This document shows, piece after piece, positions 1 to 64,000 of a stretch of DNA of 64,000 nt (the first letter of the stretch is position 1; every line of letters starts with the position of its first letter). The notes beneath the pieces are model-generated. The model had not been told where the DNA came from. It ran no database searches and worked only from the letters and a program-made list of their open reading frames with translations. The translations under genes were made by a program, and so were the position numbers. The stretch covers positions 186,001 through 250,000 of IMG/VR virus record IMGVR_UViG_3300024262_006558; one strand, 5' to 3'.

Positions 1-130
1 CAAGTTCATTAAAGAACAGTTTGAGGATTCAAACAAAATGTATATCTTAGACTATAAAACTAATGAGTATGTTTCGAATCCAAACTGGATTACTCCAGAG
101 AGGTAATCTCAATTTATATTCAATTTTAAA

Positions 131-160
131 AGCCATGAATTAACGTTCATGGCTTTTTTA
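131..160 (+). terminator. Intrinsic terminator
   Basis: AGCCATGAA-ttaacg-TTCATGGCT hairpin followed by a T-run. Confidence 0.7.
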
Positions 161-208
161 TTGATTTTTTTAAAGTATATAACTACATTATCTTAAAAAG
201 ACAAACTA

Positions 209-811
209 ATGAGAATTGTAAGTAAAGCATTAGACAGGAGGCCAATTGACTTCTTTGCCAAAGACGAGGCTGGAAACGATATATCTATATCACTAGGATA
301 TCATCAATTTATTTTTACTCCAACTAATGAAAAAACTAGAACCATTAACATTCTAGGAAGAAGAGGAAATATATTTATAGATTTTGAAGAAAAACCAGAC
401 TTTGCGGAATACTTTAAAGCGTATACCGTAGCAGATCTAGACAGAATCAAAGCCATTCTTAATGGAGAACTCAAACCAACTACCTCAACCGCTACTAACA
501 GCGTTCAAGTTGAGATGGATGCGAATGAGGCAAAGAATCAGATGATAGAAGAGATTCAAAATGCGGATCCATATGAAGCTTTAAATGTGGCAAAACTAGC
601 TGAAGAAATACCAGCAGCAATACCTAGTTTGCAAGACATATTCGCAAATGATCTTTCTGAATCAGGATTTGAGGATGACGAAATAGAAGAGGTGATCGAA
701 GAAGAAAAACCTAAGAAAAAAATAGCTTCAAAAAAAGGTCCAGGACGCCCAAAGAAAAGAGGTAGACCTAAAAAGAAAAACCCTAGAGGAAGACCTCCTA
801 AAAAGAAATAA
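209..811 (+). CDS. Hypothetical protein with acidic region and C-terminal AT-hook-like repeats
   Basis: Ends KKGPGRPKKRGRPKKKNPRGRPPKKK (three GRP cores) after an E/D-rich tract. Confidence 0.6.
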   Translation: MRIVSKALDRRPIDFFAKDEAGNDISISLGYHQFIFTPTNEKTRTINILGRRGNIFIDFEEKPDFAEYFKAYTVADLDRIKAILNGELKPTTSTATNSVQVEMDANEAKNQMIEEIQNADPYEALNVAKLAEEIPAAIPSLQDIFANDLSESGFEDDEIEEVIEEEKPKKKIASKKGPGRPKKRGRPKKKNPRGRPPKKK

Positions 812-813
812 TT

Positions 814-1074
814 ATGAACTCAAAAGCTTTTAAAATAACAAGAGACGAGTTTGGCAGGAGAAAAAAGACAATCATTCAACATAAGTTAAGAGTGGTCTTA
901 AAATGTTACACTGTATTTAATTTTGTTCTTAATGAAGAAAATGATAATTTTACGTTTAGTAAGAGTTATAAAATTAGAGGTAGAAGAATAGAAGATCAAA
1001 ATATATTACAAGGCTTCTATGAATTGGAAGATCTTGATGATGATCATTTAAAATTGAAGATTTCAGTTCTATAA
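814..1074 (+). CDS. Hypothetical protein
   Basis: ORF tightly packed in an operon, TAATG overlap with the next gene. Confidence 0.6.
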   Translation: MNSKAFKITRDEFGRRKKTIIQHKLRVVLKCYTVFNFVLNEENDNFTFSKSYKIRGRRIEDQNILQGFYELEDLDDDHLKLKISVL

Positions 1075-1778
1075 TGGAGTTAACAAAAAAAGAACAGCAT
1101 ATTATTGACACCTATAAATTAGAAATGGGAGACATTTCTAAAATAAGGGGTATATCTGAAAAACTAGGGACCAACAAGTACTCAGTGTGGATTGCTAAAG
1201 AAGCTAGAAAGAATCCAGAATTACTAGAGGACTACCAAGGTATGTCTAGCGTAATAGATTGGGCTACTGCAAACAAAGCTGATATTTTTCGTTTCTCTTT
1301 TGAAGAAGCGAAAAAAGAAGAGGAAAATTGGCACGAGTCTTTAATTAACAATCCAGTCATATCTGAAAAAATAAAGAACAAAGAAATCGATGAAGATCGA
1401 ATTATTTTTAGATGCAGTGACAATAAATATTTCTTTTATTTATTAAACGAATACGACCTATCAGTAGAAGGTAATCAAATGATGCATTGTGTAGGCGGAG
1501 CTAACTATAAACAAAAAGTTAGGAATGCTGCAGAAAATAAAGGAGGATCCTTTATAGTTTCTTTGAGAGATGAACAGAATAGACCTCATGTTACAATTGA
1601 GATAAATTCCAATACGGGAAACGAAATTCAGATACGAGGAAAAGGGAATAGCAACCTTTCTAGCAAGCTTAAAAAAAAGATAATTGAATTTGCACTTTTT
1701 GCCAGCGGATATCAAAATATCAAAGACAAAGAAATACTGGATCTAATAAACATGAACCTCACACATTTCAACCAATAA
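1074..1778 (+). CDS. PcfJ-like domain protein
   Basis: EGNQMMHCVGG...SLRDEQNRPHVTIEI...QIRGKGN motif typical of PcfJ-like phage proteins. Confidence 0.7.
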   Translation: MELTKKEQHIIDTYKLEMGDISKIRGISEKLGTNKYSVWIAKEARKNPELLEDYQGMSSVIDWATANKADIFRFSFEEAKKEEENWHESLINNPVISEKIKNKEIDEDRIIFRCSDNKYFFYLLNEYDLSVEGNQMMHCVGGANYKQKVRNAAENKGGSFIVSLRDEQNRPHVTIEINSNTGNEIQIRGKGNSNLSSKLKKKIIEFALFASGYQNIKDKEILDLINMNLTHFNQ

Positions 1779-1840
1779 ACTATAAATCTTTTTCTATTTA
1801 TTAAAATAAAGCATTTATTTCAATAAATAATACATAAGAT

Positions 1841-3916
1841 ATGGGGCTGGGTTTACAAACAATCAATGACAGTGATGATCCTAACGCTGGAAAGGATAAG
1901 ATAAATTATAATTTTGGTATACTTGAAAATTTTTCTCCAAGTGGAATAACAAGCGCAAGCTCAGTTTCTTTTAGCGCAACATCAATTAGTGCTACCACGT
2001 TTTATTCAGGAGCTACAGATTTATCATTACTATTTGGATCAGGCGGGGGCGGAAGCAGTGATATCACAAGAGTGCAAAGCGGTGTAAACACATTCACTGG
2101 CGGGACGGATAATTTACCAACGATAAATGTTACTGGATTAACTGTCGACAACATAACGGTTAGCGGAGAGTCATCTTTCACTTCATTAAGTGCGACTACT
2201 TTGTATTCTGGGAGCACAGATTTATCTGACTTGTTCCAAGTCGCTGGAGGTTCAAGTTCACCATTTAGCGGTAATCCAACATTTGGGTCTATTATGGCTA
2301 TTAGTGGAAGCAGTATAGCAACTGGTATAAACTCATTCGCTTCAGGCTATGAAACTATAGCTTCAGCTAACTTCTCTAACGCTGAAGGTTATAGAACTAC
2401 AGCATCAGGTTTAGGATCTCACACCGAAGGTAATACTACAACAGCTTCTGGTTATCAAGCTCATGCTGAAGGTAACAGTACAATAGCGTCAGGTAATAGA
2501 GCTCACGCTGAAGGTCAAGGTACACTAGCATCAAGTGACACAGCTCACGCTGAAGGGTTAAATACAAGAGCAATAAATGCTCCAGGTGCTCACGCTGAAG
2601 GGGTTTCAACCCTAGCTTCTAATTATTGTTCTCACGCTGAAGGTGGATCAACATCAGCTACTACTGCATTTGCTCACTCAGAAGGTAGACAAACTTTAGC
2701 TTCAGGGCTTGCGTCTCACGCTGAAGGTTATCAGACTATAGCATCTAACTCATCTTCACACGCTGAAGGTCAACAAACAACTGCCTCTGGTATTTTCTCA
2801 CACGCTGAAGGACTCGGTTCTGATGCAACTGGATCACAATCTCACGCAGAAGGGCAAGATACCTTAGCATCAGGAAACACATCTCACGCTCAGAACTTTG
2901 GCACTGTTGCTGGAGGTGTATTTTCTCACGCAGAAGGTTATAGAACAACAACTACAGGAAATAATTCTCACGCTGAAGGGTGGAATACGTTAGCTATTGG
3001 CGTAACTTCTCACGCTGAAGGGTATAGAACTCAAGCTTCTGGGCAATACTCTCACTCTCAAGGGTGGTTAACATCAGCTACAACACAAGCCTCTCACGCT
3101 GAAGGGTATAAAACATTATCTTCAGGGTCAAGATCTCACGCTGAAGGAACAAGGACTACAGCTATTGGAGGGGCTTCACACGCTGAAGGTTCATACAATA
3201 GAGCTATAGGGCAAAATTCTCACGCTGAAGGTAATGACACTGAATCCATAGGCGTTTCTTCTCACGCTGAAGGTTTTTCCACATCATCTACAGGTGATCA
3301 TTCTCACGCTGAAGGTGGACAAACGGTTTCCCACGGATTCCGATCACACGCTGGTGGAGATAATTCAATAGCATCTGGGATAACATCTTTTGTTCATTCA
3401 CTTAGATCCACCGTTGAAGCTAATTATGCTGTTATACTTGGTGGCAGCAACAATAGACTAACATCTTTAGCTACTGGATCTACCATACTTGGAGGCACTG
3501 GAATAACTGGTGAAACGGAGAATACTGTATATGCTCCTAATTTTTATGTTCAAGGATCAGTTTCAGCTACTACGTTTTATTCTGGATCTACGGATTTGGG
3601 AGATTTAATTTTAAGCACAAATTCTATATTACCTTTAGTCAATGTTACCGCTGGAGACTCTTTAACGGCGACAACATCAAATAATGTAATAGCAATTAAT
3701 ATAGCGTCTGGAGTTACATACTCACTGCCTGATAATCCAGCACATGGACAATCTTTTGTTATAAAAGACGCCTCTGGACTAGCATCATCAAACAATATAA
3801 CTGTAGACGTTGTCGGAGGCGCCTATCTTATTGATGGCGCCGCTCAAGAGGTTTTGAGCGTTAATTATGAATGGGCTAAATATGTGTTTAACAGTATTCA
3901 ATATCTAAAGATATAA
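1841..3916 (+). CDS. Tail fibre/adhesin-like protein with YadA-head-like 14-aa SHAEG repeats
   Basis: More than 20 tandem xSHAEGxxTxAxG repeats; S/T/G-rich; C-terminal LPDNPAHGQSFVIKDASG fibre-type segment. Confidence 0.7.
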   Translation: MGLGLQTINDSDDPNAGKDKINYNFGILENFSPSGITSASSVSFSATSISATTFYSGATDLSLLFGSGGGGSSDITRVQSGVNTFTGGTDNLPTINVTGLTVDNITVSGESSFTSLSATTLYSGSTDLSDLFQVAGGSSSPFSGNPTFGSIMAISGSSIATGINSFASGYETIASANFSNAEGYRTTASGLGSHTEGNTTTASGYQAHAEGNSTIASGNRAHAEGQGTLASSDTAHAEGLNTRAINAPGAHAEGVSTLASNYCSHAEGGSTSATTAFAHSEGRQTLASGLASHAEGYQTIASNSSSHAEGQQTTASGIFSHAEGLGSDATGSQSHAEGQDTLASGNTSHAQNFGTVAGGVFSHAEGYRTTTTGNNSHAEGWNTLAIGVTSHAEGYRTQASGQYSHSQGWLTSATTQASHAEGYKTLSSGSRSHAEGTRTTAIGGASHAEGSYNRAIGQNSHAEGNDTESIGVSSHAEGFSTSSTGDHSHAEGGQTVSHGFRSHAGGDNSIASGITSFVHSLRSTVEANYAVILGGSNNRLTSLATGSTILGGTGITGETENTVYAPNFYVQGSVSATTFYSGSTDLGDLILSTNSILPLVNVTAGDSLTATTSNNVIAINIASGVTYSLPDNPAHGQSFVIKDASGLASSNNITVDVVGGAYLIDGAAQEVLSVNYEWAKYVFNSIQYLKI
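2370..3360 (+). repeat. 42-bp coding tandem repeat (TCTCACGCTGAAGG core)
   Basis: Core recurs every 42 nt in frame within 1841..3916. Confidence 0.85.
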
Positions 3917-3919
3917 AAT

Positions 3920-3952
3920 AAAAAAAGGGAAGTTAATAACTTCCCTTTTTTT
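3920..3952. terminator. Bidirectional intrinsic terminator
   Basis: AAAAAAAGGGAAGTTA-a-TAACTTCCCTTTTTTT between convergent genes. Confidence 0.8.
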
Positions 3953-4779
3953 TATTTTTCTCCAGCCATCTCGTTTATATCTGCATACTCTCTATCTATC
4001 CATTCACATACTTGCGGAGTGAGAATTTTTTCCCAATTTGGTCTCTTGTATTCTATTTCTTGCCTAATCTTGTGAAGCTCCATACCATGAACGGTATCAT
4101 CCTCTTTAGTTATTTGCTGAACATTGCTTGGATCATAGTCAAAGTGAGGCAAGCCTAATTGATCATGTAATTGATTCATAACTACATTAGTATTAGTTGT
4201 TAGCTCTTTATAGGGAAGTATTATTAACCTATCAGACACCCCTCTATCCAAAGCGTCTCTTGTTCTAGTTATTGAAAGACCAGCCACCGCCTTTACATCA
4301 AGCAGCTGCCTTGCTCTACCACCTATACTTTGAAGATCGTAGAAAGCATTTCCAGAAGGGCTTGGTTTTGTCAAATGATTCTCTCTATGTTTCATTTCAA
4401 AAGAAGCCACAATAGCTTTAACATCTCTTACAGTTACAATAACTTTAATCGGTCTTTGCAAGATATCTTCTAGTAATTCTATATTTGCAATCCACCCTCT
4501 GGATTTATCAAATACAATTTTGTTATTCAAAAACTCTTCAGAATAAAATCCCCACATCATAGCCTTCATAGCGTTTATAATACGAGGCTCTACAGTCTTT
4601 AGACCTTGAGCTTTAAAGCTAATATGGTTTTGCCAGCTATTTCTCAAAGTAACTATCAGCTCTATGAGATCATTAGTGGGTGTAACGTGATTTTGAGAGT
4701 TTTGACCCAATAGATTCATGAGAAGTGTGGAACCACTTCTAGGAAGGCCAGAAACAAAGAATATTGGTAAGTTTTTCAT
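3952..4779 (-). CDS. Sulfotransferase family protein
   Basis: N-terminal PAPS-binding loop SGLPRSGSTLL; DKSRGW; VRDVKAIVASF. Confidence 0.85.
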   Translation of the reverse strand: MKNLPIFFVSGLPRSGSTLLMNLLGQNSQNHVTPTNDLIELIVTLRNSWQNHISFKAQGLKTVEPRIINAMKAMMWGFYSEEFLNNKIVFDKSRGWIANIELLEDILQRPIKVIVTVRDVKAIVASFEMKHRENHLTKPSPSGNAFYDLQSIGGRARQLLDVKAVAGLSITRTRDALDRGVSDRLIILPYKELTTNTNVVMNQLHDQLGLPHFDYDPSNVQQITKEDDTVHGMELHKIRQEIEYKRPNWEKILTPQVCEWIDREYADINEMAGEK

Positions 4780-4833
4780 TAAGTTCTACTTTTTGTAAAA
4801 CTTAATGAAAATTACTTATATACCAAAAAGTTT

Positions 4834-5127
4834 TTAAAGATTGATGACTAAAACCTCATCATTACCAGAAGATTTTTTTGTAGACTCAGAAAGTATCTTT
4901 CCACTTTCCCTTTTTTTATTTTCAGCTAAGAATTTATCTACTTCACTAGCAGCATTCTCCTTTTGCTCACTAATAACCTGAGTACCCTCAGATGCTTTAG
5001 CTTTATTTTCGTTTATAGTTTTAAGAACGTCTTTGTCAGTAATGTAATCCTCAGAGTAAAGAGGTTTTTTCTCTGGATTAACTGATTCTCCTATAAGTTC
5101 TTCAAATCTTTTTGAGTTATTTGACAT
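4834..5127 (-). CDS. Hypothetical protein
   Basis: ORF with upstream TATTTATA. Confidence 0.6.
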   Translation of the reverse strand: MSNNSKRFEELIGESVNPEKKPLYSEDYITDKDVLKTINENKAKASEGTQVISEQKENAASEVDKFLAENKKRESGKILSESTKKSSGNDEVLVINL

Positions 5128-5154
5128 GATTCAATTTTTTCTTTATAAATATGC

Positions 5155-5985
5155 TTATAAAAAAGGAATTCTAAACAATTGATAATTTAAACCAATGCCA
5201 ATTTGAGGCCCCATTCTAACAACTCCGTTACCATCGGTTCCAAATCCATACCCGCCATATATTCCGACAGCTACATTTCCCTTCTTTTTATTTTTGCTAT
5301 TATTGTATTTGGATTTATAATACTCCTCTAACTGAACCGCGTCTAAATTATCAAAAGTAATTTTATTAGTATAAGGATTTGATTTAGCGAAAACTCGATC
5401 TATACCATCTTTATCCTCTTTTATCCCCAGGACAAGACCAATCTTTATTTCAGTGGAATCGAAGTAGGTTGTTCCAGGATCGATATCTAACCCTAGACGC
5501 GTTTTAGAGCCGTCTAAGAACTTTGGATTAGCTAAGAACTCTGATCTACCATGTATCTTTAAAATGCCGTCAGAATCGTTATAAACGAATTTAAGAGAAT
5601 ACTTATTTGAATCTAGTTTTGCCACCGTATTTTTTACGTATCCAGTATCTCTATAAACAATTTTAGTTTTAATTATAATTTTTGGCTTAGACTTCTCTTT
5701 CTTCAATATATCATATTGTTCTTTTAAGTCTTTATTAAGCGAGTCTAGCTCTTTTTTACCCGCAATCAAAGTCGCTTTCTGAGCTATTACTTCTCCATTT
5801 TTAAGAGTTACAGTCTCCACATTTTTGGTAAGAGCTTCTATATTTTGCCTATTCTTTTTGCGTTCATACTTTACTGATCCGCATTGCTTTAAATATAGTA
5901 TTGCTAATATAATAGCAATACCTAGAGTTATCTTTGTTCTATGCGTCCATAGAAATGTCCCTGTACTTTTTACTTTGTTTATCAT
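5155..5985 (-). CDS. Membrane-anchored coiled-coil protein (possible lysis accessory/spanin-like)
   Basis: N-terminal TM helix, coiled coil, C-terminal GxYGGYG..GPQIGIGLNY beta-strands. Confidence 0.5.
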   Translation of the reverse strand: MINKVKSTGTFLWTHRTKITLGIAIILAILYLKQCGSVKYERKKNRQNIEALTKNVETVTLKNGEVIAQKATLIAGKKELDSLNKDLKEQYDILKKEKSKPKIIIKTKIVYRDTGYVKNTVAKLDSNKYSLKFVYNDSDGILKIHGRSEFLANPKFLDGSKTRLGLDIDPGTTYFDSTEIKIGLVLGIKEDKDGIDRVFAKSNPYTNKITFDNLDAVQLEEYYKSKYNNSKNKKKGNVAVGIYGGYGFGTDGNGVVRMGPQIGIGLNYQLFRIPFL

Positions 5986-6003
5986 GGCAATTATAAATAT
6001 CCA

Positions 6004-6258
6004 TTATTTAATAATATCACCAACTCTCCCAAACCACCCTCGTTTTTCCTTAGCTTCTTGCGCAGCTTCCCCTGGAGCTTCTATTCCAACATTTGTTTGA
6101 ACTTCAAGGCCAGACAAAGCTTCATTAAGAAGGTCTTCAACTATTTCTTGAGATAAAACTTTTAACCCCTCTTTTGTAGAGTCATCATTGTGCCAAATAG
6201 CAATTTTGTTATATGTTTTCAAAATTGCGTTATCCATGCTAATTTTCTTTGTATTCAT
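6004..6258 (-). CDS. Hypothetical protein
   Basis: ORF in minus-strand operon. Confidence 0.55.
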   Translation of the reverse strand: MNTKKISMDNAILKTYNKIAIWHNDDSTKEGLKVLSQEIVEDLLNEALSGLEVQTNVGIEAPGEAAQEAKEKRGWFGRVGDIIK

Positions 6259-6694
6259 AATTTATTAATTTAATCCAGTTATTAATTATCGCGTGATCAA
6301 CATTAAACAAAATATTACTCTCAATCAACTTATCCTTTTCATAATATTCTGAATAAGCAATCTTTTTATCGCCTAATATTTTAGTTTTCTTTTTCCATAC
6401 AGTTTCTTTTTCAATATTCAATCGATATTCGTAACTATACTCACCATCTATCCAGATAGAGGATAAATATTTGCTATCTATACTCTTTTCTGTTGAATTT
6501 TCATCAGATCCATTGTATCTTTTTAAATATACTACTCGATCGCTATTGTCTATTTTAACCTCTTCAACATAATTATCATAGTATTTATATAAAGATATGA
6601 TTCCGAATTTGCTAACATAAATTCGCCTTCTACCTTGTTTATCATACACTCTTACTGAAGGGTTCATGTTAAAATGTAATAAACAAATGAGCAA
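6239..6694 (-). CDS. Hypothetical protein (start probably about 6667)
   Basis: ORF track; overlaps the downstream gene. Confidence 0.5.
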   Translation of the reverse strand: MLICLLHFNMNPSVRVYDKQGRRRIYVSKFGIISLYKYYDNYVEEVKIDNSDRVVYLKRYNGSDENSTEKSIDSKYLSSIWIDGEYSYEYRLNIEKETVWKKKTKILGDKKIAYSEYYEKDKLIESNILFNVDHAIINNWIKLINYEYKEN

Positions 6695-7589
6695 ATTACA
6701 AGCTAAGGATGTTTACGGTAAAATAAAGTTCACGTTTATAAACTATGTGATCAAAGCATGTCAAGATGAAATTGAAGTTAAAGAACTTGCTCATCTCATA
6801 AAGAATGCTGATTGGTCCCGTATGGCTGATCATATTTTAACTGATGATAACATAATAGATTACGTAGACTGGTCTCAAATAAAGCCAGCTCAAGCTTTAC
6901 GATCAGCAGCCAGATACAGGGATGTGGCTGAAAAAATTCCTTTGGAAATATACCTTTTTAAAATAAGTGATGTTTTATCATCACTCACTATGCAGCCACA
7001 TTTAATCAATAGAGTTAGAATTGATTTAGAGAACGCTAGTAAAGATGAAATGCTACAATTATGCATGATTGGAAAAGATGAGATTCTTGAAAAAATTAAT
7101 CTTGAGTCTTACGGGTTGAAACCTGCTGATAAGCTAAAGATTTTGAAAGCATTTAACTTTTCAAAGTTATCTGTAGAAAAAACTCAAATACTAACTAAAA
7201 AAATTAAAGATAGATATACTATTAAAGAAATATTATTTTATACTGGAGATAAATATATTGATGATATTGACATAGGTCTATTGGCAAATCAAGATTGGGT
7301 TAACCTATTAAAGGAAAGACCTGAGCTGGTGAGCTATGTAAACATAAACGCCCTTTTAAAGGGCGATATGTATTACTTAGTTATTATTTCTATAAATTTT
7401 CCTGAATTTCTTCAGTATATTACTGATGATAATATCTATAAATTAAGTTCTTTAGGATGGGAAAAGTTAATTATTAAATATCCAGAACAATTTATACATA
7501 GATGCACAACATCTAGCTTAGAGAATAGTAGTTGGCTTAGGATACGGGAGCATTATCCAAATCTTGTACCTTCCTCACTAGGTTCATAA
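6666..7589 (+). CDS. Hypothetical helical-repeat protein
   Basis: 307 aa ORF with recurring W-xx-L-I-xx-xPE segments. Confidence 0.6.
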   Translation: MLKCNKQMSKLQAKDVYGKIKFTFINYVIKACQDEIEVKELAHLIKNADWSRMADHILTDDNIIDYVDWSQIKPAQALRSAARYRDVAEKIPLEIYLFKISDVLSSLTMQPHLINRVRIDLENASKDEMLQLCMIGKDEILEKINLESYGLKPADKLKILKAFNFSKLSVEKTQILTKKIKDRYTIKEILFYTGDKYIDDIDIGLLANQDWVNLLKERPELVSYVNINALLKGDMYYLVIISINFPEFLQYITDDNIYKLSSLGWEKLIIKYPEQFIHRCTTSSLENSSWLRIREHYPNLVPSSLGS

Positions 7590-8127
7590 ACTCGAAATCA
7601 TATTGGCCCTCGATAAATTCTGAGTATTCAGATGAAATGTTTACTTTCTCTTTTTCAGTTAAGTTATTAGCAGTTTCATATACTTGTCGGTGCGATTCTA
7701 GATTTTCTATCCCCCAAGTATTTTCGAAATCAATAAAAGGAAAATAAGTATCCCCTTCTACAATTTCTTGAACTCTAGTTAAATATATTTTATCAGCTAG
7801 ATCCATTGATTGATCATATATGTTTCCGCCTCCAGCGATAAATAACTCTTGTTCACCAGCCATTCTTGCTAATGCTATACCGCTCGCCAAACTATGACAC
7901 ACGTGACACCCTGGAGCTTTATAATCTTTATTTCTTGTCAGGACTATTATTGTTCTACTTGGCAAGGGTTTACCAATTGATTCATACGTGGACCTACCCA
8001 TTATAACATGGTGCCCAGTAGTTATTTTTTTAAATCTTTTAAGGTCTTCAGGGATATGCCATGGCATGTCATTATCTTTACCAATTACCCCATTTGCTGA
8101 CGCAGCTACAATTATTGAAATATTCAT
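7537..8127 (-). CDS. folA: Dihydrofolate reductase
   Basis: IVAASANGVIGKDNDMPWHIPEDLKRFK, VIMGRSTYESIGKPLP, IAGGGNIY, EGDTYFP. Confidence 0.95.
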   Translation of the reverse strand: MNISIIVAASANGVIGKDNDMPWHIPEDLKRFKKITTGHHVIMGRSTYESIGKPLPSRTIIVLTRNKDYKAPGCHVCHSLASGIALARMAGEQELFIAGGGNIYDQSMDLADKIYLTRVQEIVEGDTYFPFIDFENTWGIENLESHRQVYETANNLTEKEKVNISSEYSEFIEGQYDFEFMNLVRKVQDLDNAPVS

Positions 8128-8136
8128 AATTTTAAA

Positions 8137-8409
8137 TTACCCCAAATAATCGGAATTATCAATAGTAGTAGTTAAATTTTGACTTCCCCGCCCCGCTATG
8201 TGAACGCTTGAATCATTAGTAACCCAAGTAATTAAATCCTGTTGAGGAGGACCTATCATAGGCATTGTATTAGGATTAAAACTTGGAGTTTGCGTAAAAG
8301 GAGCTCTTACTGAGTCATTATTTCTATTTTCCTCTTTTAGGGATTTTATTTCTTTCTCAAGACTCTCTAATTTGTTGAGTATCTTTTCAAGCATATAAGC
8401 GTTGTCCAT
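8137..8409 (-). CDS. Hypothetical protein
   Basis: ORF track. Confidence 0.55.
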   Translation of the reverse strand: MDNAYMLEKILNKLESLEKEIKSLKEENRNNDSVRAPFTQTPSFNPNTMPMIGPPQQDLITWVTNDSSVHIAGRGSQNLTTTIDNSDYLG

Positions 8410-8488
8410 AATTAGTTTTTAAATAAATATAACAATCACAATTAATTAAATCAATTATGTTGATAATATATTACCAGTTCCAGACATT

Positions 8489-8752
8489 TTAGTCCAATTG
8501 CTTATTAATCTTTTTCTTCCAAATCTTCAGACTTCCAGTTACCTTATCGATCAGAATTACACCTTTCTTGTACTCGTCATCTTCAAGATGCTTCATGAGC
8601 ATAACCATATCAGATCTTAGCTCTTTTTTTGCTTGACTCCAATCTTCTTTCTTTTTATAAATCAAGTCATATTCCTGGATTTCTTCATCGTTCATGATCA
8701 TATCTTTGATCATTTCTTTGATTTCAGCTTTTAATTTGTCGTTATTATCCAT
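8489..8752 (-). CDS. Hypothetical protein
   Basis: ORF track; upstream TATTTATA. Confidence 0.55.
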   Translation of the reverse strand: MDNNDKLKAEIKEMIKDMIMNDEEIQEYDLIYKKKEDWSQAKKELRSDMVMLMKHLEDDEYKKGVILIDKVTGSLKIWKKKINKQLD

Positions 8753-8860
8753 TATTGTATTCTTTTATTATAAATAGTGCTCTAAAACTCTTTTTGGCTT
8801 ATTCTTTATAATGGTCTCTTTTTTTCCTAATATTTATTTAGGAGAACAAATGCGCGTTTT

Positions 8861-10057
8861 ATGAATGAAAAAATCAACCTTGACTATTGTATCATGAAAA
8901 ACCCATTTGGGTTTGACTGCGAAGATGACTACAGCATATTTTTCACTAAAAAAGGCTTAGTTGATATAGATGATTCCCTTAAGCAGGAAGATCAGTATAG
9001 TAAGTTAGTGGACTTTCTTAAATCTAAAGGATACCTTGAAACGGATGACTTTAAATTTGAGTACATAGATAATAAGCTTAAATTAAAAAGGCTTAATATT
9101 GACCAAATCAAAAATATGTTAGAAAAAGCTGGAGCTAGATACAATCCCAAATTCGAACAAACTATTCAGGAAAGCTATGACCAGATCATGGGAGACTTAG
9201 ATCCAGAACTTCTAAGGGGAGCTTTTGAGATCATGCAAAATGATACTGATTTAGTAGAAATACTTCAAAGCCCAGAAGAATACATAGAAGAAGCTAAGAT
9301 GGAAGAAAATAAAGAAAACAAAAAAAAGAAAATAACAGATAAGATCAAAAGAAAGATAAATGTCCCCAAAGTTGGAGACAAGATTATGCTGAGTCTTTAT
9401 CTATTTTTGCAATGCACCTATCTTGAGGATGAGTCTGACTTTGACATAGACCTTCACACATCATTGACGCTTAAGAACAAAAAGAGTCAAGCATATAGAA
9501 GCTATATAAAGGTAATAAATACAGAATTTGAAAGAACTGAAGATTTAGACGGTGTAATGGTTTTAAAATCAGTTAGAGACAAAGGGGATTTCTTAAAAGA
9601 AATAAGCTTCTTATATGATGGCTTTTTTGATATAGTTAAATTGAAAGATTATACTAATGAACAATTATTCTTTGAAAAGAATAGATTCTTTTTTTGCATG
9701 ATGGATGTTAAAGATAGAATTAGAGAAGAGGAACGCTTAGTTCTTGAAATAGAAGATAATGATGAATACTTTGGTATGATAGATATTTCTGATGAGATAC
9801 TTGAAGAGCTTGAAGAGCAGAAAGATCACATGTTAAAAATTGAAGACATTGAAGACATGACTGAAGACGTATTAGATATATTAGAAAGTAAAATGTTTGA
9901 CTTCTCTGAAGATGAAGAATTTTTAGAAGCAGCAAGAGTAAAAAAAGAAATCGGTTATATAAAAAATGTTGTTGACAAGTTAGTTGAGGATAAAGGTGAG
10001 GATGGGGAGATTAACTTCCACGAGTTCCACGCTTTATTACCAGTGAAACCAAGTTAA
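8861..10057 (+). CDS. Acidic hypothetical protein with C-terminal UVR-like motif
   Basis: 398 aa; EEFLEAARVKKEI resembles a UvrB/C coiled-coil motif. Confidence 0.6.
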   Translation: MNEKINLDYCIMKNPFGFDCEDDYSIFFTKKGLVDIDDSLKQEDQYSKLVDFLKSKGYLETDDFKFEYIDNKLKLKRLNIDQIKNMLEKAGARYNPKFEQTIQESYDQIMGDLDPELLRGAFEIMQNDTDLVEILQSPEEYIEEAKMEENKENKKKKITDKIKRKINVPKVGDKIMLSLYLFLQCTYLEDESDFDIDLHTSLTLKNKKSQAYRSYIKVINTEFERTEDLDGVMVLKSVRDKGDFLKEISFLYDGFFDIVKLKDYTNEQLFFEKNRFFFCMMDVKDRIREEERLVLEIEDNDEYFGMIDISDEILEELEEQKDHMLKIEDIEDMTEDVLDILESKMFDFSEDEEFLEAARVKKEIGYIKNVVDKLVEDKGEDGEINFHEFHALLPVKPS

Positions 10058-10155
10058 CAAAATTTACCTACCGCATTATTAAAAGACGACTATTTGTAAT
10101 GGTCGTCTTTTTTAGTATATTTGATGTTCGAAGTAATAAACATTTAAAAAAAACT

Positions 10156-10818
10156 ATGAACAACACCACTGAGATAATCTGCGTATTAGACAGATCTGGA
10201 TCCATGAGCAGCATCAAAGCAGCTTCAATAGAAGGATTCAACACTTTCCTACAAGATCAAAAAGAAGAGGAAGGGGAAGCATTTATATCCGTACACCTTT
10301 TTGATGATCAATTTGAAACTCTTCAAGAAAGAGTTGCTATAAAAGATGCTCAAGAATTAAACGAAGGCAACTTTGTGCCAAGAGGGATGACAGCCCTCTA
10401 TGATGCGGTTTGCAAAACAATAAATGAAACAAACGGAGCTCATGCTTTATTAGCTGAAGACGAAAGGCCTTCAAAAGTTTTGTTTATAATCTTGACTGAT
10501 GGTGACGAAAACTCTTCACGAGAATATTCTTCTGAAAATCTTAAACAACTAGTTCAAGAACAGACTGACAAAGGGTGGGCATTTGTTTATCTTGCCGCAA
10601 ATCAAGATGCTGTAGAAACGGCTCAGAGCATGAATATTTCCGCATCTAACGCTATGAACTTCTCAGCTTCAGACAGCAGTTCTAAAGCGTTATACAGCTC
10701 TCTATCTAACAAGACCAAGATGTATAGATCAATGTCTAGCGTTCAAGCTAGATCAGCTTCACTGAACTTGTTTGACGCCGATGAGCAAGACGTTAGAGAT
10801 GACATTGACAAAAAATAA
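10156..10818 (+). CDS. vWA domain protein
   Basis: MIDAS motif LDRSGSM, TALYDA, ILTDGDENSS; ATG at 10156 lies downstream of a TATATTTG promoter. Confidence 0.9.
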   Translation: MNNTTEIICVLDRSGSMSSIKAASIEGFNTFLQDQKEEEGEAFISVHLFDDQFETLQERVAIKDAQELNEGNFVPRGMTALYDAVCKTINETNGAHALLAEDERPSKVLFIILTDGDENSSREYSSENLKQLVQEQTDKGWAFVYLAANQDAVETAQSMNISASNAMNFSASDSSSKALYSSLSNKTKMYRSMSSVQARSASLNLFDADEQDVRDDIDKK

Positions 10819-10926
10819 TTTTAGTATTTATTCTGAAGGGAAGATAAAAAGTTTATCTTCCCTTCTTGCTAAGAAGTAAAAATATCTTTAACTTTGACTA
10901 CATCTAGTCATTAAATAAATAAACAA

Positions 10927-11247
10927 ATGGGAGAAAACACAGTAGAGCTTACTAAAGATAATTTCGATGAAATCATATATGGAGAAAAGCCAGTAATAGT
11001 AGATTTTTGGGCTGAATGGTGCGGGCCTTGTAGATCAATAGCTCCATTGCTAGAAAAATTTGCAGGAGAACATGAAGAGGTTGTAGTTGGTAAGGTTAAT
11101 ATCGAAGATCAAACAGAATTAACATCTAAGTACGGAATTAGATCATTACCAACTTTCGCCTTATTTAGGGAAGGTAAGCTAGTTGCAACTAAAGTTGGAA
11201 TGCAATCAAATGAACAGTTGTTAGAATTAATAAAAGAAGAAAAATAA
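10927..11247 (+). CDS. trxA: Thioredoxin
   Basis: VDFWAEWCGPCR active site; GIRSLPT. Confidence 0.95.
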   Translation: MGENTVELTKDNFDEIIYGEKPVIVDFWAEWCGPCRSIAPLLEKFAGEHEEVVVGKVNIEDQTELTSKYGIRSLPTFALFREGKLVATKVGMQSNEQLLELIKEEK

Positions 11248-11251
11248 TAAG

Positions 11252-11629
11252 ATGGATAAAATTAATCACGCAGACATGGTTGCGGCTTTAGTTAAGCCAG
11301 GTCAAGACATTAAAGACTCTATAACTCCTGAGGAATGCGATTTATTGCATATGGCTGTAGGAGTTGCTGGTGAAGCTGGAGAATTGCTAGACGCAGTTAA
11401 AAAGCACATCATATACAGAAAGCCACTTGACATGGTTAACATGAAAGAGGAGTTAGGTGATTTAGAATTTTATATGGAGAGAATTCGACAAATTTGTAAA
11501 TTTTCTAGAGAAGAAGTTCTTGAAGCTAATATAGAAAAGTTAATGACTAGCGACAAGGCTAGGTATAAGCTAGGAAAATATACAGATGATGCGGCTCAAA
11601 ATAGAGCAGATAAAGAATCAGGAGAATAA
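11252..11629 (+). CDS. MazG-like nucleotide pyrophosphohydrolase
   Basis: GVAGEAGELLDAVKK...EELGDLEFY...NIEKL. Confidence 0.85.
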   Translation: MDKINHADMVAALVKPGQDIKDSITPEECDLLHMAVGVAGEAGELLDAVKKHIIYRKPLDMVNMKEELGDLEFYMERIRQICKFSREEVLEANIEKLMTSDKARYKLGKYTDDAAQNRADKESGE

Positions 11630-11644
11630 ACCCCATATATAATA

Positions 11645-12757
11645 ATGCAGCAATTCGTAGATTTAATTACCCGTATAATCAAAGAAGGCACTAGGAAAGA
11701 AGATAGAACTGGTACAGGGACAGTTTCTATATTCGGCCATCAATCCACATACAATATGGACAAAGGCTTTCCTTTACTTACTCTAAAAAGAACTTATTAT
11801 AGAGGGATATTCCATGAACTTTTATGGTTTTTAAATGCGGTTCCAGAAAAATATAAAGACTTTGGAAATACTAACATCAGATATTTAGTAGATAATAAAG
11901 TCAATATTTGGAATGAATGGCCTCATAAAAACTATAATGAAAAAAATCCAGACAGCCAACTAACTTTGGAAGAGTATGTTGATAAAATTAAAAATGATGA
12001 CGACTTTGCTTTTGAATGGGGCGATCTTGGCCCAGTTTATGGCAAGCAGTGGACAGCTTGGGAGCCTCCAGCTTGGAACATTGAAGGTGGCTTAATAAAC
12101 CAAGTTGACAAAGCGATTGATCAACTTAAGAACAATCCAGATTCAAGAAGAATTATTGTATCAGCTTGGAACCCTGGAGAAATTGATCAGATGCTATTGC
12201 CTCCATGTCATGCATTCTTTCAATTTTGCGCAGAGACATTATCTGATAACGAAAGATATCAGCTATACAATGTTAAAATGAGGGACATGGGCTGGGCTCT
12301 TAGAGCTTTTGATGATATACCAGAAGATGAGTTATCTCTGCATGAAATACCATCAAGAAGGTTAAATCTTCAATTATACCAAAGAAGCGCTGATGTATTC
12401 CTGGGAGTACCATTCAACATAGCTTCATATGCTTTATTGCTGCATATGGTGTCTCAAGTTGTTAATATGAAGCCAGGCAATTTTGTTCACACCATGGGCG
12501 ATGCTCACCTATATATGAATCATGAAAATCAAGTCAATGAATTCTTAAGTAGAACTGATAAGGATTGTGAAAAGGTTTTCGATTACTTCAACAACCCTAA
12601 AACAGCAGAGTCTATGCTAGGGTCTTATGAGGGACCTCCCTTGCCAACGCTTAAGCTAGATGATTCTATTAAAAATATTGAAGATTTTAGAATGGAGCAT
12701 ATAAACGTTGTAGATTATACTCCTTTAAAAACAATTAAAGCTCCAGTTGCAATTTAA
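11645..12757 (+). CDS. thyA: Thymidylate synthase
   Basis: DRTGTGT, GDLGPVYGKQW, SRRIIVSAWN, LPPCH, YQRSADVFLGVPFNIASY, GDAHLY. Confidence 0.97.
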   Translation: MQQFVDLITRIIKEGTRKEDRTGTGTVSIFGHQSTYNMDKGFPLLTLKRTYYRGIFHELLWFLNAVPEKYKDFGNTNIRYLVDNKVNIWNEWPHKNYNEKNPDSQLTLEEYVDKIKNDDDFAFEWGDLGPVYGKQWTAWEPPAWNIEGGLINQVDKAIDQLKNNPDSRRIIVSAWNPGEIDQMLLPPCHAFFQFCAETLSDNERYQLYNVKMRDMGWALRAFDDIPEDELSLHEIPSRRLNLQLYQRSADVFLGVPFNIASYALLLHMVSQVVNMKPGNFVHTMGDAHLYMNHENQVNEFLSRTDKDCEKVFDYFNNPKTAESMLGSYEGPPLPTLKLDDSIKNIEDFRMEHINVVDYTPLKTIKAPVAI

Positions 12758-12793
12758 ATGCATCTGTAGTATATTTAATTTAAAATTAAAACT

Positions 12794-13597
12794 ATGGGAA
12801 AAACCTTACAAGAGAAAATAGATGGAATAGATCTAAAGATACCAGAAGAGTTCTTTGTTTCTGAAAAGCAAGATAAGATTGACTTTACTCTATTAGAAGG
12901 GAAGACTCTCGTAGGTCTTCTTGGATATGCTAAAAGCGGAAAGGATACTGTTGCTGAAACTCTTGAGTCTAAGTATGGATATCATAAAATAAAATTTGGA
13001 GACGCTCTTAAGCAGGTTTTAAATAAGAATTTTAAAGAAATTGTATTTGAAGACCTTCAAAAAAAAGGTGAATATATCGAATTTAGTCAAGTAGACTTTT
13101 TAATAGAGGAAGATCGTATAATAAAAGAGAAGCTGAGACCTTATATGATATGGTTAGCTGAAACTCTGAGGCGAGAAAATGGGGTTCACTTCTGGACCAA
13201 CAAAGCTCTTAAGTCTATTGGTCCAGAAATAAAAAAAATTGTTGGCGCTGACTTTAGGCGAACTGATGAATTGGACTTCTTTAGAGGAAACTACAACTCT
13301 CTTAAAAGAGAGTGGAATAGCAGCTCTAAAGCTGGAATGCTTACTAAAAGTGTTAGAGATGAATTTGAAGCAAGAGAACTTGAAGTTAAAGGTTATTCAA
13401 CAAATCTATTCCTTGTTAATCAATATGGTTTAGAAGAAGAGGATTCTCTAACTAAAGACACTATTTTATTAGCATTGCATGAGTGGTTAATTGATGGAAC
13501 AGTAAATGTAGACTCAAGAATACCAGATGAGGGAGAGTATAGAAAAATCTTCATGGAGAACACCGTGACAAATCTTGCTCTAGATCACAAACTTTAA
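12794..13597 (+). CDS. Deoxynucleoside monophosphate kinase-like protein
   Basis: P-loop GYAKSGKDT, KFGDALK, ADFRR; adjacent to thyA. Confidence 0.75.
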   Translation: MGKTLQEKIDGIDLKIPEEFFVSEKQDKIDFTLLEGKTLVGLLGYAKSGKDTVAETLESKYGYHKIKFGDALKQVLNKNFKEIVFEDLQKKGEYIEFSQVDFLIEEDRIIKEKLRPYMIWLAETLRRENGVHFWTNKALKSIGPEIKKIVGADFRRTDELDFFRGNYNSLKREWNSSSKAGMLTKSVRDEFEARELEVKGYSTNLFLVNQYGLEEEDSLTKDTILLALHEWLIDGTVNVDSRIPDEGEYRKIFMENTVTNLALDHKL

Positions 13598-14016
13598 TTT
13601 GAAGGACCTAATGGGGCATTAGCTCTATTAGGTGTAACTTCATTAACATTATTAATAGCCGTTCTAATACCTAATTGTTTTTCTATAATTAGCTTTACAT
13701 CACCTTTTATTTCACCCTGCTCTTTAACGATTTCTAGAATGTTTTGATTCATAGGGTTTACTATCACAAGAATATCATTTTTAAAAGACTTCAAGTCCTC
13801 TCTTATCTCTAATCTAACCTCCTTTTTACTGGCTTCCATATCTTTCTTTAGCTGAGCTCTCTCTGAGCTAGAATTAAAGTAAAACCATGTAAATAATAAA
13901 CTTAGCAATCCAAGAAAGCCTCCTAATATCCAAATAGCCACTTTAACGGTTAGCGTGATCTTTGTAGATTCTCCAATGACTCTAGTTCCTATTTGTAGTT
14001 CTTTATCGTCAGACAT
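13594..14016 (-). CDS. Membrane protein with coiled coil (holin/hemolysin-like?)
   Basis: Single TM segment then coiled coil; ATG at 14016 avoids overlap with the upstream gene. Confidence 0.5.
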   Translation of the reverse strand: MSDDKELQIGTRVIGESTKITLTVKVAIWILGGFLGLLSLLFTWFYFNSSSERAQLKKDMEASKKEVRLEIREDLKSFKNDILVIVNPMNQNILEIVKEQGEIKGDVKLIIEKQLGIRTAINNVNEVTPNRANAPLGPSN

Positions 14017-14018
14017 GC

Positions 14019-14453
14019 TTAATAAGGGACTGGTGATGTATATGTAACTTTCACAATGGAGTTTGAATTTATACTCCAATAAGAAGCATAATAATAATCT
14101 CCCGTGACTAGCATCCAATTAGGGCCTATAACTATACCGTCTATTGTAATAGTGTAAGAAGGGATGTAAGTACCCATCTTTACCCATTGATTGTTTATTT
14201 TATTATAACTTTGATTGTAAAAATATACGTAATAGTAGTATACATAAATATACTTACCATTATAAAACATTTCATATGTATTTACAGATCTATCTACCTG
14301 ATAAGCTGTTTGCCCATACGAGTAAGAGTTAACCCAATTCTTTGAACCCTGAACTTTAGAAATATAGCGTACAGTGGATACTTGAGCATGGCCCAAGAAT
14401 CCTATAAAAAATAACGCTATAAATAATATAAGTTTAGAGATCGTAGATTTCAT
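14019..14453 (-). CDS. Secreted Tyr-rich hypothetical protein
   Basis: Signal peptide MKSTISKLILFIALFFIGFLGHA|Q. Confidence 0.6.
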   Translation of the reverse strand: MKSTISKLILFIALFFIGFLGHAQVSTVRYISKVQGSKNWVNSYSYGQTAYQVDRSVNTYEMFYNGKYIYVYYYYVYFYNQSYNKINNQWVKMGTYIPSYTITIDGIVIGPNWMLVTGDYYYASYWSINSNSIVKVTYTSPVPY

Positions 14454-16683
14454 CGTATCCGTTATTATGTGTAAAGTCTTTAATTAGCATGCCAGCAACA
14501 GAGTCAGCCTCATTTTCAATTTCACCCCCAATGTTCTGAACCTCTTCACCTAAGTTAAATTTACCTATTTCAATCTGTCTATTGTGAGTGAGTTCATGCG
14601 CTATAGATCTGCAAATATCAACTAGTGATCTACCTTGATAATTTATATGGTTGGAGTTCTCACTTGGAACATAAGACGCAGTAGTTTTAATGTACTCATC
14701 TCTTCCGTTTCTAAAGTGTATAGTAATAGGATTTTCCATACCAACCTTCAAACAGACAAATTCAACGAAATCCCTTAACAGCTCCATCTTTTCAGGAGTC
14801 ATCCCATCCCCTTTGTGGAAGAAAATAGAATTATCTCCATTTTTGGAATTATATTTAACCAATCTATCAACAGGTATATTTGGATTAAGAGGCCAATTTA
14901 TTCTTTTCCCACTAGGAGCAGAGTAAGACATCTCAGCACCCTCAAGCACTAAAGCTTGCGGTTTAAATTTGCTTGCATATCTTTTACCCATTCCTGGCTT
15001 AAGATAAGCTATAGTAATGTGCGGTTGATAGTTAGGGTAATCATTACTATGAGAAAACCCTTCCTTCATCACACCATTTAATCTATGAAGCTCTTTCCCA
15101 TCCACATCAAATTTTAGGACGTCATATTTATCCCCCTCGAAGCAAGACGCTCCTTTAACTTCTATTTTAAGAGGCCCTGAGCAATTATCTCTAGTTTTCT
15201 GTATAATGTCTTCGTAATCTATTTCATCATCGTGAAAGCCAAATAAAACAGTTGCATGAGGATCTTTTTCTAAGCCGAATCCAGGCTCATCTTCATACAG
15301 ATCTCCCTCTTCTATTTTAGATAATATTTTACTATCCCATGTAGGAATATCCATTTGCAACATTAAACACCCTTTTTCATACTTGTGATTTACACTACTC
15401 TCATTTAGATCTCCAGATTCCATTCTATCAAGCTTGTCGTAATATTTAGGATCTTCTAATAAATGATCTAAAGCTATTTCTTTAGCCATAGCCGCATCAT
15501 CAGTGTGCTCCATTTCTACTTGAACCCCTTTGTGTAATTGCGATATTATTTCCCATGAAGAAACACCATGCTTATTTGCGATGTCCTCATAAGTCATATC
15601 ATCAGATAAACCTCCAGGCACCATGTCTTCTTTAACTTTCTCTGGAAGCCCATCGTGATCGGTAGACGCGAAGTCTTCCACATCTTTATGACTCATATCT
15701 TTAGCCGCTTTACGAGCCTTTTTAGATGCTTTACTTAAAGGTATTTCTCCTAATTGTAAACCTCTAACTATACCAAAGAATCTCTGCTGAGATTTACTAC
15801 TTGATTCTTCATCTATAAGTTTAAACGCTTCAGCAAAGTCTTCATCTAAAGTGAGAGACTTGTCGAAAGAATTTATTTTAGTATCGGACAATTTTTCAAG
15901 GTAACCGCTATTTCTCAATGTTTTGAACGCGAGGTTTTCAACTGAGTATTCTCCCGCTGAAGAAAGTCCAGTTTGCCTCATTTTCCTAATCTTCTCTTTG
16001 ATAGCATCTGATTCACTCTCTCTTTCTTCATCATCTTTGATTCCAGCAAGAGCGTTAATCATATCAGCCATCATTTGAGATTTTTTTCTTACAGATTCTT
16101 TGTCTACTTTGACGTTTTCTTTCTCTGGCTTAACTATCCAGTCATCATTTTTAATAGAATAAATTCCAGAAGAATGATGCTCTTCTCTTTCATCCTGCAC
16201 ATACAATTCAACATCATGCCCTTTAACAGTGATGTCATGCTTCAAACCCCATAGAGCTTTCTGTATATCAAAGTAATCTCTTACAAATTCAGTGTTATCA
16301 TCGACATCATCAAAGTTGATGACGATGTGCAAGTCAATATCACTCGTATCAGTCCAGTTGTAGTTTGCCATACTACCAGTAAAGATAACGTCTTTAATAG
16401 GAGCTTTAAGACCAATGGATTCAATAAATTTAACAGCAATCTTCTTTAGCTGCTTTCTAATTTCAGACTTTAATTTATCTTGGTCATCCCATAATTCTCT
16501 ATTAAGATCATCCTGCACCCCAGAAGGCACAAACTTTTCTAAAGATTTATCAACAGCCTCACCAATCTCTTTTTTACTTTCACCTCTTCCTTTGTGGAAT
16601 CTGTAATAAGGATTATTTCTCCATTTAGCGCTATTAGCTGAAGCTAATGACATGTTTTTTGGTTGTTCGTTAATTCCAGGCAT
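14434..16683 (-). CDS. Multidomain protein: Pol-beta-like nucleotidyltransferase + DUF3008-like + DUF5661-like + 2H phosphoesterase + HExxH domain
   Basis: GSMANYNWTDTSDIDLH; SKSQQRFFG..DFASTDHDGLPEKV; VEMEHTDD..EIALDHLLEDPKYY; PHATV and PHITI; AHELTH. Confidence 0.75.
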   Translation of the reverse strand: MPGINEQPKNMSLASANSAKWRNNPYYRFHKGRGESKKEIGEAVDKSLEKFVPSGVQDDLNRELWDDQDKLKSEIRKQLKKIAVKFIESIGLKAPIKDVIFTGSMANYNWTDTSDIDLHIVINFDDVDDNTEFVRDYFDIQKALWGLKHDITVKGHDVELYVQDEREEHHSSGIYSIKNDDWIVKPEKENVKVDKESVRKKSQMMADMINALAGIKDDEERESESDAIKEKIRKMRQTGLSSAGEYSVENLAFKTLRNSGYLEKLSDTKINSFDKSLTLDEDFAEAFKLIDEESSSKSQQRFFGIVRGLQLGEIPLSKASKKARKAAKDMSHKDVEDFASTDHDGLPEKVKEDMVPGGLSDDMTYEDIANKHGVSSWEIISQLHKGVQVEMEHTDDAAMAKEIALDHLLEDPKYYDKLDRMESGDLNESSVNHKYEKGCLMLQMDIPTWDSKILSKIEEGDLYEDEPGFGLEKDPHATVLFGFHDDEIDYEDIIQKTRDNCSGPLKIEVKGASCFEGDKYDVLKFDVDGKELHRLNGVMKEGFSHSNDYPNYQPHITIAYLKPGMGKRYASKFKPQALVLEGAEMSYSAPSGKRINWPLNPNIPVDRLVKYNSKNGDNSIFFHKGDGMTPEKMELLRDFVEFVCLKVGMENPITIHFRNGRDEYIKTTASYVPSENSNHINYQGRSLVDICRSIAHELTHNRQIEIGKFNLGEEVQNIGGEIENEADSVAGMLIKDFTHNNGYDEIYDL

Positions 16684-17177
16684 TAGTTCATAAATATTTT
16701 GTATCTATCCTTTGGAGTGTTCTCCAGGGAATTAATTGCTTTCATTGTGTTCTTACCCAATTTCTCTCTCAATTCTTCAATGGAGTTATTATAGTCATAA
16801 ACTATGTCTTTTAGGTTTTCGATAATGCTAACATACATGTTTATTTTTTCAGCCAAATCCTCAGCTACATACATGTCTTGCTCAGAAACATCGTCTATAG
16901 TAAGAAAGTGGTCCATATAATTTTGAACAGCTTTAAATGGCTCACCTAAAGCTGTTAACTTTTCATCATACCCCTTTAGTTTTGAGGATGCATCCCCTCC
17001 AATACCTATTTTAAATATGCCTTGCTCTATCTTCTTGAGATCTTCGTGATTATCTTCGATTAGCTTGTTAAATACATTAACCTTTTCTTTCAGGTCTGGG
17101 TATTTCTCTAAAAGCTCTTCTAACTCGAACAGTTTGGCAATTTCTTCTTTGATGATTTTTTTTATACTAAGACTCAT
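16683..17177 (-). CDS. Hypothetical coiled-coil protein with N-terminal KKIIKEE motif
   Basis: MSLSIKKIIKEEI. Confidence 0.65.
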   Translation of the reverse strand: MSLSIKKIIKEEIAKLFELEELLEKYPDLKEKVNVFNKLIEDNHEDLKKIEQGIFKIGIGGDASSKLKGYDEKLTALGEPFKAVQNYMDHFLTIDDVSEQDMYVAEDLAEKINMYVSIIENLKDIVYDYNNSIEELREKLGKNTMKAINSLENTPKDRYKIFMN

Positions 17178-17257
17178 GTTGATCCACTTTTTTAATAAAT
17201 AGTCTATTTTTTTAGTGTCTTTGACAACAAATTCCTTACATTAGCGTTAATAGCAAT

Positions 17258-17611
17258 ATGGAAGCAAAAGGAACAATTTGGATCAACAATAAATTTGAGC
17301 ATACTGAAATATGGCCAGAGAAACAAACTTTACCCAGCCTAGCTGCTGGGGTACCTGATTTAGAAGAGCACTATAAAGAGTGTCTTGCTGGAAAAGTATG
17401 CACAGTAATGGACATCTCTAAAGCTGGGCCAAAGTCATATCTCGTTTTAGGGAATAGTGATAAAATGGGGCAATTTATATGGCTAATTGATGAGAAAGAC
17501 ACTAAAGGATTTGTTCCAATCATAAAAAAGAATGGAGTAGTTATGCCAGCGGGAATGAGCCCTATGGAACAATTCGCTTGGATGGCAAGAAGTGATAAAT
17601 CAGGAAAATAA
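17258..17611 (+). CDS. Hypothetical protein
   Basis: ORF track. Confidence 0.6.
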   Translation: MEAKGTIWINNKFEHTEIWPEKQTLPSLAAGVPDLEEHYKECLAGKVCTVMDISKAGPKSYLVLGNSDKMGQFIWLIDEKDTKGFVPIIKKNGVVMPAGMSPMEQFAWMARSDKSGK

Positions 17612-17994
17612 TGAGAATAAAACCTAGAGAATTCATTGTGTTATTAGCGCTATCATCAGCAGTATCATTTTCTACATTAAGCTGTTCTTCAGGAGAAAAG
17701 GACCTTTCCTATAAGAATGGTGAGAAATTTGAAGAAGTTATAGATCCACCTATCCTATGGAGAGTGGTACTTCTTTCCCCTAGTGGACATTTGGTGAAAC
17801 AGTGGCATTTAACAAAAAAACCAACTTGGTCAGGGGGTGAAGTGTTAAGATGCTATTTCTATGATCCGATCACTGGCGCTAATATAGTTTCCAAATACAC
17901 ATATATAGAGCCTTATTACGCGACAGAACCCAAAGATTCTATAGGATTGATAGATGGTCGTAATGATTCATTTTACGCAGATACCATAAAATAA
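17611..17994 (+). CDS. Putative lipoprotein
   Basis: Hydrophobic N-terminus ending TLS-C. Confidence 0.55.
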   Translation: MRIKPREFIVLLALSSAVSFSTLSCSSGEKDLSYKNGEKFEEVIDPPILWRVVLLSPSGHLVKQWHLTKKPTWSGGEVLRCYFYDPITGANIVSKYTYIEPYYATEPKDSIGLIDGRNDSFYADTIK

Positions 17995-18006
17995 TTCAAG
18001 ACACAT

Positions 18007-18040
18007 GCAACAAAAGTATGCATTTTACGTTCCTATATTA
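18007..18040 (+). promoter_or_regulatory. Putative promoter, motif C (GCAAC-N16-CGTT)
   Basis: Same motif and spacing at 21099, 29515, 31870, 33836, 52282, 59898 (+) and about 45297-45322 (-). Confidence 0.6.
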
Positions 18041-18059
18041 GGAACTAACTTGTAATGCT

Positions 18060-18911
18060 ATGAAAAATTTGATAATAATTTTATTGTTTACTTCATTTAT
18101 ATCTTCTGCCAATAAGATTAATTGGGAGAACTTCAACTATGAAGATTATAATACTGCCCTAACGGAAGAGATTTCAAAAGTAAGAGCTAATTTGCTAGCT
18201 CCTAAGTATGATACAATTTTATTAAAAGCGGCTCAATACCATGGATACTACACGGCTTCAAATGAGTTAGTTGGTCACTATGACACCTCTAATGTTATGT
18301 CTAAAACTTGTTCTGATAGAATAAGAATGTTCCTTCCTAGCGCAAGCATTGTAAGTTACTACACTTTATGTGAATTAGGCTCTAGCAATGTAATAGATGA
18401 TAGCTATAGCCGTGAAATAATTTGTTCATTCACATTTAACAAAAGCATAAAAACTTATAGAGACTTAGCTGTTTATGTGTTGAGCATTTACAAAACATCT
18501 CCAGGGCATTGGCAGAGAGTTGTATATGGAAACAATAACAATAACACTAGCGCTAGTGAAAGGGTGGCAGGGTTTGCTGGAATGATAGATGGTAAAGTTT
18601 ACTCAGTTATATTATTCTATGATGATTCATATTACCATGATAATCAAAAGTGTTTTATTTCATTGATAGATCAAATGGGTGAAGGTATCCACAACGATGC
18701 ATATGATTATGTGCAATTAAACAATGTGGCCGCAAAAAACAACTCTACTTTAAAAGTATTAGATATTGGGGGTGAGAAGTTTGAAATAAAAGTATCTATA
18801 GATTACATAAATCATATAGACGAAGGCTTAATAGATTCTAACTTAAGAGATAGAATAGATAGAGATCTTCAGAAAAGAAAAAGTGATTACATAAAAAAAG
18901 CGGGATTTTAA
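18060..18911 (+). CDS. Secreted CAP (SCP)-like domain protein
   Basis: Signal peptide; LLKAAQYHGYY...GH; SPGHW. Confidence 0.6.
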   Translation: MKNLIIILLFTSFISSANKINWENFNYEDYNTALTEEISKVRANLLAPKYDTILLKAAQYHGYYTASNELVGHYDTSNVMSKTCSDRIRMFLPSASIVSYYTLCELGSSNVIDDSYSREIICSFTFNKSIKTYRDLAVYVLSIYKTSPGHWQRVVYGNNNNNTSASERVAGFAGMIDGKVYSVILFYDDSYYHDNQKCFISLIDQMGEGIHNDAYDYVQLNNVAAKNNSTLKVLDIGGEKFEIKVSIDYINHIDEGLIDSNLRDRIDRDLQKRKSDYIKKAGF

Positions 18912-18925
18912 ATCCCGCTTTAGTT
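18894..18925. terminator. Bidirectional terminator
   Basis: AAAGCGGGATTT-t-AAATCCCGCTTT between convergent genes. Confidence 0.75.
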
Positions 18926-18926
18926 T

Positions 18927-20501
18927 TTACTTAACCGTTTTCAGTGTGATATTTGCAAATTGATCAGGTGCATACTTCTGAGCATTTTGCGGATCATTAG
19001 CATATTCAATGTCCCCAATTTTAGAAGTTGTATTTACTCCTGTAATTCTTTTAAGAATATCTGGATCTTTAACTTTAAGATCAACTAGAACTTGTTTTAA
19101 TAAAGCATCAGCTCTATCTTGCGCAAGCATTTTGTTGTTATCTACTCCAGCTTGTCCTGGAAGAGATTTAAAATTGTCACCAAGATTGTTGTTATCCTTA
19201 GTGTTGTCATATGATGTAGGAACTTGAGAAGAGTTACCATGAACCGTAATCTCAAATTTAGCTTCAGGATACTTTTCTACAAATACTTCAATTTGATTAA
19301 TCATTTCTTTGTAAGAATCCTTGTCAGTTTGAACGGTTGTTCTATTGTATTTGAAAAGATCATTCTCTTTAACAGACAGCTGTTCTGTAGAAGTTGAATC
19401 ACCTGGAGTCTCATTGCCTTCTATCCCTTTTCCATAAACCAATCCAATACTAATACTATTTCCCTTTACAGAAAAAGAAGTTTTACCTGGAGCTGCAATG
19501 AAATCTTTTGAACCTCCTTTTAATTTAGCAAAGTTAACGCCTTTTTTATCATAAAACGCGTTCTTGTTTCTAGGATTAGATTTTATTATGAAAAAACCTA
19601 CAAACTGCATAGTTTCTCCATTATTTGTTATCTCTTGAGGATAATCTGAAACCGTATATATAATAGGGGATTCATCCTCACTAGCAACAACTACATAATT
19701 TTTATTATCAGTAACACCTTTTACTGTATCTGTTTTATAAGCGTCATAGCTTCTTGATAATTGATGACCCCATCCAGCGCTTAACTTCTCTGATGTCTTC
19801 AACGTATAAGGAACTGCTATACCTCCAATATCGCTTCCATATTGATAATCTGAAACATCAATAGAAGCTTTCATGTCACTAATATTTTGATTAGTTAATG
19901 TATCTTGTACGAACATACCTCTTACAATACCAAAATTAAACACATCAGGTTTACCTTGAACATCAATACCTGCTTTCTCAGCAGCCATTTCTATTTTATC
20001 AGGATCAATACCAGCTTGTTCTAATTGTTGAGCGCTTGCTAAATTAGTACCTAACAAGTTAGCCATTATAGCAACAGTAAGCACTCCTCTTCTAAGATAC
20101 CTTTTAAGAACGTCAGTAATAGCCTCCTCAAGCATGCTAACCTCTTGTATTTTGTGCATTTCTGCCTCTAGAGCTAATTTAATTTCATTAAACACTCTTT
20201 CTTCTTGTATAACCTCAGACAAAATATCTCTGTCACCATCTGGCACAACTTGGTATTCAACCAAGTTGGAGAATCTACTTGTTTGTTCTGTAGGTATTAA
20301 TTTTTGCTTAGGCTTAGCGTCTTCAGCAACAAATTTGTCATTAAATTCATAAGAATTAGTAACTATCTTACATTGCTCAGTAAGACTTTTTATATCATCA
20401 AGTGTGATGTTTTTAAGTTCCTGGCGTTTTTTATCCGCTTCTTCTTTAAGCATTTGTCTTGCTTCAGAAATTACGTGCTTTTCGAAATCTTCTCTGTTCA
20501 T
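18927..20501 (-). CDS. Hypothetical protein with C-terminal OmpA-like domain
   Basis: LFKYNRT..ITVHGNSSQVP..NKMLAQDRA resembles the OmpA_C fold; E-rich N-terminus. Confidence 0.55.
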   Translation of the reverse strand: MNREDFEKHVISEARQMLKEEADKKRQELKNITLDDIKSLTEQCKIVTNSYEFNDKFVAEDAKPKQKLIPTEQTSRFSNLVEYQVVPDGDRDILSEVIQEERVFNEIKLALEAEMHKIQEVSMLEEAITDVLKRYLRRGVLTVAIMANLLGTNLASAQQLEQAGIDPDKIEMAAEKAGIDVQGKPDVFNFGIVRGMFVQDTLTNQNISDMKASIDVSDYQYGSDIGGIAVPYTLKTSEKLSAGWGHQLSRSYDAYKTDTVKGVTDNKNYVVVASEDESPIIYTVSDYPQEITNNGETMQFVGFFIIKSNPRNKNAFYDKKGVNFAKLKGGSKDFIAAPGKTSFSVKGNSISIGLVYGKGIEGNETPGDSTSTEQLSVKENDLFKYNRTTVQTDKDSYKEMINQIEVFVEKYPEAKFEITVHGNSSQVPTSYDNTKDNNNLGDNFKSLPGQAGVDNNKMLAQDRADALLKQVLVDLKVKDPDILKRITGVNTTSKIGDIEYANDPQNAQKYAPDQFANITLKTVK

Positions 20502-20625
20502 AGCTATTAATTGATCAATAATCGCAAACCGATTTACTTATAAATATCAAAAAAAACAGTATATTCAACTTTTTAATTTTTTTGTTGTAATTTGTTTTTT
20601 CACTTTCCTTTCTTTAGATTTAAGC

Positions 20626-20811
20626 ATGGAATTTTCAGATTTAAATATAGACACATTTATTGAGAATAAAGATAGTAAATTACAAGTGAAATATCACTGT
20701 GTTTGCGATGATCCAGAGAACCCTAAATTCACATTATTAAACGAGTCTGGAGAAGTAGTTTTTAAAACTCTTCAGGAAATAAAAAAAGAAGAATATGTCA
20801 AATGTAGTTGA
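20626..20811 (+). CDS. Hypothetical protein
   Basis: ORF track. Confidence 0.5.
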   Translation: MEFSDLNIDTFIENKDSKLQVKYHCVCDDPENPKFTLLNESGEVVFKTLQEIKKEEYVKCS

Positions 20812-21091
20812 AAGCTTACAGAAAATACTTGATAAGTCTAGCGGTAATGGTTTTGAGTTTAGAACTGGTTCAGAAATAACAAACATAGAATATTTAGGTT
20901 TTGGTAGATTTGATGTTGGGATAATACCTTCAGATTCAGACACGGAAATTTCTTTTATTTTTCATTGGAACGAGTTGTTTTTTAATCACAATTTTGCTAA
21001 ATGTTTTTTCGGAGAAGACTCGTATAAACAACAGTTGCAAATTATGGTGCTGGAAGAGAATCCTTTAGAGTATCTTTTGAAATTAATCTAA
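20795..21091 (+). CDS. Hypothetical protein
   Basis: ORF track. Confidence 0.55.
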   Translation: MSNVVESLQKILDKSSGNGFEFRTGSEITNIEYLGFGRFDVGIIPSDSDTEISFIFHWNELFFNHNFAKCFFGEDSYKQQLQIMVLEENPLEYLLKLI

Positions 21092-21148
21092 ACATTTAGC
21101 AACAATTAATTGTTTTTTTCGTTTTATAATTGAACGTGCAATTAATTT

Positions 21149-21667
21149 ATGTTAAAAAAGATTATAAGTGGAGGTCAGACTGGGTCTGACCTAGGAGGAT
21201 TAGAAGCAGGTAAAGATCTCGGTCTAGAAACTGGCGGAACGGCTCCAGAAGGCTGGCTGACAGAACTAGGCCCACAAAAAGAGCTACTACAACAGTATGG
21301 TTTATCTGAAGGTCCAAAGGATGTTAGAAAGTTTGTTAAAAGAACAATGCTGAATGTAGATTGTTCTGATGCTACTATTGCATTTAGATTGAAGAAAAGC
21401 CCTGGCACTGATAAAACCATTGGATATGCTCACAATAAAAAGTGGGAATATCCAAATGACATCTTGGAAACAAGCAATTATAAACCTATATTTGTCATCC
21501 ATAATCTCAACGCTGTGCCTATTAGAAAAATTGCCGCATGGTTAATAGATAATAAAGTTAAAGTTCTTAACGTTGCTGGGCATAGGGAAAAATCTTGGCC
21601 AGGACTACAACAGATAACAAGAGAAATAATTAAAGCAATATATTATGAGCAAAAATCTAAAGCCTAA
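21149..21667 (+). CDS. SLOG-superfamily protein ('putative molybdenum carrier' family)
   Basis: KKIISGGQTGSDLGGL, TGGTAPEGW, RTMLNVDCSDAT, VLNVAGHRE. Confidence 0.8.
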   Translation: MLKKIISGGQTGSDLGGLEAGKDLGLETGGTAPEGWLTELGPQKELLQQYGLSEGPKDVRKFVKRTMLNVDCSDATIAFRLKKSPGTDKTIGYAHNKKWEYPNDILETSNYKPIFVIHNLNAVPIRKIAAWLIDNKVKVLNVAGHREKSWPGLQQITREIIKAIYYEQKSKA

Positions 21668-23162
21668 AGATTGTGCAGTTCCATCCGCTTCAGCACCTAT
21701 GGTAGCTGATGCATATGAATACACTATGGCGGAAGCCAATATTGTAAACCAAATAACAGGAATCAAGTCTATATTCAACGCAGCCTTAAGAGGTATGCCA
21801 ACTAATAAGGTAGTTGGAGAGTTTGAGCATAAAGGTATTAAATACCCTGAGTTGCAAAAAAGGAGCTTCATGATTAATTGCGGACTTGAACAAGTACTAG
21901 CTCTTGTGACAAACACAACCCCAGAGGGGATGGTAGTCATAAAGAATTATTTCAAAGACATTCTAGGGAACAAAAATCAAGAATTTCTAGATTGGATTGA
22001 GCAATTTTCATTCAAAGGCGATTTATATGCCATGGATGAAGGGATTCCATTTTTCTCTCATGAGCCACTAGTTAAAGTGGTTGATGATTTTGAGAGCGGT
22101 CAATTATTCGAAAGCGTAATACTATCGGTCCTTAATAGGGAAATAAATGTAGCAACTACCGCACATGACGTTTATAATGCATGCAAGGATAAGGTGTTGC
22201 TGGAAGGAGCTTCTCGTAGAGCAATGTCTCAACAGGATGCGATAATGCTGTCAAGAGCAGCTTTAATAGGCGGATTCACAGCAACTTCAAATGTGGGATA
22301 TGGAATTCAAAACGATACAAAAGTAGGGGGTACTCACGGCCATTCTTACGTATTGCTTTATGGAAGCGAATACGAAGCTTTTACAGCGCAAGCAAAACTG
22401 CATGGCGATAACACCACTTTCCTTTTAGATACTTATGGAAACGTCAAGAGAGCCATGTTTATAGCGCTTATAGTAGCGGAAGAGCAAGGTTTAAACCATT
22501 GGAAGTACAGATTAGATAGCGGAGACCTACTAAAGCAAGCTATATGGATCCATAGCGCTATGAAAAAGTGCAATTTCAAAAGGAATCAATACGACATTGT
22601 AGCTAGTGATGATCTTAATGCGGGTAAAATCGCAGCAATAGAAGCTGGCGGAGGGGATATTGCATCATATCTAATGGGCACATTTCTAAGTATTCAATCG
22701 AAAGGTCCAGGTATTGTATTCAAGCTTACAGCAAGGGAAGGTGAAGAAGGTAGATGGATTCCTACAGCTAAGTATTCAGAGAACCCAGCAAAATCAACTA
22801 TTGGAGGAGATCTTCAAATTTACAGAATAGAAGGGTCTGATGGGTTCTATGTGAAAGACATAATCGCATTAGCTGATGAAGAAATAGGAGGGTTGATTAA
22901 AGAGGGGGAAAAGGCTAAAGGGTTATTGAAGCAAAGGATTCAAGGGGGTAAGTTAATATATCCAATACCTACTATATCTGAAATACAGCAAATAAGAGAT
23001 GAGGAGTTAGCTAAATTCAAAGATATTGAAAACTACCCTGTTTTTAGAAGCAATAAAGTTAAAGATACTCAGGATGAAATAAAGCGAGAGATTGACTCTC
23101 AAAATTCTAAAGTAATTATTCCTGAAAAATTCAGAAAAATATTTGAAGAAGAGTGTAAATAA
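21645..23162 (+). CDS. pncB: Nicotinate phosphoribosyltransferase
   Basis: ADAYEYTM (PncB-type DxYxxTM), EGASRR, ATSNV, GTHGHS, LLDTY, RLDSGDL. Confidence 0.85.
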   Translation: MSKNLKPKDCAVPSASAPMVADAYEYTMAEANIVNQITGIKSIFNAALRGMPTNKVVGEFEHKGIKYPELQKRSFMINCGLEQVLALVTNTTPEGMVVIKNYFKDILGNKNQEFLDWIEQFSFKGDLYAMDEGIPFFSHEPLVKVVDDFESGQLFESVILSVLNREINVATTAHDVYNACKDKVLLEGASRRAMSQQDAIMLSRAALIGGFTATSNVGYGIQNDTKVGGTHGHSYVLLYGSEYEAFTAQAKLHGDNTTFLLDTYGNVKRAMFIALIVAEEQGLNHWKYRLDSGDLLKQAIWIHSAMKKCNFKRNQYDIVASDDLNAGKIAAIEAGGGDIASYLMGTFLSIQSKGPGIVFKLTAREGEEGRWIPTAKYSENPAKSTIGGDLQIYRIEGSDGFYVKDIIALADEEIGGLIKEGEKAKGLLKQRIQGGKLIYPIPTISEIQQIRDEELAKFKDIENYPVFRSNKVKDTQDEIKREIDSQNSKVIIPEKFRKIFEEECK

Positions 23163-23173
23163 ACATTATTATT

Positions 23174-23776
23174 ATGGATAAATTAAATATAAAAAAAGAA
23201 GAAACGGTTTTTGACAATTACTTTCAAATAGTTCAAGCTGATATTGAAGTAGGGAAAGGCGATGGCGCTAGGATTATTAAGCGTTTAAAACTTGACAGGC
23301 CTGACGCTGTATCTGTGTTAATTTTTAATTCTGACACAAATGAGTTTGTTTTGGTAAAACAAAATAGGTATCCTATTGTAGCTAAAAATGGAAACGATCC
23401 AATCTATGAAACACCAGCGGGTATTGTAGATCCAGGTGAAGAGCCAATAGAGGCTGCTATTAGAGAAACTAGGGAAGAGGTTGGGTATGAAGTTAAAGCT
23501 GACAATATGGATCTTTTCCGTGAATACTATTCTGGGGTAGGTTATTCTTCTGAAAGAATTTTTCTTTATTTCACAACTGTCACCAACAAAGATAGAGTGG
23601 AAGAAGGCGGGGGTCTAGAAGATGAAGGGGAATTCCTTGAAGTTATACATGTTTCAAAAGATGAAGTGTTTAGAATGTTAGACACAAATGAGATAGTCGA
23701 TGGTAAAACAATCATTTCTCTTTTCTTTATAAGAACGGCTCTTATGGATGCTGAAATCGAAAATCTAAACGGATAA
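23174..23776 (+). CDS. Nudix hydrolase, ADP-ribose pyrophosphatase family
   Basis: Nudix box AGIVDPGEEPIEAAIRETREEVG; GGGLEDEGE; IVDGKT. Confidence 0.9.
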   Translation: MDKLNIKKEETVFDNYFQIVQADIEVGKGDGARIIKRLKLDRPDAVSVLIFNSDTNEFVLVKQNRYPIVAKNGNDPIYETPAGIVDPGEEPIEAAIRETREEVGYEVKADNMDLFREYYSGVGYSSERIFLYFTTVTNKDRVEEGGGLEDEGEFLEVIHVSKDEVFRMLDTNEIVDGKTIISLFFIRTALMDAEIENLNG

Positions 23777-23780
23777 TAAA

Positions 23781-23984
23781 ATGTCAAACATAACGTTATT
23801 TAGCATGAGTATGGGGGCTTTATGGTCCGCATACTCATGGCTTGTTATTGGCGACTCGTTAGTTTGGGGATGGAAAATTCCAATAGGAATAGTTGTGTGC
23901 GTGATTTCTCAAGCGTTAATTGAGATTTCTTTAAACGGTTTAGGTATTTTAATCCAAATGTTATGGAAAAAAATAAGAAAATAG
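23781..23984 (+). CDS. Small membrane protein
   Basis: Two hydrophobic segments. Confidence 0.55.
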   Translation: MSNITLFSMSMGALWSAYSWLVIGDSLVWGWKIPIGIVVCVISQALIEISLNGLGILIQMLWKKIRK

Positions 23985-24604
23985 GATTATATTTTGGATC
24001 ATTTAACCCAATAACTAATGCTCACATAATGGTATCTTTACAAGCTATAGAGTATAAAAATAAATTCGAATTAGATGAAGTTTGGTTTGTGGTTTCTCCG
24101 CAAAACCCTCACAAGGACCCAATCGATCTCGCCCCTGTAGAAGATAGAGTGAAAATGATAAGGGGTGCAATAGAGGATATAGGTGGCTGGAGTGATGAAA
24201 ATCATCGTTTAAAATGCTGCACTAAAGAGCTTGAGCTTCCCTCACCATCTTACACCCACATTACATTCGAAGAACTTGAAAAAGAGAATCAAGATTGTGA
24301 ATTCGTTATTGTTTGTGGAGCTGATACTTACGACAATATTCCTAAATGGAAATATGGAGAAAGCATTTGGAAAAAATATAACTTTCTTATCGTTGAGAGG
24401 GGTGACAGTGGAAAGGGAGGGTTTTACCGAAAGTCTGGAGATGATTTTATTCCTGGTCATTTTAGCGTTTCAGCATCCCTAGTGAGAGAGCGTTTGAAAA
24501 ACGGATTGAATATAACTCCTCTGGTTTCAGAAACAGTAAAAAAGCACATATTAAATAATAAGCTTTACGTAAGTTCAGCATCAACAAGCAATGAACTTAA
24601 TTAA
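23963..24604 (+). CDS. nadD: Nicotinate-nucleotide adenylyltransferase
   Basis: IGLYFGSFNPITNAH, VWFVVSPQNPHK, PSYT, GADT..KWK, VSASLVRERL. Confidence 0.9.
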   Translation: MEKNKKIGLYFGSFNPITNAHIMVSLQAIEYKNKFELDEVWFVVSPQNPHKDPIDLAPVEDRVKMIRGAIEDIGGWSDENHRLKCCTKELELPSPSYTHITFEELEKENQDCEFVIVCGADTYDNIPKWKYGESIWKKYNFLIVERGDSGKGGFYRKSGDDFIPGHFSVSASLVRERLKNGLNITPLVSETVKKHILNNKLYVSSASTSNELN

Positions 24605-24926
24605 GCCTCATATATTATTTGTAATATCAGCATTCCTATTTAGCACACTGTTCATAGTTGTCTCAGTAACAACTATGACAGCTAATAGTAATATTAAAAC
24701 CTATCACAAAGACAATAAACAATTATTATCACTCTACATAGATGAATATAGTGATAGCTTATATTGCGCAGTAACTGTTGAGCAGATACAGGTTCATATA
24801 ATGTTTCTTAATAGAGTTTATGAAGAAGTTGATGTTGAAAATGCAACAATTGAGTACTTTCTCTCGTTATACGTTATAAGGTACGGATCAACCATATATG
24901 AAGAAGAGCATCAAATAAAAAATTAG
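24591..24926 (+). CDS. Membrane-anchored hypothetical protein
   Basis: N-terminal TM segment. Confidence 0.5.
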   Translation: MNLIKPHILFVISAFLFSTLFIVVSVTTMTANSNIKTYHKDNKQLLSLYIDEYSDSLYCAVTVEQIQVHIMFLNRVYEEVDVENATIEYFLSLYVIRYGSTIYEEEHQIKN

Positions 24927-24932
24927 AATAGC

Positions 24933-26747
24933 ATGAAATTAAAAACAGCAATTAGTCAGATTAAGCCAGTTACTGGAGATATTGATGGGAATACCCATCA
25001 AATAATCACGGACATTAGAAAAGCTATTAATGAAGGCGTTGATATTATCGTTTTTCCAGAATTAGCAATTACTGGATATTGTTGCGGAGCTCTTTTTGCA
25101 CAAAAACACTTCATTCAATATAATCTTGATTTCCTTTACAAAAAAATATTGCCAGAGGTGACTGGCGACCTTATTTGCGTAATAGGTCACGCGTCTTTCC
25201 ACAAAATAGATGAAGATAACCCTTTCGACAAAGGTGTTGAAAATCAAGACTTTGCATTATACAATTCATGTTCAGTCATTCAGAGCGGGGAGATATTGAA
25301 AAAATACAATAAAGTGTTTCTAGCAAATGATGGACATCATGAGGATAGAAAATATTTCACCCCAGGCATTCATAGCGATAATCTAGATGAAAACCCAATA
25401 GGGCTTTCCATTAAAGTCAAAGGTCAATACATACGTCTTAACACGCTTATTTGTGAAGACATATGGCAAAATCCTGAAGTGTATGATTATGCATTTGACT
25501 CAGTACACACGCAAGGTTTCCCATCAGTAACTATCGCATTAAATCATTCTTATTTCTATTATGGAAAAACAAAAGAAAGATTAAAGATTTGTGAAAAGAT
25601 AGCTAATACATTTGGGCATTCGGTTATCTATTGTAATCCAGTGGGGGTCGGAGACATTGTCAAAAACATCATGATATATGATGGAAACAGTTTTGCTATA
25701 GATGGGTTTGGTCAACTAGTATATCAGGCCCCAGCTTTTAAAGAGGAGTTAGGTATATTTAATCTTGACATCAAAAATGCTAATGAAACAATTAAAGAAA
25801 ATCACCCCAGCAAATACGAAGAAATATTTGACGCCCTAGTATTTACTCAAAAAGAATTCTTTAGAGTTTGCGGATTGAAAAGAGCTCAAGTTCACATAAG
25901 TGGCGGCTTAGATTCAGCGGTTGCTGCAGTTATTAGCGTAAAAGCTATGGGGGCTGAAAATTGCTTTTTCATCTCTAATCCAACATCCTTCAATGGCGAG
26001 GAAACTAGGAGGGCAGCTCAAAGTATATCTCAATTCTTAAGAGTTAAGTTGTGGTGGAATCCAACTGGTGAAATAGTTAATCTTATTGAAAGAGTTCATG
26101 AGAAATCTTTCAATGATAAACCTAATCAAACTGGATTAGCATCTATACACGCTGTCTCTAGAACTGTTCAAGGTTTAGCTGCGTCACACTTCTTCTCTAG
26201 CGGTATAGTAGCTGCAGGCAATCATACAGAGATAGTTTTAGGATGGGCTAGTTTCCATGATATAGGTAGCATTGGGGTCATGTCTATAATAGGAGACCTT
26301 ACTAAAGTTGAAGTGTTCGAGTTAGCTAAATATATTAATGAAAGACTTGAATTAGAAGTGATACCTTCAGAACTGTATGATGGAAGAATGAAGCCTGCGG
26401 CTGAATTGCCAGATGCAAATGAAGACCCGTTTGATTACTTTGTGGTAAGCGGTATATGCGCAGAGATTATAAGAAATAAAAAAGGTATTAAAGAATTAAC
26501 CGAAGCATTCAATACTAAAACTTTAACTGAAGAGTTTTTCCCGCTAGACTGGGATAATAAGACCGTTTATGAAAAGCTAACGTTAGAACAATTTAAGAAG
26601 CAGTTAGAGGGATGTTTTCACCTCGCTAGAGTGAGTGTTTACAAAGCCGCTCAAAGTGCTCCAGTTCCATTGATATCTAGATTTAGTAGAGGGTTCTCAA
26701 GTAGAGAGACCCTTATTAATCACTACAAAGGAGATTATAAATTATAA
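24933..26747 (+). CDS. nadE: Glutamine-dependent NAD+ synthetase
   Basis: Nitrilase triad motifs FPELAITGY, YNKVFL, ICED; synthetase motifs SGGLDS, GDLTK, PAAEL. Confidence 0.9.
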   Translation: MKLKTAISQIKPVTGDIDGNTHQIITDIRKAINEGVDIIVFPELAITGYCCGALFAQKHFIQYNLDFLYKKILPEVTGDLICVIGHASFHKIDEDNPFDKGVENQDFALYNSCSVIQSGEILKKYNKVFLANDGHHEDRKYFTPGIHSDNLDENPIGLSIKVKGQYIRLNTLICEDIWQNPEVYDYAFDSVHTQGFPSVTIALNHSYFYYGKTKERLKICEKIANTFGHSVIYCNPVGVGDIVKNIMIYDGNSFAIDGFGQLVYQAPAFKEELGIFNLDIKNANETIKENHPSKYEEIFDALVFTQKEFFRVCGLKRAQVHISGGLDSAVAAVISVKAMGAENCFFISNPTSFNGEETRRAAQSISQFLRVKLWWNPTGEIVNLIERVHEKSFNDKPNQTGLASIHAVSRTVQGLAASHFFSSGIVAAGNHTEIVLGWASFHDIGSIGVMSIIGDLTKVEVFELAKYINERLELEVIPSELYDGRMKPAAELPDANEDPFDYFVVSGICAEIIRNKKGIKELTEAFNTKTLTEEFFPLDWDNKTVYEKLTLEQFKKQLEGCFHLARVSVYKAAQSAPVPLISRFSRGFSSRETLINHYKGDYKL

Positions 26748-27068
26748 TAAAGTTTCTAAAAAAGCAACAACTTCTCTATAAGGAGAAGTGTTGCTTTTTT
26801 TACTATCTTTTAAAGTAAGCGTGACATAATTTAATATATCTTGTCCAGACAATTGCATTTCTTCACCTGAAGAATCAAACATATCCATCTCATAAAAACT
26901 AGCAGGTTTTTTCTCAAAGTAATTATCTTTAGCCTTCAATATTTGATCAATAGCCTGGTCATTCATTGGTGAAAGAGCTTGAGACATTTCTTCATCAGTG
27001 TAAGCTGGAGCTCCATACTCATTTAAGTAGCTCACTAATTCTTCTTTAACTATTTTTTTTAAATCCAT
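26742..27068 (-). CDS. Hypothetical protein with N-terminal KKIVKEE motif
   Basis: MDLKKIVKEEL. Confidence 0.6.
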   Translation of the reverse strand: MDLKKIVKEELVSYLNEYGAPAYTDEEMSQALSPMNDQAIDQILKAKDNYFEKKPASFYEMDMFDSSGEEMQLSGQDILNYVTLTLKDSKKSNTSPYREVVAFLETLL

Positions 27069-27316
27069 TATCTATTAATTTTTTTCCAAAATTTACGTAC
27101 ATGTCGTTTAATATACCCCCAAATCCCCTCTTCCGCATTTAGAATAGATAATTCTTTTTTTAGCTCAAATGCTAAATCATACTTCTCTTCTTCTACGCAT
27201 ATTGATATCCAGCTATTTAGAATAACTCTCCTCTTATCTTGAGTAAAGTTAGCCTTTTCCCTTACATACCACGTTAGGATATCCTCATTTTTATTTTTAT
27301 CAGATTCTACAATCAT
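27068..27316 (-). CDS. Small protein with UVR-like motif
   Basis: EEEKYDLAFELKKEL. Confidence 0.55.
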   Translation of the reverse strand: MIVESDKNKNEDILTWYVREKANFTQDKRRVILNSWISICVEEEKYDLAFELKKELSILNAEEGIWGYIKRHVRKFWKKINR

Positions 27317-27951
27317 TTTGTTTTATAAGCCTGAAGTTTTTTGTAATATTTTATTTGAGGTATTTTGTTTAATGTGTTAATTAACCCATTATACTTCCAT
27401 TCATACCTATCTTTTAACATCTTCACCAAATCATCATCATCTGAATCATCTCCTAAGGTTTTAAGAGTTCTGTACACATCTTTCAAATCTTCTAAATCCC
27501 CTTCAGGAACGGCTTTCAAATCATCCCCCATGCTTAATAGCATTTTAGAAAGCGTTATTACTTCAGAATTCAATGCTCCAAAGTAATCATTGCTCAGATT
27601 TTTAGGGTCTAACAATGGGTTTTGAGGCAGTTTTTTATTTAACTCGTACACTAACTCTTTATATTCAATAAAAGGCCCCCACTTCAACTCCCCGCCAGTA
27701 GCGTGTTTCAGGCTGTTAGCATATTTTAAATCACAACTCCACCCTGAATCAGATTTGCTAATAGTCACAACTATGTCATTGTGATTTTTTGATTTACTAA
27801 AACTAAATAGCATATTTTCTGGATCAGCATCTACAGCAACAATTTCTAAATCTTGAAGATATACAATGTCTTTTTGTATCTGAGACACAGCTTGTTTACC
27901 ATTGTAGATAGCAAGCTCTTCTTTTATTATTTTCTTGATCCAACTTTTCAT
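27313..27951 (-). CDS. Hypothetical protein with N-terminal KKIIKEE motif
   Basis: MKSWIKKIIKEEL from ATG at 27951. Confidence 0.6.
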   Translation of the reverse strand: MKSWIKKIIKEELAIYNGKQAVSQIQKDIVYLQDLEIVAVDADPENMLFSFSKSKNHNDIVVTISKSDSGWSCDLKYANSLKHATGGELKWGPFIEYKELVYELNKKLPQNPLLDPKNLSNDYFGALNSEVITLSKMLLSMGDDLKAVPEGDLEDLKDVYRTLKTLGDDSDDDDLVKMLKDRYEWKYNGLINTLNKIPQIKYYKKLQAYKTK

Positions 27952-28099
27952 AAATGCTTTTACCTGCGGAAACCCATTCATCAACTAAGTTGTGAAAGGG
28001 TCATTGACTTTAAATAAATATAAACAAATAGATTGTAATTGACTTTGTCTTTGGTTTTTAGTATATTTTTTTAACTATTATTTAAATAAAACATTATTC

Positions 28100-28390
28100 A
28101 TGGTATCAGTATACGTAATTATTAAAGGCACTTATCCAGATCAATACGAACCAGTAGCAGTTGCTGGCAATTTATCAATAGCAAAAAAAACAGCATTAGA
28201 ATGGGTAAATAAATTTAATCTAGAAAATGATGGATTTAATAATGAACTAAGCAAAGATGGGGACAATGGAGCAAGGATATCGGATTATGAATTTAAAAAA
28301 CCGCTTACAGAAAAAGGGGCAAGCGGAGACTATTGGGACAATGACATGGACTTCGTAACATTCAAACAAATGGAAATAGTTACAGAATAA
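28100..28390 (+). CDS. Hypothetical protein
   Basis: ORF track. Confidence 0.55.
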   Translation: MVSVYVIIKGTYPDQYEPVAVAGNLSIAKKTALEWVNKFNLENDGFNNELSKDGDNGARISDYEFKKPLTEKGASGDYWDNDMDFVTFKQMEIVTE

Positions 28391-28392
28391 AC

Positions 28393-29148
28393 ATGGTTAC
28401 ATTAAACACTTCAGATTTTACAAATCTATTACACGACATATATACTATATACGCTCCAGATAAGATGGACGGGATAGATGTTCTTATTGCAAAGTATGAT
28501 GGAGAATACACATCTCAGAGAAACGCAATTCAAATGGCTTACATAATATATAACAAGCCTAAACACCCTAGTTTTAACCCAGAATCTGGCACTGAGATGT
28601 ACATCACTAAGTTGATGGAAAAATATGCTAGAGGAGAGAGAATAATCTCTCAGGAGACTATAAATGAGGAAAAGTCATTAGCGGCTCAAGCAGCAGAAAG
28701 GCAAAGTGAAGAATCTCAACGTGAAGCTGAGGAAAGAGCTATGAGAGAAATTGAAGCAAGAAATGCTTCAGAGGACGAAAAGAAAAAAGCTTTAAAAGAA
28801 ATATTAGAACAAACTAATGAGCAAAGTAAAAAGCTAAAAGAACTGGATGAACTAAAAAAGCAAATTGAACAACAGAAAGAATTCATTAAAAGTGAGAGTC
28901 AGAATTTGCAAAAAAACATCACATCTACTGGGAGTTTGTTTTCTGAAATAACACTGGAATGCGATATACCTATAAACTTTCCTGGAGGAAATGATTATCT
29001 AACAACTCTATGCATAGGGCAACGTTTAATCTATCAAAACCCAGATTCTGGAGCCATAATAGGTTTAGAGGTTGAAGATATTAATGATGACCTTTTTTCT
29101 TCTGAAGATAAAAAGCCAATTAGGATAATGAAAATAAAGAGAATATGA
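28393..29148 (+). CDS. Hypothetical coiled-coil protein
   Basis: Central E/K/Q-rich coiled coil. Confidence 0.6.
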   Translation: MVTLNTSDFTNLLHDIYTIYAPDKMDGIDVLIAKYDGEYTSQRNAIQMAYIIYNKPKHPSFNPESGTEMYITKLMEKYARGERIISQETINEEKSLAAQAAERQSEESQREAEERAMREIEARNASEDEKKKALKEILEQTNEQSKKLKELDELKKQIEQQKEFIKSESQNLQKNITSTGSLFSEITLECDIPINFPGGNDYLTTLCIGQRLIYQNPDSGAIIGLEVEDINDDLFSSEDKKPIRIMKIKRI

Positions 29149-29450
29149 TTTGTTATGGGCATATTTCTTCCGTTGATGATGATCAGTCGTATATTGTGGC
29201 TAGTCCAAAGAATAAAATTATAAAATATACACTTAGAATAGATCATGATTGTGAGGAGCTAGGCCCAAAGCAGAGAGTTTGGATTAAAACTTTGGGAAGA
29301 ATAGTAAAGCTTAACATCACTAAGAATGAGGATGATAGCCTAGAGTTAGATTCAATAACTTTCCCGCGAGGTAAAAACATGACTCAAGAAGAGCATCAAA
29401 ACGTAATGAATCAAACTGAAAAATTGTTTAAAGGAATATCTTGGGAATAA
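29145..29450 (+). CDS. Hypothetical protein
   Basis: ATGA overlap with the upstream gene. Confidence 0.55.
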   Translation: MICYGHISSVDDDQSYIVASPKNKIIKYTLRIDHDCEELGPKQRVWIKTLGRIVKLNITKNEDDSLELDSITFPRGKNMTQEEHQNVMNQTEKLFKGISWE

Positions 29451-29580
29451 TAATTTATTTATGGAATTAGAGTTGTCTATTTTGGAAACTTATAAAACTT
29501 ATTCATTAAACAAGGAAACAAAATAGAATTTTTGGCGTTATATGTCCTAGAAGGAAGTTAAACTAAACAGGAAACATATA

Positions 29581-30444
29581 ATGAAACAACTTAAGATACA
29601 GCACAAAATCTCTAATAGAGACTCAGAGTCAATTAACAAATATTTTACAGAGGTGTCTCAGATTCCAATGATTACAATAGAGGAAGAAAGAATCTTATCC
29701 GAAAAAATACAACAAGGAGATCAATTAGCAAAAAATAAATTGGTTAGCGCTAATCTTCGTTTTGTTATATCTGTCGCTAAACAATATCAAACTGGTAACG
29801 TATCTTTATCTGATGTAATTAATGAGGGCAATCTAGGGTTAATGGTGGCCGCAGAACGATTTGATCACACTAGAGGCTTCAAGTTTATTTCATACGCAGT
29901 ATGGTGGATTAGGCAAAGTATAATTGCATCAATCGACAAAAACAGCAGAGTTGTTAGGCTGCCAGGAAATCGCTCATCACTTCTTAATAAGATAAATCAA
30001 TTTGTAGACCTTAGAGTAAAGGAAACTGGAGAAATTCCAGGTCCAGACGAAATATGTCAACATGTTGAAATAGAGCATAGCACATATATTTTAATCATAG
30101 AAACTTCACTTCCTCACGCGTCTTTAGATAAACAATTGACGGAAGGAGAGTCTTCCACATTAGCTGATGTGATTGAATCTGATCTTTTTGAAGCTCCCGA
30201 CAACGATATAATCTGCGAAGGTAGAGACAAAAGAATAAATAATATGCTTTCTCAACTAAGCGTTCGTGATGCTGAAATAATCACATTAGCATTTGGAATT
30301 GGAGAAACTCAACCATGGACTCTTGAGGCTATTTCTGAAAAGCTAGGCTTATCTAGAGAGCGAGTTAGACAAATAAAAGAGAAGGCAATATCTCGATTAG
30401 GACGAACTCAAGGGTTGAGAAAGAATTATGCTGAATATTTATAA
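29581..30444 (+). CDS. RNA polymerase sigma70 factor (RpoD/RpoS family, Bacteroidota type lacking region 1.1)
   Basis: MKQLKI..NRDSESINKY, ANLRFVISVAKQY, NEGNLGL, GFKFISYAVWWIRQSI, LSRERVRQIKEKA. Confidence 0.92.
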   Translation: MKQLKIQHKISNRDSESINKYFTEVSQIPMITIEEERILSEKIQQGDQLAKNKLVSANLRFVISVAKQYQTGNVSLSDVINEGNLGLMVAAERFDHTRGFKFISYAVWWIRQSIIASIDKNSRVVRLPGNRSSLLNKINQFVDLRVKETGEIPGPDEICQHVEIEHSTYILIIETSLPHASLDKQLTEGESSTLADVIESDLFEAPDNDIICEGRDKRINNMLSQLSVRDAEIITLAFGIGETQPWTLEAISEKLGLSRERVRQIKEKAISRLGRTQGLRKNYAEYL

Positions 30445-30549
30445 ATAACCCCGATCATTATTCAATTGTTTTTAGAGAACCTCAGAGGTTCTCTAAAAAC
30501 AATTAGGTCAAAATTTGTTTTTTAATATTAAAATTTTAAATTTTGCATT

Positions 30550-30867
30550 ATGAATAAGTATCAAACACTAATTCAACAATTAGAAGAAAAAGGAGAAGGA
30601 GAAATGACCTGTTTTGGTCAGAGTATGAAACCTATCCTAAAAAGCGGAAGCACGCTTAAATTCAAGAAGCAGGAAACCTACGAAAAAGGTGATATTGTAT
30701 TCTGTAAAGTCAAAGGGCGATTTATAGACGCTCACAAGATCATTAAGACTAATAAGGTGAAAGGTTTTCTTATAGCCAATAATCAAGGTTGGGAAAATGG
30801 GTGGACTACAACTATTTACGGACGAGCAGTAGAAGCAACTCACAAAGGAGAAAGTAAGAAATTATGA
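30550..30867 (+). CDS. S24/S26 peptidase-like protein
   Basis: GQSMKPIL..KGDIVFCKV..AHKI. Confidence 0.65.
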   Translation: MNKYQTLIQQLEEKGEGEMTCFGQSMKPILKSGSTLKFKKQETYEKGDIVFCKVKGRFIDAHKIIKTNKVKGFLIANNQGWENGWTTTIYGRAVEATHKGESKKL

Positions 30868-31292
30868 GTGAAGAAAGAAAGAGTGTTGATATTAAACAAG
30901 TCATCGTCCTCAGGAAAGATTTAAAAAACCAGGAAGGTCATAAAATTAGAACGGGAAAGCTGGTAACTCAGGGTTCTCACGCCTCTAGTCAAGTGTTCTT
31001 CCAAAGAGGGATTGTAATAGAAGAGGGTGGGAATAAATTCTTAAAAATCCCATTAACCGATGAGATGGGAAAGTGGCTAGAAGACAGGTATGCAAAGATA
31101 ACTCTTAAAGTAGAAAGTGAAGAGCAGCTGCTTGACACCTATCAGCAAGCTCTTGACCAAGGACTTCCTTGCGCTTTAATACAAGATGCTGGTTTAACCG
31201 AGTTTAATGAGCCTACATATACAGCTATTGCTATTGGTCCAGCTCACAAAAATGATCTGGATAAAATTACAGGAGGGTTAAGTCTATTATAA
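30864..31292 (+). CDS. Peptidyl-tRNA hydrolase, Pth2 family
   Basis: KQVIVLRKDL, GKLVTQGSHAS, KITLKV, IQDAGLTEF, TAIAIGP. Confidence 0.9.
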   Translation: MSEERKSVDIKQVIVLRKDLKNQEGHKIRTGKLVTQGSHASSQVFFQRGIVIEEGGNKFLKIPLTDEMGKWLEDRYAKITLKVESEEQLLDTYQQALDQGLPCALIQDAGLTEFNEPTYTAIAIGPAHKNDLDKITGGLSLL

Positions 31293-31871
31293 ATGAGAAT
31301 TCACGCCTTTATTAAAAAATGCATTAAAGACGTTTCTCAGAAAATAACGTCTCTACCAGACCTAGGAGAACATGAGATCTATTGCTGGGAACAGTCATGG
31401 CCAAATAACTCTAAAGGTTTTTCAAATATTGGAGCAGACATGCTAACAACATCTATGAGCTGCGTAATTTCATTTGAGGAAATTTCCTTTGTGTATCACG
31501 ATGATTTTGCTTATGCATGTAAAACAGATAACAGTCTAAAGAAAACCCTTAAAGAAAAGTATATACCTGGACTTGTAGAGACTCATGACGCTAAAATAAC
31601 ATTGATGCAATACAGAGTGCATCCATTTAAATCTTTAGATCACACTAAAAAAAAGCCTCCCCTGTCAATCACATCCAAAAGTGAGTCAACATTAGAGAAG
31701 GTTAAAGGTATAGTTACCATATCCGTTCGAGTTAATACAGAAAAAGCTAAAGAAATATATGAGTCGGAGAAAGAACATAATGATGTGTTTACTAGATCAG
31801 GAATGACTTTCGACCAATGGATAGACCATCAAAAATGGCTAGCTCTTAGAGAAAGAATTAACAAATTATAA
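31293..31871 (+). CDS. Hypothetical protein
   Basis: ORF track. Confidence 0.55.
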   Translation: MRIHAFIKKCIKDVSQKITSLPDLGEHEIYCWEQSWPNNSKGFSNIGADMLTTSMSCVISFEEISFVYHDDFAYACKTDNSLKKTLKEKYIPGLVETHDAKITLMQYRVHPFKSLDHTKKKPPLSITSKSESTLEKVKGIVTISVRVNTEKAKEIYESEKEHNDVFTRSGMTFDQWIDHQKWLALRERINKL

Positions 31872-31932
31872 AACAAATATAAGTTTTATGCGTTATACAA
31901 GTATAAATTATTACACTATAAACCATGAAGTT

Positions 31933-32553
31933 ATGGCAAGACCTGATTTTAACATACCAAACGATTTAGAGACTAAAGATTATAAAAAATTTTTAGACAA
32001 TTTTATCAAAATCCTTAGAGGATACGAGAAAGTAGAGGATAGAGGAGAATTCTACGCTACCATGATGCACAAGTTTAGGAGATATGATTATAATGGCAAT
32101 GAATATTCATTTCACTTAAACATGGTTAAAGATGCGGCTATGAAACACATTAACTTCTTTCCAAAAGAAGTTAGAGGGCATGTTATAGCATCTATTTGGG
32201 TTCACGATATCATAGAGGACTGCGGAGAGACTTATAACAACGTTAAAGATATATGCAGTAGAATGACCGCAGATATTGCCTTAGCCGTCACTAATATTCC
32301 AGATAAAAACAGAGACCTTAGATCGCTAAGAACTTATCCTCACATTATTAAAGAAGGAATTCTTGCAATGTTTGTTAAGTGCTGCGACAGATATGCGAAC
32401 ACTAAATTCTCTAAAGATTCTGGTTCAGGTATGTACAAAAAATATAAATCAGAATATCCAGGTTTTAGAAAAGCATTCCACCAATATTCTCCAAACAATC
32501 CAATATGGAATGATCTGGATGAAATAAACGAATATTCAGATGATAGAGGTTGA
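31933..32553 (+). CDS. HD-domain hydrolase (RelA/SpoT-hydrolase-like)
   Basis: YSFHL, WVHDIIED, VKCCDRYAN; ATG 31933 lies downstream of a motif-C promoter. Confidence 0.75.
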   Translation: MARPDFNIPNDLETKDYKKFLDNFIKILRGYEKVEDRGEFYATMMHKFRRYDYNGNEYSFHLNMVKDAAMKHINFFPKEVRGHVIASIWVHDIIEDCGETYNNVKDICSRMTADIALAVTNIPDKNRDLRSLRTYPHIIKEGILAMFVKCCDRYANTKFSKDSGSGMYKKYKSEYPGFRKAFHQYSPNNPIWNDLDEINEYSDDRG

Positions 32554-32675
32554 AGTTAAAATACTCCCTCATGGACAATGAAAAATGTATAGGCTATAAA
32601 AAGAGTTAAAAATATTGTATAACAAATTTATTCGACATACATTTGTTGTCTCATAATTAATATAAATTAGAAAAC

Positions 32676-33506
32676 ATGTCAGAAATTTCACTACATGAAG
32701 AGCTGAAGCAAACCAAAAAAAAATTTACTAAAAAAAGTTTAATTCAGAAAAATTCCAGCCCAACACTTTTATTAGCTGAAACTAATGAAATTAGGGAAAC
32801 GGAAGCACTTCGAGCAATGGGTCTTGTTCCAGAAGTTGAGGAAGACCTCGCGGAGAGAGGTCGTCAAATTGTTAGGAAAAATTTAGAAGACAAATATGAC
32901 ACTTTATATTCGGGAGAAGAAATAAAAGATCTCTGCATTAAGTATGGATTAAGATTTCTTCCTACAAAACATTATTCTGGACCTCTTACTGAAGATTTCG
33001 GAAACAAGATAGTGGAATTCAATGAAATTCATGGAGTTAATTCAAACTTAAGTGAACATGAGGCTATGAACTATAAAATTTTAGCCCCATCTGAAGCGTT
33101 TGGTAAATCTTCTAGAAAATCACACCTTTCCACGGACCCTATTCTATTCTATAAAGTAGATGATAATGACAATGGAACTTCCAGTCACGATAGTCACACT
33201 AAAGAACAGTATTACACAATCGTTTACGAATGGGGCAATAAATTTAACACATGGAGAATGATTACTTCTTATAAAAACAGAAGTACTGAATCTAATTTAA
33301 TTCACACATTCTTTACAGTATTTTCACTATCCCTAATTGTAGCAGGGCTTATCGGATTTAGATCAACACCAGTAGCAATGGCATCATCTATGGCGGTAAG
33401 TTTTATTGCAACCATAATTAAAATGTCAGCACTCACTGGTTCAAACTCAAGTTTTGGAAATAATATAATAGCAAGAAATTGGAACAAAGAAAAAACAATA
33501 ATATGA
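32676..33506 (+). CDS. Hypothetical protein with two C-terminal TM helices
   Basis: 276 aa ORF; TACATTTG promoter upstream. Confidence 0.6.
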   Translation: MSEISLHEELKQTKKKFTKKSLIQKNSSPTLLLAETNEIRETEALRAMGLVPEVEEDLAERGRQIVRKNLEDKYDTLYSGEEIKDLCIKYGLRFLPTKHYSGPLTEDFGNKIVEFNEIHGVNSNLSEHEAMNYKILAPSEAFGKSSRKSHLSTDPILFYKVDDNDNGTSSHDSHTKEQYYTIVYEWGNKFNTWRMITSYKNRSTESNLIHTFFTVFSLSLIVAGLIGFRSTPVAMASSMAVSFIATIIKMSALTGSNSSFGNNIIARNWNKEKTII

Positions 33507-33823
33507 AAAAAGATATCTTAAAGCAATTTATTGAAAGACGTGGGATATTTATGTATTATGCATTCTTCATCCTATTGTCAACAGCATCCTTTCTAGGAAT
33601 AAGATGGACTAAGTATAAAACTAATCCTGATGTTTATTCAGAAACAGTAGAAAGGCAAATACCTGAAAATCAACTTGAATCTAGAGTCAAGAACCCTCAA
33701 AGTAATAGAAATTATTTTGAGACCGTTGAAATTGTATACGTTACTGAAGCGTTAAATTTTCCCAACGTTATAACAAGGGAAAAGGAACAAATAGTTAAAG
33801 GCGGGAAGTCGAAACCTAAATAA
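33479..33823 (+). CDS. Membrane-anchored hypothetical protein
   Basis: Single TM segment. Confidence 0.5.
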   Translation: MEQRKNNNMKKDILKQFIERRGIFMYYAFFILLSTASFLGIRWTKYKTNPDVYSETVERQIPENQLESRVKNPQSNRNYFETVEIVYVTEALNFPNVITREKEQIVKGGKSKPK

Positions 33824-33889
33824 GTTTCTATTTTAGCAACATTTTATACTATAATTACGTTATATAATTAGAAACTAACTTATAAAATT

Positions 33890-34108
33890 ATGTTGATAAC
33901 CGAAAATAACGAATTATATTACCCTAATCCAGATGGAACAATACAACTAGGTCAAGTAATAGCTCCTCCAGCTAATGTAACATGGACTCTGTGTACTATT
34001 AAAATAGACGATGGGCATTATGGTATTTATCCAGGAGAAGCTATTCTTAAGGCTCAGCTACAAATTATGGCCGAAGAAGAAGGTTTAGAAAATAAAGAAG
34101 TTAATTAA
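33890..34108 (+). CDS. Hypothetical protein
   Basis: Follows a motif-C promoter; terminator at about 34162-34199. Confidence 0.55.
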   Translation: MLITENNELYYPNPDGTIQLGQVIAPPANVTWTLCTIKIDDGHYGIYPGEAILKAQLQIMAEEEGLENKEVN

Positions 34109-34428
34109 GTTTTTGAATATATTGACATATTTATATAAGCATTCAGGCTTTCACAACTTTGAAAAAGCTCTAACCTTAAAAAGTTAGAGCTTTTTTTTTA
34201 CTTTAAATCAGGGTTGTGCTATATTTACAATATGGAATTAAATAAAGAAATCTCAACACATGTAACAGGTAAGTATGAAGAATGGTTAAGTAGCGCAGCT
34301 TTAAACGACTTTCAGAAAGAAGAAATAGCCTTAATAGTTAGCATGGCTTATTCGGATGGTAAATCAAAAGGTAAAAGAGAGGGCAGCATAATGTCCAATA
34401 AAATAGGACCTTACCTTAATAGGTAATA

Positions 34429-35382
34429 TTATTTATTAATATCATCTTTATTTTTTACAGAACGTAATTCATCAAGGAAATCTAAAATACAGCATGTAGA
34501 AAGCAATAAGAAAGAAAAAGGTCCAAATAAAAAAAAGATAGCACACCCAAACATGACTTCATCATCCTCCCAATTTACAAAACCATTAACCCACACTAAT
34601 GCAACAGACATAATGCTAAAAAATAAATATATAATAGAAAATTCTATAAAACTCATATCTGTTTTTTTCTAAAATCTACATATCTTGTAACTTCCTCTCC
34701 TAACAAAACAGGGAAGACAGCTATTCCAAATATAATTAGAATTATACATAATAAAGCGTGGAAAAAATACCCTCTAAACGCCCACTCCGCAGGTCCAGTA
34801 CTAACGTATATCATGACTATAGACATTAATCCAAATACTAAGTCCAAACACGCTAATTCTTGCCAAATATTCATTTCTTTTTGCTTTTTATCTCATTTAT
34901 GCATTCTTGCGCGTCGTCATCTTCAATCCATGATAATAAAATCATAGGCACCACAAAAAAACCCATGATAATATAAATAGGAATAATCAAAAACAGATAA
35001 GGCCATTTTTTAACCTCTTCCCAATCTCCCCATATAAAAATAAATGTAGAAATACACCCAGCTAACAAGTAAAGAGAAAGTATAATGTAAATAAAGATTA
35101 ACATTCCCACCATTTTTTCTTAGTAAACAACAGATTAATAAAAGGCTTTACTACAGCATCATACAAAATAGCGATTAAAACAATATACCCTAACCCTAAA
35201 GACCCTATCAACATCACCCATTGAGGGTAAGGGTCAGTTTTTATCTTTTTATGCAACCCGTCTTCATCAGGGAATAAAAGTGTAGCCAGGTAAATCGCTA
35301 TCTTTTTAAAGCAAAACCCCATGAACCCAGATATGAAATGCCATATAAATATTGTTAACCACATATATTCTAATTTAACCAA
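34429..35382 (-). CDS. Four consecutive small two-TM membrane proteins (35098-35382, 34871-35113, 34653-34874, 34429-34656)
   Basis: Overlapping start/stop codons; each 73-94 aa with two hydrophobic helices. Confidence 0.6.
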
Positions 35383-35444
35383 AACTTTAAAGGTAAATAT
35401 ACTAATTTATTTGACATTTACCATAAGTATATCGATATTGAATT

Positions 35445-35933
35445 ATGAAAAAGACATTCTTTTGGCTTTCTATTTTAATTATGTTACTAGTAAGTTGTGC
35501 AGATAAAGTGATCACAGCCACATACACGTCAGATAAATATTTATACGAACAAACATTTAATTTGCCATATGTTGTCATCTATCAATCGCAAATAGACAGT
35601 AATGAATACGTATTCTGGAAAGACTCTTGCTCTCATGAATTAAATCTAAATATAAAACAGGTTAACCAAAGATTTGGATCATGGTTTATAGATACTAATG
35701 GAGACGCTAATTTAGACCAAATGAAGACCTATATAATTGGATCAAAAGGCACCTTCACAGTTTTACAGACATATTACACAACAGTAAACTATTCATACAG
35801 TAAGTATACACAGGATATGGTAACAACATATTTTGCAGAGGCAGATTCAATCCTGCAAATAGGAATTATGCACATGAAGAGTGATCTTGAAATAAAAATA
35901 GAGAATGATAGTTTAGAATTAATTACTCGTTAG
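35445..35933 (+). CDS. Putative lipoprotein
   Basis: MKKTFFWLSILIMLLVS-C lipobox. Confidence 0.65.
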   Translation: MKKTFFWLSILIMLLVSCADKVITATYTSDKYLYEQTFNLPYVVIYQSQIDSNEYVFWKDSCSHELNLNIKQVNQRFGSWFIDTNGDANLDQMKTYIIGSKGTFTVLQTYYTTVNYSYSKYTQDMVTTYFAEADSILQIGIMHMKSDLEIKIENDSLELITR

Positions 35934-36789
35934 ACTTCCCCATTTCATTAGCCAATTCTTCTCTGACATCCGTCATTCCATGCATGCTATGGAATCGGAA
36001 CCAGTTATTCTTTACTATTCTTATATAGTTTTCCTTTTCCATATAAGCAAACTCTTTAGCTAACAAACTTATATACCTTTCTGGGAAAAAAGTTTTAAAA
36101 TTAGCATGAGTTAACATGCTCCTATTATTTATTTTATTTTTTAATATCTTAATTAAATTATCAAATAAATATTTTTCTTGAGTTTTAAAAGAAAGAGTAA
36201 GAAGACTCCTGATATCTTTTGAAGTCAGACTCTCATTAACCGAGTTCCACTCCAAAAAAACATCTATTAATTCTTTGTATTTACTCTCATTGTAAGGGAT
36301 AAGTTTATCATCATTTTTGTTCATCTTATCAATAGCCGACGAAAATACGCGAACCACTTTATCCTTTAATGTGAGTTTCATGCCAAGTAAATGGATGCTT
36401 TTACTTACGCCAGTCTCTATATTTAATAAATCTTTATATTCACTAGCAATATGCTGAGCGCCATCTATATCACTATGAAGGATAGCCTTAATAAATAACT
36501 CAACCTTATCATCCCACAATAAACCAGTCTCCTCCTCATAAGTCGGAGTCCACATATTAACTAATTTAACAAAACCTTGCTTCTCCCATAAGAGAAGCAA
36601 GGTTTGTAAATTGGGTTTTATATTTAATTCGCTAGAAAACTCTAGTAAAAAATCTTCTGAAAACTGCTTTATAGCACTCACGCTCAACTGACTTAGGTCT
36701 ATTATATCAGAATTACATCTAATCATCTCTTGAGCCTGCTCAAACTCTCGACCCATACTAACCTCTATTCTTAAAATAACCTTTTCCAT
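35923..36789 (-). CDS. Hypothetical protein
   Basis: 288 aa ORF. Confidence 0.6.
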   Translation of the reverse strand: MEKVILRIEVSMGREFEQAQEMIRCNSDIIDLSQLSVSAIKQFSEDFLLEFSSELNIKPNLQTLLLLWEKQGFVKLVNMWTPTYEEETGLLWDDKVELFIKAILHSDIDGAQHIASEYKDLLNIETGVSKSIHLLGMKLTLKDKVVRVFSSAIDKMNKNDDKLIPYNESKYKELIDVFLEWNSVNESLTSKDIRSLLTLSFKTQEKYLFDNLIKILKNKINNRSMLTHANFKTFFPERYISLLAKEFAYMEKENYIRIVKNNWFRFHSMHGMTDVREELANEMGKSNE

Positions 36790-36858
36790 AAGAGCAAATA
36801 TATAGAAACTAAACTAAACTTTCAAAAGTCAAAGTTAAATACTATCTTTACTTAATAG

Positions 36859-37299
36859 ATGGGAAGAAAATTGTTTTATGTAAACGCTCCTAGTAATGCG
36901 GAGATAATGAACTGGCACAAGCAAGGTCAGATGCAAATAAAGATACCATCCAGGCCCGCTACGGACATCTCTCTTCTAACCGAGAAGATTGTATCAAAGG
37001 AAGATATGGAGAGCATGTACGCATGGGCATTTGGCTCAAACTGGAGAATGGAGATACAGTGGAAAGACTTATCGCTATTTGTTGGAACAAAAAGATCATT
37101 CTTCACTAAGAACATTGGATTGTTTGAAATAATAGAGGCGGAGTGGTGGTGGACGCTAAATGTCGTAAGCGAAAACAAAGACCTAATAAAGATAACGCAC
37201 CAAATCTGGACATATTTCAAAAATAAAGCATCACAACAATCAAACTACATAATCTCTAGGAAAAATTATGAGGAAACAGTTTTACATACAACCAAGTAA
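36859..37299 (+). CDS. MRKxFY-family protein
   Basis: MGRKLFYV. Confidence 0.7.
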   Translation: MGRKLFYVNAPSNAEIMNWHKQGQMQIKIPSRPATDISLLTEKIVSKEDMESMYAWAFGSNWRMEIQWKDLSLFVGTKRSFFTKNIGLFEIIEAEWWWTLNVVSENKDLIKITHQIWTYFKNKASQQSNYIISRKNYEETVLHTTK

Positions 37300-37729
37300 T
37301 TTAAGCTTCATAGCAAGAAGGCACACAGGTAATATGTACTCCCTGGAAAAGGATGTGAGAAACTTCTATGAAGATCATGTAACCTGGAAAGTAATAGACG
37401 TACTAATGTCTTGGGCGGCTCAAAACAAAGAATGGTACAAGATGGGGCATAATGAATTTAAAAAAGCTTTTCATTCTCACGCCAAACCAATTAACCACAT
37501 CCCTAAAAACGCCAGCGTAAATATAGGGCTCAAACAAGTCGAAACCGCTTATTTCTCATACTTGCTAAGCCCAAAAAGAATTAGCATAGAAGAAGAAAAG
37601 AAGTACTATATCACAAAGTCCCTGAAAAACGCAGAGCGAATTCGCGACCATATTTTTTTTAGGCAATTCTTTAGATATCCAAAACAAAAATCCTATATTT
37701 ACTCAAAATATATTAACTATGTCAAATAA
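37268..37729 (+). CDS. MRKxFY-family protein
   Basis: MRKQFYIQP. Confidence 0.7.
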   Translation: MRKQFYIQPSNLSFIARRHTGNMYSLEKDVRNFYEDHVTWKVIDVLMSWAAQNKEWYKMGHNEFKKAFHSHAKPINHIPKNASVNIGLKQVETAYFSYLLSPKRISIEEEKKYYITKSLKNAERIRDHIFFRQFFRYPKQKSYIYSKYINYVK

Positions 37730-37982
37730 AACCGAAGTATTTCAATATACCATAACAGGAATGAGCGAACTATCTAATCAGGTAAAAGATGTGTTCCTAT
37801 CCAATATGCTAAAACAAAATATAATTACCAATTCTCAATACGAAGAAATGATTAAGTATTCGGTAATAGCCGCTGAAGAAAAAATGTTAGGTAATATTTG
37901 GAAAAAGCTTTGGTCAAAAGACAAAACAACAACCAAATTAGTGGTGGTAAAAGTAATTCAAGAAATAGAAGAAGAATCATGA
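37719..37982 (+). CDS. Hypothetical protein (no MRKxFY motif)
   Basis: ORF track. Confidence 0.55.
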   Translation: MSNKTEVFQYTITGMSELSNQVKDVFLSNMLKQNIITNSQYEEMIKYSVIAAEEKMLGNIWKKLWSKDKTTTKLVVVKVIQEIEEES

Positions 37983-38284
37983 GAAGATTTATACAAAAAA
38001 ACAAGTTCCCATTTGTACTAATAGGAATAAATGTAGGTATATATTTTTTGTTCGGAGGGTTTTTTAGCCTATTCATAGCATTAGCAATAATAGGAATGAT
38101 AATCTGGAAAAAGTAAATATATGAACCCTGCGCTAATACTAATTATTTATACGTTTGCAATATTGTCTAATTTATTGCCCCTACTTAAACGTAACAACCT
38201 TAAAAAATTCTGGGTAAACTGGCATTCGACACTACTCGGATATTTCATGTTTATGTTTTCCGTTAGAATAGTATCTTACATATT

Positions 38285-38500
38285 TTGAGAAAACTGTTCT
38301 ACATAAGACAAGGAGGCAATGCTATACCATACTACATCACAAGAGCAAAAGAGTTAAACGCGATTATACTTGCTCACAGAAGAGGAGGGTCAAGAGTTAG
38401 AGCCGCTATGCTAAGCATATCCTTCTATAAAGCTAAAGATGAAGCAAGAAGAGATAATTATTCAGAATCATTAAAAATTCTTATGAAACATGGGCTCTAG
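38285..38500 (+). CDS. MRKxFY-family protein
   Basis: TTG start, MRKLFYIR. Confidence 0.65.
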   Translation: MRKLFYIRQGGNAIPYYITRAKELNAIILAHRRGGSRVRAAMLSISFYKAKDEARRDNYSESLKILMKHGL

Positions 38501-38717
38501 AAAACTATTCTACATAGGATCTAAAAAAGCTCCATCAAAAGAAACAAAGGTGTTCAAAAAGATTGTGTGCAACTGTTCAGAATGCCCATTAGTCTCCAGA
38601 ATCGCTATACCCCATAAAGGAATGCTAAATGAAATGTATAGATGCGAAGAACTAAACATCAATCTATATGCGGCTAAAAATACCATACACCCAGATTGTC
38701 CACTAGATAAAAAATGA
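38490..38717 (+). CDS. MRKxFY-family protein, Cys-rich (possible zinc binding)
   Basis: MGSRKLFYIG; CNCSECP...C...HPDCP. Confidence 0.7.
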   Translation: MGSRKLFYIGSKKAPSKETKVFKKIVCNCSECPLVSRIAIPHKGMLNEMYRCEELNINLYAAKNTIHPDCPLDKK

Positions 38718-39043
38718 GAAAGCAGTTTTATATTTCAAATGGGTGGAGTATATACCACATCATAGTAACAATAACTCAAGAAGGCGGGGGTCACGCCTTT
38801 GACTTGGAAGTGTATGCTCAAAATGAAAGTGGAGCAAGAAATAAAATATACAAAGAAGTGTTAGGAGTTTCCGATGGAGAAAAAGAAGGGGATACATTCG
38901 AATATAAAGGAATCACGTTCACGGACCCATGCCACATAAGTTTCAAAAAAGGACCGCTTAATAAATTGAGGAGCCCGCTAGATGCATCCTCTACTTCAGA
39001 CGAAAACTATTACCCTGGAGGTGAAGAATATGATATAAATTAA
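38714..39043 (+). CDS. MRKxFY-family protein
   Basis: MRKQFYISN. Confidence 0.7.
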   Translation: MRKQFYISNGWSIYHIIVTITQEGGGHAFDLEVYAQNESGARNKIYKEVLGVSDGEKEGDTFEYKGITFTDPCHISFKKGPLNKLRSPLDASSTSDENYYPGGEEYDIN

Positions 39044-39092
39044 TATGGAAAAGATTATTGACATTGTCCTCTAAATTCCGTATTTTTGCCGA

Positions 39093-39308
39093 GTGAGGAA
39101 ACTGTTCTACTATTCTATGTCATACAATATCAGAGTCGAAGTTAGACCCAAAAGAGGAGGCGTTCCAGAAAATATCATTTTCAAAAATGTAGAAGGAATA
39201 AACCCAGACGAAGCCATAAAGAACATTAAATCTACGGCTCTAGATATCGCAGAAGACCTAAAAGACTTCTGGGAATGTAGAGTAGTGGTTAAATACTTCA
39301 TAGTATGA
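39093..39308 (+). CDS. MRKxFY-family protein
   Basis: GTG start, MRKLFYYS; TATTTTTG promoter-like site immediately upstream. Confidence 0.65.
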   Translation: MRKLFYYSMSYNIRVEVRPKRGGVPENIIFKNVEGINPDEAIKNIKSTALDIAEDLKDFWECRVVVKYFIV

Positions 39309-39739
39309 GAAAGCAGTTCTATATATCCAATAAAGACAATAGGCTTACAAAGAATTCTTTCTTAGCGGTAAATAGAGCCTTCCTATCGGCTTCCGAGAAA
39401 TTCTATAAGAAAAAGAAAGAACTTCATGAGAAGTTTCCAGCCCTAGAAAAGAAATCTATGAAAGATATATTCAAATGGGCCTTCGCCAATAAAAAACAAG
39501 AGGTATACCTCTTCAATATGGACCAGTTTAGAACAACCTGGAATAATAAGTTTCCAAAATCTAAACTGTCTAAAGGTAAAGCTGGAGCCCTCTCCGAAGG
39601 AGAGATATCTTTTATAATTAGAGAGTACGTGAGGATTGGCGCCCTAGAGCCAAAGACTCACATAGAACAAGCAATCGATAAAACAATTAAAGTGTCATAC
39701 ATGACGCGCGAAATAATAAACCAATGGAAGAATACTTAA
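39305..39739 (+). CDS. MRKxFY-family protein
   Basis: MRKQFYISN. Confidence 0.7.
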   Translation: MRKQFYISNKDNRLTKNSFLAVNRAFLSASEKFYKKKKELHEKFPALEKKSMKDIFKWAFANKKQEVYLFNMDQFRTTWNNKFPKSKLSKGKAGALSEGEISFIIREYVRIGALEPKTHIEQAIDKTIKVSYMTREIINQWKNT

Positions 39740-40005
39740 TAACCACAGACAACGAACCCCACTACACATGCACCGTAAAAGAAAACGATGTTAAAAAGTT
39801 CACCCTTAAAAAAATTAAATCAGAATCTTTCCATGATGCTGGAGAAACCCTAATAACCATAAAAGATACTGGAGATGGAATTAAAGTAGGTAAACATAGT
39901 TATGAATACCATGAACTGCAAGAACTATACTGCATCCTTAAAGTGGTAATGGAACATAATGATTCAGAATTTGGAGGAGAAGTAAGTCTGTATAAAAAAC
40001 AATGA
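39724..40005 (+). CDS. Hypothetical protein (no MRKxFY motif)
   Basis: ORF track. Confidence 0.55.
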   Translation: MEEYLITTDNEPHYTCTVKENDVKKFTLKKIKSESFHDAGETLITIKDTGDGIKVGKHSYEYHELQELYCILKVVMEHNDSEFGGEVSLYKKQ

Positions 40006-40211
40006 GGAAGCTATTCTATATAAAGCCCTCTAAGAGAACTTTTAGCTTTAAAGCCGCTATGAGCTGGGATGAATATGGAAACCCTTTATTCGACTACCTT
40101 GAAACTTTAACGGGGTATTACACAAAGAAGGAAGCAAATAACATATTTCAAAAAAACATTAAAAGAACTTATTCATTAGACCCATTAGATTATTCAATAG
40201 AAGAAGTATGA
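40002..40211 (+). CDS. MRKxFY-family protein
   Basis: MRKLFYIKP. Confidence 0.7.
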   Translation: MRKLFYIKPSKRTFSFKAAMSWDEYGNPLFDYLETLTGYYTKKEANNIFQKNIKRTYSLDPLDYSIEEV

Positions 40212-40507
40212 GAAAACTGTTTTACATAGGACCAAATCCGTTAGCGTATAACATACACATGATATTCTATGTAGCAGATAACTCAGATTTTAGAAATCAT
40301 AATATAGTACATCAACATTGCTTTCCATTTACAACAATTTACTTGCTGGATAAAGTCATGGAAGAATGTAAACCTAAAGCTAAAGAGTTTGCAAGAGAGG
40401 TAGCTGGAGAATGCGGATTCACTCACTACACAATAGATATTTCAATTGGACTCGTAACATTAATTAAAAGCGTCACATTAAAAAGAGAAGAGATATTCAA
40501 GCCATGA
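40208..40507 (+). CDS. MRKxFY-family protein
   Basis: MRKLFYIGP. Confidence 0.7.
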   Translation: MRKLFYIGPNPLAYNIHMIFYVADNSDFRNHNIVHQHCFPFTTIYLLDKVMEECKPKAKEFAREVAGECGFTHYTIDISIGLVTLIKSVTLKREEIFKP

Positions 40508-40800
40508 GAAAACTTTTCTACATAGCGCCAAGATTTAGATTGTATGTGGCTCTAACTACAGATTATATATTCGACATTACAGATGATAGATACTATTTCT
40601 TATGCTACGGACCATTCAATAAAAAAGAAGCTACCGATATATCAATAAGAGAATTAGCTATGCATAAAGATTATATATTCCAAGAAGTGATGGAAGTTGA
40701 GGATTTAACCGATCTAGTTATTCCATATAAACCCTGCTTTTATAAATACCTACTTGGAGAAAGTGTAGAAAAAGCAATAAGCAATATTATATACCTATGA
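40504..40800 (+). CDS. MRKxFY-family protein
   Basis: MRKLFYIAP. Confidence 0.7.
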   Translation: MRKLFYIAPRFRLYVALTTDYIFDITDDRYYFLCYGPFNKKEATDISIRELAMHKDYIFQEVMEVEDLTDLVIPYKPCFYKYLLGESVEKAISNIIYL

Positions 40801-41186
40801 GAAAACAATTCTACATACCATTTACTAAACAAGTATACGATGTTGTATTTAAATGCGAAGGTTATGATGTGTTTATAGGAGGGCATCATGATTTTACAGC
40901 AATAGCTAGCGTAGAATCTCTCAATTGGAAAGATTTAGTAGAAAAACAAAACCACCTTAGCGAAATGCTCGGCTTCATTCCAGGCAATATAGAAATTACC
41001 GACTATTATCTGTACAGCATAAGAAACAAACATGGTGAAAAACTATGGGAAACAACTAGGCCAGATAAAAAACCTACACACCGCGCCTTGCGAATATTTA
41101 AAGAGTACTTGAGCATATTTTACTCACCATTTCTTTTGTTAGCCGTAGGAGCAGCTTATATTTGTAATAGATTTAATAAAAAATGA
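40797..41186 (+). CDS. MRKxFY-family protein with C-terminal TM segment
   Basis: MRKQFYIPF. Confidence 0.7.
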   Translation: MRKQFYIPFTKQVYDVVFKCEGYDVFIGGHHDFTAIASVESLNWKDLVEKQNHLSEMLGFIPGNIEITDYYLYSIRNKHGEKLWETTRPDKKPTHRALRIFKEYLSIFYSPFLLLAVGAAYICNRFNKK

Positions 41187-41455
41187 GAAAACAATTCTAC
41201 TTACAAACAACCGTACCCGTAGAATCGGCGGCTAAAGAATGGATTGAAAGGTGGTCTAAGAAAAACCCATATTTATCCATGGATTACAATGACTATGACC
41301 AGCTATTACAATTAGGCAAGTATATAGAACTAAGGTCTGGAGTAGCAAGCTGCTTAGCAACCCTTGAAGAAATAACGCACAGTTATATATTCCTTAAACT
41401 ACACATACACAAATGGAATAAAGAACAAATAACTATAAACGAAATTATAATTTAA
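41183..41455 (+). CDS. MRKxFY-family protein
   Basis: MRKQFYLQ. Confidence 0.7.
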   Translation: MRKQFYLQTTVPVESAAKEWIERWSKKNPYLSMDYNDYDQLLQLGKYIELRSGVASCLATLEEITHSYIFLKLHIHKWNKEQITINEIII

Positions 41456-41564
41456 CAACACTAGATAAACTATCCATTGCAATCACTAAATTTAACAACC
41501 TCATACAATATCCTAGTAGAAAAATATTAGAACTAGCTACTAAACTATGGAGCAAGTATATCCC

Positions 41565-41792
41565 ATGAGAAAACAATTCTACATATCACCGCCTGAAGTA
41601 AACTATTACTTCAATACCACAGTAAAAGATATGCATACGCATAATGAAAGTCTTACAAGCTATGAATCCATCACTATGTTAGATTTCCTGGGACAAAAAG
41701 AAAGAGCTCTCAAAAGAGCGGAGAAATTCGCCCCAACAGTATTTAGTTATACAATAGTAAAAATTGAACTAGCTCGATATGAAATTATATGA
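41565..41792 (+). CDS. MRKxFY-family protein
   Basis: MRKQFYISP from the internal ATG at 41565. Confidence 0.7.
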   Translation: MRKQFYISPPEVNYYFNTTVKDMHTHNESLTSYESITMLDFLGQKERALKRAEKFAPTVFSYTIVKIELARYEII

Positions 41793-42112
41793 GGAAACTA
41801 TTCTATATAGGTCCAAAGATAGGATACTCCATAATACAATGCGGATCATCTGAAAGAATAGCGGGAACCCCATTCTGTACCAGAACTATAAAATCATACA
41901 ATCAGTATTCTAGAAAAGAATTACTCAGTATGTTTGAAATAGAACTTGAAGCTGAACTATGGGAAAAGTTTGATGAACATCTCTTCATATTTGACTTTAC
42001 CACAATATTTGTTGAAGAATATCTCCTGCCAAAACCAAACAAAGTACTACAAATTAGAATATCCCACTTCACGGAAGATCGACCAAGAAAAGGAGTAACA
42101 ATAATAACATGA
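41789..42112 (+). CDS. MRKxFY-family protein
   Basis: MRKLFYIGP. Confidence 0.7.
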   Translation: MRKLFYIGPKIGYSIIQCGSSERIAGTPFCTRTIKSYNQYSRKELLSMFEIELEAELWEKFDEHLFIFDFTTIFVEEYLLPKPNKVLQIRISHFTEDRPRKGVTIIT

Positions 42113-42366
42113 GAAAACACTTCTATTATAGACCACCAAAATCTACATGGAGAGTAACCTTCAAACCCTTTATAATGATAGGGTATAGAGAAGAAATGTC
42201 TACAGAGTATATCTCTGGAGTATTCATGAATAAAAACAGAGCAATTGAATCTTACTTCCAAACATTACAACACAGAGGAATCAAAGAAGCTCTTATAACG
42301 GATATATATGCTATAGAAGTAAAAGGTAGACCAATAGTATTTAATTATGAAAACATTATAATTTGA
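42109..42366 (+). CDS. MRKxFY-family protein
   Basis: MRKHFYYRP. Confidence 0.7.
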   Translation: MRKHFYYRPPKSTWRVTFKPFIMIGYREEMSTEYISGVFMNKNRAIESYFQTLQHRGIKEALITDIYAIEVKGRPIVFNYENIII

Positions 42367-42617
42367 GAAAAAGATTTTACATATCACCAGCATATAAGAA
42401 GTATAAATACTCATTCATAGCCGAAAGCCCTAAAGCTACACCTAACAGACAAAAATTCCACGTAATCAGAGCATATGTGAATTCCGCATTCGGAAAAGAA
42501 ATCGCCGAATTAGCTGGAGCCAAAAAAATAAAACATCTCATAACAAAACTCAAAAAGAAAGATGAACGAGAAGGGAAGTTTAGAATTTATTACACAGAAT
42601 TTGTAGAAGTGACTTAA
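42363..42617 (+). CDS. MRKxFY-family protein
   Basis: TTG start, MRKRFYISP. Confidence 0.65.
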   Translation: MRKRFYISPAYKKYKYSFIAESPKATPNRQKFHVIRAYVNSAFGKEIAELAGAKKIKHLITKLKKKDEREGKFRIYYTEFVEVT

Positions 42618-42658
42618 AAACGCTATTTTTAAAAAGGGCGCTAAAGCCCTTTTTAAAA

Positions 42659-42949
42659 ATGAGAAAAAGATTCTACTTTATGCCGCACAAAGAAACTAAG
42701 GTGACGCTAACCTTTCTAGCTCAAGGGACAAACTTTAGGGGAGCCGTGGAAAATGTATATAAAAATATAGAAACCACGTTGCTTAGAAGAAATATAGTAG
42801 AACAAGCTAAGAGATATGCGGAAGCCAGCTCATACCTAAGGCCATGCTTTGTAATACACGACTACCTGGCCGACTGCAAATCTATGCTAGTGAATATTAA
42901 AGGCCCGCAAGGAGATATCATCTGGGAAAATGATATGCAAGAAATATGA
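42659..42949 (+). CDS. MRKxFY-family protein
   Basis: MRKRFYFMP. Confidence 0.7.
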   Translation: MRKRFYFMPHKETKVTLTFLAQGTNFRGAVENVYKNIETTLLRRNIVEQAKRYAEASSYLRPCFVIHDYLADCKSMLVNIKGPQGDIIWENDMQEI

Positions 42950-43149
42950 GAAAAGTATTCTACCTAGGAATTAGAAGATACACAATAATAGGAACCGTGC
43001 AAAAATATGACAATGGAGGATACTCAATGCACACAATGAAAAAAACCTACTTTGGACTACATATCACATCAGCTGACGTGTTTGAAAGATTTAGTGAAGA
43101 AGCAGAAGGAACACTAATACTTTCATCAGTAAAAATAATACCATTTTGA
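42946..43149 (+). CDS. MRKxFY-family protein
   Basis: MRKVFYLG. Confidence 0.7.
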   Translation: MRKVFYLGIRRYTIIGTVQKYDNGGYSMHTMKKTYFGLHITSADVFERFSEEAEGTLILSSVKIIPF

Positions 43150-43361
43150 GAAAAGTATTCTACATAGCCCCTCACAAAAAAGATCCAATGCATATTATTT
43201 ATAATACGCCATTCGAAGATCTACTGGCAATTAATATAGCAGACATATTAAAAACAAAAGATATAACAATAGAATTTGTGGAAAAACCCGAAGATCACCT
43301 TAGTAACGCGTACACAGTACACTACAAAGACGGAACCAGCGTACCACTTGAATGGATTTAA
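43146..43361 (+). CDS. MRKxFY-family protein
   Basis: TTG start, MRKVFYIAP. Confidence 0.65.
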   Translation: MRKVFYIAPHKKDPMHIIYNTPFEDLLAINIADILKTKDITIEFVEKPEDHLSNAYTVHYKDGTSVPLEWI

Positions 43362-43364
43362 TAT

Positions 43365-43682
43365 ATGAGAAAAGTATTCTACATAGCGCCCTCCTTCTCT
43401 GGATACGAATTATCCACCCCAGTACACATACACTCTAAAGTAGGATTCGTTTCTAACAGTCTCATAGGACGCTACGTAGGGCCTTCGATTGATTTAGATA
43501 AAGTACGAGCTGATTATAAAGAAAAAGTCCTTAAATACATACAACATAGGCGAGCAGAGGGGTGTGGGTTAACCTTGGGAGATCTTAATATTAATCTAGT
43601 TAGAAATGTTTGTGAATATTCATACAGTTTCGATTCTGTAATGATTTTTCTTAATGAGGACAAGTTGGTGTCTGAATTTTAG
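43365..43682 (+). CDS. MRKxFY-family protein
   Basis: MRKVFYIAP. Confidence 0.7.
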   Translation: MRKVFYIAPSFSGYELSTPVHIHSKVGFVSNSLIGRYVGPSIDLDKVRADYKEKVLKYIQHRRAEGCGLTLGDLNINLVRNVCEYSYSFDSVMIFLNEDKLVSEF

Positions 43683-44060
43683 ACCTAAAAATTTGGGGAA
43701 AAAATTTTAAGACCTCACTATTTGGATAAGTCGAAAAGAGGAGGGGGTGTTGTTTTTAGACATAGTGTTCCCTAAAGAAATCTTTCCTGGAGAAGTGCGT
43801 TTCTGGGTCAAAATAGATGGTGGGATTTTTTGGGAAAAAATTTGGTAGAAAATTTCTCTACGCACTGGGCCTCCCCACCACACCCCCCTGTTTAGGGGGT
43901 TAATTATTGATACGACCCTAAATAGACCCCCTAATTAGACCCCTTAAATACCACATTAGACCCCCTAACCGCTTGCTTAAGGGGCTTAAATAACCAAACC
44001 CCCTTACAGGGTTTGGATTCATTAGGGGCTTAATTAGACCCCTTAAGATTAGACCTCTAA
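43680..44060. repeat. Non-coding region with TAGACCCC iterated repeats and G/C runs
   Basis: TAGACCCC at 43923, 43936, 43957, 44035; variants at 43680 and 44050; opposing TWAGGGG elements. Confidence 0.75.
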
Positions 44061-44276
44061 AACACCGTCCTCTATATGTCCAAAGAATGGTGAAAGACCA
44101 TTATAAACATTACTGTCAAAGTTACGAGGGAATTCAATAGCTTTTACTTTGCCTATCTTTTTTACGTTCGCCTCTTTAGAGTATAAGCCGTCTACGAATT
44201 TAAAAACTTCACCTTTGGAGTTTTTAAAGTAAGGTGTATTGTTTCCTTTGTTGTCGTTAATTGCTGCAAATATCAT
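44049..44276 (-). CDS. Hypothetical protein behind repeat A
   Basis: ATG at 44276 just downstream of the minus-strand repeat copy. Confidence 0.55.
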   Translation of the reverse strand: MIFAAINDNKGNNTPYFKNSKGEVFKFVDGLYSKEANVKKIGKVKAIEFPRNFDSNVYNGLSPFFGHIEDGVLEV

Positions 44277-44327
44277 AATCCTTTGTTTTGATTCACCAAT
44301 ATATACCACGAGTGGGATATTATGTAC

Positions 44328-45095
44328 TTACTCATAGAAGTTCAATTTATTTTGTAGTGCTACTAACATGTTAATATCTTGTATTGGGGTCATTGTATTT
44401 ACGCTCTCTATTTCTTTTGTTGATATAGGTGTTTTGTTTCTTTTTATATCTACAATCATAATAGTATTATCTAAAAATGAATGAGATATATTTATGACGT
44501 CTATACGTTTGTCTTTAACTATTATTGTGTTACCAATAAATTCATAGACAGGTAGGATTCCAGTATTTACTTTTACAGTATTTTTATTCTTATAAAAGTT
44601 CTTTTTAAATCTTGTTAAGTTTGGCACGTTACAAGTCGCTCTTTTACATAAGTGAATTGATTTTTTAACGTTATCTAGTGAAATATCTTTTACAAAGACG
44701 TTTCTTAGTGGCATATCATTTACATATATGGCTATTTTGTCTCCATACATAAAAGCGTTTACAGTAACGTTATTAAAAACAAATGTAGTGTGTTTAGATT
44801 CTCTATGTATGTTTATGCGTTCGATTTGTTTTTTACTTCTATATTCTATTTCAGAATCAATTTTACTTTTTACATATTCTAGGCTTGTTCCGTCAACAGG
44901 TTTAGGTGAATAGCATCCTGTTTGAAATGTGTAGTTTTTATATTTACCAACACTAACGGAATAATAAGGGTTGTCGATTGAGTTAAGCTTTAACCCATCC
45001 TTGTCAGTTATAGACACGCTATTGGAGATAGGCTCATCGTTCATAAAAATATCTACACCTCTATATGTTTCAATTACTGTTTTTTGATTAATCAT
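44328..45095 (-). CDS. Hypothetical protein behind repeat A
   Basis: 255 aa; its stop abuts the next repeat copy. Confidence 0.6.
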   Translation of the reverse strand: MINQKTVIETYRGVDIFMNDEPISNSVSITDKDGLKLNSIDNPYYSVSVGKYKNYTFQTGCYSPKPVDGTSLEYVKSKIDSEIEYRSKKQIERINIHRESKHTTFVFNNVTVNAFMYGDKIAIYVNDMPLRNVFVKDISLDNVKKSIHLCKRATCNVPNLTRFKKNFYKNKNTVKVNTGILPVYEFIGNTIIVKDKRIDVINISHSFLDNTIMIVDIKRNKTPISTKEIESVNTMTPIQDINMLVALQNKLNFYE

Positions 45096-45472
45096 AATGC
45101 GTTTCTTTTTGATTCGATAATATATACGTTGGAGGGGATATTGTGTACTAAATAAGAAAAACCCTTAGTATGGGAGTACTAAGGGTTTTATAGCGAAAAT
45201 GAAAACAAAACTTTAGAAGTGATATCTAATTATAATTTTGAAGAAATAAGTTAATCAAGTATCTACGAAGTTTTATCATTTCATTTATATATACACTAAC
45301 GAAGTAATTTTAAATTTGTTGCCACATATGAAACATTTATATTTCTCTTAGTAATTCCGCACCTTCGTATACCATGATATTCAATACACTATAGGGTTGG
45401 AGCTTGTATCCTGGAAAGTACATAATGTCCCCGTGGTCGTATATATTGTTGAATCAAAAAAACATACATATT

Positions 45473-45853
45473 ATGAAAGCTCACATGGAAATCGCAAATA
45501 CAATTTTATCACAGTTAAAAACTGGACAACAAAGCAAAATTAGAATGATGCGTTGGGGTGCAACTGGTTTTATGGGAATGAAGAAAGAAGGCAAGCTTGG
45601 CACGCTTAGATTTAAAGTGAACGGTTTGAAGTTCAAAGGATTTGTTTATATCTCTTTGAATGGCTCAGATACTTACGACATTGAATTTGTGAAAGTTAAG
45701 AGACGTAAAGATGAAGAGCTTAGCAAATTATACGGAAGAACTAAGTTTGAAGAGTACACTGAAACGGTGAAAGAGATGAACGGTATCTATTGCGACCAAA
45801 TGAATGAGTTGATAGATGAATATGTAGAGAAACAAAGTAACTATGCGTTTTAG
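45473..45853 (+). CDS. Hypothetical phage protein
   Basis: ATG after repeat A; IANTILSQL..FKVNG..SDTYDIEF..IYCDQM. Confidence 0.65.
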   Translation: MKAHMEIANTILSQLKTGQQSKIRMMRWGATGFMGMKKEGKLGTLRFKVNGLKFKGFVYISLNGSDTYDIEFVKVKRRKDEELSKLYGRTKFEEYTETVKEMNGIYCDQMNELIDEYVEKQSNYAF

Positions 45854-45905
45854 TACATAGTTTCCCCTTGGGGGTATATATTATTGAATTTTAAAAGAAG
45901 ATATT

Positions 45906-46124
45906 ATGTCACTTATAAAAAATGCAAAGTATAAAGATAACACCACTTACAAGTATGGGACACTTACTTATACGGGTAAAAAGAAAGATATTAATTATGG
46001 CATGGGTTCTTTTGAAATGTCTCATTGTTTTGATTACGTAGATAACAACTTCCCAAAAGAGTTTGGAGTAACAAAGAAATGGCTTACAGAATCTTATATT
46101 AAAAATCATTTAACAGCTCTTTAG
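45906..46124 (+). CDS. Hypothetical protein
   Basis: Behind repeat A. Confidence 0.6.
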   Translation: MSLIKNAKYKDNTTYKYGTLTYTGKKKDINYGMGSFEMSHCFDYVDNNFPKEFGVTKKWLTESYIKNHLTAL

Positions 46125-46289
46125 TTAGAGCTGTTTTTTTATTTGTGTATCTCTGAATTTTTCCGCAACTGCGTAAACCTTATCAGATACAGAGGGAGAG
46201 ATTGAGGTCACAAAAGCTGAAAAGTAAACTTTCCTATAAGTACATAGTTTCCCCCTCGTGGTATATATTGGTGAATCAAATTTAAAGAC

Positions 46290-46529
46290 ATGAAAACCAT
46301 TAAAGATTATAAAGTAGATTTTAAAGTAGCCAATAGTGATTATGGAACTTTAACTATACCAAAAGGAACAAGTGTGACAAATCAAACAGCAATGGGAATT
46401 GATAAAAACTATCATTTTGTTAATGATTTTTCATGGGTGAAAAAACATGAATGCGGTACTATACAACATGGCTTATTGCATGATTTAAAACACTATGGAA
46501 TTAATGTCCCAAAAGAATATGTGTCTTAG
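46290..46529 (+). CDS. Hypothetical protein
   Basis: Behind repeat A; stop overlaps the next copy. Confidence 0.6.
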   Translation: MKTIKDYKVDFKVANSDYGTLTIPKGTSVTNQTAMGIDKNYHFVNDFSWVKKHECGTIQHGLLHDLKHYGINVPKEYVS

Positions 46530-46797
46530 TACATAGTTTCCCCCTCGTGGTATATATTGGTGAATCAAATTTAAAGACATGAATCAATTACTTAGTACTC
46601 CGAACAAAAGCAAACAAGCATCAAAGGTTTTACAGTTGATGGATAGAGATTATAGTTATGAAGAATCTTTAGCAATCATATTGAATGCTGACAAAAGGCT
46701 TAGTAAGTCGAAGTTAGAAACTGAATTAAATCTTTACATATAAAGTACACAGTTTCCCCTTGGGGGTATATATTGGTGAATCAAAACAAAAAAAGTT

Positions 46798-47130
46798 ATG
46801 TGTTATTATTCAGATGAATTAAAAAGAATTAGTACAAAGTCAGAATTTCCAGCTCAAGTAAAATTATCTGATGCGGAAGGGAATAAGACAAAATTCTTAA
46901 GTCTCAATAAAGAGAGTGCAAAGGTTTTAGTTGAGTGGTTAACTACTAACTTTTTAGAAGCACCCGCAACTTTAAACGAAGTTATTGAAGGTGGTAAAAT
47001 GGTTGCCGAATATGAAACGCAGGATTTTGATGATACAGAAATGTATTTAGTAGAAGTCTATCATTTTGAGGATTCTCTTTATTATATCGCAAATGGCGCA
47101 ATAATCAGAAGAGGCCCTATAAAGAAATAA
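46798..47130 (+). CDS. Hypothetical protein
   Basis: Behind repeat A. Confidence 0.6.
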   Translation: MCYYSDELKRISTKSEFPAQVKLSDAEGNKTKFLSLNKESAKVLVEWLTTNFLEAPATLNEVIEGGKMVAEYETQDFDDTEMYLVEVYHFEDSLYYIANGAIIRRGPIKK

Positions 47131-47519
47131 AGTACACAGTTTCCCCTTGGGGGTATATATTATCGAATCAAAAAAACATTAAGATTATGAAGACTAATAA
47201 AAGACAAGAGAGAAGAGACGTTTCAGAAAAGAAAAAAGAAACATTCAATCAAAGTGCTAAAAAAGGGATGACTCCTTACAAGAGCAGAAAGCCTAAGCAC
47301 AAGAATGAAGATTTATTTGCTCATCTTGATGCTGTCTTAAAATACTAAAAGTACCATAGCGATAGTTCAAATAAAGAGGTTTCTAACCTCTTTTTTTTGT
47401 TTACTTGCTTCTCTGGTTTTTTCCGCACATTCGTAAACCTTGATGTCCCCCTATGCTGTTTGACCAAAAGTACATAGTTTCCCCGTCACCGTATATATTA
47501 GCGAATCAAAACAAACATT

Positions 47520-48419
47520 ATGAAAACGGCTGATATTTACCAAAAAGTTACAGATAGAATTTTAGACCTAATAGATAATGGCGGTAAATTGCCATGGGAA
47601 AAGCCATGGGACTATAATGGTCAGCTACCTTGTAACTATGCAAGTAAGAAGCCTTACAGAGGTATTAATTTAATTATGACTGCATTCGATGAATTTAATA
47701 GTCCTTTTTACTTAACTGCAAATGAGATCAAAAAGCGTAAAGGCTCTTGGAGCGGTAAGGGTACTTTAATAGTATTTTGGAAGTTCTTAAAATTCAAAGA
47801 CAAAGATGATGAAAACAAGTTAAAGACTGTACCAATGTTAAAACATTACTATGTTTGGAATGAAGAACAAATAACGGGTATAGAGTTCAAGCATAACGAT
47901 AAGCATGAAATAAAAGATTTCGGCACAATCAATGAAGTAGAAGACATTTTTGCAAATATGCCTAATAAGCCTTCTATCATTCATGAAGAACAAGACAGAG
48001 CTTGTTATTCTCCAATTGCTGATACTGTAATGATGCCTTTAAAAGGTCAGTTCAAATGTTTAGAGTCTTATTACAAAACATTTGCGCATGAATTAATTCA
48101 TTCTACTGGTCATGAAGACAGATTAAATAGAGATGGTGTTGCAAACTTTGACAAATTCGGTTCACATCAATATTCTAAAGAAGAACTAGTTGCTGAAATG
48201 GGTGCATCTTTTATTATGGGTATGGCTGGATTAGAGTCAACTCAAGAAAATTCAGCATCTTATATTAAAAGCTGGAGAAACAAAATAGCTGGAGATAATA
48301 AGTTAATTATTCAAGCTGCTGGACAGGCTCAAAAAGCGGTGGACTATGTTTTGGGAACTTACAAGGATTACGCTGAAATTGAGAAGGAAAACGATAATTC
48401 AAAAGCAATGGCGGTTTAA
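47520..48419 (+). CDS. ardC: ArdC-like antirestriction ssDNA-binding protein with zincin domain
   Basis: IYQKVTDRI..PWEKPW..YRGIN; AHELIHSTGH..RLNR; YSKEELVAEMGA; NSASYIKSW; AAGQAQKAVDY. Confidence 0.85.
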   Translation: MKTADIYQKVTDRILDLIDNGGKLPWEKPWDYNGQLPCNYASKKPYRGINLIMTAFDEFNSPFYLTANEIKKRKGSWSGKGTLIVFWKFLKFKDKDDENKLKTVPMLKHYYVWNEEQITGIEFKHNDKHEIKDFGTINEVEDIFANMPNKPSIIHEEQDRACYSPIADTVMMPLKGQFKCLESYYKTFAHELIHSTGHEDRLNRDGVANFDKFGSHQYSKEELVAEMGASFIMGMAGLESTQENSASYIKSWRNKIAGDNKLIIQAAGQAQKAVDYVLGTYKDYAEIEKENDNSKAMAV

Positions 48420-48573
48420 TAAAAAGGGTGGATTATTTTCCACCTTTTTTATTGGGGAGAGTTCTCTGAAAAATTCCGCATTATCGTAAACCTTAACCTC
48501 GTAATACATACCAATAACAAAGTACATAATATCCCCTTCGCCGTATATATTGATGAATCTAAACAAAATCATC

Positions 48574-48894
48574 ATGAAAATAGAGTTAATAAACAAAAAA
48601 CAGCATAAAGTTCTAAAAGACATTCAATCTAATCACCCATTGTTAACATTTCAAAATGTAGGTTACGAATACATTAACAAAGACAAATTAAGCAATGATG
48701 ATTTAGAGGCTTTAGAAGTGATAAAAGGTATTTTAAAATCGCACGTTTGCGGTTTCTCAAAATTCTTCAATTTCAAAATAGATAGTGATAATGATATAGT
48801 TATGCGATTTGATTATAATTATGGTTATGATGGTGGTCAATACTTCATTGGGGTTGGATATCTAAAGTTAGATGAATTACTAAAGGGGTTTTAG
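48574..48894 (+). CDS. Hypothetical protein
   Basis: Behind repeat A. Confidence 0.6.
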   Translation: MKIELINKKQHKVLKDIQSNHPLLTFQNVGYEYINKDKLSNDDLEALEVIKGILKSHVCGFSKFFNFKIDSDNDIVMRFDYNYGYDGGQYFIGVGYLKLDELLKGF

Positions 48895-48971
48895 AAATAA
48901 GGTACATAATATCCCCCTCACCGTATATATTAGTGAATCAAAAGTTAAACAAAACCAAAACAAATACAATT

Positions 48972-49226
48972 ATGAAAAAGACTTATGCAATCATCGCAAT
49001 TTATCTATTAGCTGGTCTTGCAGGACACGCAGGAAACAGCACTGAGGTTACTGAGTTTATGACTCAAACGGTTAACGTCAACGGTCATGGGGTGAACAGT
49101 TCACTTCAAATGTGGCAAAGCTTATTAGCATTAGCTACACCCGTTATCCTCATAGGAGGTGCAACGCTAATCGGTTACGTAAAGTATCGTAATGCAGAAG
49201 CAAAAAAAGCTACACAATTAGGTTGA
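48972..49226 (+). CDS. Small membrane protein
   Basis: Signal/TM segment plus a second TM; behind repeat A. Confidence 0.6.
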   Translation: MKKTYAIIAIYLLAGLAGHAGNSTEVTEFMTQTVNVNGHGVNSSLQMWQSLLALATPVILIGGATLIGYVKYRNAEAKKATQLG

Positions 49227-49519
49227 AACCCTTCGGGGTTTTCACATTCAGACAAGGAAGGCGAATATGGCTGAATGCGTTAAGTCCGCGAAGTACGGCT
49301 AAGTATAACATAAGAAAAGAAATAAACTTAATTGAAAGCATAAAAAACCCATCTATTAAATTAGATGGGTTTTTTATTAGGGAGAGTTCTCTAAGTATTT
49401 CCGCAATATCGTAAACCTTAATCTCATGATACATATCCAGAAAAGCTGAAAAGTAAACTTTCCTATAAGTACATAGTTTCCCCATTACCGTATATATTGG
49501 TGAATCAGAATTTAAAGAG

Positions 49520-49996
49520 ATGAAAAAGATAGCATTAGTAGACGTATTCAATGGAGAGGGATATTCAGACCCTACGGTCAAAGTAGTAGAAGATTGTAGT
49601 CAAGAAATGTTTGACTCAATAGAGGAAATGCGTACTTCTTATGGGGGAGATGACTTCGAGCAAGTGGAGGGAGAGTTAGAAGATTATTCTGATACCGTTC
49701 ACATGGCTTTTAATGGGATAGGTCATTCAGAAGATGATAACGGAGCAATTCATGTTATTGAAATTCCTAAAGGGAGAGTTTTACTTTTGTTATTGCAACC
49801 GTGTGAATGTGAGGTTAAAGTTTTTGGAACGTATGATTCAAAAGAAGAAGCTGAAATTGCTATGAAAGAAGAGGTTTATAAGGATTCAAACGGATATGAT
49901 TCTGATGAAGTAGAAGAATGGGAAGAAGAAGAAATTACTGATAGCTTTTCAGCACATGGAAAAGATAGTTTTGATTTTTATAAAATCATTAGTTAG
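49520..49996 (+). CDS. Acidic hypothetical protein
   Basis: Very D/E-rich; behind repeat A. Confidence 0.65.
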   Translation: MKKIALVDVFNGEGYSDPTVKVVEDCSQEMFDSIEEMRTSYGGDDFEQVEGELEDYSDTVHMAFNGIGHSEDDNGAIHVIEIPKGRVLLLLLQPCECEVKVFGTYDSKEEAEIAMKEEVYKDSNGYDSDEVEEWEEEEITDSFSAHGKDSFDFYKIIS

Positions 49997-50046
49997 TACA
50001 TAGTTTCCCCATCACCGTATATATTGTTGAATCAAAAATTAAGAAC

Positions 50047-50289
50047 ATGGAATTATTAAATGCAAAAGAAATGGCAAATAAAGTAGTTATTGACGAAAGT
50101 TTTCTTAAAGAAATAACTAAAAAAATTAATGAAAACGCTAAAAGTGGACGAATAGCTATTAACTGCGGTTGGAGATGGTGTTCCGCACAAGCAAAGTCTC
50201 ACGCTATTAACGTTTTAAAAAGTAATGGATATGGTATTGGATTTAGTACAAATTGTCATGGTGTGGACAGGCTGATAGTGACTTGGTAA
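50047..50289 (+). CDS. Hypothetical protein
   Basis: Behind repeat A. Confidence 0.6.
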   Translation: MELLNAKEMANKVVIDESFLKEITKKINENAKSGRIAINCGWRWCSAQAKSHAINVLKSNGYGIGFSTNCHGVDRLIVTW

Positions 50290-50427
50290 CAATATATAAC
50301 TTAAAAATAAAGATAACTCTATAGGGTTATCTTTATTTTAGTTATCGGTACATAATATCCCCATCACCGTATATATTGGTGAATCGGACAAACAGATAGT
50401 TTGCCAGTAAACGAAACAAAATCAGTT

Positions 50428-50739
50428 ATGAATAAGTCGGAAGAAAAGTTACACAATCAAGCGGTTAAGTATTTGGAATCTATAGGAGCAAAAGCTATAG
50501 ACAAAGAAGATATGCAAAGGTCGTATACTCACGCTTATGAATGTGCTATTGGAACTTTGTTTTTGAGAGTGGATACAGAGGGAACTATTTTCACTTTGTT
50601 TGGAAACTTTTTAAATGACATAGAAAAAGCAAAGAAAGAAATTGGGCATTGGAAACACAATTTACATATGTCAAAGAAATGTTTGAAATTAGTAGGATAT
50701 AAGAATGCTATTGATGAGCATTTAGAAATCGTGTCATAA
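50428..50739 (+). CDS. Hypothetical protein
   Basis: Behind repeat A. Confidence 0.6.
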   Translation: MNKSEEKLHNQAVKYLESIGAKAIDKEDMQRSYTHAYECAIGTLFLRVDTEGTIFTLFGNFLNDIEKAKKEIGHWKHNLHMSKKCLKLVGYKNAIDEHLEIVS

Positions 50740-50822
50740 GTACATAGTCTCCCCATCACCGTATATATTGTTGAATCGGACAAACAACAAGTTTGCCAGT
50801 AAACGAAAAACAAACAAACATT

Positions 50823-51035
50823 ATGAAAAGAGCATTATTTATCGCATTAAAAGAAAACGGTCAAGTTGTAGATTACGTTGATAGCGTAGGGGTAAAGAAC
50901 AGAACCGTTGAAGACCTTATCGAAATGATTGTTGCTAAAGGCGACAAAGTAACCAACATGGTTATTAACAAAGTAAAAACAGCTCCAAAGGAGACTTGGA
51001 ACAAATTGAAAGCGGGATTCGCTAGAGCAAACTAA
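50823..51035 (+). CDS. Hypothetical protein
   Basis: Behind repeat A. Confidence 0.6.
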   Translation: MKRALFIALKENGQVVDYVDSVGVKNRTVEDLIEMIVAKGDKVTNMVINKVKTAPKETWNKLKAGFARAN

Positions 51036-51212
51036 TTGTTTGATTCAAAGATTCGGGGACTTGTTCCCCTTTCTTTTTGTTTGTGCATCTCTGAGTTTTT
51101 CCGCATCTTCGTAAACCTAATCTTTTGTTAACCAGATCCAGGAAAGCTGATCTTTCCCATAAGTACATAATATCCCCATGGTCGTATATATTACCGAATC
51201 AAAAGTAAAAAC

Positions 51213-51545
51213 ATGAACTATTCAAAAAACAATCGTTTAATAGCAGAATTTATGCAAGCGCCATTTTATTCTCCAAATGATTTTGATTTATATAGCACTA
51301 GCGGTTTAAATCATATCTTTAGAGATGTTGAAAGTGATGATGCTAATGCTCAACACTTCTTTAGAGGTGAACAAATGTTATTTCATAATTCATGGGACTG
51401 GTTAATTCCTGTAATACAAAAAATTAAAGAGATTGATTCTTCTATTGGTATAGAGCAAAGGCTTAATCCTTTTACTTACAACTTAGATTCTGTTTATGCT
51501 GGAGTTATTGAGTTCATTAAATCTTATAACCATAAAAGTACATAA
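51213..51545 (+). CDS. Hypothetical phage protein
   Basis: NNRLIAEFM..FHNSWDWLIPVIQKI; the stop is supplied by the next repeat A. Confidence 0.65.
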   Translation: MNYSKNNRLIAEFMQAPFYSPNDFDLYSTSGLNHIFRDVESDDANAQHFFRGEQMLFHNSWDWLIPVIQKIKEIDSSIGIEQRLNPFTYNLDSVYAGVIEFIKSYNHKST

Positions 51546-51590
51546 TTTCCCCCGTACCGTATATATTGGTGAATTTAAACAAAGCATATT

Positions 51591-52163
51591 ATGAAAACTA
51601 TTGAACTATCAAATAATCGAGTATTAAAGATTGAGCAAGATACAGATTTAGAAAGTCCACGTAATTGGGATAACTTAGCTAAAATGATTTTCTTTGGCAA
51701 GTATTCTCATTTAGGAGATAGTCACGAGATTAACAGTAGAGACTATGAAAGTTTTGAAGAAGTTGAAGCTGCAATCAAAAGAAAGTATAATGTAGCTTGC
51801 ATTAAAAAAATATATGGTTATTCGCATGGTGGATTAACAATAGCAACAACGCCTTTCTCTTGCTCTTGGGATAGTGGAGTTTTAGGATTTGCTATTATCA
51901 CAAAAGAAGACCTTAGAGAAAATTACTCTATCAAAAGAGTAACAAAACAATATGTTAAAAAAGGAAATGGGCATATTGAAGGTGAAGTAAAAACATTAGA
52001 TCAATTCATTAGCGGTGACGTTTACGGCTTCACGCTAGAGAAAGAGGGCGAATATGAAGATTCATGTTGGGGGTTCTATGGGGACAACGTATTAGAAAAT
52101 GGTATGCTTGACCACATAACCGAAGAAGTAAGTGAAGAAATTAAAAAAGCCTTAGCGGCTTAA
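51591..52163 (+). CDS. Hypothetical phage protein
   Basis: SPRNWDNL, YSHGG, WDSG, DSCWGFYG. Confidence 0.65.
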   Translation: MKTIELSNNRVLKIEQDTDLESPRNWDNLAKMIFFGKYSHLGDSHEINSRDYESFEEVEAAIKRKYNVACIKKIYGYSHGGLTIATTPFSCSWDSGVLGFAIITKEDLRENYSIKRVTKQYVKKGNGHIEGEVKTLDQFISGDVYGFTLEKEGEYEDSCWGFYGDNVLENGMLDHITEEVSEEIKKALAA

Positions 52164-52371
52164 AAAGAATTGTGTTTGATTCAAGAACTAAGGGGCGAAA
52201 GTCCCTTTTTTCTTTTTCTTGTTTCTCTGAGTTTTTCCGCATTTTCGTATACCTAGGTTTTAAATTCAAGTTTCCATTTTGGCAACAAAAAGCAAAAAAT
52301 TTCGTTATAGTAAAAGTACATAGTTTCCCCACCACCGTATATATTGGTGAATCAAAAAACAAATAGAAGTT

Positions 52372-52920
52372 ATGAAAAATGAAGTTAAAAGAATATCGCA
52401 AGAACAATTTATCGCACTTATCAACGGTAGTTCAGATGTAACAATCAACGGTAACACGTTTATCAACATCGAAACAATGACCGCAGTAAGTGATCTTGTT
52501 AAGCCAAAAAGCAATCCTTTTAACGGTGCAATGAAAATGAACATATCAAATGTTCAAATCTTTCAAAACAAAAACGGTTCATCTTATGAAGCGAAAGTTA
52601 AAAGAGAGATGGCGAAAGAGGGTAAAGATCCAGAGTCTTTCGAGTTACAGCCTAGAACGTGGGGCGAAAGAATCAAAAACACTCCATTAGTAATGCACAA
52701 AGGAGAATTTTACTTGGAAGTTATGTTTAACTCACAAGTGGGAGCAACAAAATTCTTCCACGAAGGAAAAGAAATTTCAGCCGAAACTTTAAAGCCTCAT
52801 AGAAGAATAAAGGTAGAAGGTAAGCAAGGAGGATTAGAAAACAAAGTAATCATTAGAACTTACAAAGTAGCTTCTATTCAATCAATCACTATCGCAAAAC
52901 AAAAGTATGTGATAATGTAA
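52372..52920 (+). CDS. Hypothetical protein
   Basis: Behind repeats B, C and A; terminator follows. Confidence 0.65.
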   Translation: MKNEVKRISQEQFIALINGSSDVTINGNTFINIETMTAVSDLVKPKSNPFNGAMKMNISNVQIFQNKNGSSYEAKVKREMAKEGKDPESFELQPRTWGERIKNTPLVMHKGEFYLEVMFNSQVGATKFFHEGKEISAETLKPHRRIKVEGKQGGLENKVIIRTYKVASIQSITIAKQKYVIM

Positions 52921-53069
52921 AAACAAAAAAGGAACTTTAATTAGTTCCTTTTTTTTGCTTGTTGTTTCTCTGAATTTTTCCGCAACTGCGTAAACCTAGT
53001 CCACTCCATAGGGAGAGGTGCAGATCACCATTAGTACATAATCTCCCCACCACCGTATATATTGTCGAG

Positions 53070-53333
53070 ATGAAAAGAAAACTATTCAAATACAAGTATA
53101 CTCGAAGAACTTTCTCTAAGGATGGAAGTTTTTGCACGGAGGAACATACTAGGGAGAGCGACTTTAGCTTAAAAGCTTTTGAGGGAGAGGTTGCTGACTG
53201 GCATCGACAAGGGCAAATGATGAAGCACAGAGACACTCTAAGCGAGATTCAAGGCTATGACTACTTCATCACTAAGGAGCAGGGAGAGTTTAACGAGAGA
53301 GCCTATAAAGTTAGAGTACTAGTAAGTACATAG
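53070..53333 (+). CDS. Hypothetical protein
   Basis: ATG directly after repeat A; stop lies inside the next copy. Confidence 0.55.
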   Translation: MKRKLFKYKYTRRTFSKDGSFCTEEHTRESDFSLKAFEGEVADWHRQGQMMKHRDTLSEIQGYDYFITKEQGEFNERAYKVRVLVST

Positions 53334-53377
53334 TCTCCCCATGGTCGTATATATTGGTGAATCTAAATAAAGGAATC

Positions 53378-53545
53378 ATGTATCAAAAACAATATGCAGA
53401 TAGAAGATTGGAATCTTTGATTAAAAGTCACATAGGAGCATCTGACTCTTATATAGAAGCGGTTGCTTGGGCTAGTTTTAGCGGAACTCATAGTATTACT
53501 GAAATAGCAAATGAGGTAGCTAGATTAAAAAAATGTCATTCATGA
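53378..53545 (+). CDS. Hypothetical protein
   Basis: Behind repeat A. Confidence 0.5.
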   Translation: MYQKQYADRRLESLIKSHIGASDSYIEAVAWASFSGTHSITEIANEVARLKKCHS

Positions 53546-53868
53546 AAAACATTATAATCATAGGAGCTGTAAGCGTTAGTCAATCAGTCCATATAATGAA
53601 TGTATTGGCTGGTATGGATACGGATATTTCTATTGTCGTAAACGCTAAAGGCGGCATGATGCAAAACTTCATGGATATGGAGAGAGGAACGAGTCTTTCA
53701 TCTCTTAAGTTTGATGTCACAAAAGATTATTGTTTAGAAGATATTCCCGAATTTGAATATGAAAAGATTGGAGACCGTAAACAGTTAACCTCAAAGCAGC
53801 GTAAAAATAGAAAAGCTAAAAGAAGGCAAGTAAAGCAGTCAAGGAATTTTATGCACAAAAGTACATAG
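53533..53868 (+). CDS. Hypothetical protein with basic C-terminus
   Basis: Stop lies inside the next repeat A. Confidence 0.55.
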   Translation: MSFMKNIIIIGAVSVSQSVHIMNVLAGMDTDISIVVNAKGGMMQNFMDMERGTSLSSLKFDVTKDYCLEDIPEFEYEKIGDRKQLTSKQRKNRKAKRRQVKQSRNFMHKST

Positions 53869-53914
53869 TCTCCCCATCACCGTATATATTAGTGAATCGA
53901 AAAACAAGACACAA

Positions 53915-54259
53915 ATGGAAAGTTCAGCATCTTATACGCATTTACCTTTAGCATCATTAGAAAGCTTATTACAAACGGCTTTAAAATCAGAGAATTATAA
54001 GAAGGCTCACCATGTGCAAAAAGCAATGGAGCATAACTTACTACATTCAACTATATCTTTCACTAAGAATGGAGATATGATATTGACTCCCGCATTTGAA
54101 GAGGTTGTTGAGTACTGGTTGAATGGTAAGGTTATTTTAAGAGAAAGCGTTGATGGGTCAAGTGTTGAATCCGTTGGATTAACTAGAGGGTTATTAGCTT
54201 TTGAGAATGAAGTTAGAGAAACTGAAATTAGTATCAACGTAAACATGAGGAGGGTATAA
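53915..54259 (+). CDS. Hypothetical protein with UVR-like motif
   Basis: LQTALKSENYKKAHHVQ. Confidence 0.55.
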   Translation: MESSASYTHLPLASLESLLQTALKSENYKKAHHVQKAMEHNLLHSTISFTKNGDMILTPAFEEVVEYWLNGKVILRESVDGSSVESVGLTRGLLAFENEVRETEISINVNMRRV

Positions 54260-54261
54260 TT

Positions 54262-54729
54262 ATGAATCATTTATCATTAGCAACAGTAGCAGCAATCATA
54301 TCGGATACAATCATAAAAAAGTTGTATAAGCACGTTCAGAAAAACATTGGAGAAGGTTATATCTATACGGTTGACCTTATTGGTCAATGGGCGGTGGAGT
54401 TTGAAACTAAGTATGGAGAGGTAGATTGGGAGGATTTCCAAATGAATCCTACTAAGTACGGATTTGATGAAAGTCATTGTGCATGGGATGATGCGGTTAT
54501 GTCATTCGCTAAAAAGAAATTTAAAGAGTTAAAGGGAGAGGTTGAGAAAGAGGTAAATGAGTTTACCCCTGTTCCCAAAGAAGAAAGAAGCTTAACGCAT
54601 TGTGTATGTCCTAAATGCGACAAGAAACATGAGTACACAAAGTACGCTTTGGCTCAAATGGCTTCGGGCGTTCATTTAAAGAAGGCTTGTGATTGTGGAA
54701 AGAATATTGTAATAGCACCATTTAAGTAG
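54262..54729 (+). CDS. Hypothetical protein with C-terminal zinc ribbon
   Basis: CPKC...CDCG. Confidence 0.6.
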   Translation: MNHLSLATVAAIISDTIIKKLYKHVQKNIGEGYIYTVDLIGQWAVEFETKYGEVDWEDFQMNPTKYGFDESHCAWDDAVMSFAKKKFKELKGEVEKEVNEFTPVPKEERSLTHCVCPKCDKKHEYTKYALAQMASGVHLKKACDCGKNIVIAPFK

Positions 54730-54959
54730 GGAGAGTTATGGAAAGATTAGGCTACTATGCAAAAGATGTTGAAGACAATTTGTTTCAATTCAAATGGGGA
54801 GAGGATGATAAATTCTATATCTTCAAGAATCAAAAGTATCATTTAGATAATCCTAATAACTATGTGATATTAGAGGTAGGTTTCTTTACGGCTGATAATC
54901 CAAGTACATAATATCCCCATCACCGTATATATTGTTGAATCAAAAAACAAACAAACATT

Positions 54960-55355
54960 ATGGAAAAGCATTTAGTAACAATTGAGTTCAGATATTCAAG
55001 TGCTCCCGATAAATTCGATTCTACTAGTCAAGACAAAGTAGTGACAATAGGGGTTTATGACGATTTTGATGAAGCTTGTAAAGAGGGAAACAAAGCCCTT
55101 GAATTACTTGAGAGTAAATTTGACATTCATACTTTCCCTCAAGGAAATAAGGCTAAAAAAGAAAGATTTAGTAAAAATGGCGGTTGCTTTGGAAGTAAGA
55201 ACACCTTAGTTTCAAACTTGGCTTATTTGAAAACACCATTTCAGTTTTTTGCAAAGATAGAAACATTAAAGCTTGATTCGTTAGAGGATGCAGTTAATGA
55301 AGTAGTTGATTCTGTAAAAGGATATAGAAAATATAAAGCCTCAATTGAGGATTAG
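54960..55355 (+). CDS. Hypothetical protein
   Basis: Behind repeat A. Confidence 0.6.
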   Translation: MEKHLVTIEFRYSSAPDKFDSTSQDKVVTIGVYDDFDEACKEGNKALELLESKFDIHTFPQGNKAKKERFSKNGGCFGSKNTLVSNLAYLKTPFQFFAKIETLKLDSLEDAVNEVVDSVKGYRKYKASIED

Positions 55356-55407
55356 TACATAGTTTCCCCATCACCGTATATATTTTTGAATAGAAACAAA
55401 AGCAATC

Positions 55408-55599
55408 ATGAAAAAGCAATTTAGAAAAACTTGGAGACACGAAGTAATTATTGAAGCTGAAACAAAAGAAGAAGCACAACAGATGTGGGAAAGTATTTCA
55501 CTTGGTAAACTTGACAAAGAAGTAGCTGATGGAGAAATATATTCACACGAATTTGTGGAGAACGTTTCTTTTGAAGATGAAAACTACGATGATGTATAA
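55408..55599 (+). CDS. Hypothetical protein
   Basis: Behind repeat A; followed by the first attC-like site. Confidence 0.6.
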   Translation: MKKQFRKTWRHEVIIEAETKEEAQQMWESISLGKLDKEVADGEIYSHEFVENVSFEDENYDDV

Positions 55600-55710
55600 T
55601 GGCATACAACGGCTTGGATATGCACCGTAAAGCGTAGCACAATGTTTAATCTTAACACTTCACTATCACGCTTAATGGTGTATAGGTTGTGTTAGCAAAT
55701 CGTTTTAATT

Positions 55711-55956
55711 ATGGAATTTAGGGAAGAAACAATACAAGAATTTAACTCATACAGAGATACAACATTAACAGAAGATATGACTTTTGCAGACGCAGTTGAA
55801 AATATTGAAAATGCAAATAATAGTTATTTTTATATTTCACTTAGTCAAAATGATGTTATTGAAGCTATTAATGATGAAAAAGAAATAGCAGAGCAGTTTG
55901 ATTTAGATTTAGTTTACTTGTTACCTCAAGGAATAGCTATTGCATTACAGGTGTAA
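55711..55956 (+). CDS. Cassette-borne acidic hypothetical protein
   Basis: Between GTTAGCAAA and TTTGCTAAC. Confidence 0.6.
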   Translation: MEFREETIQEFNSYRDTTLTEDMTFADAVENIENANNSYFYISLSQNDVIEAINDEKEIAEQFDLDLVYLLPQGIAIALQV

Positions 55957-56047
55957 TGTTTGCTAACGTTTAGTGTATGGTGTCGTTTGAGGCACGAAAA
56001 TGCACTATACATATTGTTGTGTGTAGTGCGGAATTTAAAAACTAAAC

Positions 56048-56236
56048 TTGATTAAAATGAAATACAAAAGTAAAACCACAAATAATATTGTAACCGTTAT
56101 TGAAAAAATAGGTGCTGGAATGTGTAGTAAAACATTAGGTATGACTTTAGTTATATTTAAGTTTGAAGACGATTTAGACTTTCATAGAGTAATGGAACAT
56201 AGAGAGTTCTATGCTAAATACGAAGAGGTAGAGTAG
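56048..56236 (+). CDS. Cassette-borne hypothetical protein
   Basis: Between GTTGTGTGTAGTGC and GCATTACACACAAC. Confidence 0.55.
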   Translation: MIKMKYKSKTTNNIVTVIEKIGAGMCSKTLGMTLVIFKFEDDLDFHRVMEHREFYAKYEEVE

Positions 56237-56336
56237 CATTACACACAACGTTTTGGCTATGTGCTGAACGTAGAGCAACGGAGTTTTGCATATAGGTAGT
56301 GTTATATGCTTTTATTAACAATTAAAATTAAACAAG

Positions 56337-56915
56337 ATGAAAATATTATTTCAAAGAGAAAGTGAAAACCTTAACTGTATTGTTTCTTGTAAAGACAATT
56401 CAAGAATAGAGACACCAAATGAGAGTAAGAGTTTATTGAATGAGAATGATTTATATGAAATTGCAAAATGGGGATTAGAAGGTGAATATTCATCGAGTGG
56501 GTGTTGGGATGATACTGATAATCTTGAAGATGCTATAAAATGTGCTGTTGAAGATTTTAAACTGTTTTTATCAAAACCATATCCGATTGAATTGGGTAAC
56601 ATACCAAATAATCCAATAATATATAGATTAGTTAGATTAAAAAACATAAATGACCTAAGAAAAAACGAATTAGGTAATAGTTGGTTTTCAAATCCAAACC
56701 AAATCCACGAAGAAGGGTTTTTTCAGATGTTAGATTATTTAAAACCGTTTAAAAATAAAGATGGTCAAGTTTATATAATCAAAGGACAGATAAATAAAGA
56801 CAATATTGATATGAAAAGAACTTTATGGGAACGAAGCACACAGTGGTGGGAAAACGAAATAGTGGTAATTGATGATTCCAACATAAAAATAATTTCAATC
56901 GAAGCACTATCTTAG
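56337..56915 (+). CDS. Cassette-borne hypothetical protein
   Basis: 192 aa between attC-like sites with non-matching ends. Confidence 0.6.
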   Translation: MKILFQRESENLNCIVSCKDNSRIETPNESKSLLNENDLYEIAKWGLEGEYSSSGCWDDTDNLEDAIKCAVEDFKLFLSKPYPIELGNIPNNPIIYRLVRLKNINDLRKNELGNSWFSNPNQIHEEGFFQMLDYLKPFKNKDGQVYIIKGQINKDNIDMKRTLWERSTQWWENEIVVIDDSNIKIISIEALS

Positions 56916-57061
56916 TATTGGTGCTAACGTTTAGTATAAGATTAGTTGCGATTAATAGCACTCACCTACGCAAACTACAACAGTTGATTAAAAGTAAAAT
57001 GATTAAATAACCAAACAACGTAGCAATTAATTTTATACGTTGTTATAAATCTGTAAAAATT

Positions 57062-57244
57062 ATGGAATGGATAGTAGTACCAAAGATTGGATTTAAACAT
57101 AAAATTGGTAACATGATATGTGGATTATTAAAAGTGATTGATGGATTGATTATGGTAATTTCATTCGGAAATTTAGCAACCAATTTTTGTTTAAATTTTA
57201 CAATAGTTAGAAAAAGGCACAACTTTATGTTAGACAATAAATAA
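57062..57244 (+). CDS. Cassette-borne hypothetical protein
   Basis: Between GTTATAAA and TTTATAAC. Confidence 0.55.
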   Translation: MEWIVVPKIGFKHKIGNMICGLLKVIDGLIMVISFGNLATNFCLNFTIVRKRHNFMLDNK

Positions 57245-57441
57245 TTTTTATTGTTTATAACACGAAAATAAAGATAAGCGTTAAGCGACCCGAAGGGTTA
57301 TCTTTTATTTTCTGTTATGATCTGATAGTCCAAGTACATAGTCTCCCCATCACCGTATATATTGGTGATGGGGAAACAGAAAAATGGTAATGGGTTATAC
57401 ATTGTGTTATAGCCTTTTAATTAACAATTAAATAAACAAAA

Positions 57442-57639
57442 ATGAAAGATTTAGATTTAACAAAAGACCAACACTTAATGAGTATTAGAGTTGATGGGGA
57501 ATGTATAGGACACGTTGAAATAGAGGATGGTAAAATAATTACAAATGGCACAGTAGGAGAAAACACTTACGAGAATTTTGTAGACTTAATATACGGACTA
57601 CAAGGGTTTGGGATAAGTGTAGATGACTTCTTCTTTTAA
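57442..57639 (+). CDS. Cassette-borne hypothetical protein
   Basis: Between GTTATAGCC and GGCTATAAC. Confidence 0.6.
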   Translation: MKDLDLTKDQHLMSIRVDGECIGHVEIEDGKIITNGTVGENTYENFVDLIYGLQGFGISVDDFFF

Positions 57640-57764
57640 TTGGCTATAACGGTTAGTATATGAGCCTGTACTTGTATGGCTTATATACATTGTTGTATGC
57701 TGGTGCGGTTTTGAAGCACTAATTTTCAAATAATAACTAAAGTAATAATTAAATATTTTGAGCG

Positions 57765-58130
57765 ATGGAAAAACAAAAAAATCAAACAAGTGCAATAAAT
57801 GCACAAGTTGGTGTAAAAAATGCACATACTGAACTAATCGGAAATTCCGAACAGTTGAACTTTACAAAAGGCGAATGGAAAGCCGAAAGAAAATCAGAAA
57901 ACCAAACTTGCCACTTAGTAAAAACAGGCGCTAAATACACTATTCACGTGTACGACTCTAAATATGGGATAGAAGAGTCTGAAAGTTGGCAAAATGCTAA
58001 ATTAATAGCAAAAGCACCTAATTTGCTGGAAATGCTAAAAAAAGTAACTGATGAATTAGAATTTTACGCAGGGAATGAAATTATAAAACACCCACTTATA
58101 AATGAATCAAGAAATTTAATGAAATTATGA
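57765..58130 (+). CDS. Cassette-borne hypothetical phage protein
   Basis: FTKGEW...NAKLIAKAPNLLEML; between GTTGTATGC and GCATACAAC. Confidence 0.6.
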   Translation: MEKQKNQTSAINAQVGVKNAHTELIGNSEQLNFTKGEWKAERKSENQTCHLVKTGAKYTIHVYDSKYGIEESESWQNAKLIAKAPNLLEMLKKVTDELEFYAGNEIIKHPLINESRNLMKL

Positions 58131-58805
58131 AAAACTTTATAACAAAAGCAAATGAGTTGAAAGTTAGTTATTCAACACTATACAAACTAATTTTAGGAAA
58201 AGAAATTGAGTGTATATTAGTTTGTGGTAGGTATTATTTTAATTAAGAGCGAGGGCAAAAATATTTAATTATGGTATTAGAAGCACTAAACTTGAATATT
58301 AGCACTAATGTAGCACTTGCATACAACACGAAAATAAAGATAAGCGTTAAGCGACCCGAAGGGTTATCTTTTATTTTCTGTTATGATCTGATAGTCCAAG
58401 TACATAGTCTCCCCATCACCGTATATATTGGTGATGGGGAAACAGAAAAATGGTAAAGCGTTATATGGATTGTATCTATATAACTAACGTGGGGAAATAA
58501 ATAGACGACTGATTTGAGTACTTGAAAAAGTTTAAAAGATTCCTAAGATGTTGGAATATCATAAAAAACTCTGTTAACTGTTGGGCAGTCGAGCCAATTG
58601 CGTCTATAACGTAGTATTGTTGAATACAATCTGTCCCAATTACCTAGGAAGTCTGATTAATTTCAGGCTTTCTTTTTTTATATTTGTTTCTCTGACTTTT
58701 TCCGCAACTGCGTAAACCGATCGATTATATTCCCTGGAGGAACCAATCAACAAAGTACATAATATCCCCATCACCGTATATATTGGTGAATCTAAACTTA
58801 AAGAC

Positions 58806-59228
58806 ATGAAAGACTTATTTGAACATTACGAAGAAATGCCTAGCCACCTTACCGCTATTTGCGATAAGTGGACAGAGAAGCATTTGGATGAAGGTTTAAG
58901 TTACATTGACTGTGCAGACTTCCTAAAAGAATTGGAAGCGATTGGATATACTTTCGAGTATGGTTTGGATGCAGAGCCGTATGGATTAGTTGAAATTTCT
59001 AAAAAGAAAGTATTTGTTTACTTGGCAAAACTTGGAGTTGTGGTAAGTACAGATGAAAATGGAGAAACGGAGGTTCAAAGAATTGACAGTCCCGAAGAGT
59101 TTAGAGATGACAACGAATTGTTTTTGGATTTCACTCCTCCATTATTGGAGAGCGACCAAGAAGCAAAAGACATTTATAATAGCATCACGCATTCAATGTG
59201 GATTCATTTAACTGGAGACAAAACGTAA
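58806..59228 (+). CDS. Hypothetical protein
   Basis: Behind repeat A. Confidence 0.6.
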   Translation: MKDLFEHYEEMPSHLTAICDKWTEKHLDEGLSYIDCADFLKELEAIGYTFEYGLDAEPYGLVEISKKKVFVYLAKLGVVVSTDENGETEVQRIDSPEEFRDDNELFLDFTPPLLESDQEAKDIYNSITHSMWIHLTGDKT

Positions 59229-59283
59229 AAGTACATAATATCCCCGCCACCGTATATATTGGTGAATCTAAACAAAGGAAATT

Positions 59284-59781
59284 ATGAAAACTATAAAAGT
59301 AAGACACTACAACGGAACGGAATTACAAGTTAGTCTTGGAGATGTTATAATAGGCGAAGGTACTATGGGAACATCAAAAGGTAGAGATGTAACTGGGGTA
59401 GTTCACAAAATAGAAGTAGGTAACATCACGTTGAAAAGAGGTAACACTTTACACTTGGTAGACCACACGACTTTAAAAGTTGCTCAAATGAGAGAAAACA
59501 ACTTTGAAGTGTATACTAAGAATCCGAAAACGGGTGAAGAAGGTTGGGAAATTGAAATGGTATCGGTAATAGCATATAGTACATATCACGCTAGGCAGAT
59601 ATTGAAGAAGTGGAATTTGTTTGACGAAGTTATCTTGTTTAATTTCTCTGCTCCACTCGCAGAATCTAACGAAGCAGGATTGTACACTTTAAATGAAACG
59701 ATGAAAGCAGTAGAAGGTACAATTCTTGAAACGGATTACCACAACAAATATTATAAACCATTAGCACACATTAAAGCATAA
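59284..59781 (+). CDS. Hypothetical protein
   Basis: Behind repeat A. Confidence 0.6.
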   Translation: MKTIKVRHYNGTELQVSLGDVIIGEGTMGTSKGRDVTGVVHKIEVGNITLKRGNTLHLVDHTTLKVAQMRENNFEVYTKNPKTGEEGWEIEMVSVIAYSTYHARQILKKWNLFDEVILFNFSAPLAESNEAGLYTLNETMKAVEGTILETDYHNKYYKPLAHIKA

Positions 59782-59955
59782 GTGTTTGATTCAGAAATTT
59801 AGAGGGCGAGAGTCCTCTATTTTTCGTTATTGATTTCTCTGAGTTTTTCCGCAGCTGCGTAAACCATACGATCGGAATCCCTGGAGGATCCGATCATGCA
59901 ACAAAGTACATAGTTTCCCCGTTAGTGTATATATTACTGAATCAAAAGAATTATA

Positions 59956-60762
59956 ATGAATATCCCAAAAGAACAATTAAAGCGAATAGTGGACTTACTT
60001 AATAGCGATGTCTTTGCGGTAACGTTTAGACTGGAAACGGGTAATAAGTTAGAAACGGCAGAACAAGCCGTTGACGCGCTCTTTGATGGGGTAGTCACTT
60101 TAGAGGATATGTTCTTTTGTAGATTGGACGAGTCATTTAGACACGCAACCCAAGAGGTAAATGATACATGGGAGGATAATATGGAAATGTTTGCTCCAGA
60201 AAACTATCTTCCAAGTGAAAAAACATTACCCGAAGGTGGAGCGTGGATAAAGGTTAGGCATGAAACTGGATACCAATTACATTTTGCAAAGGTTTCAAAT
60301 AGAAAAAGAAGATTTGCCGAAGAGATAAAGAAAGTTTCTCAAACTCTCAATAAAGAGATGGAAAAAGTAAGAGAGTTCAATTGTTCTATGGACAAAGCTG
60401 AAGCTCTCCACAAAAAGATGGACATTCTTTTTGTTTATCATGAGATTGATATTCCTTTATATGAAGTTAGATATCAGAGAACTAAAACAAAAGTCGAATA
60501 TTTAAACCCATTTCAATATGAGATTTGCAGCGATGAAGATTTGCAAATGATATTGGATGCGGTTAGAAAGAAAACCTTTGGCGTTAAGATGAGAAATCTT
60601 TACACGTCAGTAAACAAGGACCAAATCTTTTATTTGAGAAGCAGAGGTATAAGCGAGCAAGAAGCGATGATTATGGCTAACTTGAAACAATGTTACTTTG
60701 ATGTTGATATTATGGGCATGAACGAGGTTTTTAATGAGTCATTCAGACTTGTAAAAGCATAA
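59956..60762 (+). CDS. Hypothetical protein with SufB/SufD C-terminal-like motif
   Basis: VNKDQIFYLRSRGISEQEAM. Confidence 0.6.
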   Translation: MNIPKEQLKRIVDLLNSDVFAVTFRLETGNKLETAEQAVDALFDGVVTLEDMFFCRLDESFRHATQEVNDTWEDNMEMFAPENYLPSEKTLPEGGAWIKVRHETGYQLHFAKVSNRKRRFAEEIKKVSQTLNKEMEKVREFNCSMDKAEALHKKMDILFVYHEIDIPLYEVRYQRTKTKVEYLNPFQYEICSDEDLQMILDAVRKKTFGVKMRNLYTSVNKDQIFYLRSRGISEQEAMIMANLKQCYFDVDIMGMNEVFNESFRLVKA

Positions 60763-60826
60763 CTCTCCCCATAGTACATAATATCCCCCGTACCGTATAT
60801 ATTGGTGAATCTAAACAAACAAAGTC

Positions 60827-61156
60827 ATGAATATTATAGTTTTCACATTAAACACTAAAGCGAAATCAGAGTACAGAAATGGAAATGGTGAAATTGATCG
60901 CAATGAATATCCAGTTCATATCAAATTAGATACTGATTATTCACATGGTTTTATTTTGAAAATTGAAGACACTCCAGGCTCTTGGCATATGTCTACTCTT
61001 ATGGGTGATCGTTATGGTAATGCATACAATGAAGACAATCAAGTTTTAAGTATTCATGGTACGGAGTGGATGTGCGTTAACATATTTGATTTAATCAAGG
61101 AAGCGAATGAAACGCTAGAAAAAATGGATATGAAAGTAATTCCCGACAATAGATAA
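60827..61156 (+). CDS. Hypothetical protein
   Basis: Behind repeat A. Confidence 0.6.
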   Translation: MNIIVFTLNTKAKSEYRNGNGEIDRNEYPVHIKLDTDYSHGFILKIEDTPGSWHMSTLMGDRYGNAYNEDNQVLSIHGTEWMCVNIFDLIKEANETLEKMDMKVIPDNR

Positions 61157-61214
61157 CGGAAGTACATAATATCCCCACCACCGTATATATTGGTGAATCT
61201 AAACAAAACTCATT

Positions 61215-61730
61215 ATGGCAACAGATTATAAAAAATTAGCACTAGAAGCATTAAGTTTCATTAGAGATAACACCGACAACGAAGCTTTTCAAAGCACCGT
61301 TGATGGAACGGAGATTGACATAGATAAAACTATCCAAGAACTTACTCCTATCTTGCCAGATGTTGACTTTACATTATCTCAAATAGTCGAAGGCAAAAGA
61401 CAACTTAATCTAGCATCTCAAATTGTTAAACAAAACATGAAACTTCTTATCATGCACTACATGAAAGAGGCGGGCTTAGAAGAAATAATCATTGAAGATT
61501 TAGATGTTATCCACAGTGATGCAGGAATTTCAGCTGGAGATTATATGGATTCGGTTACTAGAGTCCTAGCAAATGGAGATTACTTCTATACTCACAATGG
61601 CGAAAGAAGCGAAGAAACGGAAGCAGGCGGAATTGAAAGCTTGCCAGTAAATTCTTTAGACAAATTATTAAAAAGATTACAGGATTATAATGGTAGTAAT
61701 TTAGCATTAAGCACAACGCTTACTGTATGA
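61215..61730 (+). CDS. Hypothetical protein
   Basis: Behind repeat A; followed by an attC-like site. Confidence 0.6.
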   Translation: MATDYKKLALEALSFIRDNTDNEAFQSTVDGTEIDIDKTIQELTPILPDVDFTLSQIVEGKRQLNLASQIVKQNMKLLIMHYMKEAGLEEIIIEDLDVIHSDAGISAGDYMDSVTRVLANGDYFYTHNGERSEETEAGGIESLPVNSLDKLLKRLQDYNGSNLALSTTLTV

Positions 61731-61853
61731 TTAGAATTTGAAACTAAATCTTAGTTGTTGCTAACGTACCGTATAAGAAGCGTTGAGAGGTACGAACAAT
61801 GATTTTTATACATTGTTATATGCTTTTATTAATAACAATTAAAATTAAACAAG

Positions 61854-62102
61854 ATGAAAAAAGTAACCCATTGCATAGTATATAGATTACACAAAGACAA
61901 TTCACCAACTGTAATAGATTGTTCTTCGGAAAAGGAACAAGGTGAACAGTTATCTAAAATAATAAAAGAGGGGTATAAAAATGCGTATAAAGCAACACCT
62001 GAACAAGCTACGAAAGTCTTGAATGATTACGGAAAACAATTTGAACCTAAGCCATTAACACAACAGGAAAGATGGGATAATTGGGCTATAGGTAAAGGGT
62101 AA
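61854..62102 (+). CDS. Cassette-borne hypothetical protein
   Basis: Between GTTATATGC and GCATATAAC. Confidence 0.6.
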   Translation: MKKVTHCIVYRLHKDNSPTVIDCSSEKEQGEQLSKIIKEGYKNAYKATPEQATKVLNDYGKQFEPKPLTQQERWDNWAIGKG

Positions 62103-62196
62103 TTGCATATAACGAATTGTATATGAGGCGTGAGGAACGAATGACTGCATATACGCTGTTATATGCTTTTTTATTAACTAATTAAAACAGATTAAA

Positions 62197-62520
62197 ATGA
62201 TTATAGGATTAATACAAGGAAATAGAGTTGAATTAGGAGAAACTGATAACGGATATGTATACAAAAACAGTTTTGCGTTTGACAAAAAGACTGATGAAAT
62301 ATGTTATATACCAGAGTTAGGGATTGAGGGAGATATAATTACAGAAGACACTTCTGTTTATAGATATTCCGACTTTTTAGAAATAGCTACTGATTATGTA
62401 AAAAGAAATGGGTTAAGTAATACACCTCAAGATATGGCTGAACAATTATTTGAATGTGTTGATTGGCAACATCCAAGTACATTACTTGATGAATGGGAAA
62501 TTCATTTAGAAGATGAGTAA
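62197..62520 (+). CDS. Cassette-borne hypothetical phage protein
   Basis: ICYIPE..LFECVDWQHPSTL; between GTTATATGC and GCATATAAC. Confidence 0.6.
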   Translation: MIIGLIQGNRVELGETDNGYVYKNSFAFDKKTDEICYIPELGIEGDIITEDTSVYRYSDFLEIATDYVKRNGLSNTPQDMAEQLFECVDWQHPSTLLDEWEIHLEDE

Positions 62521-62604
62521 TTGCATATAACGGTTAGTATATGAAATGTGGAGCAAAGCGGAATTTTTTATATACCGTGTTATGCTCTTTTAAATTAGAT
62601 AATT

Positions 62605-62760
62605 ATGATAAGTTTTAAATATTACAAGAATTACGGAATTGAATACTGCTTTGGTAGTGCAACTGTACAGGGATTTATGGGTAGACCTCTTAAAACTTTT
62701 ACAGGTGGATGTATAAAGGCAGTAGAAAAAGCAGAAAAGTATATAGATAGCCTTAATTGA
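62605..62760 (+). CDS. Cassette-borne 51-aa protein (not in ORF track)
   Basis: MISFKYYKNYGIEYCFG...YIDSLN*; between GTTATGCTC and GAGCATAAC. Confidence 0.55.
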   Translation: MISFKYYKNYGIEYCFGSATVQGFMGRPLKTFTGGCIKAVEKAEKYIDSLN

Positions 62761-62858
62761 GCATAACGGTTAGCGTATAGTGACGTGAAACGAAGTGAAA
62801 TGCACTTATACGCCTTGTTGTGGTGAGTACGGGTTATTAACCAATAAATTAAATTGAA

Positions 62859-63080
62859 ATGATACAAGACAAATTAGAAAATCAAATCCATAACGTAATT
62901 ATGGAAACGGCAAGAGAACCTAAACTTATTGTAATGCACCCACAAACATGGGTTGACCTTGCAAAAGAAGTTACTGGCAAAGATGGGATGACAATAAATA
63001 GATACGACCCAAATATGAAGTACAGAGGGATTAAGGTGATTAGAAGTTTGGATTTGTTGGAGGGTGAGTTTGAAATGTAG
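62859..63080 (+). CDS. Cassette-borne hypothetical protein
   Basis: Between GTTGTGGTGAGTAC and GTATTCACCACAAC. Confidence 0.6.
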   Translation: MIQDKLENQIHNVIMETAREPKLIVMHPQTWVDLAKEVTGKDGMTINRYDPNMKYRGIKVIRSLDLLEGEFEM

Positions 63081-63205
63081 TATTCACCACAACACGAAAA
63101 TAAAGATAAGCGTTAAGCGACCCGATAGGGTTATCTTTTATTTTCTGTTATCGGTACATAATATCCCCCGTACCGTATATATTGGTGAACTTAAATAAAA
63201 ACATC

Positions 63206-63472
63206 ATGGCAAAGCAAAACTTTAAAAAGAGATATAGAGATTTAGAGGTACAAGTATTCGCAACCCTTAGGGATGCGATTGAGAATAGTGAGTTTAAATC
63301 TGAACACTTAAGCGAAAAAGCTATTAAGGTAAATGTGTTTGATTATACAGAATTATCAATACTTAATGACCGCTTGGTATTATTAGACCATAAAGGTTTC
63401 CATTATTCAATTTATTCTGATTGTACGTTGGAAGATTTAATTGACATCATTAACAAATTGGAAGATGAATAA
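63206..63472 (+). CDS. Hypothetical protein
   Basis: Behind repeat A. Confidence 0.6.
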   Translation: MAKQNFKKRYRDLEVQVFATLRDAIENSEFKSEHLSEKAIKVNVFDYTELSILNDRLVLLDHKGFHYSIYSDCTLEDLIDIINKLEDE

Positions 63473-64000
63473 ATATTCAAATACCGTAAAAATGTTAGGT
63501 GTAGATACTAGAAGCTCATTTCTTTTTGGGGATGCGTGCGACAATTTAATTAAGTGTAGCAGTAAAGAAATCCAACAAGAAGCAAAGGACGAAATTAGTC
63601 AGATACTAATCAAGCTAAAGCCCGTTGAAGGCGGTATAACTATTCAAATGGTTGACGCGCTTTTACATGGTATGATTACGGAACATGCACACAAAGATAC
63701 TTTGCCTTTAAAAGGGTTTAGTATAAAAGTACATAATTCCCCCGAAGCCGTATATATTGGTGAATCAAAAGAAAAGAATATGCACACTATAAGAAAAAGA
63801 ACGCCAGTATTTGAAACCGATGACTTTCAAGAAGTATTCAATACAGATTCTTACAATGTATTTGTGAAACCTGAATTTGAATCTAAATTCAAAAGCTCTT
63901 TATCTTATCCTGATATCGTACTAAGAAAGTATGACCACGAAAATGGAATGACTACAGTAGTGGCGGACTATCAAAACAAAATAGGAAGCAAGATGCTTGC
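63465..64000 (+). CDS. Partial ORF reading in frame through repeat A into the ORF starting at 63780
   Basis: No stop from ATG 63465 to the window end; in-frame ATG at 63780. Confidence 0.5.
   Translation, partial: MNKYSNTVKMLGVDTRSSFLFGDACDNLIKCSSKEIQQEAKDEISQILIKLKPVEGGITIQMVDALLHGMITEHAHKDTLPLKGFSIKVHNSPEAVYIGESKEKNMHTIRKRTPVFETDDFQEVFNTDSYNVFVKPEFESKFKSSLSYPDIVLRKYDHENGMTTVVADYQNKIGSKML

What the first reader, a model, noticed from the sequence alone, without database searches (positions are those of the whole stretch)
44290..63766. 32-copy promoter-like repeat that divides 20 kb into one-gene modules
Seen: GTACAYARTWTCCCC-N6-7-GTATATATT-NNY-GAAT precedes nearly every non-cassette gene and is oriented with the gene (2 copies on minus, 30 on plus). 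Spacing between GTAC and SGTATA is a fixed 16 nt, and the start codon typically follows 10-20 nt later. Some copies extend into longer identical blocks (about 46239-46293 = 46528-46582; 46214-46254 is close to 49442-49483). Established analogy: mobile promoter cassettes (PeSL elements) shuffle genes in T4-type phages. Inference: a strong early phage promoter with -35/-10 architecture like ECF-sigma promoters, which also serves as a recombination hub for accessory genes such as ardC.
Basis: partly seen in the sequence, partly recalled or inferred. Interest (0 to 1): 0.75.

Follow-up and report, generated by a model that had tools for sequence, protein, structure and literature searches.

The report
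Repeated phage promoter cassette array
A giant T4-like phage, probably of a Bacteroidota host, places the same ~50-base promoter-plus-leader in front of almost every gene across a 43 kb region of small accessory genes, and related phages carry the same modules in a different order, which is a new variant of the promoter cassettes already known from T4-type phages.

Summary
The window holds 32 copies (0.5 expected by chance). The 388.6 kb genome holds 57, all inside one 43 kb block that runs 24 kb past the window. The unit is about 50 nt: AA-GTACATARTWTCCCC-N6-GTATATATT-GGTGAATC plus an A-rich leader, with the ATG 20-26 nt after GTATATATT. Flanks are unconserved, the 56 downstream ORFs are not paralogs, and upstream stop codons often abut or overlap the repeat. 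The best reading is a class-specific promoter plus 5' leader for accessory and anti-defence genes (ArdC is confirmed). It matches neither E. coli sigma-70 nor Bacteroidota sigma-A consensus and is absent from 185,579 species genomes. I infer that host core RNA polymerase reads it under a phage-specified factor. The phage encodes two RpoD-like sigmas and one ECF sigma and no detectable RNA polymerase. Which factor reads it is unresolved, and no transcript data exist. Three relatives carry lineage-specific versions with a conserved -10-side core and a divergent upstream box. Shared genes are ordered differently in them, and homology blocks begin at the repeat. Neighbouring copies share subtypes, and module-sized indels are flanked by direct copies. 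This fits the PeSL model of T4-type phages. New here are the non-host consensus, a second 30-nt box (19 copies) and the single contiguous array.

The parts
44290..44327 (-). main repeat copy 1 (38-nt core), drives ORF 44049-44276 (75 aa)
45111..45148 (-). main repeat copy 2, drives ORF 44328-45095 (255 aa). This promoter-plus-gene module is absent from relative L021
45418..45455 (+). main repeat copy 3, ORF 45473-45853
45853..45890 (+). main repeat copy 4, ORF 45906-46124. The upstream stop codon TAG uses G1 of the repeat
46240..46277 (+). main repeat copy 5, ORF 46290-46529
46529..46566 (+). main repeat copy 6, ORF 46579-46743. A 55-nt stretch is identical to copy 5
46745..46782 (+). main repeat copy 7, ORF 46798-47130
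47132..47169 (+). main repeat copy 8, ORF 47187-47348. An ortholog is present in L021
47470..47507 (+). main repeat copy 9, drives the ArdC-like gene
47520..48419 (+). ArdC-type anti-restriction gene (ArdcN plus zincin peptidase domains), the anchor gene shared with relatives L021, L122 and L125
48522..48559 (+). main repeat copy 10, ORF ending at 48894 (likely start 48574). An ortholog is present in L021
48902..48939 (+). main repeat copy 11, ORF 48972-49226
49469..49506 (+). main repeat copy 12, ORF 49520-49996
49996..50033 (+). main repeat copy 13, ORF 50047-50289
50348..50385 (+). main repeat copy 14 with a longer shared leader, ORF 50428-50739
50740..50777 (+). main repeat copy 15 with a longer shared leader, ORF 50823-51035
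51163..51200 (+). main repeat copy 16, ORF 51213-51545
51538..51575 (+). main repeat copy 17, ORF 51591-52163. The upstream stop codon lies inside the repeat (T6-A7-A8)
52316..52353 (+). main repeat copy 18, ORF 52372-52920. An ortholog is present in L125
53034..53071 (+). main repeat copy 19, atypical, with the ATG 6 nt after the downstream box, ORF 53070-53333
53326..53363 (+). main repeat copy 20, ORF 53378-53545
53861..53898 (+). main repeat copy 21, ORF 53915-54259 and following ORFs
54904..54941 (+). main repeat copy 22, ORF 54960-55355
55355..55392 (+). main repeat copy 23, ORF 55408-55599, followed by a run of 'cassette' ORFs without the repeat
57256..57399 (+). 144-nt composite unit (terminator hairpin, main repeat copy 24 at 57334, then a GGTGATGGGG arm). 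Left member of a direct repeat
58322..58465 (+). 144-nt composite unit (main repeat copy 25 at 58400, no ORF behind it). Right member of the direct repeat, 141 of 144 positions identical
58755..58792 (+). main repeat copy 26, ORF 58806-59228
59231..59268 (+). main repeat copy 27, ORF 59284-59781
59906..59943 (+). main repeat copy 28, ORF 59956-60762
60774..60811 (+). main repeat copy 29, ORF 60827-61156
61162..61199 (+). main repeat copy 30, ORF 61215-61730 and four further ORFs
63154..63191 (+). main repeat copy 31, ORF 63206-63472. An ortholog is present in L021
63729..63766 (+). main repeat copy 32, ORF starting at 63780 and running off the window (328 aa, weak DNA-methylase-like hits)
45344..45373 (+). 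box 2 (TCTCTGAGTTTTTCCGCA-N4-CGTAWACC), copy 1
46150..46179 (+). box 2 copy, preceded by terminator hairpin 46112-46135
47410..47439 (+). box 2 copy, preceded by terminator hairpin 47373-47393
48463..48492 (+). box 2 copy, preceded by hairpin 48427-48444
49388..49417 (+). box 2 copy, preceded by 16-bp hairpin 49340-49377
51088..51117 (+). box 2 copy, preceded by terminator hairpin 51055-51069
52224..52253 (+). box 2 copy, preceded by terminator hairpin 52190-52207
52967..52996 (+). box 2 copy, preceded by terminator hairpin 52925-52954
58689..58718 (+). box 2 copy, preceded by terminator hairpin 58646-58673
59836..59865 (+). box 2 copy, preceded by terminator hairpin 59800-59819
29581..30444 (+). 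phage RpoD-like sigma factor gene (287 aa; regions 1.2, 2, 3 and 4), one of three candidate readers. It lies outside the array

Best explanation
The repeat is a promoter fused to a short 5' leader. It is the dedicated promoter of one transcription class of a 388.6 kb T4-like jumbo phage. It has an upstream box (GTACATARTWTCCCC, about -36 to -22), a fixed 6-bp GC-rich gap, a -10-type box ((C)GTATATATT containing TATATT), and a conserved start region (GGTGAATC) followed by an A-rich leader without a Shine-Dalgarno sequence, with the ATG 20-26 nt after the -10 box. Each copy starts transcription of one small accessory or anti-defence gene, occasionally of a few. Genes are packed so tightly that the previous stop codon often lies in or against the next promoter. 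Where a terminator hairpin is present, a second conserved 30-nt box lies between the terminator and the promoter. I infer that this box is a second promoter class or a regulator site. Because the sequence matches neither the E. coli sigma-70 nor the Bacteroidota sigma-A consensus, and occurs in no sequenced cellular genome, I also infer that host core RNA polymerase reads it when directed by a phage-specified factor. The likeliest factor is one of the phage's own sigma factors (two RpoD-like, one ECF). As a by-product, the 57 near-identical copies act as substrates for homologous recombination. This homogenises neighbouring copies and lets promoter-plus-gene modules be inserted, deleted and reordered, as described for PeSL elements of T4-type phages. 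The repeat, its geometry, its confinement to one block, its lineage-specific relatives and the module reshuffling are shown.
For: Copy numbers: 32 copies against 0.52 expected in the window. There are 57 copies in the genome, all in a 43 kb block, 55 on the gene strand and 2 divergent at the left edge. The repeat gives the most over-represented 11-mers in the genome. Geometry: the position matrix shows conservation from -2 to about +47 with unconserved flanks and a semi-variable N6. The ATG lies 20-26 nt downstream in most copies. The 56 downstream ORFs have no paralogs among themselves. Stop codons abut or overlap the repeat in about half of the copies. Terminator-like hairpins number 26 against 8.3 expected, while E. 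coli-type promoters are not enriched, at 67 against 88.9. Context: the phage has a T4-type portal and capsid, no T7-like RNA polymerase hit and no PHROG RNA polymerase among its large proteins, and three sigma genes. Only 4% of long ORFs have a Shine-Dalgarno-like sequence, and there is an A peak at -12. A different motif, CTATTTATA(A), precedes genes in the structural half of the genome. The adjacent small-gene region to the left is operon-like and has no repeats. Gene content is ArdC plus ORFans. Relatives: L021 has 7 copies reading GTATACATT, L122 has 9 copies of TTTGGATTWTCCCAC-N6-CGTTATATAAGTGAATC, and L125 has a further variant. TATAT stays in register across lineages when anchored on GTGAATC. 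Outside the N6, orthologous promoters are 84-91% identical in three of four modules, against 64-70% for the neighbouring genes. Shuffling: gene order differs in L021 and L125. blastn homology blocks start 1-4 nt upstream of a repeat. An extra minus-strand module is flanked by two copies. A 144-nt direct repeat flanks a 0.9 kb insert. Adjacent N6 sequences are identical 12 times against 2.7 expected. Three independent 2025 runs hold the repeat with unlike flanks. Literature: PeSL (PMC2839356 and PMC4122927). T4-like jumbo phages lack an RNA polymerase and encode sigma factors (PMC7824862).
Against: There is no transcript or 5'-end data of any kind, because only DNA runs hold the sequence. The ECF sigma gene has its own distinct GGAAAC-N17-CGTATA promoter. 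Neither RpoD-like sigma gene is linked to the repeat. The protein-DNA co-fold was not run by the tool. The 15-nt upstream box is longer than a sigma region 4 site, so an extra activator may be involved, but no AsiA was found and MotA's DNA-binding domain gave only a sub-threshold hit. The breakpoint evidence is partly trivial, because the repeat fills almost all of the intergenic space. The joints seen in the source sample are assembly breaks at repeats, not recombinants. All relatives are short contigs.
Confidence: 0.75

Rival explanations
1. The repeat is an ECF-type promoter read specifically by the phage's own 192-212 aa ECF sigma, which is encoded at the far end of the same block. On this view the array is that sigma's regulon.
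For: AAGTAC-N16-CGTATA has ECF geometry. 'CGT' before TATA is conserved in all four lineages. ECF sigmas require near-consensus promoters with 16-18 bp spacers (PMC7776599), which fits the near-invariance of the copies. The ECF sigma gene lies inside the block, and its best family matches are SigW, SigY and RpoE.
Against: The ECF gene is preceded by a canonical GGAAAC-N17-CGTATA, whose -35 differs from GTACA. The repeat has no AAC-type -35. Conservation of TWTCCCC in the spacer and of GGTGAATC downstream is not explained by ECF recognition. If the sigma is made from within the block it cannot start the block's own transcription without another source.
Confidence: 0.25
2. The repeat is a host-sigma-A early promoter with a T4-style extended consensus. 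It is read directly by unmodified host RNA polymerase holoenzyme, like T4 early promoters and classical PeSLs.
For: The phage is T4-like and the architecture resembles PeSLs. TATATTGG matches 5 of 6 specified bases of the Bacteroidota -7 motif TAnnTTTG (consensus from my own knowledge). The L122 version carries TTTG about 21 nt upstream of TATAT.
Against: This phage has no TTTG at the -33 position. The E. coli-type match is only about 8 of 12. The motif is not found as a family in 185,579 species genomes. The host has not been identified.
Confidence: 0.2
3. The conserved block acts mainly at the RNA level within read-through polycistronic transcripts, as a processing site, translational operator or enhancer, and not as a start site.
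For: Many copies have no terminator upstream, so read-through RNA would contain them. The most conserved part across lineages is GTGAATCAAAA next to the start codon.
Against: No stable structure forms: the mean DNA folding energy of positions 8-45 is -1.3 kcal/mol, and there is no covariation around the -10 box (P = 0.34). The bipartite layout with a fixed 6-nt gap and a TATAT box is typical of a promoter. The two divergent copies at the left edge sit back to back, as divergent promoters do.
Confidence: 0.07
4. The repeat is a site for a site-specific recombinase, comparable to an integron attC or a lox site, and that recombinase moves the gene cassettes.
For: Two copies carry a perfect 10-bp inverted repeat around the 9-bp GTATATATT. 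The modules are clearly mobile between relatives.
Against: Only 2 of 57 copies have the full inverted repeat and there is no covariation. The record encodes no tyrosine or serine recombinase. The fixed distance and orientation relative to start codons are not explained by this model.
Confidence: 0.03

Closest known systems
PeSL elements (promoter-early stem-loop cassettes) of T4-type phages such as RB49, phi1, PST and nt-1 (PMC2839356, PMC4122927)
   Same: The genome is T4-like. A conserved composite intergenic motif runs from the upstream stop codon through two promoter boxes and a leader to the start codon. It is associated with small ORFan genes in a plastic region. Terminator hairpins accompany a subset of copies. 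The motifs sit at indel, replacement and reordering boundaries between relatives. Direct copies flank module-sized inserts.
   Different: The promoter is not the host sigma-70 consensus. The leader has no Shine-Dalgarno sequence. A stem-loop is present in only a minority of copies and is not conserved inside the promoter. There are 57 copies in a single 43 kb block instead of scattered hyperplastic regions. A second 30-nt box is present. The phage carries three sigma genes of its own. Mini-circles and promoter activity are untested.
T4 early and middle promoters (extended sigma-70 early consensus; MotA box plus -10 with AsiA/MotA sigma appropriation)
   Same: Dozens of near-identical promoters drive small pre-replicative genes. 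The long conserved upstream box replacing a normal -35 recalls the MotA box. The tandem arrangement of box 2 and the main repeat recalls tandem early and middle promoters.
   Different: No AsiA was detected, and MotA's DNA-binding domain gives only a 15-bit sub-threshold hit. The sequences are unrelated. A phage sigma, not an appropriator, is the more likely reader.
ECF sigma promoters (for example the SigW type, TGAAAC-N16-CGTATA)
   Same: Both are bipartite with a 16-nt spacing to a CGTATA box and are near-invariant. An ECF sigma is encoded nearby.
   Different: The repeat has no AAC-type -35. It has extra conserved blocks in the spacer and at the start site. The ECF gene's own promoter differs from the repeat.
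Phage-specific promoter sets read by phage-encoded polymerases or sigma factors (T7 class promoters; SPO1 gp28 and gp33/34 promoters)
   Same: A long, nearly invariant promoter sequence that is absent from the host defines one temporal gene class.
   Different: No phage RNA polymerase was detected. The layout is bipartite and sigma-like, not a contiguous T7-type promoter. There is one promoter per gene, not one per operon.

Membership tests
PeSL (T4-type promoter-terminator cassette) | Resides in a T4-like myovirus genome | tested here: met
   Portal_T4 (Gp20) at 1.5e-66 and Gp23 capsid at 5.2e-64
PeSL (T4-type promoter-terminator cassette) | Repeated intergenic motif containing the host sigma-70 early promoter consensus | tested here: not met
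   The motif is repeated and intergenic, but it matches the E. coli consensus at only about 8 of 12. It lacks the Bacteroidota -33 TTTG and is absent from cellular genomes
PeSL (T4-type promoter-terminator cassette) | Adjacent or embedded stable stem-loop acting as a terminator or attenuator | tested here: inconclusive
   Terminator hairpins precede about 20 of 57 copies. Only 2 copies have a strong internal hairpin, and there is no covariation
PeSL (T4-type promoter-terminator cassette) | Preferential association with ORFans in a plastic region | tested here: met
   Of 20 larger proteins, 14 have no Pfam hit and 3 have only sub-threshold hits. There are no paralogs. All copies lie in one block
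PeSL (T4-type promoter-terminator cassette) | Lies at indel, replacement or reordering boundaries between related phages | tested here: met
   L021 and L125 carry shared modules in a different order. Homology blocks start 1-4 nt before the repeat. An extra module is flanked by two copies
PeSL (T4-type promoter-terminator cassette) | Promoter activity and mini-circle formation shown experimentally | not testable with these tools
   The phage is uncultured and no RNA run holds the sequence
ECF sigma-dependent promoter | Bipartite motif with a 16-18 bp spacer and a CGT-type -10 box | tested here: met
   AAGTAC-N16-CGTATA is present in 29 plus-strand window copies. Spacer rule from PMC7776599
ECF sigma-dependent promoter | -35 box of the GGAAC/GAAAC (AAC) type recognised by sigma region 4 | tested here: not met
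   The -35 position reads GTACA in all 57 copies. The AAC rule is from my own knowledge
ECF sigma-dependent promoter | The cognate ECF sigma is present and its own gene carries the same promoter (autoregulation) | tested here: not met
   An ECF sigma is present, but its upstream region carries GGAAAC-N17-CGTATA, a pattern unique in the genome
T4 middle promoter (MotA/AsiA sigma appropriation) | AsiA and MotA homologs are encoded | tested here: not met
   AsiA gave no hit. MotCF gave 15.4 bits, below its cut-off of 25
Site-specific recombination site (attC or lox type) | Inverted-repeat arms around a core, and a cognate recombinase | tested here: not met
   Full arms occur in 2 of 57 copies. 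No Phage_integrase or Resolvase hit

The most novel reading that the evidence does not exclude
The repeat is the cognate promoter of one of the phage's own RpoD-like sigma factors (or of its ECF sigma). That would make it the first defined promoter set for the sigma factors that T4-like jumbo phages carry in place of an RNA polymerase. The lineage-specific upstream boxes (GTACATA, TTTGGAT, TCTACC) would then record co-evolution of sigma region 4 with its promoters, giving naturally orthogonal sigma-promoter pairs for Bacteroidota. A bolder version is that the sigma is made late and delivered with the DNA, so that the array is transcribed immediately after infection.
Probability: 0.4. Interest if true: 0.65.

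Novelty: new variant of a known kind. Interest (0 to 1): 0.5.

Why it matters
T4-like jumbo phages are known to encode sigma factors in place of an RNA polymerase, but what those sigmas read is not described in the literature I searched. This array offers 57 natural copies of a probable phage-specific promoter, versions from three diverged lineages, and three candidate sigma factors. The sigma-promoter assignment is therefore directly testable in vitro. The finding extends the PeSL model, in which promoter repeats drive modular gene shuffling, from enterobacterial and vibrio T4-type phages to a giant uncultured phage with Bacteroidota-type gene expression signals. It shows that the mechanism does not depend on a host-consensus promoter. 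It also marks out the phage's accessory and anti-defence gene pool (ArdC and dozens of ORFans) as single-gene units that can be exchanged.

Tried and rejected
1. Megablast of the region against 50,697 phage records found nothing.
2. A strict motif scan of IMG/VR found nothing, and a relaxed scan gave two unrelated hits at 46% GC.
3. The scan of 185,579 species genomes gave one hit in a Crocinitomicaceae MAG with no homology. I estimate about 2 such hits by chance for a 19.5-base pattern in 596 Gb.
4. RpoD-like sigma homologs in IMG/VR are all 36-49% identical, so they do not point to a sister genome.
5. Rfam and tRNA scans found nothing behind the two ORF-less copies.
6. Read laying on the source sample showed only contig breaks at the repeats, which is an assembly effect and not recombination.
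8. A stem-loop around the -10 box was rejected on the covariation test.
9. GAAAC/GGAAC-N15-18-CGTA is not enriched, so the ECF-type promoter has no wider regulon in the phage.
10. T4 late TATAAATA and Bacteroidota TAnnTTTG are not enriched genome-wide.
11. An ESM Atlas look at the 1165-aa protein with a weak sigma region-2 hit gave only sub-threshold leads.
12. One related-loci run failed because I gave a wrong reading frame.

Full report
**Observation.** The pattern GTACAYARTWTCCCC, allowing up to 2 mismatches, occurs 32 times in the window, between 44313 and 63743. Two copies are on the minus strand and 30 on the plus strand. Dinucleotide shuffles give a mean of 0.52. Every copy continues with six variable bases, then GTATATATT, three semi-variable bases, GAAYC and an A-rich leader.

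**The array in the whole genome.** The window lies in a single 388,594-bp contig at 33.9% GC.
- Genome-wide there are 57 copies. All lie between genome 230,327 and 273,517. The two leftmost are divergent and the remaining 55 are on the plus strand.
- The array is therefore a 43 kb block, of which the window shows the first 19.5 kb.
- The repeat supplies the most over-represented 11-mers in the genome.
- All matches on the 494 kb JGI contig that contains this phage fall in the same block.

**Anatomy.**
- The position matrix of the 57 copies shows conservation starting abruptly at -2 and fading by about +47. The flanks are unconserved, and the internal N6 is GC-rich and only semi-variable.
- The distance from the end of GTATATATT to the ATG is 20-26 nt in about 45 copies.
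- The 56 downstream ORFs have no detectable paralogs among themselves, so the repeat is not a by-product of gene duplication.
- Packing is extreme. In about half of the plus-strand copies the previous ORF's stop codon lies within -18 to +7 of the repeat. In eight cases the stop is TAG ending on G1, and in seven it is T6-A7-R8 inside the repeat.
- By a crude ORF call, 38 of 55 units contain one gene of at least 60 aa, 5 contain only shorter ORFs or none, 11 contain 2-4 genes, and the last contains 12.
- Terminator-like hairpins are enriched, at 26 against 8.3 expected. E. coli-type promoters are not, at 67 against 88.9 expected.

**A composite version and a second box.** About 15 copies sit in longer intergenic gaps of 115-150 nt that share a common layout. 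The order is:
- a variable GC-rich hairpin with a T-run;
- a second conserved 30-nt box, TCTCTGAGTTTTTCCGCA-N4-CGTAWACC;
- 29-66 variable bases, often containing a small palindrome;
- the main repeat.

Box 2 has 19 copies, all on the plus strand and all inside the same block. Four of them lie in tandem at the right edge of the block, at 274.1-274.6 kb. The variable distance between box 2 and the main repeat argues that they are independent elements. I read box 2 as a second promoter class or a regulator site, and this is an inference.

Four other places share a distinctive terminator, AAATAAAGATAA...TTATCTTTTATTTT. Three of them lie directly upstream of a main repeat, and the fourth is elsewhere in the genome. 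Two of these composites, at window 57256-57399 and 58322-58465, form a 144-nt direct repeat with 141 of 144 positions identical. It flanks about 0.9 kb. In these two copies CCCCATCACC and GGTGATGGGG form a perfect inverted repeat around GTATATATT.

A stem around the -10 box is not a general feature. There is no covariation (P = 0.34), and only 2 copies form a strong hairpin.

**The genome and its transcription genes.**
- The phage is T4-like. It has a Gp20 portal, which contains an intein, and a Gp23 capsid protein. The nearest portals are from Flavobacterium and Microcystis T4-like phages.
- Only 4% of 275 long ORFs have a Shine-Dalgarno-like sequence, and upstream regions show an A peak at -12. 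A lipoprotein in the block resembles Riemerella and Porphyromonas families. From my own knowledge, this pattern points to a Bacteroidota host. The host itself is unknown.
- No T7-like RNA polymerase was found, and no PHROG RNA polymerase family matches the eight large proteins searched, six of which matched no family. I did not scan for multisubunit RNA polymerase families.
- The genome encodes two RpoD-like sigmas of 285 and 287 aa, only 37% identical to each other, and one ECF sigma. One RpoD-like gene is in the window at 29581-30444. The ECF gene lies inside the block, at 267.9-268.5 kb.
- This fits the published picture that T4-like ('group 2') jumbo phages lack an RNA polymerase and carry RpoD-like and minimal sigmas (PMC7824862).
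- AsiA is absent, and MotA's C-terminal domain gives only a 15-bit sub-threshold hit.

**Other promoter classes.**
- Outside the block, CTATTTATA(A) is the most enriched upstream motif. It sits about 12-25 nt before start codons in the structural half of the genome. It resembles T4 late promoters in position and AT-rich character.
- The small genes just left of the block overlap by 4 nt in operon style and have no repeats.
- The main repeat is therefore one class-specific signal among several.

**What reads the repeat.** This remains unresolved. Two sigma-type readings fit the geometry:
- TACATA-N17-TATATT, suited to an RpoD-like sigma;
- AAGTAC-N16-CGTATA, suited to an ECF sigma.

The repeat matches the E. 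coli consensus at only about 8 of 12 positions. It lacks the Bacteroidota -33 TTTG, although TATATTGG matches 5 of 6 specified bases of TAnnTTTG (consensus from my own knowledge). It occurs only once among 185,579 species genomes, which is at chance level by my estimate.

The ECF gene carries a textbook GGAAAC-N17-CGTATA promoter of its own. That pattern occurs nowhere else in the genome, and related patterns are not enriched. ECF sigmas need near-consensus promoters with 16-18 bp spacers, and about half autoregulate (PMC7776599). The first point favours the ECF reading and the second counts against it.

The 15-nt upstream box is longer than a typical sigma region 4 site, so an additional factor is possible. 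I therefore commit to the following: host core RNA polymerase reads the repeat under a phage-specified factor, most likely one of the three sigmas. My rough split is RpoD-like 0.4, ECF 0.25, host sigma with or without an activator 0.2, and other 0.15.

**Gene content.** ArdC-type anti-restriction is confirmed at 47520-48419, with ArdcN and zincin peptidase domains. Beyond the window there are a weak DNA-methylase-like protein and a GP88-family protein. Of the 20 larger proteins tested, 14 have no Pfam hit and three have only sub-threshold hits. This is typical of pre-replicative host-takeover genes. It is my only basis for calling the class 'early'.

**Relatives.** Three lineages besides this phage carry versions of the element.

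| Lineage | Source | Copies | Form of the element |
|---|---|---|---|
| L021 | 4.8 kb contig from another JGI sample | 7 main, 5 box 2 | same layout, with GTATACATT in 6 of 7 copies |
| L122 | 6.8 kb contig; ArdC 55% identical; GC 29% | 9 | TTTGGATTWTCCCAC-N6-CGTTATATAAGTGAATCAAAA |
| L125 | 2.5 kb contig; ArdC 57% identical | 4 | TCTACCTTTT-N2-CTATCCCTTTCGTTATATAA |

- Anchored on GTGAATC, the TATAT of L122 falls in register with TATAT in this phage.
- The CGT-TATA core, the TCCC tract and the start region are conserved across lineages, while the upstream box is lineage-specific.
- Outside the N6, orthologous promoters of this phage and L021 are 84-91% identical in three of four modules, against 64-70% for the adjacent genes.
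- Three independent 2025 runs hold the repeat at 80-95% identity, and 68-91% of what was laid runs on into unlike sequence.

**Recombination.**
- L021 order: h233187, h249206, h234553, two novel ORFs, ArdC. In this phage the order is 233187, ArdC, 234553, with 249206 lying 15 kb further on.
- L125 order: h238372, ArdC, two novel ORFs, h231473. In this phage 231473 lies upstream of ArdC and 238372 downstream.
- L122 shares only ArdC with this phage.
- blastn homology blocks with L021 begin 1-4 nt upstream of a repeat.
- This phage has an 821-bp promoter-plus-gene module on the minus strand, flanked by two copies, where L021 has a single copy.
- Neighbouring copies share subtypes. Adjacent N6 sequences are identical 12 times against 2.7 expected (P below 2e-4), and positions 8-11 match 24 times against 14.6 expected.
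- In L021 two adjacent promoters are identical to each other although their orthologs here differ. Promoter subtype therefore follows position and not gene ancestry, which is the signature of local gene conversion.
- The record encodes no tyrosine or serine recombinase. Homologous recombination between repeats, as shown for PeSLs (PMC2839356), is therefore the likely mechanism.

A caveat applies. The repeat fills nearly all of the intergenic space, so any gene-level rearrangement would have breakpoints near a repeat. The joints seen in the source sample are assembly breaks and not recombinants.

**Comparison and verdict.** The closest known system is the PeSL, the promoter-terminator cassette of T4-type phages.
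- Met: T4-like genome, repeated composite intergenic motif, association with ORFans, location at rearrangement boundaries.
- Not met: the promoter is not the host sigma-70 consensus.
- Inconclusive: the stem-loop is present in only a minority of copies.
- Untestable here: promoter activity and mini-circle formation.

The element works like a PeSL but is a distinct variant. It has a non-host consensus, a leader without a Shine-Dalgarno sequence, a second box, a single contiguous 57-copy array, and phage-encoded sigmas as probable readers. I rate it a new variant of a known kind, with interest about 0.5.

Noticed in passing
window 55600-58200 and probably 61730-63100: A second, more degenerate inter-gene repeat of about 100 nt (for example GCTAACGTTTAGT...CATTGTTGT) separates small ORFs that lack the main repeat. 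Two exact copies of TGCTAACGTTTAGT lie at 55961 and 56922.
   Followed up: partly
L020:7020-7960 (genome 377,020-377,960, outside the window): A CRISPR-like array of at least 14 direct repeats of about 36 nt (GTTGTGATTTCCTTTCAAAATAATGGTATACATAC) at a 66-nt period, with one spacer present twice. The cas genes and the subtype were not examined.
   Followed up: no
L020:3617-6738 (genome 373.6-376.7 kb): A cluster of 10 tRNA genes (Leu x3, Thr x2, Cys, Phe x2, His x2) next to the CRISPR-like array. No tRNA genes were found elsewhere in the genome.
   Followed up: no
L014:14100-16180 (genome 274.1-276.2 kb): About 1.8 kb of largely non-coding, visibly C-rich sequence lies at the strand switch that ends the block. 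It holds four tandem box 2 copies and a degenerate main repeat that lacks the -10 box. It may be an origin, a terminus or a regulatory hub.
   Followed up: partly
L033:1381-2019 (genome 267,877-268,515): The ECF-type sigma gene inside the block is preceded by a unique, textbook GGAAAC-N17-CGTATA promoter. A Bacteroidota-style lipoprotein gene lies just upstream.
   Followed up: yes
genome-wide, e.g. L001:11878-11886 (-), L009:14156-14164 (+) and L010:4301-4309 (+): CTATTTATA(A) has 24 copies. Most lie 12-25 nt upstream of start codons in the structural half of the genome, often after a T-run. It is a candidate late-promoter class analogous to the T4 late promoter TATAAATA.
   Followed up: partly
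L001:518-4015: A 1165-aa protein gives a weak Sigma70 region 2 hit (residues 267-300, 22.9 bits). ESM Atlas gave only sub-threshold sigma-like leads. It may be a giant protein containing a sigma domain.
   Followed up: partly
L003:12456-16097 (-): The T4-type portal gene is interrupted by an intein with an HNH endonuclease domain.
   Followed up: no
window 50386-50430 and 50778-50825, and L013:10848-10890: Three repeat copies share a longer 5' leader (GAATCGGACAAAC...AGTTTGCCAGTAAACGAAA) that contains a small CAAAC/GTTTG hairpin, which places the ATG 50-53 nt after the -10 box.
   Followed up: no
window 2500-3300 (within ORF 1841-3916) and L004:18960-19280: The coding repeat CACGCTGAAGG occurs many times at a 42-nt period in two large genes. 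These look like fibre-type repeat proteins.
   Followed up: no
L014:11300-20000 and L015:1-2450 (genome 271.3-282.4 kb): Just after the last repeat copies lies a family of diverged tandem coding repeats or paralogous genes (AGATGGTCCAGC, 29 copies; self-similarity 70-85%). It spans the strand switch.
   Followed up: no
whole record: IMG/VR labels the 388.6 kb record a 'provirus' cut from a 494 kb contig. However, no integrase or resolvase is encoded and the genome is T4-like, so the label may be a trimming artefact and the true genome may be larger.
   Followed up: partly

What the first reader, a model, noticed from the sequence alone, without database searches (positions are those of the whole stretch)
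45344..59865. Second repeat (B) shares a register-aligned core with repeat A and sits between terminators and A
Seen: 10 copies of TCTCT-N6-TTCCGCA-N4-CGTAWACC. Nine follow a terminator hairpin/T-run, and all lie 30-65 nt upstream of a repeat A copy. Aligned on CGTA, B (TTTCCGCA-N4-CGTAAA) and A (TTTCCCCA-N4-CGTATA) share the same core in the same register but differ in the flanking boxes. Inference: either a paralogous promoter for a second specificity factor, or an operator/activator site marking the first promoter of each transcription unit.
Basis: partly seen in the sequence, partly recalled or inferred. Interest (0 to 1): 0.62.

Follow-up and report, generated by a model that had tools for sequence, protein, structure and literature searches.

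The report
Second promoter-like box heading phage operons
A 30-base motif sits just after the terminator at the head of each operon in the orphan-gene block of an uncultivated 388-kb Bacteroidota-type phage; it is most likely a second class of phage promoter placed upstream of the main one, though a repressor or roadblock site is not excluded.

Summary
There are 10 exact copies of motif B in the window, none expected by chance, and 19 in the whole 388,594-bp phage record. All lie on the + strand inside one 44-kb block of small orphan genes, which also holds all 57 copies of repeat A. Nine of the 10 window copies follow a stable hairpin plus T-run, and each lies 28-61 nt upstream of an A copy.

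New findings:
- B starts about 15-19 nt after the hairpin's G+C-rich core.
- The distance from B to the next A or B is never under 57 bp, piles up at 57-58, and shows no helical phasing.
- Relatives from other metagenomes keep B, including a lineage whose ECF sigma is only 48% identical. They keep the terminator-B-A order and a tandem B array (3-5 copies) in a syntenic non-coding region.
- The phage has no detectable RNA polymerase gene but three sigma genes, and at least four other promoter-like motif classes.

Best reading (about 0.5): B is a separate promoter class that heads each terminator-bounded unit. Main rival (about 0.3): an oriented site for a phage regulator, either a roadblock or an operator. 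No transcription start data exist. The A/B shared core is only marginally above chance (29 of 500 shuffles). This is a new variant of composite terminator/promoter cassettes, of moderate interest.

The parts
45344..45373 (+). B copy 1. It heads the first + strand unit of the block and is the only window copy without an upstream terminator.
46150..46179 (+). B copy 2
47410..47439 (+). B copy 3. It heads the ArdC-like gene unit.
48463..48492 (+). B copy 4
49388..49417 (+). B copy 5
51088..51117 (+). B copy 6. It is intact in a strain variant whose two SNPs fall just downstream, at 51121 and 51132.
52224..52253 (+). B copy 7
52967..52996 (+). B copy 8. It heads a 5.7-kb unit with several internal A copies.
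58689..58718 (+). B copy 9
59836..59865 (+). B copy 10
46112..46135 (+). Terminator hairpin before B2, followed by a T-run
   Evidence: z -4.0
47373..47393 (+). Terminator hairpin before B3
   Evidence: z -3.4
48415..48456 (+). Terminator hairpin before B4 (A-run/T-run extended stem)
   Evidence: z -5.8
49340..49377 (+). Terminator hairpin before B5
   Evidence: z -6.6
51055..51069 (+). Terminator hairpin before B6 (short G+C stem)
   Evidence: z -1.6
52190..52207 (+). Terminator hairpin before B7
   Evidence: z -2.8
52925..52954 (+). Terminator hairpin before B8
   Evidence: z -3.5
58646..58673 (+). Terminator hairpin before B9
   Evidence: z -5.1
59800..59819 (+). Terminator hairpin before B10
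   Evidence: z -4.9
45417..45447 (+). A copy downstream of B1
46239..46269 (+). A copy downstream of B2
47469..47499 (+). A copy downstream of B3
48521..48551 (+). A copy downstream of B4
49468..49498 (+). A copy downstream of B5
51162..51192 (+). A copy downstream of B6
52315..52345 (+). A copy downstream of B7
53033..53063 (+). A copy downstream of B8
58754..58784 (+). A copy downstream of B9
59905..59935 (+). A copy downstream of B10
29581..30444 (+). Phage RpoD-type sigma gene (sigma-2). It is one of three phage sigma genes and a candidate reader of the phage-specific promoter classes. No assignment to B has been made.

Best explanation
B is a second, phage-specific class of promoter. It is a three-block site: TCTC(T/G), then TTTCCGCA about one helical turn later, then CGTA(A/T)AC another turn later. 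Host RNA polymerase would read it with a different specificity factor from the one that reads A.

One B stands at the head of each terminator-bounded transcription unit of the 44-kb orphan-gene block, directly behind the previous unit's terminator. The terminator's T-rich tail then lies where an UP element would lie. A transcript started at B would run through the downstream A promoter and every gene of the unit up to the next terminator. One B per unit would therefore be enough to express the whole block under a second regime (another time or another factor), while the 57 A copies drive genes individually.

Shown: the anatomy, copy numbers, orientation, spacing rules, conservation in relatives, the sigma gene content, and that no RNA polymerase catalytic subunit was detected. 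Inferred: that RNA polymerase binds B, where it would start (expected about 6-9 nt after CGTAWAC), and which factor reads it.
For: 1. All 19 copies in this genome, and every copy in the related contigs L114, L115, L194, L196 and L199, are co-oriented with the genes. All lie in intergenic DNA of one block.
2. All 10 terminator-bounded units in the window begin with B. About 12 of the strong + strand terminators in the block are followed by B. B also heads units that have no upstream terminator (genome 231344 and 265165), as a promoter would but a terminator accessory would not.
3. B and A have the same layout. Their conserved blocks begin at the same position (22 nt before CGTA), share a middle block T-n-TCC-n-C, have a variable 4-5 nt at the same place, and then GTA. 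The best PWM offset is exactly this register.
4. The G+C-rich core of the hairpin ends about 15-19 nt before B in most terminator-linked copies, in both lineages, as read from the sequences. The scripted stems run on through the A/T runs and give smaller figures. A copies that directly follow terminators (genome 250810 and 258193) show the same 16-19 nt.
5. In-register distances from B to the next A (15 cases, 57-94 bp) or the next B (68, 58; relatives 57, 57, 58, 62) are never under 57 bp, and seven sit at 57-58. That is the size of an RNA polymerase-promoter complex and is larger than a typical regulator site needs.
6. B is retained with its invariant blocks in a lineage whose ECF sigma is only 48% identical, together with the terminator-B-A order.
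7. The phage has three sigma genes and no detectable RNA polymerase catalytic subunit, so several promoter classes are expected.
8. The B-to-A spacers are not structured as RNA, and no Rfam family matches. This argues against an RNA element.
Against: - There are no transcription start data, and no RNA run holds this phage.
- B has no A+T-rich -10 box.
- Its -35 position reads TCTC(T/G), not the AAC typical of ECF promoters. A separate class, gCAACA-N16/17-CGTTa (26 of 54 matches intergenic against 3 of 39 for a reversed control), is the better match for the phage's only ECF sigma.
- The two RpoD-type sigmas keep largely the same region 2.4 and 4.2 stretches as each other, so no factor can be assigned to B.
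- The most conserved block, TTTCCGCA, would lie in the promoter spacer, which is unusual.
- One copy (genome 255920) lies 9 nt before a terminator, so a transcript started there would end at once.
- The A/B similarity is only marginal: 29 of 500 shuffles reach it.
- The 57-bp lower bound could partly reflect the size of the duplicated unit in the arrays.
Confidence: 0.5

Rival explanations
1. B is an oriented binding site for a phage-encoded regulator, not for polymerase. It would be either a polar roadblock or insulator placed a fixed distance beyond each intrinsic terminator to stop read-through into the next unit, or an operator used to silence the block late in infection. This would resemble the stoperators of cluster A mycobacteriophages.
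For: - B is asymmetric, strictly oriented with transcription, and lies in short intergenic spaces at many dispersed sites. These are the properties described for stoperators (PMC9283540).
- Spacing to the terminator is tight, about 15-19 nt from the G+C-rich core of the stem, while spacing to A is loose.
- The three blocks lie about 11.5 bp apart, so on one face of the helix. The outer halves, TTTCCG and CGTAAA, form an imperfect inverted repeat with 5 of 6 positions complementary.
- Tandem arrays are typical of protein-binding sites.
- No sigma can be matched to B.
Against: - Two dispersed copies, and the array copies, have no terminator to assist.
- Copy 1 (window 45344) sits where no + strand transcription arrives from upstream, because the genes just upstream are on the - strand.
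- At least two strong terminators in the block lack B.
- A 57-bp minimum spacing is more than a small regulator needs.
- No candidate DNA-binding protein was identified.
- The phage looks lytic and T4-like rather than temperate.
Confidence: 0.3
2. B is an upstream activator site (enhancer-like) for the A-type or ECF-type promoter that follows it.
For: Every dispersed B is followed by an A. The array is followed by an ECF-type promoter whose -35 overlaps the 5' half of an A motif. That layout is conserved in L115.
Against: - 42 of 57 A copies work without B.
- B-to-A distances of 57-94 bp show no 10.5-bp phasing.
- A sequences with and without B are the same.
Confidence: 0.07
3. B has no direct regulatory role. 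It would be a conserved homology box (or a decayed paralogue of A) that persists because it mediates cassette shuffling by recombination, as proposed for PeSL cassettes of T4-type phages.
For: - The block is orphan-rich: 9 of the 10 block proteins scanned have no Pfam family, though an ArdC-like gene is also there. Conserved boxes of about 30 and 40 bp flank the gene cassettes.
- PeSL elements are composite terminator/promoter repeats in such regions and recombine (PMC2839356, PMC4122927).
- Cassette subfamilies with shared spacers exist.
Against: - Invariant blocks are kept across a lineage with only 48% sigma identity, while spacers and hairpin stems diverge freely. That points to sequence-specific selection.
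- Recombination needs no fixed orientation or block structure.
- The PeSL boxes are themselves working promoters.
Confidence: 0.05
4. B is an iteron-type site of a replication or partition system. The tandem array in the conserved non-coding region would be the origin or centromere.
For: 3-5 tandem copies at 57-68 bp spacing lie in a 2.3-kb non-coding region that is syntenic between two lineages.
Against: - Fifteen further copies are dispersed at operon heads, which iterons are not.
- The array lies where the two transcription directions converge and at a local maximum of cumulative GC skew, not a minimum.
- No initiator gene was found next to it.
Confidence: 0.05

Closest known systems
PeSL (promoter-early stem-loop) cassettes of T4-type phages (Arbiol et al. 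2010, PMC2839356; Comeau et al. 2014, PMC4122927)
   Same: Both are composite intergenic repeats that join a terminator stem-loop and a promoter, with an A/T-rich stretch upstream of the promoter. Both occur in about 50 copies, concentrated in orphan-gene regions, in phages with T4-type structural genes.
   Different: PeSL promoters are sigma-70 consensus early promoters, with one promoter box per cassette. Here neither A nor B matches the host-type (Bacteroidota) consensus. The cassette carries two different conserved boxes in series, and B is present only at unit heads.
Tandem early and middle promoters of phage T4, and the MotA box (Hinton 2010, PMC2988021)
   Same: Prereplicative genes are served by two promoter classes read by the same host core enzyme with different specificity. 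A phage-specific box replaces the -35 element.
   Different: T4 middle promoters keep an excellent sigma-70 -10 box, and B has none. No MotA or AsiA homologue was sought or found. This phage carries its own sigma factors.
Stoperators of cluster A mycobacteriophages (L5 repressor; PMC9283540)
   Same: Many dispersed, asymmetric sites in short intergenic spaces, whose orientation follows the direction of transcription.
   Different: Stoperators are 13-bp sites of an immunity repressor in temperate phages, and some overlap promoters as operators. B is 30 bp, lies beside terminators, never overlaps A, and no repressor is known.
ECF sigma promoters (AAC-N16-CGT type, such as SigW or RpoE; consensus given from my own knowledge)
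   Same: B has an invariant CGTA where an ECF -10 would lie, and a conserved box 16 nt upstream. The phage encodes a SigW/RpoE-like sigma.
   Different: The -35 position reads TCTC(T/G), not AAC. A separate, canonical AAC-N16/17-CGTT class exists in the same genome.
Tandem strong early promoters A1-A3 of phage T7 (from my own knowledge)
   Same: Several copies of one promoter class in series at the edge of the early region.
   Different: The T7 promoters are host sigma-70 promoters that drive early genes. The B array points into a conserved non-coding region.

Membership tests
Sigma-dependent bacterial promoter | Two conserved boxes about 16-18 bp apart, co-oriented with and upstream of the genes | tested here: met
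   The TCTC(T/G) block and the CGTA(A/T)AC block are separated by 16-17 nt. All 19 copies are on the coding strand side and upstream of genes.
Sigma-dependent bacterial promoter | A transcription start a few nt downstream of the -10 box | not testable with these tools
   No RNA run holds this phage. Logan contigs cannot show 5' ends.
Sigma-dependent bacterial promoter | A cognate sigma factor whose known specificity fits the boxes | tested here: inconclusive
   There are three phage sigma genes. The ECF one fits the gCAACA-N16/17-CGTTa class better. The two RpoD-type sigmas keep largely the same region 2.4 and 4.2 stretches as each other.
PeSL cassettes of T4-type phages | Composite stem-loop terminator plus promoter repeat in intergenic DNA of orphan-rich regions | tested here: met
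   Terminator, then B, then A, upstream of orphan genes. The portal is T4-like.
PeSL cassettes of T4-type phages | The promoter part matches the host primary-sigma consensus | tested here: not met
   Neither B nor A contains TTG-N-TAnnTTTG. Such host-type sites occur elsewhere in the genome.
PeSL cassettes of T4-type phages | Recombination between copies creates indels and mini-circles | tested here: inconclusive
   The joints between copies in Logan contigs are what repeats produce in assembly graphs. No independent evidence was found.
Stoperator / oriented repressor site | Asymmetric site whose orientation follows transcription, in short intergenic spaces, at many dispersed copies | tested here: met
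   definition from PMC9283540
Stoperator / oriented repressor site | A phage repressor that binds the site, with some sites overlapping promoters as operators | tested here: not met
   No B overlaps an A: the minimum in-register distance is 57 bp. No repressor was identified, and binding is not testable here.
ECF-type promoter | -35 with AAC and -10 with CGT, 16-17 nt apart | tested here: not met
   CGT is invariant, but the -35 position is TCTC(T/G). The canonical class is found separately.
Origin iterons | Direct repeats clustered at one locus beside an initiator gene | tested here: inconclusive
   An array of 3 copies plus 1 exists at genome 274108-274586, and 4 plus 1 in L115. However, 15 copies are dispersed, and no initiator gene was recognised.

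The most novel reading that the evidence does not exclude
The terminator and B form one machine. A factor or polymerase-docking site is held a fixed distance (B starts about 15-19 bp past the G+C-rich core of the hairpin) beyond each intrinsic terminator. It either completes termination as a polar roadblock or recaptures the polymerase just released and restarts it, so each unit boundary would be an insulator and re-initiation point in one. The tandem array at the convergent end of the block would act as a final barrier or a strong re-entry point.
Probability: 0.15. Interest if true: 0.7.

Novelty: new variant of a known kind. Interest (0 to 1): 0.45.

Why it matters
Huge phages without their own RNA polymerase must reprogramme the host enzyme, and for Bacteroidota-infecting phages almost nothing is known about how. 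This genome offers a readable wiring diagram:
- three phage sigma genes;
- host-type promoters;
- an ECF-type class;
- a late-like class;
- a 44-kb orphan-gene block in which every gene has promoter A and every terminator-bounded unit in the window is headed by B.

If B is a second promoter class, the block is a clean example of two-tier control (operon level and gene level) built from modular cassettes, and it provides ready-made orthogonal parts for Bacteroidota genetics. If B is instead a roadblock coupled to terminators, it would be a new kind of bacterial insulator.

Both readings can be tested with short synthetic fragments and three recombinant sigma factors, without culturing the phage.

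Tried and rejected
- Near-identity search of 8 kb of the block against GenBank phages: no match.
- IMG/VR scans for the B core, for A, and for a relaxed B pattern. A gave no hit. The B scans gave only single chance or coding-sequence hits.
- GTDB genome scan for B: 14 single hits in unrelated taxa, about the chance number. B is therefore not a common host regulatory site, and the lineage is not in those genomes.
- The search for related loci with the ECF sigma in IMG/VR: nothing.
- Metagenome array scan: besides true relatives it returned 18-bp satellite repeats (L197, L201, L202) and two unrelated tandem look-alikes. L195 is a bacterial contig (MntP, DUF1385). L198 has no informative ORFs. 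All were set aside.
- RNA evidence: no RNA run holds the phage.
- Rfam: nothing in window 43000-64000 at gathering score, and nothing in the array region at E <= 1.
- The B-to-A spacers as a structured RNA: 9 of 10 have z-scores near zero or positive, so rejected.
- B as the target of the ECF sigma: disfavoured after the canonical AAC-N16/17-CGTT class was found.
- A as a host-type -7 box promoter: rejected, because the last two positions of the box vary within and between lineages.
- Phage-encoded RNA polymerase: Rpb1 domain 2 not found. The T7-type model also found nothing, but its control was silent, so that result is uninformative. Large unannotated proteins have no Pfam or PHROG match.
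- Reaching the rest of the 494-kb source contig through a locus handle: not held.
No alternative genetic code was used.


Full report
**Context.** The window is bases 186,001-250,000 of a 388,594-bp IMG/VR virus record. The source contig, Ga0210003_1000004, is 494,080 bp. G+C is about 33%.

The genome encodes a T4-type portal interrupted by an intein, a split DNA polymerase III alpha with an intein, ribonucleotide reductase, thymidylate synthase and NAD salvage genes. By portal similarity its nearest cultured relatives are Microcystis phage Mel-JY01 and Flavobacterium phage immuto. A 484-kb uncultured phage also matches.

Only 7-8% of genes have a Shine-Dalgarno-like sequence, and positions -11 to -13 are A-rich. 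TTG-N-TAnnTTTG sites lie just upstream of many genes. From my own knowledge these are the hallmarks of Bacteroidota translation and primary-sigma promoters, so a Bacteroidota host is inferred, not shown.

No RNA polymerase large-subunit domain was found. The T7-type model search was uninformative. Three sigma genes are present:
- two RpoD-type genes of 285-287 aa, 37% identical to each other and largely the same in regions 2.4 and 4.2 (sigma-1 at genome 9.6-10.4 kb; sigma-2 at window 29581-30444);
- one SigW/RpoE-like ECF sigma of 192 aa (sigma-3, genome 267937-268515).

**The observation.** Shuffled sequence gave none. In the whole genome the motif occurs 19 times, all on the + strand, between genome 231,344 and 274,586.

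Repeat A occurs 57 times between 230,298 and 273,546. Fifty-five copies are on the + strand and two on the - strand, at the left, divergent edge. Both motifs are thus confined to one 44-kb block of about 95 small genes. Nine of the 10 block proteins scanned have no Pfam family. An ArdC-like anti-restriction gene is an exception.

Nine of the 10 window copies follow a stable hairpin plus T-run, and the first does not. The gap from B to the next A is 28-61 nt.

**Anatomy of B.** Aligned on CGTA, the 19 copies show three conserved blocks. They are TCTC(T/G), TTTCCGCA and CGTA(A/T)AC, with centres about 11.5 bp apart. The four bases between the last two blocks are variable, and there is little conservation downstream. 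No partial forms exist elsewhere in the genome.

A has its 5' edge at the same position, a middle block T-n-TCCCC, a variable 5 nt, then GTATATATT and a conserved leader, TGAATCAAA.

A PWM comparison puts the best A/B offset exactly in this register, with a score of 8.5 against 3.5 for the next best. But 29 of 500 column shuffles do as well. The shared register is therefore real as a description and only suggestive as evidence of common recognition.

**Position rules.**
- In the window all 10 terminator-bounded units begin with B.
- Across the block about 12 strong + strand terminators are followed by B. At least two strong terminators (before the A copies at genome 250810 and 258193), and four copies of a different long-hairpin repeat, are followed directly by A. 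In one case (genome 255920) B lies 9 nt before the terminator.
- B at 231344 and 265165 has no terminator upstream.
- The G+C-rich core of the hairpin ends about 15-19 nt before B in most terminator-linked copies, both here and in the relatives. I read this from the printed sequences, because the scripted stems run on through the A/T runs. The two A copies that follow terminators directly show the same 16-19 nt.
- In-register distances from B to the next A are 57, 58, 58, 64, 65, 66, 68, 72, 73, 79, 83, 87, 88, 90 and 94 bp. From B to the next B they are 68 and 58 bp here, and 57, 57, 58 and 62 bp in relatives. There is no 10.5-bp phasing, a hard lower limit at 57, and a pile-up at that limit.
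- The spacers do not fold and match no Rfam family.

**Relatives.** The ECF sigma has close homologues on short metagenome contigs, at 71%, 60% and 48% identity.
- L114 (a TARA ocean sample; sigma 71% identical, neighbouring protein 91%) has the same B-A pair in front of the same gene. B is 28 of 30 identical, and a 16-nt indel lies in the spacer.
- L115 (sigma 48% identical) has five B copies, four of them in tandem, in a non-coding region syntenic with genome 273.9-276.2 kb of this phage. That region here holds one B plus three in tandem. In both phages the array is followed by the same hybrid promoter-like site.
- Contigs L194, L196 and L199, from the same samples as L115, show whole terminator-B-A-gene units. 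There B reads TCTCG...TTTCCGCA-N4-CGTAAAC and A reads GTATACATT instead of GTATATATT. Each motif has thus drifted at one or two positions in a concerted way while its blocks stayed intact.
- A strain variant in a 2025 run leaves B6 untouched and carries two SNPs just downstream of it.

**Other promoter classes.** Four further classes put B in context:
- Host-type TTG-N-TAnnTTTG sites, one of them in front of the sigma-1 operon.
- A canonical ECF-type class, gCAACA-N16/17-CGTTa, with 26 of 54 matches intergenic against 3 of 39 for a reversed control. These lie 8-40 nt from gene starts all over the genome. It is the natural target of sigma-3, and it includes the site that follows the B array.
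- A shared motif, TTG..CTAwwTTGGAAAC, in front of both sigma-2 and sigma-3.
- A late-like enriched word, CTATTTATA, outside the block.

B fits none of these classes.

**Interpretation.** Several features together are what a promoter class heading operons would show, and I give this about 0.5:
- strict co-orientation with the genes;
- position at unit heads, including heads with no terminator;
- the same architecture and terminator spacing as the bona fide promoter A;
- a polymerase-sized exclusion distance to the next site;
- tandem arrays;
- retention across a diverged lineage;
- a phage that must work through sigma factors.

The T-rich terminator tail would then fall at about -35 to -52, overlapping the -40 to -60 range where UP elements lie (PMC2988021). 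PeSL cassettes of T4-type phages are the closest precedent (PMC2839356, PMC4122927).

Against this reading there is no A+T-rich -10, no AAC at -35, no assignable sigma, and a strongly conserved middle block in what would be the spacer. One copy would fire straight into a terminator, and no start-site data exist.

The main rival, at about 0.3, is an oriented regulator site of the stoperator kind (PMC9283540), or a roadblock that works with the terminator. It explains the tight coupling to the hairpin. It does not explain the copies without terminators or the 57-bp rule.

An activator site for A (0.07), a pure recombination box (0.05) and iterons (0.05) fit less well.

**Limits.** Gene calls are from a crude longest-ORF script. 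The sigma-to-motif assignments are inference. The consensus sequences of SigW-type and Bacteroidota promoters are cited from my own knowledge. Only two diverged lineages were available, and those only as short contigs.

Noticed in passing
Genome-wide. In the window near 17225, 18008, 21100, 33837, 45298 (- strand), 52283, 59899 and 63090.: A canonical ECF-type promoter class, gCAACA-N16/17-CGTTa. 26 of 54 matches are intergenic, against 3 of 39 for a reversed control, and most intergenic sites lie 8-40 nt upstream of gene starts. It is the likely regulon of the phage's SigW/RpoE-like sigma (genome 267937-268515).
   Followed up: partly
Window 29581-30444 (+); genome 9583-10437 (-); genome 267937-268515 (+): Three phage sigma genes: two RpoD-type, 37% identical to each other, and one ECF. 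No RNA polymerase catalytic subunit was detected. Sigma-2 and sigma-3 share an upstream motif, TTG..CTAwwTTGGAAAC, that is also present in relative L115.
   Followed up: partly
For example window 36795 (-) and 69706 (+, beyond the window); many sites at genome 294-347 kb: Host-type TTG-N-TAnnTTTG promoters end only 3-5 nt before the ATG of several genes. This suggests leaderless or near-leaderless mRNAs.
   Followed up: no
L019:3870-6180 (genome 273,870-276,180), just beyond the window: A 2.3-kb non-coding region where the + and - strand gene blocks converge, syntenic with L115. It holds the B array, an A/ECF hybrid site, a conserved GTTTCCA-N3-TGGAAAC hairpin, a conserved TTTTTCGTTGGTTGAAAAACC element and a bidirectional terminator. 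Its function is unknown; it could be a non-coding RNA, a packaging site or an origin.
   Followed up: partly
Window about 50300-50345, 57250-57330, 58320-58395 and 63090-63150; also genome about 86,600: A separate repeat that forms a long A/T-rich hairpin around GACCCGAAGGGTT, followed by TCTTTTATTTT. It stands directly upstream of A copies in place of a terminator plus B.
   Followed up: no
L018:14572-14992, - strand (genome 264,572-264,992): Three tandem elements of about 100 nt with sub-threshold Rfam tRNA matches (19.7-21.7 bits; gathering score 29) that ARAGORN does not call. They have T-arm-like GTTCGAATC motifs. They may be degenerate or intron-bearing tRNAs, and they lie inside the orphan-gene block just upstream of a B copy.
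   Followed up: partly
Window 46214-46238 and 49443-49467, a variant at 51140-51161, and others beyond the window: A third conserved box, AGCTGAAAAGTAAACTTTCCTATA, abuts a subset of A copies on the 5' side, with or without B. It is absent from the orthologous cassette of L114 (16-nt indel).
   Followed up: no
Window 51040, 52176 and 59786: TGTTTGATTCA, the reverse complement of the conserved A leader TGAATCAAA, lies just before three of the terminators that precede B. There are only three cases, probably one cassette subfamily.
   Followed up: partly
Window 14434-16683 (-): A 749-aa fusion protein with a nucleotidyltransferase domain, DUF5661, and a 2H-phosphoesterase/Acb1-like (anti-CBASS) domain. 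NAPRTase and NAD synthase genes are nearby at 21645-23162 and 24933-26747, so NAD+ rebuilding as a counter-defence is possible.
   Followed up: no
Genome 52,456-56,097 (-), 45,705-51,765 (-), 171,175-174,132 (+): Inteins or homing endonucleases interrupt the T4-type portal (intein plus HNH), the DNA polymerase III alpha gene (Hint/intein at a split) and an SNF2 helicase (LAGLIDADG).
   Followed up: no
Whole record: IMG/VR labels the 388,594-bp record a provirus cut from a 494,080-bp contig. The remaining about 105 kb could not be read here, so the true genome size, the ends and any host flank are unknown. Outside the block an enriched upstream word, CTATTTATA (24 upstream regions against 2.4 expected for CTATTTA), looks like a late-promoter class.
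   Followed up: partly

Follow-up and report, generated by a model that had tools for sequence, protein, structure and literature searches.

Organization of the cassette arrays

The window analysed here is a stretch of 64,000 nucleotides from a 494-kb phage genome (IMG/VR record IMGVR_UViG_3300024262_006558, positions 186,001 to 250,000). Between 55.6 and 63.2 kb it contains twelve imperfect hairpins that begin with AAC and end with GTT, together with one right half-site, and these separate single genes into two arrays. The twelve full sites, A to L, have the C of AAC at 55610, 55967, 56249, 56928, 57261, 57650, 58327, 61765, 62113, 62531, 62767 and 63093, and the G of GTT at 55691, 56016, 56301, 57042, 57314, 57692, 58380, 61815, 62158, 62579, 62817 and 63147, respectively. 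The half-site, E2, has its GTT at 57406. Three of the twelve sites (E, G and L) are copies of one near-perfect, terminator-like hairpin termed hp_T. The features are listed below with each cassette running from one AAC to the next under an AA|C model, for reasons given later; L numbers denote individual loci with which the window was compared.

55602-55699 (+), site A: AAC 55608-55610, an 86-nt hairpin and GTT 55691-55693, with 6-nt tails on each side. A homologous hairpin plus right flank occurs in L026, L074 and L102.
55610-55966 (+), cassette 1: hairpin A, tail GTTAGCAAA, an 81-aa ORF (55711-55956) without a Pfam or PHROG match, and tail TTTGCTAA; the tails are complementary over 9 nt.
55967-56248 (+), cassette 2: hairpin B (AAC 55965, GTT 56016), a 59-aa ORF (56057-56236), and long tails that pair over 13 of 14 nt with one G.T.
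56249-56927 (+), cassette 3: hairpin C (GTT 56301) and a 192-aa ORF (56337-56915). This is the only unit whose two tails do not match (ATATGC against GGTGCT, a 4-nt match). Hairpin C plus its leader is homologous to L026 6516-6599.
56928-57260 (+), cassette 4: the 119-nt hairpin D (GTT 57042), a 60-aa ORF (57062-57244), and tails GTTATAAA and TTTATAAC.
57259-57390 (+), terminator-promoter module, copy 1: begins exactly at AAC with the near-perfect hairpin E (hp_T, GTT 57314; terminator-like hit at 57287), followed by a palindromic copy of promoter repeat A. It forms a 132-nt direct repeat with 58326-58457.
57390-57649 (+), right half-site E2 (GTT 57406) and cassette 5: a 65-aa ORF (57442-57639), and tails GTTATAGCC and GGCTATAAC.
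57650-58326 (+), cassette 6: hairpin F (AAC 57648, GTT 57692), ORFs 57765-58130 (121 aa, phrog_1273) and 58127-58246, and tails GTTGTATGC and GCATACAAC.
58325-58457 (+), terminator-promoter module, copy 2 (hairpin G, hp_T, GTT 58380): the right end of array 1.
61757-62112 (+), site H (AAC 61763, GTT 61815) and cassette 7: an 82-aa ORF (61854-62102).
62113-62530 (+), cassette 8: hairpin I (GTT 62158) and a 107-aa ORF (62197-62520). The hairpin plus leader is similar to L090.
62531-62766 (+), cassette 9: hairpin J (GTT 62579) and a 51-aa ORF (62605-62760). The hairpin plus leader is 91% identical to L043.
62767-63092 (+), cassette 10: hairpin K (GTT 62817), a 73-aa ORF (62859-63080), and long tails that pair over 13 of 14 nt with one G.T.
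63091-63149 (+), hairpin L (hp_T, third copy): the right end of array 2, followed directly by promoter repeat A.

Complementarity and folding of the cassette ends

The bases that follow GTT at one site are the reverse complement of the bases that precede AAC at the next site over 8-10 contiguous nucleotides in 9 of 10 adjacent pairs, the exception being the pair C and D, with 4 nt. The two tails of a single site, in contrast, match over only 3-5 nt, except at site I, where both neighbouring cassettes use the same tail. When the left tails were shuffled among the right tails, 9 of 10 matches were reached in 1 of 200,000 permutations. The first-pass annotation had reported this pattern, and its observation is confirmed: every sequence it gave lies where it was said to lie, although its left coordinates mark the C of AAC rather than the start of the string. 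Folding was named in advance as a check on the cassette reading, and sites circularised in silico fold better than the linear hybrid sites in 8 of 10 cases, for example from -6.8 to -13.5 kcal/mol for F and from -12.0 to -21.6 kcal/mol for G. Searches with half-site profiles find such sites only at 55.6-63.2 kb, and not in the other 55 kb of the window or in 7.7 kb downstream. A search of Rfam gave no hit.

Distribution and structure of the site family

The same geometry holds in about 100 IMG/VR phage contigs and in more than 120 Bacteroidota chromosomal loci. After removal of duplicates, 34 of 77 phage and 29 of 52 bacterial neighbour pairs have perfect 6/6 tails, compared to 1.3% of random pairs and 3 of 106 own-site pairs, although many sites outside the window are left halves only. 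If the + strand is taken as the one that reads AAC, a 5-nt spacer, a GTATA stem, a variable loop, a TATAC stem, a 3-nt spacer and GTT, then two helices are supported by covariation (94.8% paired; score 0.385 against 0.137 in shuffles, with 0 of 500 shuffles reaching it), and a G.T pair is present on this strand in 26 of 27 sequences. The + strand is more stable by 1.6-1.9 kcal/mol in 198 of 213 sites, whichever way the genes point, while canonical attC sites show 2.12 kcal/mol for the recombined strand (PMC5027507).

Sites of this family are 44-128 nt long, so that some are shorter than canonical attC sites (about 57-141 nt). AAC and GTT are invariant in the alignments and the first base after AAC is always G, but the canonical core RYYYAAC / GTTRRRY is followed only in part. 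Only the base next to AAC is reliably a pyrimidine (T 88%, C 11%), and positions -2 to -4 fit Y/Y/R in about half of the sites, while many family members do read GCCTAAC / GTTAGGC. The L stem has no bulged G or T, in contrast to the extrahelical bases found in canonical sites on the arm opposite the AAC of the recombined strand (Nivina 2016). On the strand that carries the breakpoint and folds better, the extra spacer bases (5 nt against 3 nt) lie on the AAC arm, which is the reverse of canonical attC bottom strands, and only a 2-by-3 internal loop adds one base to the opposite arm.

Cassette boundaries

Comparisons between genomes place the breakpoint at the AAC side. In bacteria, identical cassettes shared between genomes begin exactly at AAC and end at the next AAC (L183/L193, L112/L220 and L115/L163). 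In phages, the conserved flank is the right one, with right-flank identity above 0.7 in 119 pairs and left-flank identity above 0.7 in 19. Cassette 6 of the window shows the same: both of its ends are homologous to L070 and L038, with homology starting at the AAC of F and ending at the next AAC, but the cargo differs, and L089 shows a compensatory tail change. For this cassette only the ends are shared, and no homologue of any window cassette protein was found in another context.

Further evidence comes from ten near-identical isolates of Polaribacter phage Freya, which differ only by whole units gained or lost at AAC|, 47 nt upstream of the start codon of their integrase gene. These isolates carry arrays of 0, 842, 1744, 2216, 4040 and 4942 nt, which form nested prefixes ending at AAC|, and one internal 902-nt unit is missing with AAC| on both sides.

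Association with a Xer-like recombinase

The same hairpin family sits next to a Xer-like tyrosine recombinase in many Bacteroidota genomes and flavobacterial phages. In 22 phage loci, all 56 site hits lie upstream of, and on the same strand as, the gene for this recombinase. All nine bacterial loci with a site within 4 kb of this recombinase have it at the right end of the array; L339 is an intact example, and L225 a remnant. These recombinases lack the roughly 42-aa insertion specific to IntI, aligning to VchIntIA in two pieces that skip chain residues 206-247, and they score 71-206 bits on TIGR02249, below the NCBIfam integron-integrase cut-off of 265. In the 494-kb contig, no tyrosine recombinase was found in the window, and no recombinase lies in the 7.7 kb downstream.

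A proposed integron-like system of Bacteroidota and their phages

The two clusters are likely to be arrays of mobile gene cassettes of an integron-like system specific to Bacteroidota and their phages, for which no earlier description was found. In this view, each site is a folded single-strand hairpin whose base is closed by AAC/GTT plus 6-11 cassette-specific bases, and a Xer-like tyrosine recombinase would exchange strands at or inside the AAC on the + strand. A cassette would therefore consist of its hairpin, GTT, tail, cargo, complementary tail and AA. In the excised circle the two tails would pair and complete the site, while in an array every site is a hybrid of two neighbours, which gives the pattern that the first-pass annotation reported. 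In complete platforms the recombinase gene sits at the right end of the array, and in Freya a non-hairpin primary site lies 47 nt upstream of it, where units are added or lost, or else they are excised internally. In bacteria the cargo is antisense to the + strand, so the hairpin follows its gene as in integrons, whereas in phages the cargo is on the + strand, so the hairpin precedes its gene. The geometry, the site family, the AAC breakpoints, the recombinase association and the strand bias rest directly on the sequence comparisons. The chemistry of the reaction, for which there is no biochemical evidence with this recombinase, the circular intermediate, and activity in this phage are inferred.

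The interpretation in the first-pass annotation is supported only in part. Its proposal of integron-type cassette arrays, with end complementarity best explained by site-specific recombination at a folded AAC/GTT site, is supported, and its suggestion that the recombinase is non-canonical and lies outside the window also fits. Its placement of the crossover at G|TT, which would leave each hairpin at the 3′ end of its cassette, is not supported, since flank linkage and exact homology boundaries assign the hairpin in phages to the downstream gene. Nor is support available for its claim that promoterless genes are placed behind promoter repeat A, which remains a hypothesis; one array contains a terminator-promoter module inside it. 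Active shuffling by this particular phage is likewise not shown, as no close relative was found and the only relative found is distant and lacks the array. In addition, the tails of cassette 3 break the complementarity rule, and the E-E2 region is a composite that the simple model does not explain.

Alternative explanations

Three other explanations are each considered unlikely. The sites could be ordinary attC sites captured from host integrons and recombined at G|TT by a host IntI with the IntI-specific domain, as they have AAC/GTT triplets, an unpaired spacer, an L stem and a variable loop of attC-like length, and HattCI called one family member, in Polaribacter phage P12002L, an attC (PMC9892861). 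Integrons are also reported at low prevalence in Bacteroidota. However, IntegronFinder surveys report almost none in Bacteroidetes. That family member (P12002L_attC1), the only one tested in print, was also the only one of six phage attCs that IntI1 did not recombine (PMC9892861), and this reading is further weakened by the absence of the IntI insertion from the array-end recombinases, the lack of extrahelical G or T in the stems, and breakpoints at the AAC side of the strand with the longer AAC arm.

The hairpins could instead act in RNA, as terminators or processing sites whose complementary tails form long-range stems around each mRNA and are kept by selection for RNA structure, with no recombination involved. 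In phages the sites are on the sense strand directly after stop codons, the hp_T copies look like intrinsic terminators, compensatory tail changes occur in homologous cassette ends, and G.T pairs are tolerated. In bacterial arrays, however, the better-folding strand with the conserved G.T is antisense to the genes in 32 of 34 cassettes, yet geometry and strand bias are unchanged, and six to nine base pairs enclosing 200-1900 nt would make a weak RNA stem. Whole units are also present or absent with exact AAC boundaries in otherwise identical genomes, and the sites are tied by position to a recombinase gene. Alternatively, the repeats could serve only as microhomology for homologous or illegitimate recombination, resembling the promoter-stem-loop (PeSL) modules proposed for T4-type phages. 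The boundaries share 10-12 nt of similar sequence (TTGTTnnnAAC) that could support slippage or short-homology deletion, and the window has no recombinase. Such recombination does not explain why the two ends of a unit are reverse complements, the strand-specific folding bias, the constant position and orientation of arrays next to one recombinase family, or the nested Freya arrays at a single point.

Relationship to known systems

Integrons, including sedentary chromosomal integrons, share with this system folded single-strand sites closed by AAC/GTT with an unpaired spacer, an L stem and a variable loop, cassettes that carry their own complementary core tails, and one strand that folds better than the other. 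They also share a tyrosine recombinase gene and a non-hairpin primary site at one end of the array, which is seen here in the Freya series and not in the window. The cargo is small ORFans in phages, and in bacteria includes genes with acetyltransferase, NUDIX, metal-transport and DNA-methylase domains. Beyond the recombinase and stem differences described above, the complementary tails are much more variable than RYYYAAC. In bacteria the recombinase is usually co-oriented with the cargo genes, while in phages the cargo genes are inverted relative to the site and the recombinase lies downstream of the array.

Clusters of attC-type sites without a nearby integrase (CALINs) have been described in virulent phages by Qi, Rajabal, Ghaly, Tetu and Gillings in 2023 (PMC9892861), and P12002L_attC1 is one of their predicted sites. 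That study used generic attC predictors on GenBank phages, found at least two attC sites per CALIN and treated them as ordinary integron components usable by IntI1. It did not describe the family, its own recombinase, the AAC-side breakpoint, the polarity flip between phages and bacteria, or the Freya polymorphism.

In Xer/dif-dependent modules (pdif modules, IMEX elements), a Xer-family tyrosine recombinase also moves small gene modules bounded by short sites whose module-facing arms are inverted copies, but dif-type sites are 28-bp double-strand sites that alternate in orientation, whereas the present sites are hairpins on one strand with a strand-specific folding bias. In PeSL modules, small early-region ORFans of large phages are separated by conserved stem-loop and promoter elements proposed to mediate modular shuffling. 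PeSL exchange is thought to be homologous recombination between repeats, and PeSL modules are not known to have complementary cassette ends, an AAC/GTT core or a dedicated recombinase.

Judged by geometry, with 12 sites and no recombinase in the window, the megaphage arrays are CALIN-like stores that end in a terminator-promoter module. They would need an enzyme encoded elsewhere in the 494-kb genome, in a co-infecting phage or in the host.

Gene content of the window

The window covers bases 186,001-250,000 of a 494,080-bp metagenomic contig (JGI 3300024262, Ga0210003_1000004), and its gene content is that of a very large phage. It encodes thymidylate synthase, a dNMP-kinase-like protein, a sigma-70-type factor, NAD-salvage enzymes, an ArdC-like protein and a protein with an Acb1/2'-5' RNA-ligase-like domain. 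Four of these features are located as follows:

14434-16683 (-): a 749-aa protein combining nucleotidyltransferase, DUF5661 and Acb1/2'-5' RNA-ligase-like domains, with a possible anti-CBASS function
21645-26747 (+): a NAPRTase plus NAD synthase pair, with possible NAD+ reconstitution
29581-30444: the phage's own sigma-70-type factor
47520-48419 (+): an ArdC-like anti-restriction protein

From 55.6 to 63.2 kb, all genes are small, lie on the + strand, and have no Pfam or PHROG function apart from one match to phrog_1273, a family of unknown function. Rfam and tRNA scans of the window found nothing. A blastn search of the region against GenBank phages gave no relatives, although a 70-nt hairpin query did find Cellulophaga phage phi13:2.

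Hairpin sites and complementary cassette ends

Twelve complete AAC…GTT hairpins (sites A-L) and one right half-site (E2) were located in this region. Every sequence string cited in the first-pass annotation is present, and its central observation, that the bases after one GTT are complementary to those before the next AAC, was confirmed. Among ten adjacent site pairs, nine are reverse complements over 8-10 contiguous nt, and two of these extend to 13 of 14 nt with one G.T. The one failure is the pair of sites C and D. In contrast, the two tails of a single site share only the AAC/GTT triplet plus 0-2 nt, with the exception of site I, where both neighbouring cassettes use the same tail. When the partners were permuted, 9 of 10 matches were reached once in 200,000 trials.

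The folding of cassettes circularised in silico had been set as a test of this reading. Joining each cassette's own ends gives a 9-14-bp closing stem, an asymmetric internal loop, a GTATA/TATAC stem and a variable loop, and this lowers the folding energy in 8 of 10 cases. Half-site profiles find no further sites in the other 55 kb of the window or in 7.7 kb beyond it.

Three of the sites (E, G and L) are copies of one near-perfect, terminator-like hairpin that begins exactly at AAC. In two of them a copy of promoter repeat A follows within one 132-nt direct repeat, while in the third (L) a promoter-repeat copy follows directly. The stretch comprising E, the promoter repeat and E2 is composite. 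Promoter repeat A (GTACATAnTnTCCCC..ACCGTATATATTGGTGAATC) precedes most non-cassette genes of this region, and the two copies inside the arrays are palindromic versions (CCCCATCACC..GGTGATGGGG). Its copies lie at the following window positions:

57337-57375
58404-58442
58752-58800
59229-59275
59905-59945
60775-60815
61160-61205
63153-63195
63728-63770

A diverged form of the repeat precedes genes in L323, a fragment of a distantly related megaphage. A conserved non-coding block of about 110 nt, consisting of a terminator-like hairpin followed by TTCTCTGAnTTTTTCCGCAnCTGCGTAAACC…CCCTGGAGGA, lies just upstream of two promoter-repeat copies (window 58640-58750 and 59790-59900) and is conserved in this relative (L323 1385-1500). 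It could be a regulatory RNA or a protein-binding region, and Rfam has no match to it. In addition, the motif GAGCG[AT]nGG[CA]AAAA recurs shortly after many sites (window 57753-57768 and 58246-58262, and the fetched loci L026, L070, L257 and L261), sometimes overlapping the start codon, and could be a promoter, operator or leaderless-start signal carried by the cassettes.

A large family of sites in Bacteroidota and their phages

An exact-pattern scan of IMG/VR with the left-half consensus returned 100 stretches from many different contigs, most of which carry several more sites, many of them left halves only. A two-half pattern scan of one genome per prokaryotic species returned at least 120 loci, nearly all of them in Bacteroidota (Flavobacteriaceae, Saprospiraceae, Cytophagales and Chitinophagaceae). 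The complementary geometry holds throughout.

Tail complementarity across the site family (comparison; perfect 6/6 match; 5/6 match)
Phage neighbour pairs (77, deduplicated); 34; 19
Bacterial neighbour pairs (52, deduplicated); 29; 5
Random right-left pairs; 1.3%; 5.2%
A site's own two tails (106); 3; 2

The common 59-nt class of sites has a two-helix structure supported by covariation. In its alignment, 94.8% of cells are paired, and the covariation score is 0.385 against 0.137 in shuffles, with 0 of 500 shuffles reaching the observed value. Eight pairs show changes on both sides, and a G.T pair is present in 26 of 27 sequences.

Strand bias and cassette boundaries

The + strand of a site is here the one reading AAC, long spacer … short spacer, GTT. 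With DNA parameters, this strand folds more stably than its complement in 93 of 100 phage sites and 105 of 113 bacterial sites, by 1.6 and 1.9 kcal/mol, respectively, which is close to the 2.12 kcal/mol bias of the recombined strand of canonical attC sites (PMC5027507). Mismatch types in the tails (13 G.T-type against 7 A.C-type) were too few to name the folding strand, which was instead identified from fold energies and the conserved G.T pair. The bias is tied to the site and not to the genes, as cassette ORFs lie on the + strand in 50 of 55 phage cassettes but on the opposite strand in 32 of 34 bacterial cassettes. This argues for a DNA-level function and against an mRNA-level one.

Among pairs of similar hairpins in different contexts, the conserved flank is the right one. 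Right-flank identity exceeds 0.7 in 119 pairs, against 19 for the left flank, and the best cases have right identity of 0.9-1.0 and left identity of about 0.5. In phages part of this could reflect non-coding leaders, so the bacterial cases are decisive. Homology blocks between different bacterial genomes begin exactly at the AAC of a hairpin and run one cassette, to the next AAC:

loci L183 and L193: 754 nt, 93% identity
loci L112 and L220: 1.87 kb, 95% identity
loci L115 and L163

Within the window, the ends of cassette 6, which begins with hairpin F, recur in loci L070 and L038. Homology starts at the AAC of hairpin F and stops at the AAC before the next hairpin, which differs between the two, and the cargo inside also differs, so that conserved cassette ends surround different genes. 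In locus L089 the same cassette ends carry a compensatory change of the four tail bases, from GTAT/ATAC to ACCT/AGGT. However, tblastn of all 18 window proteins in and around the arrays against about 300 fetched loci gave no hit at E<1e-4, and mobility of the window's own cargo genes therefore could not be shown.

These data indicate that the mobile unit runs from AAC to AAC and that the hairpin belongs with what lies to its right. The interpretation given in the first-pass annotation is thus only partly supported: its assignment of the crossover between G and TT gives the same tail pattern but the wrong ownership of the hairpins. The arm asymmetry could also be read as meaning that the minus strand is the recombined one, as in canonical attC, but the linkage and boundary data contradict this reading, and it was rejected.

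An associated Xer-like recombinase

No tyrosine recombinase ORF is present in the window or in locus L001. In bacterial loci, a family of Xer-like tyrosine recombinases lies at the right end of the arrays, as defined by site orientation, and this holds in all nine loci where a site lies within 4 kb of the gene. In an intact example from Reichenbachiella, nitrate-reduction genes are followed by a 383-aa recombinase, then a cassette gene, then a site. In a decayed example from Algoriphagus marincola, a C-terminal recombinase remnant lies between bipA and an array whose genes carry sulfatase, NUDIX, acetyltransferase and AAA/HNH domains, among others.

A single-protein search of IMG/VR with the bacterial recombinase found only one fragment. 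A search with an alignment of the family was needed, and 80 loci from it were kept. Of these, 22 carry site hits, and all 56 hits are on the recombinase's strand and upstream of it, with none in the equally long downstream flanks. The iterated recombinase profile drifted to a Dcm methylase (L192) and CTnDOT-type integrases (L124, L136), and these were excluded from the family alignment. The tyrosine recombinase gp038 of phi13:2, which lies next to the few sites of that phage, is a generic integrase and not of the array-associated family.

The array-associated proteins align to VchIntIA in two pieces that skip its IntI-specific insertion (chain residues 206-247). They score below the NCBIfam cut-offs for both XerA/integron integrase and TIGR02249.

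Cassette turnover in cultured phages

The recombinase family occurs in Polaribacter phages Freya and Leef and in Cellulophaga phage Ingeline. The Freya isolates are 100% identical on one side of the array and 99.6% identical on the other, and they differ in the stretch between a conserved 402-nt gene and the integrase.

Arrays of Freya isolates (isolate; array length in nt; relation to the Freya_10 array)
Freya_1; 0; no array
Freya_2; 842; exact prefix, ending directly after AAC
Freya_5; 1744; exact prefix, ending directly after AAC
Freya_6; 2216; Freya_5 prefix plus a different unit after the same AAC
Freya_8; 4040; lacks one internal 902-nt unit, with the boundary directly after AAC on both sides
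Freya_10; 4942; reference

In each isolate checked (Freya_1, 2, 5 and 10), the last AAC is followed by the same non-hairpin sequence, 47 nt upstream of the integrase start codon. This is the pattern expected from insertion at an integrase-proximal primary site plus excision between array sites, and the paper describing these phages does not mention it. The Freya_10 array (L309/L312, array positions about 800-845) also contains an "empty" unit, in which a right half-site with tail GTTGTAAAC is followed about 60 nt later by the complementary GTTTACAAC, with no ORF between them.

Relation to described integron elements

Integrons are the textbook system for capturing genes by structure-specific recombination, and they are thought to be rare in Bacteroidota and marginal in phages. 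IntegronFinder 2.0 reports only In0 elements and one complete integron (Salinibacter) in Bacteroidetes. CALINs have been reported in 17 phage genomes (Qi et al. 2023), and the site named P12002L_attC1 in that study is one of at least ten sites of the present family found in Polaribacter phage P12002L, several of them flanking DNA methyltransferase genes. It was the only one of the six phage attCs in that study that IntI1 failed to recombine. Full-text searches found no description of this family, its recombinase or the polarity flip within the literature searched.

Interpretation of the window arrays

The two clusters in the window are cassette arrays of this family. They comprise ten units of one or two ORFs each, in phage polarity, with the hairpin and leader preceding the gene, and each array ends on the right in the terminator-type hairpin followed by promoter repeat A. 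That right end is where complete platforms carry the recombinase and primary site. Because no recombinase is nearby, the arrays are CALIN-like, and any present activity would depend on an enzyme elsewhere in the genome, in another phage or in the host. The complementary geometry, the site family, the boundaries at AAC, the strand bias and the association with the recombinase are established by the sequence comparisons. The chemistry (cleavage between AA and C, a circular intermediate and use of single-stranded DNA) is inferred by analogy with integrons, and activity in this phage is also only inferred.

Searches for relatives of this megaphage found only the same phage (L002, 99.94% identical, no indels) and the fragment L323, which has 47% amino-acid identity in the neighbouring methyltransferase-like gene. 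This fragment has the promoter-repeat genes but no hairpin array at the corresponding place, which is consistent with the arrays being accessory, but it is too distant to map breakpoints. It does carry a miniature site (L323 20-70), in which TTGCATATAAC is followed after 15 nt by GTTATGCGC, with almost no hairpin between AAC and GTT, and this may be a scar or a minimal junction.

A broader reading, considered slightly more likely than not, is that Bacteroidota and their phages, from 40-kb siphoviruses to this 494-kb megaphage, share an integron analogue for which no description was found. It would use a Xer-like recombinase without the IntI domain and hairpin sites cut at the AAC of the better-folding strand. 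Phages would use it in mirror-image polarity, with the hairpin and leader in front of each gene and the recombinase downstream of the array, to collect and exchange early-region ORFans and DNA methyltransferases. Phage and host cassette pools would then be interchangeable at the DNA level but antisense to each other's expression.

The finding suggests a parallel system, widespread in marine and soil Bacteroidota and in their phages and using a simpler recombinase, that standard integron detection may overlook. It also offers tractable material, as the Freya isolates already differ by whole cassettes, and the recombinase and its short sites could become a new structure-specific recombination tool. 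In two cultured flavobacterial phages, phi13:2 (L103 15553-16380) and P12002L (L308 29.2-31 kb and 38-39 kb), the cassettes bounded by these sites often carry DNA methyltransferases, which hints at a counter-restriction role for part of the cargo. The system gives a concrete mechanism for the hypervariable ORFan regions of phage genomes, which carry DNA methyltransferases in these two phages and plausibly other counter-defence genes.
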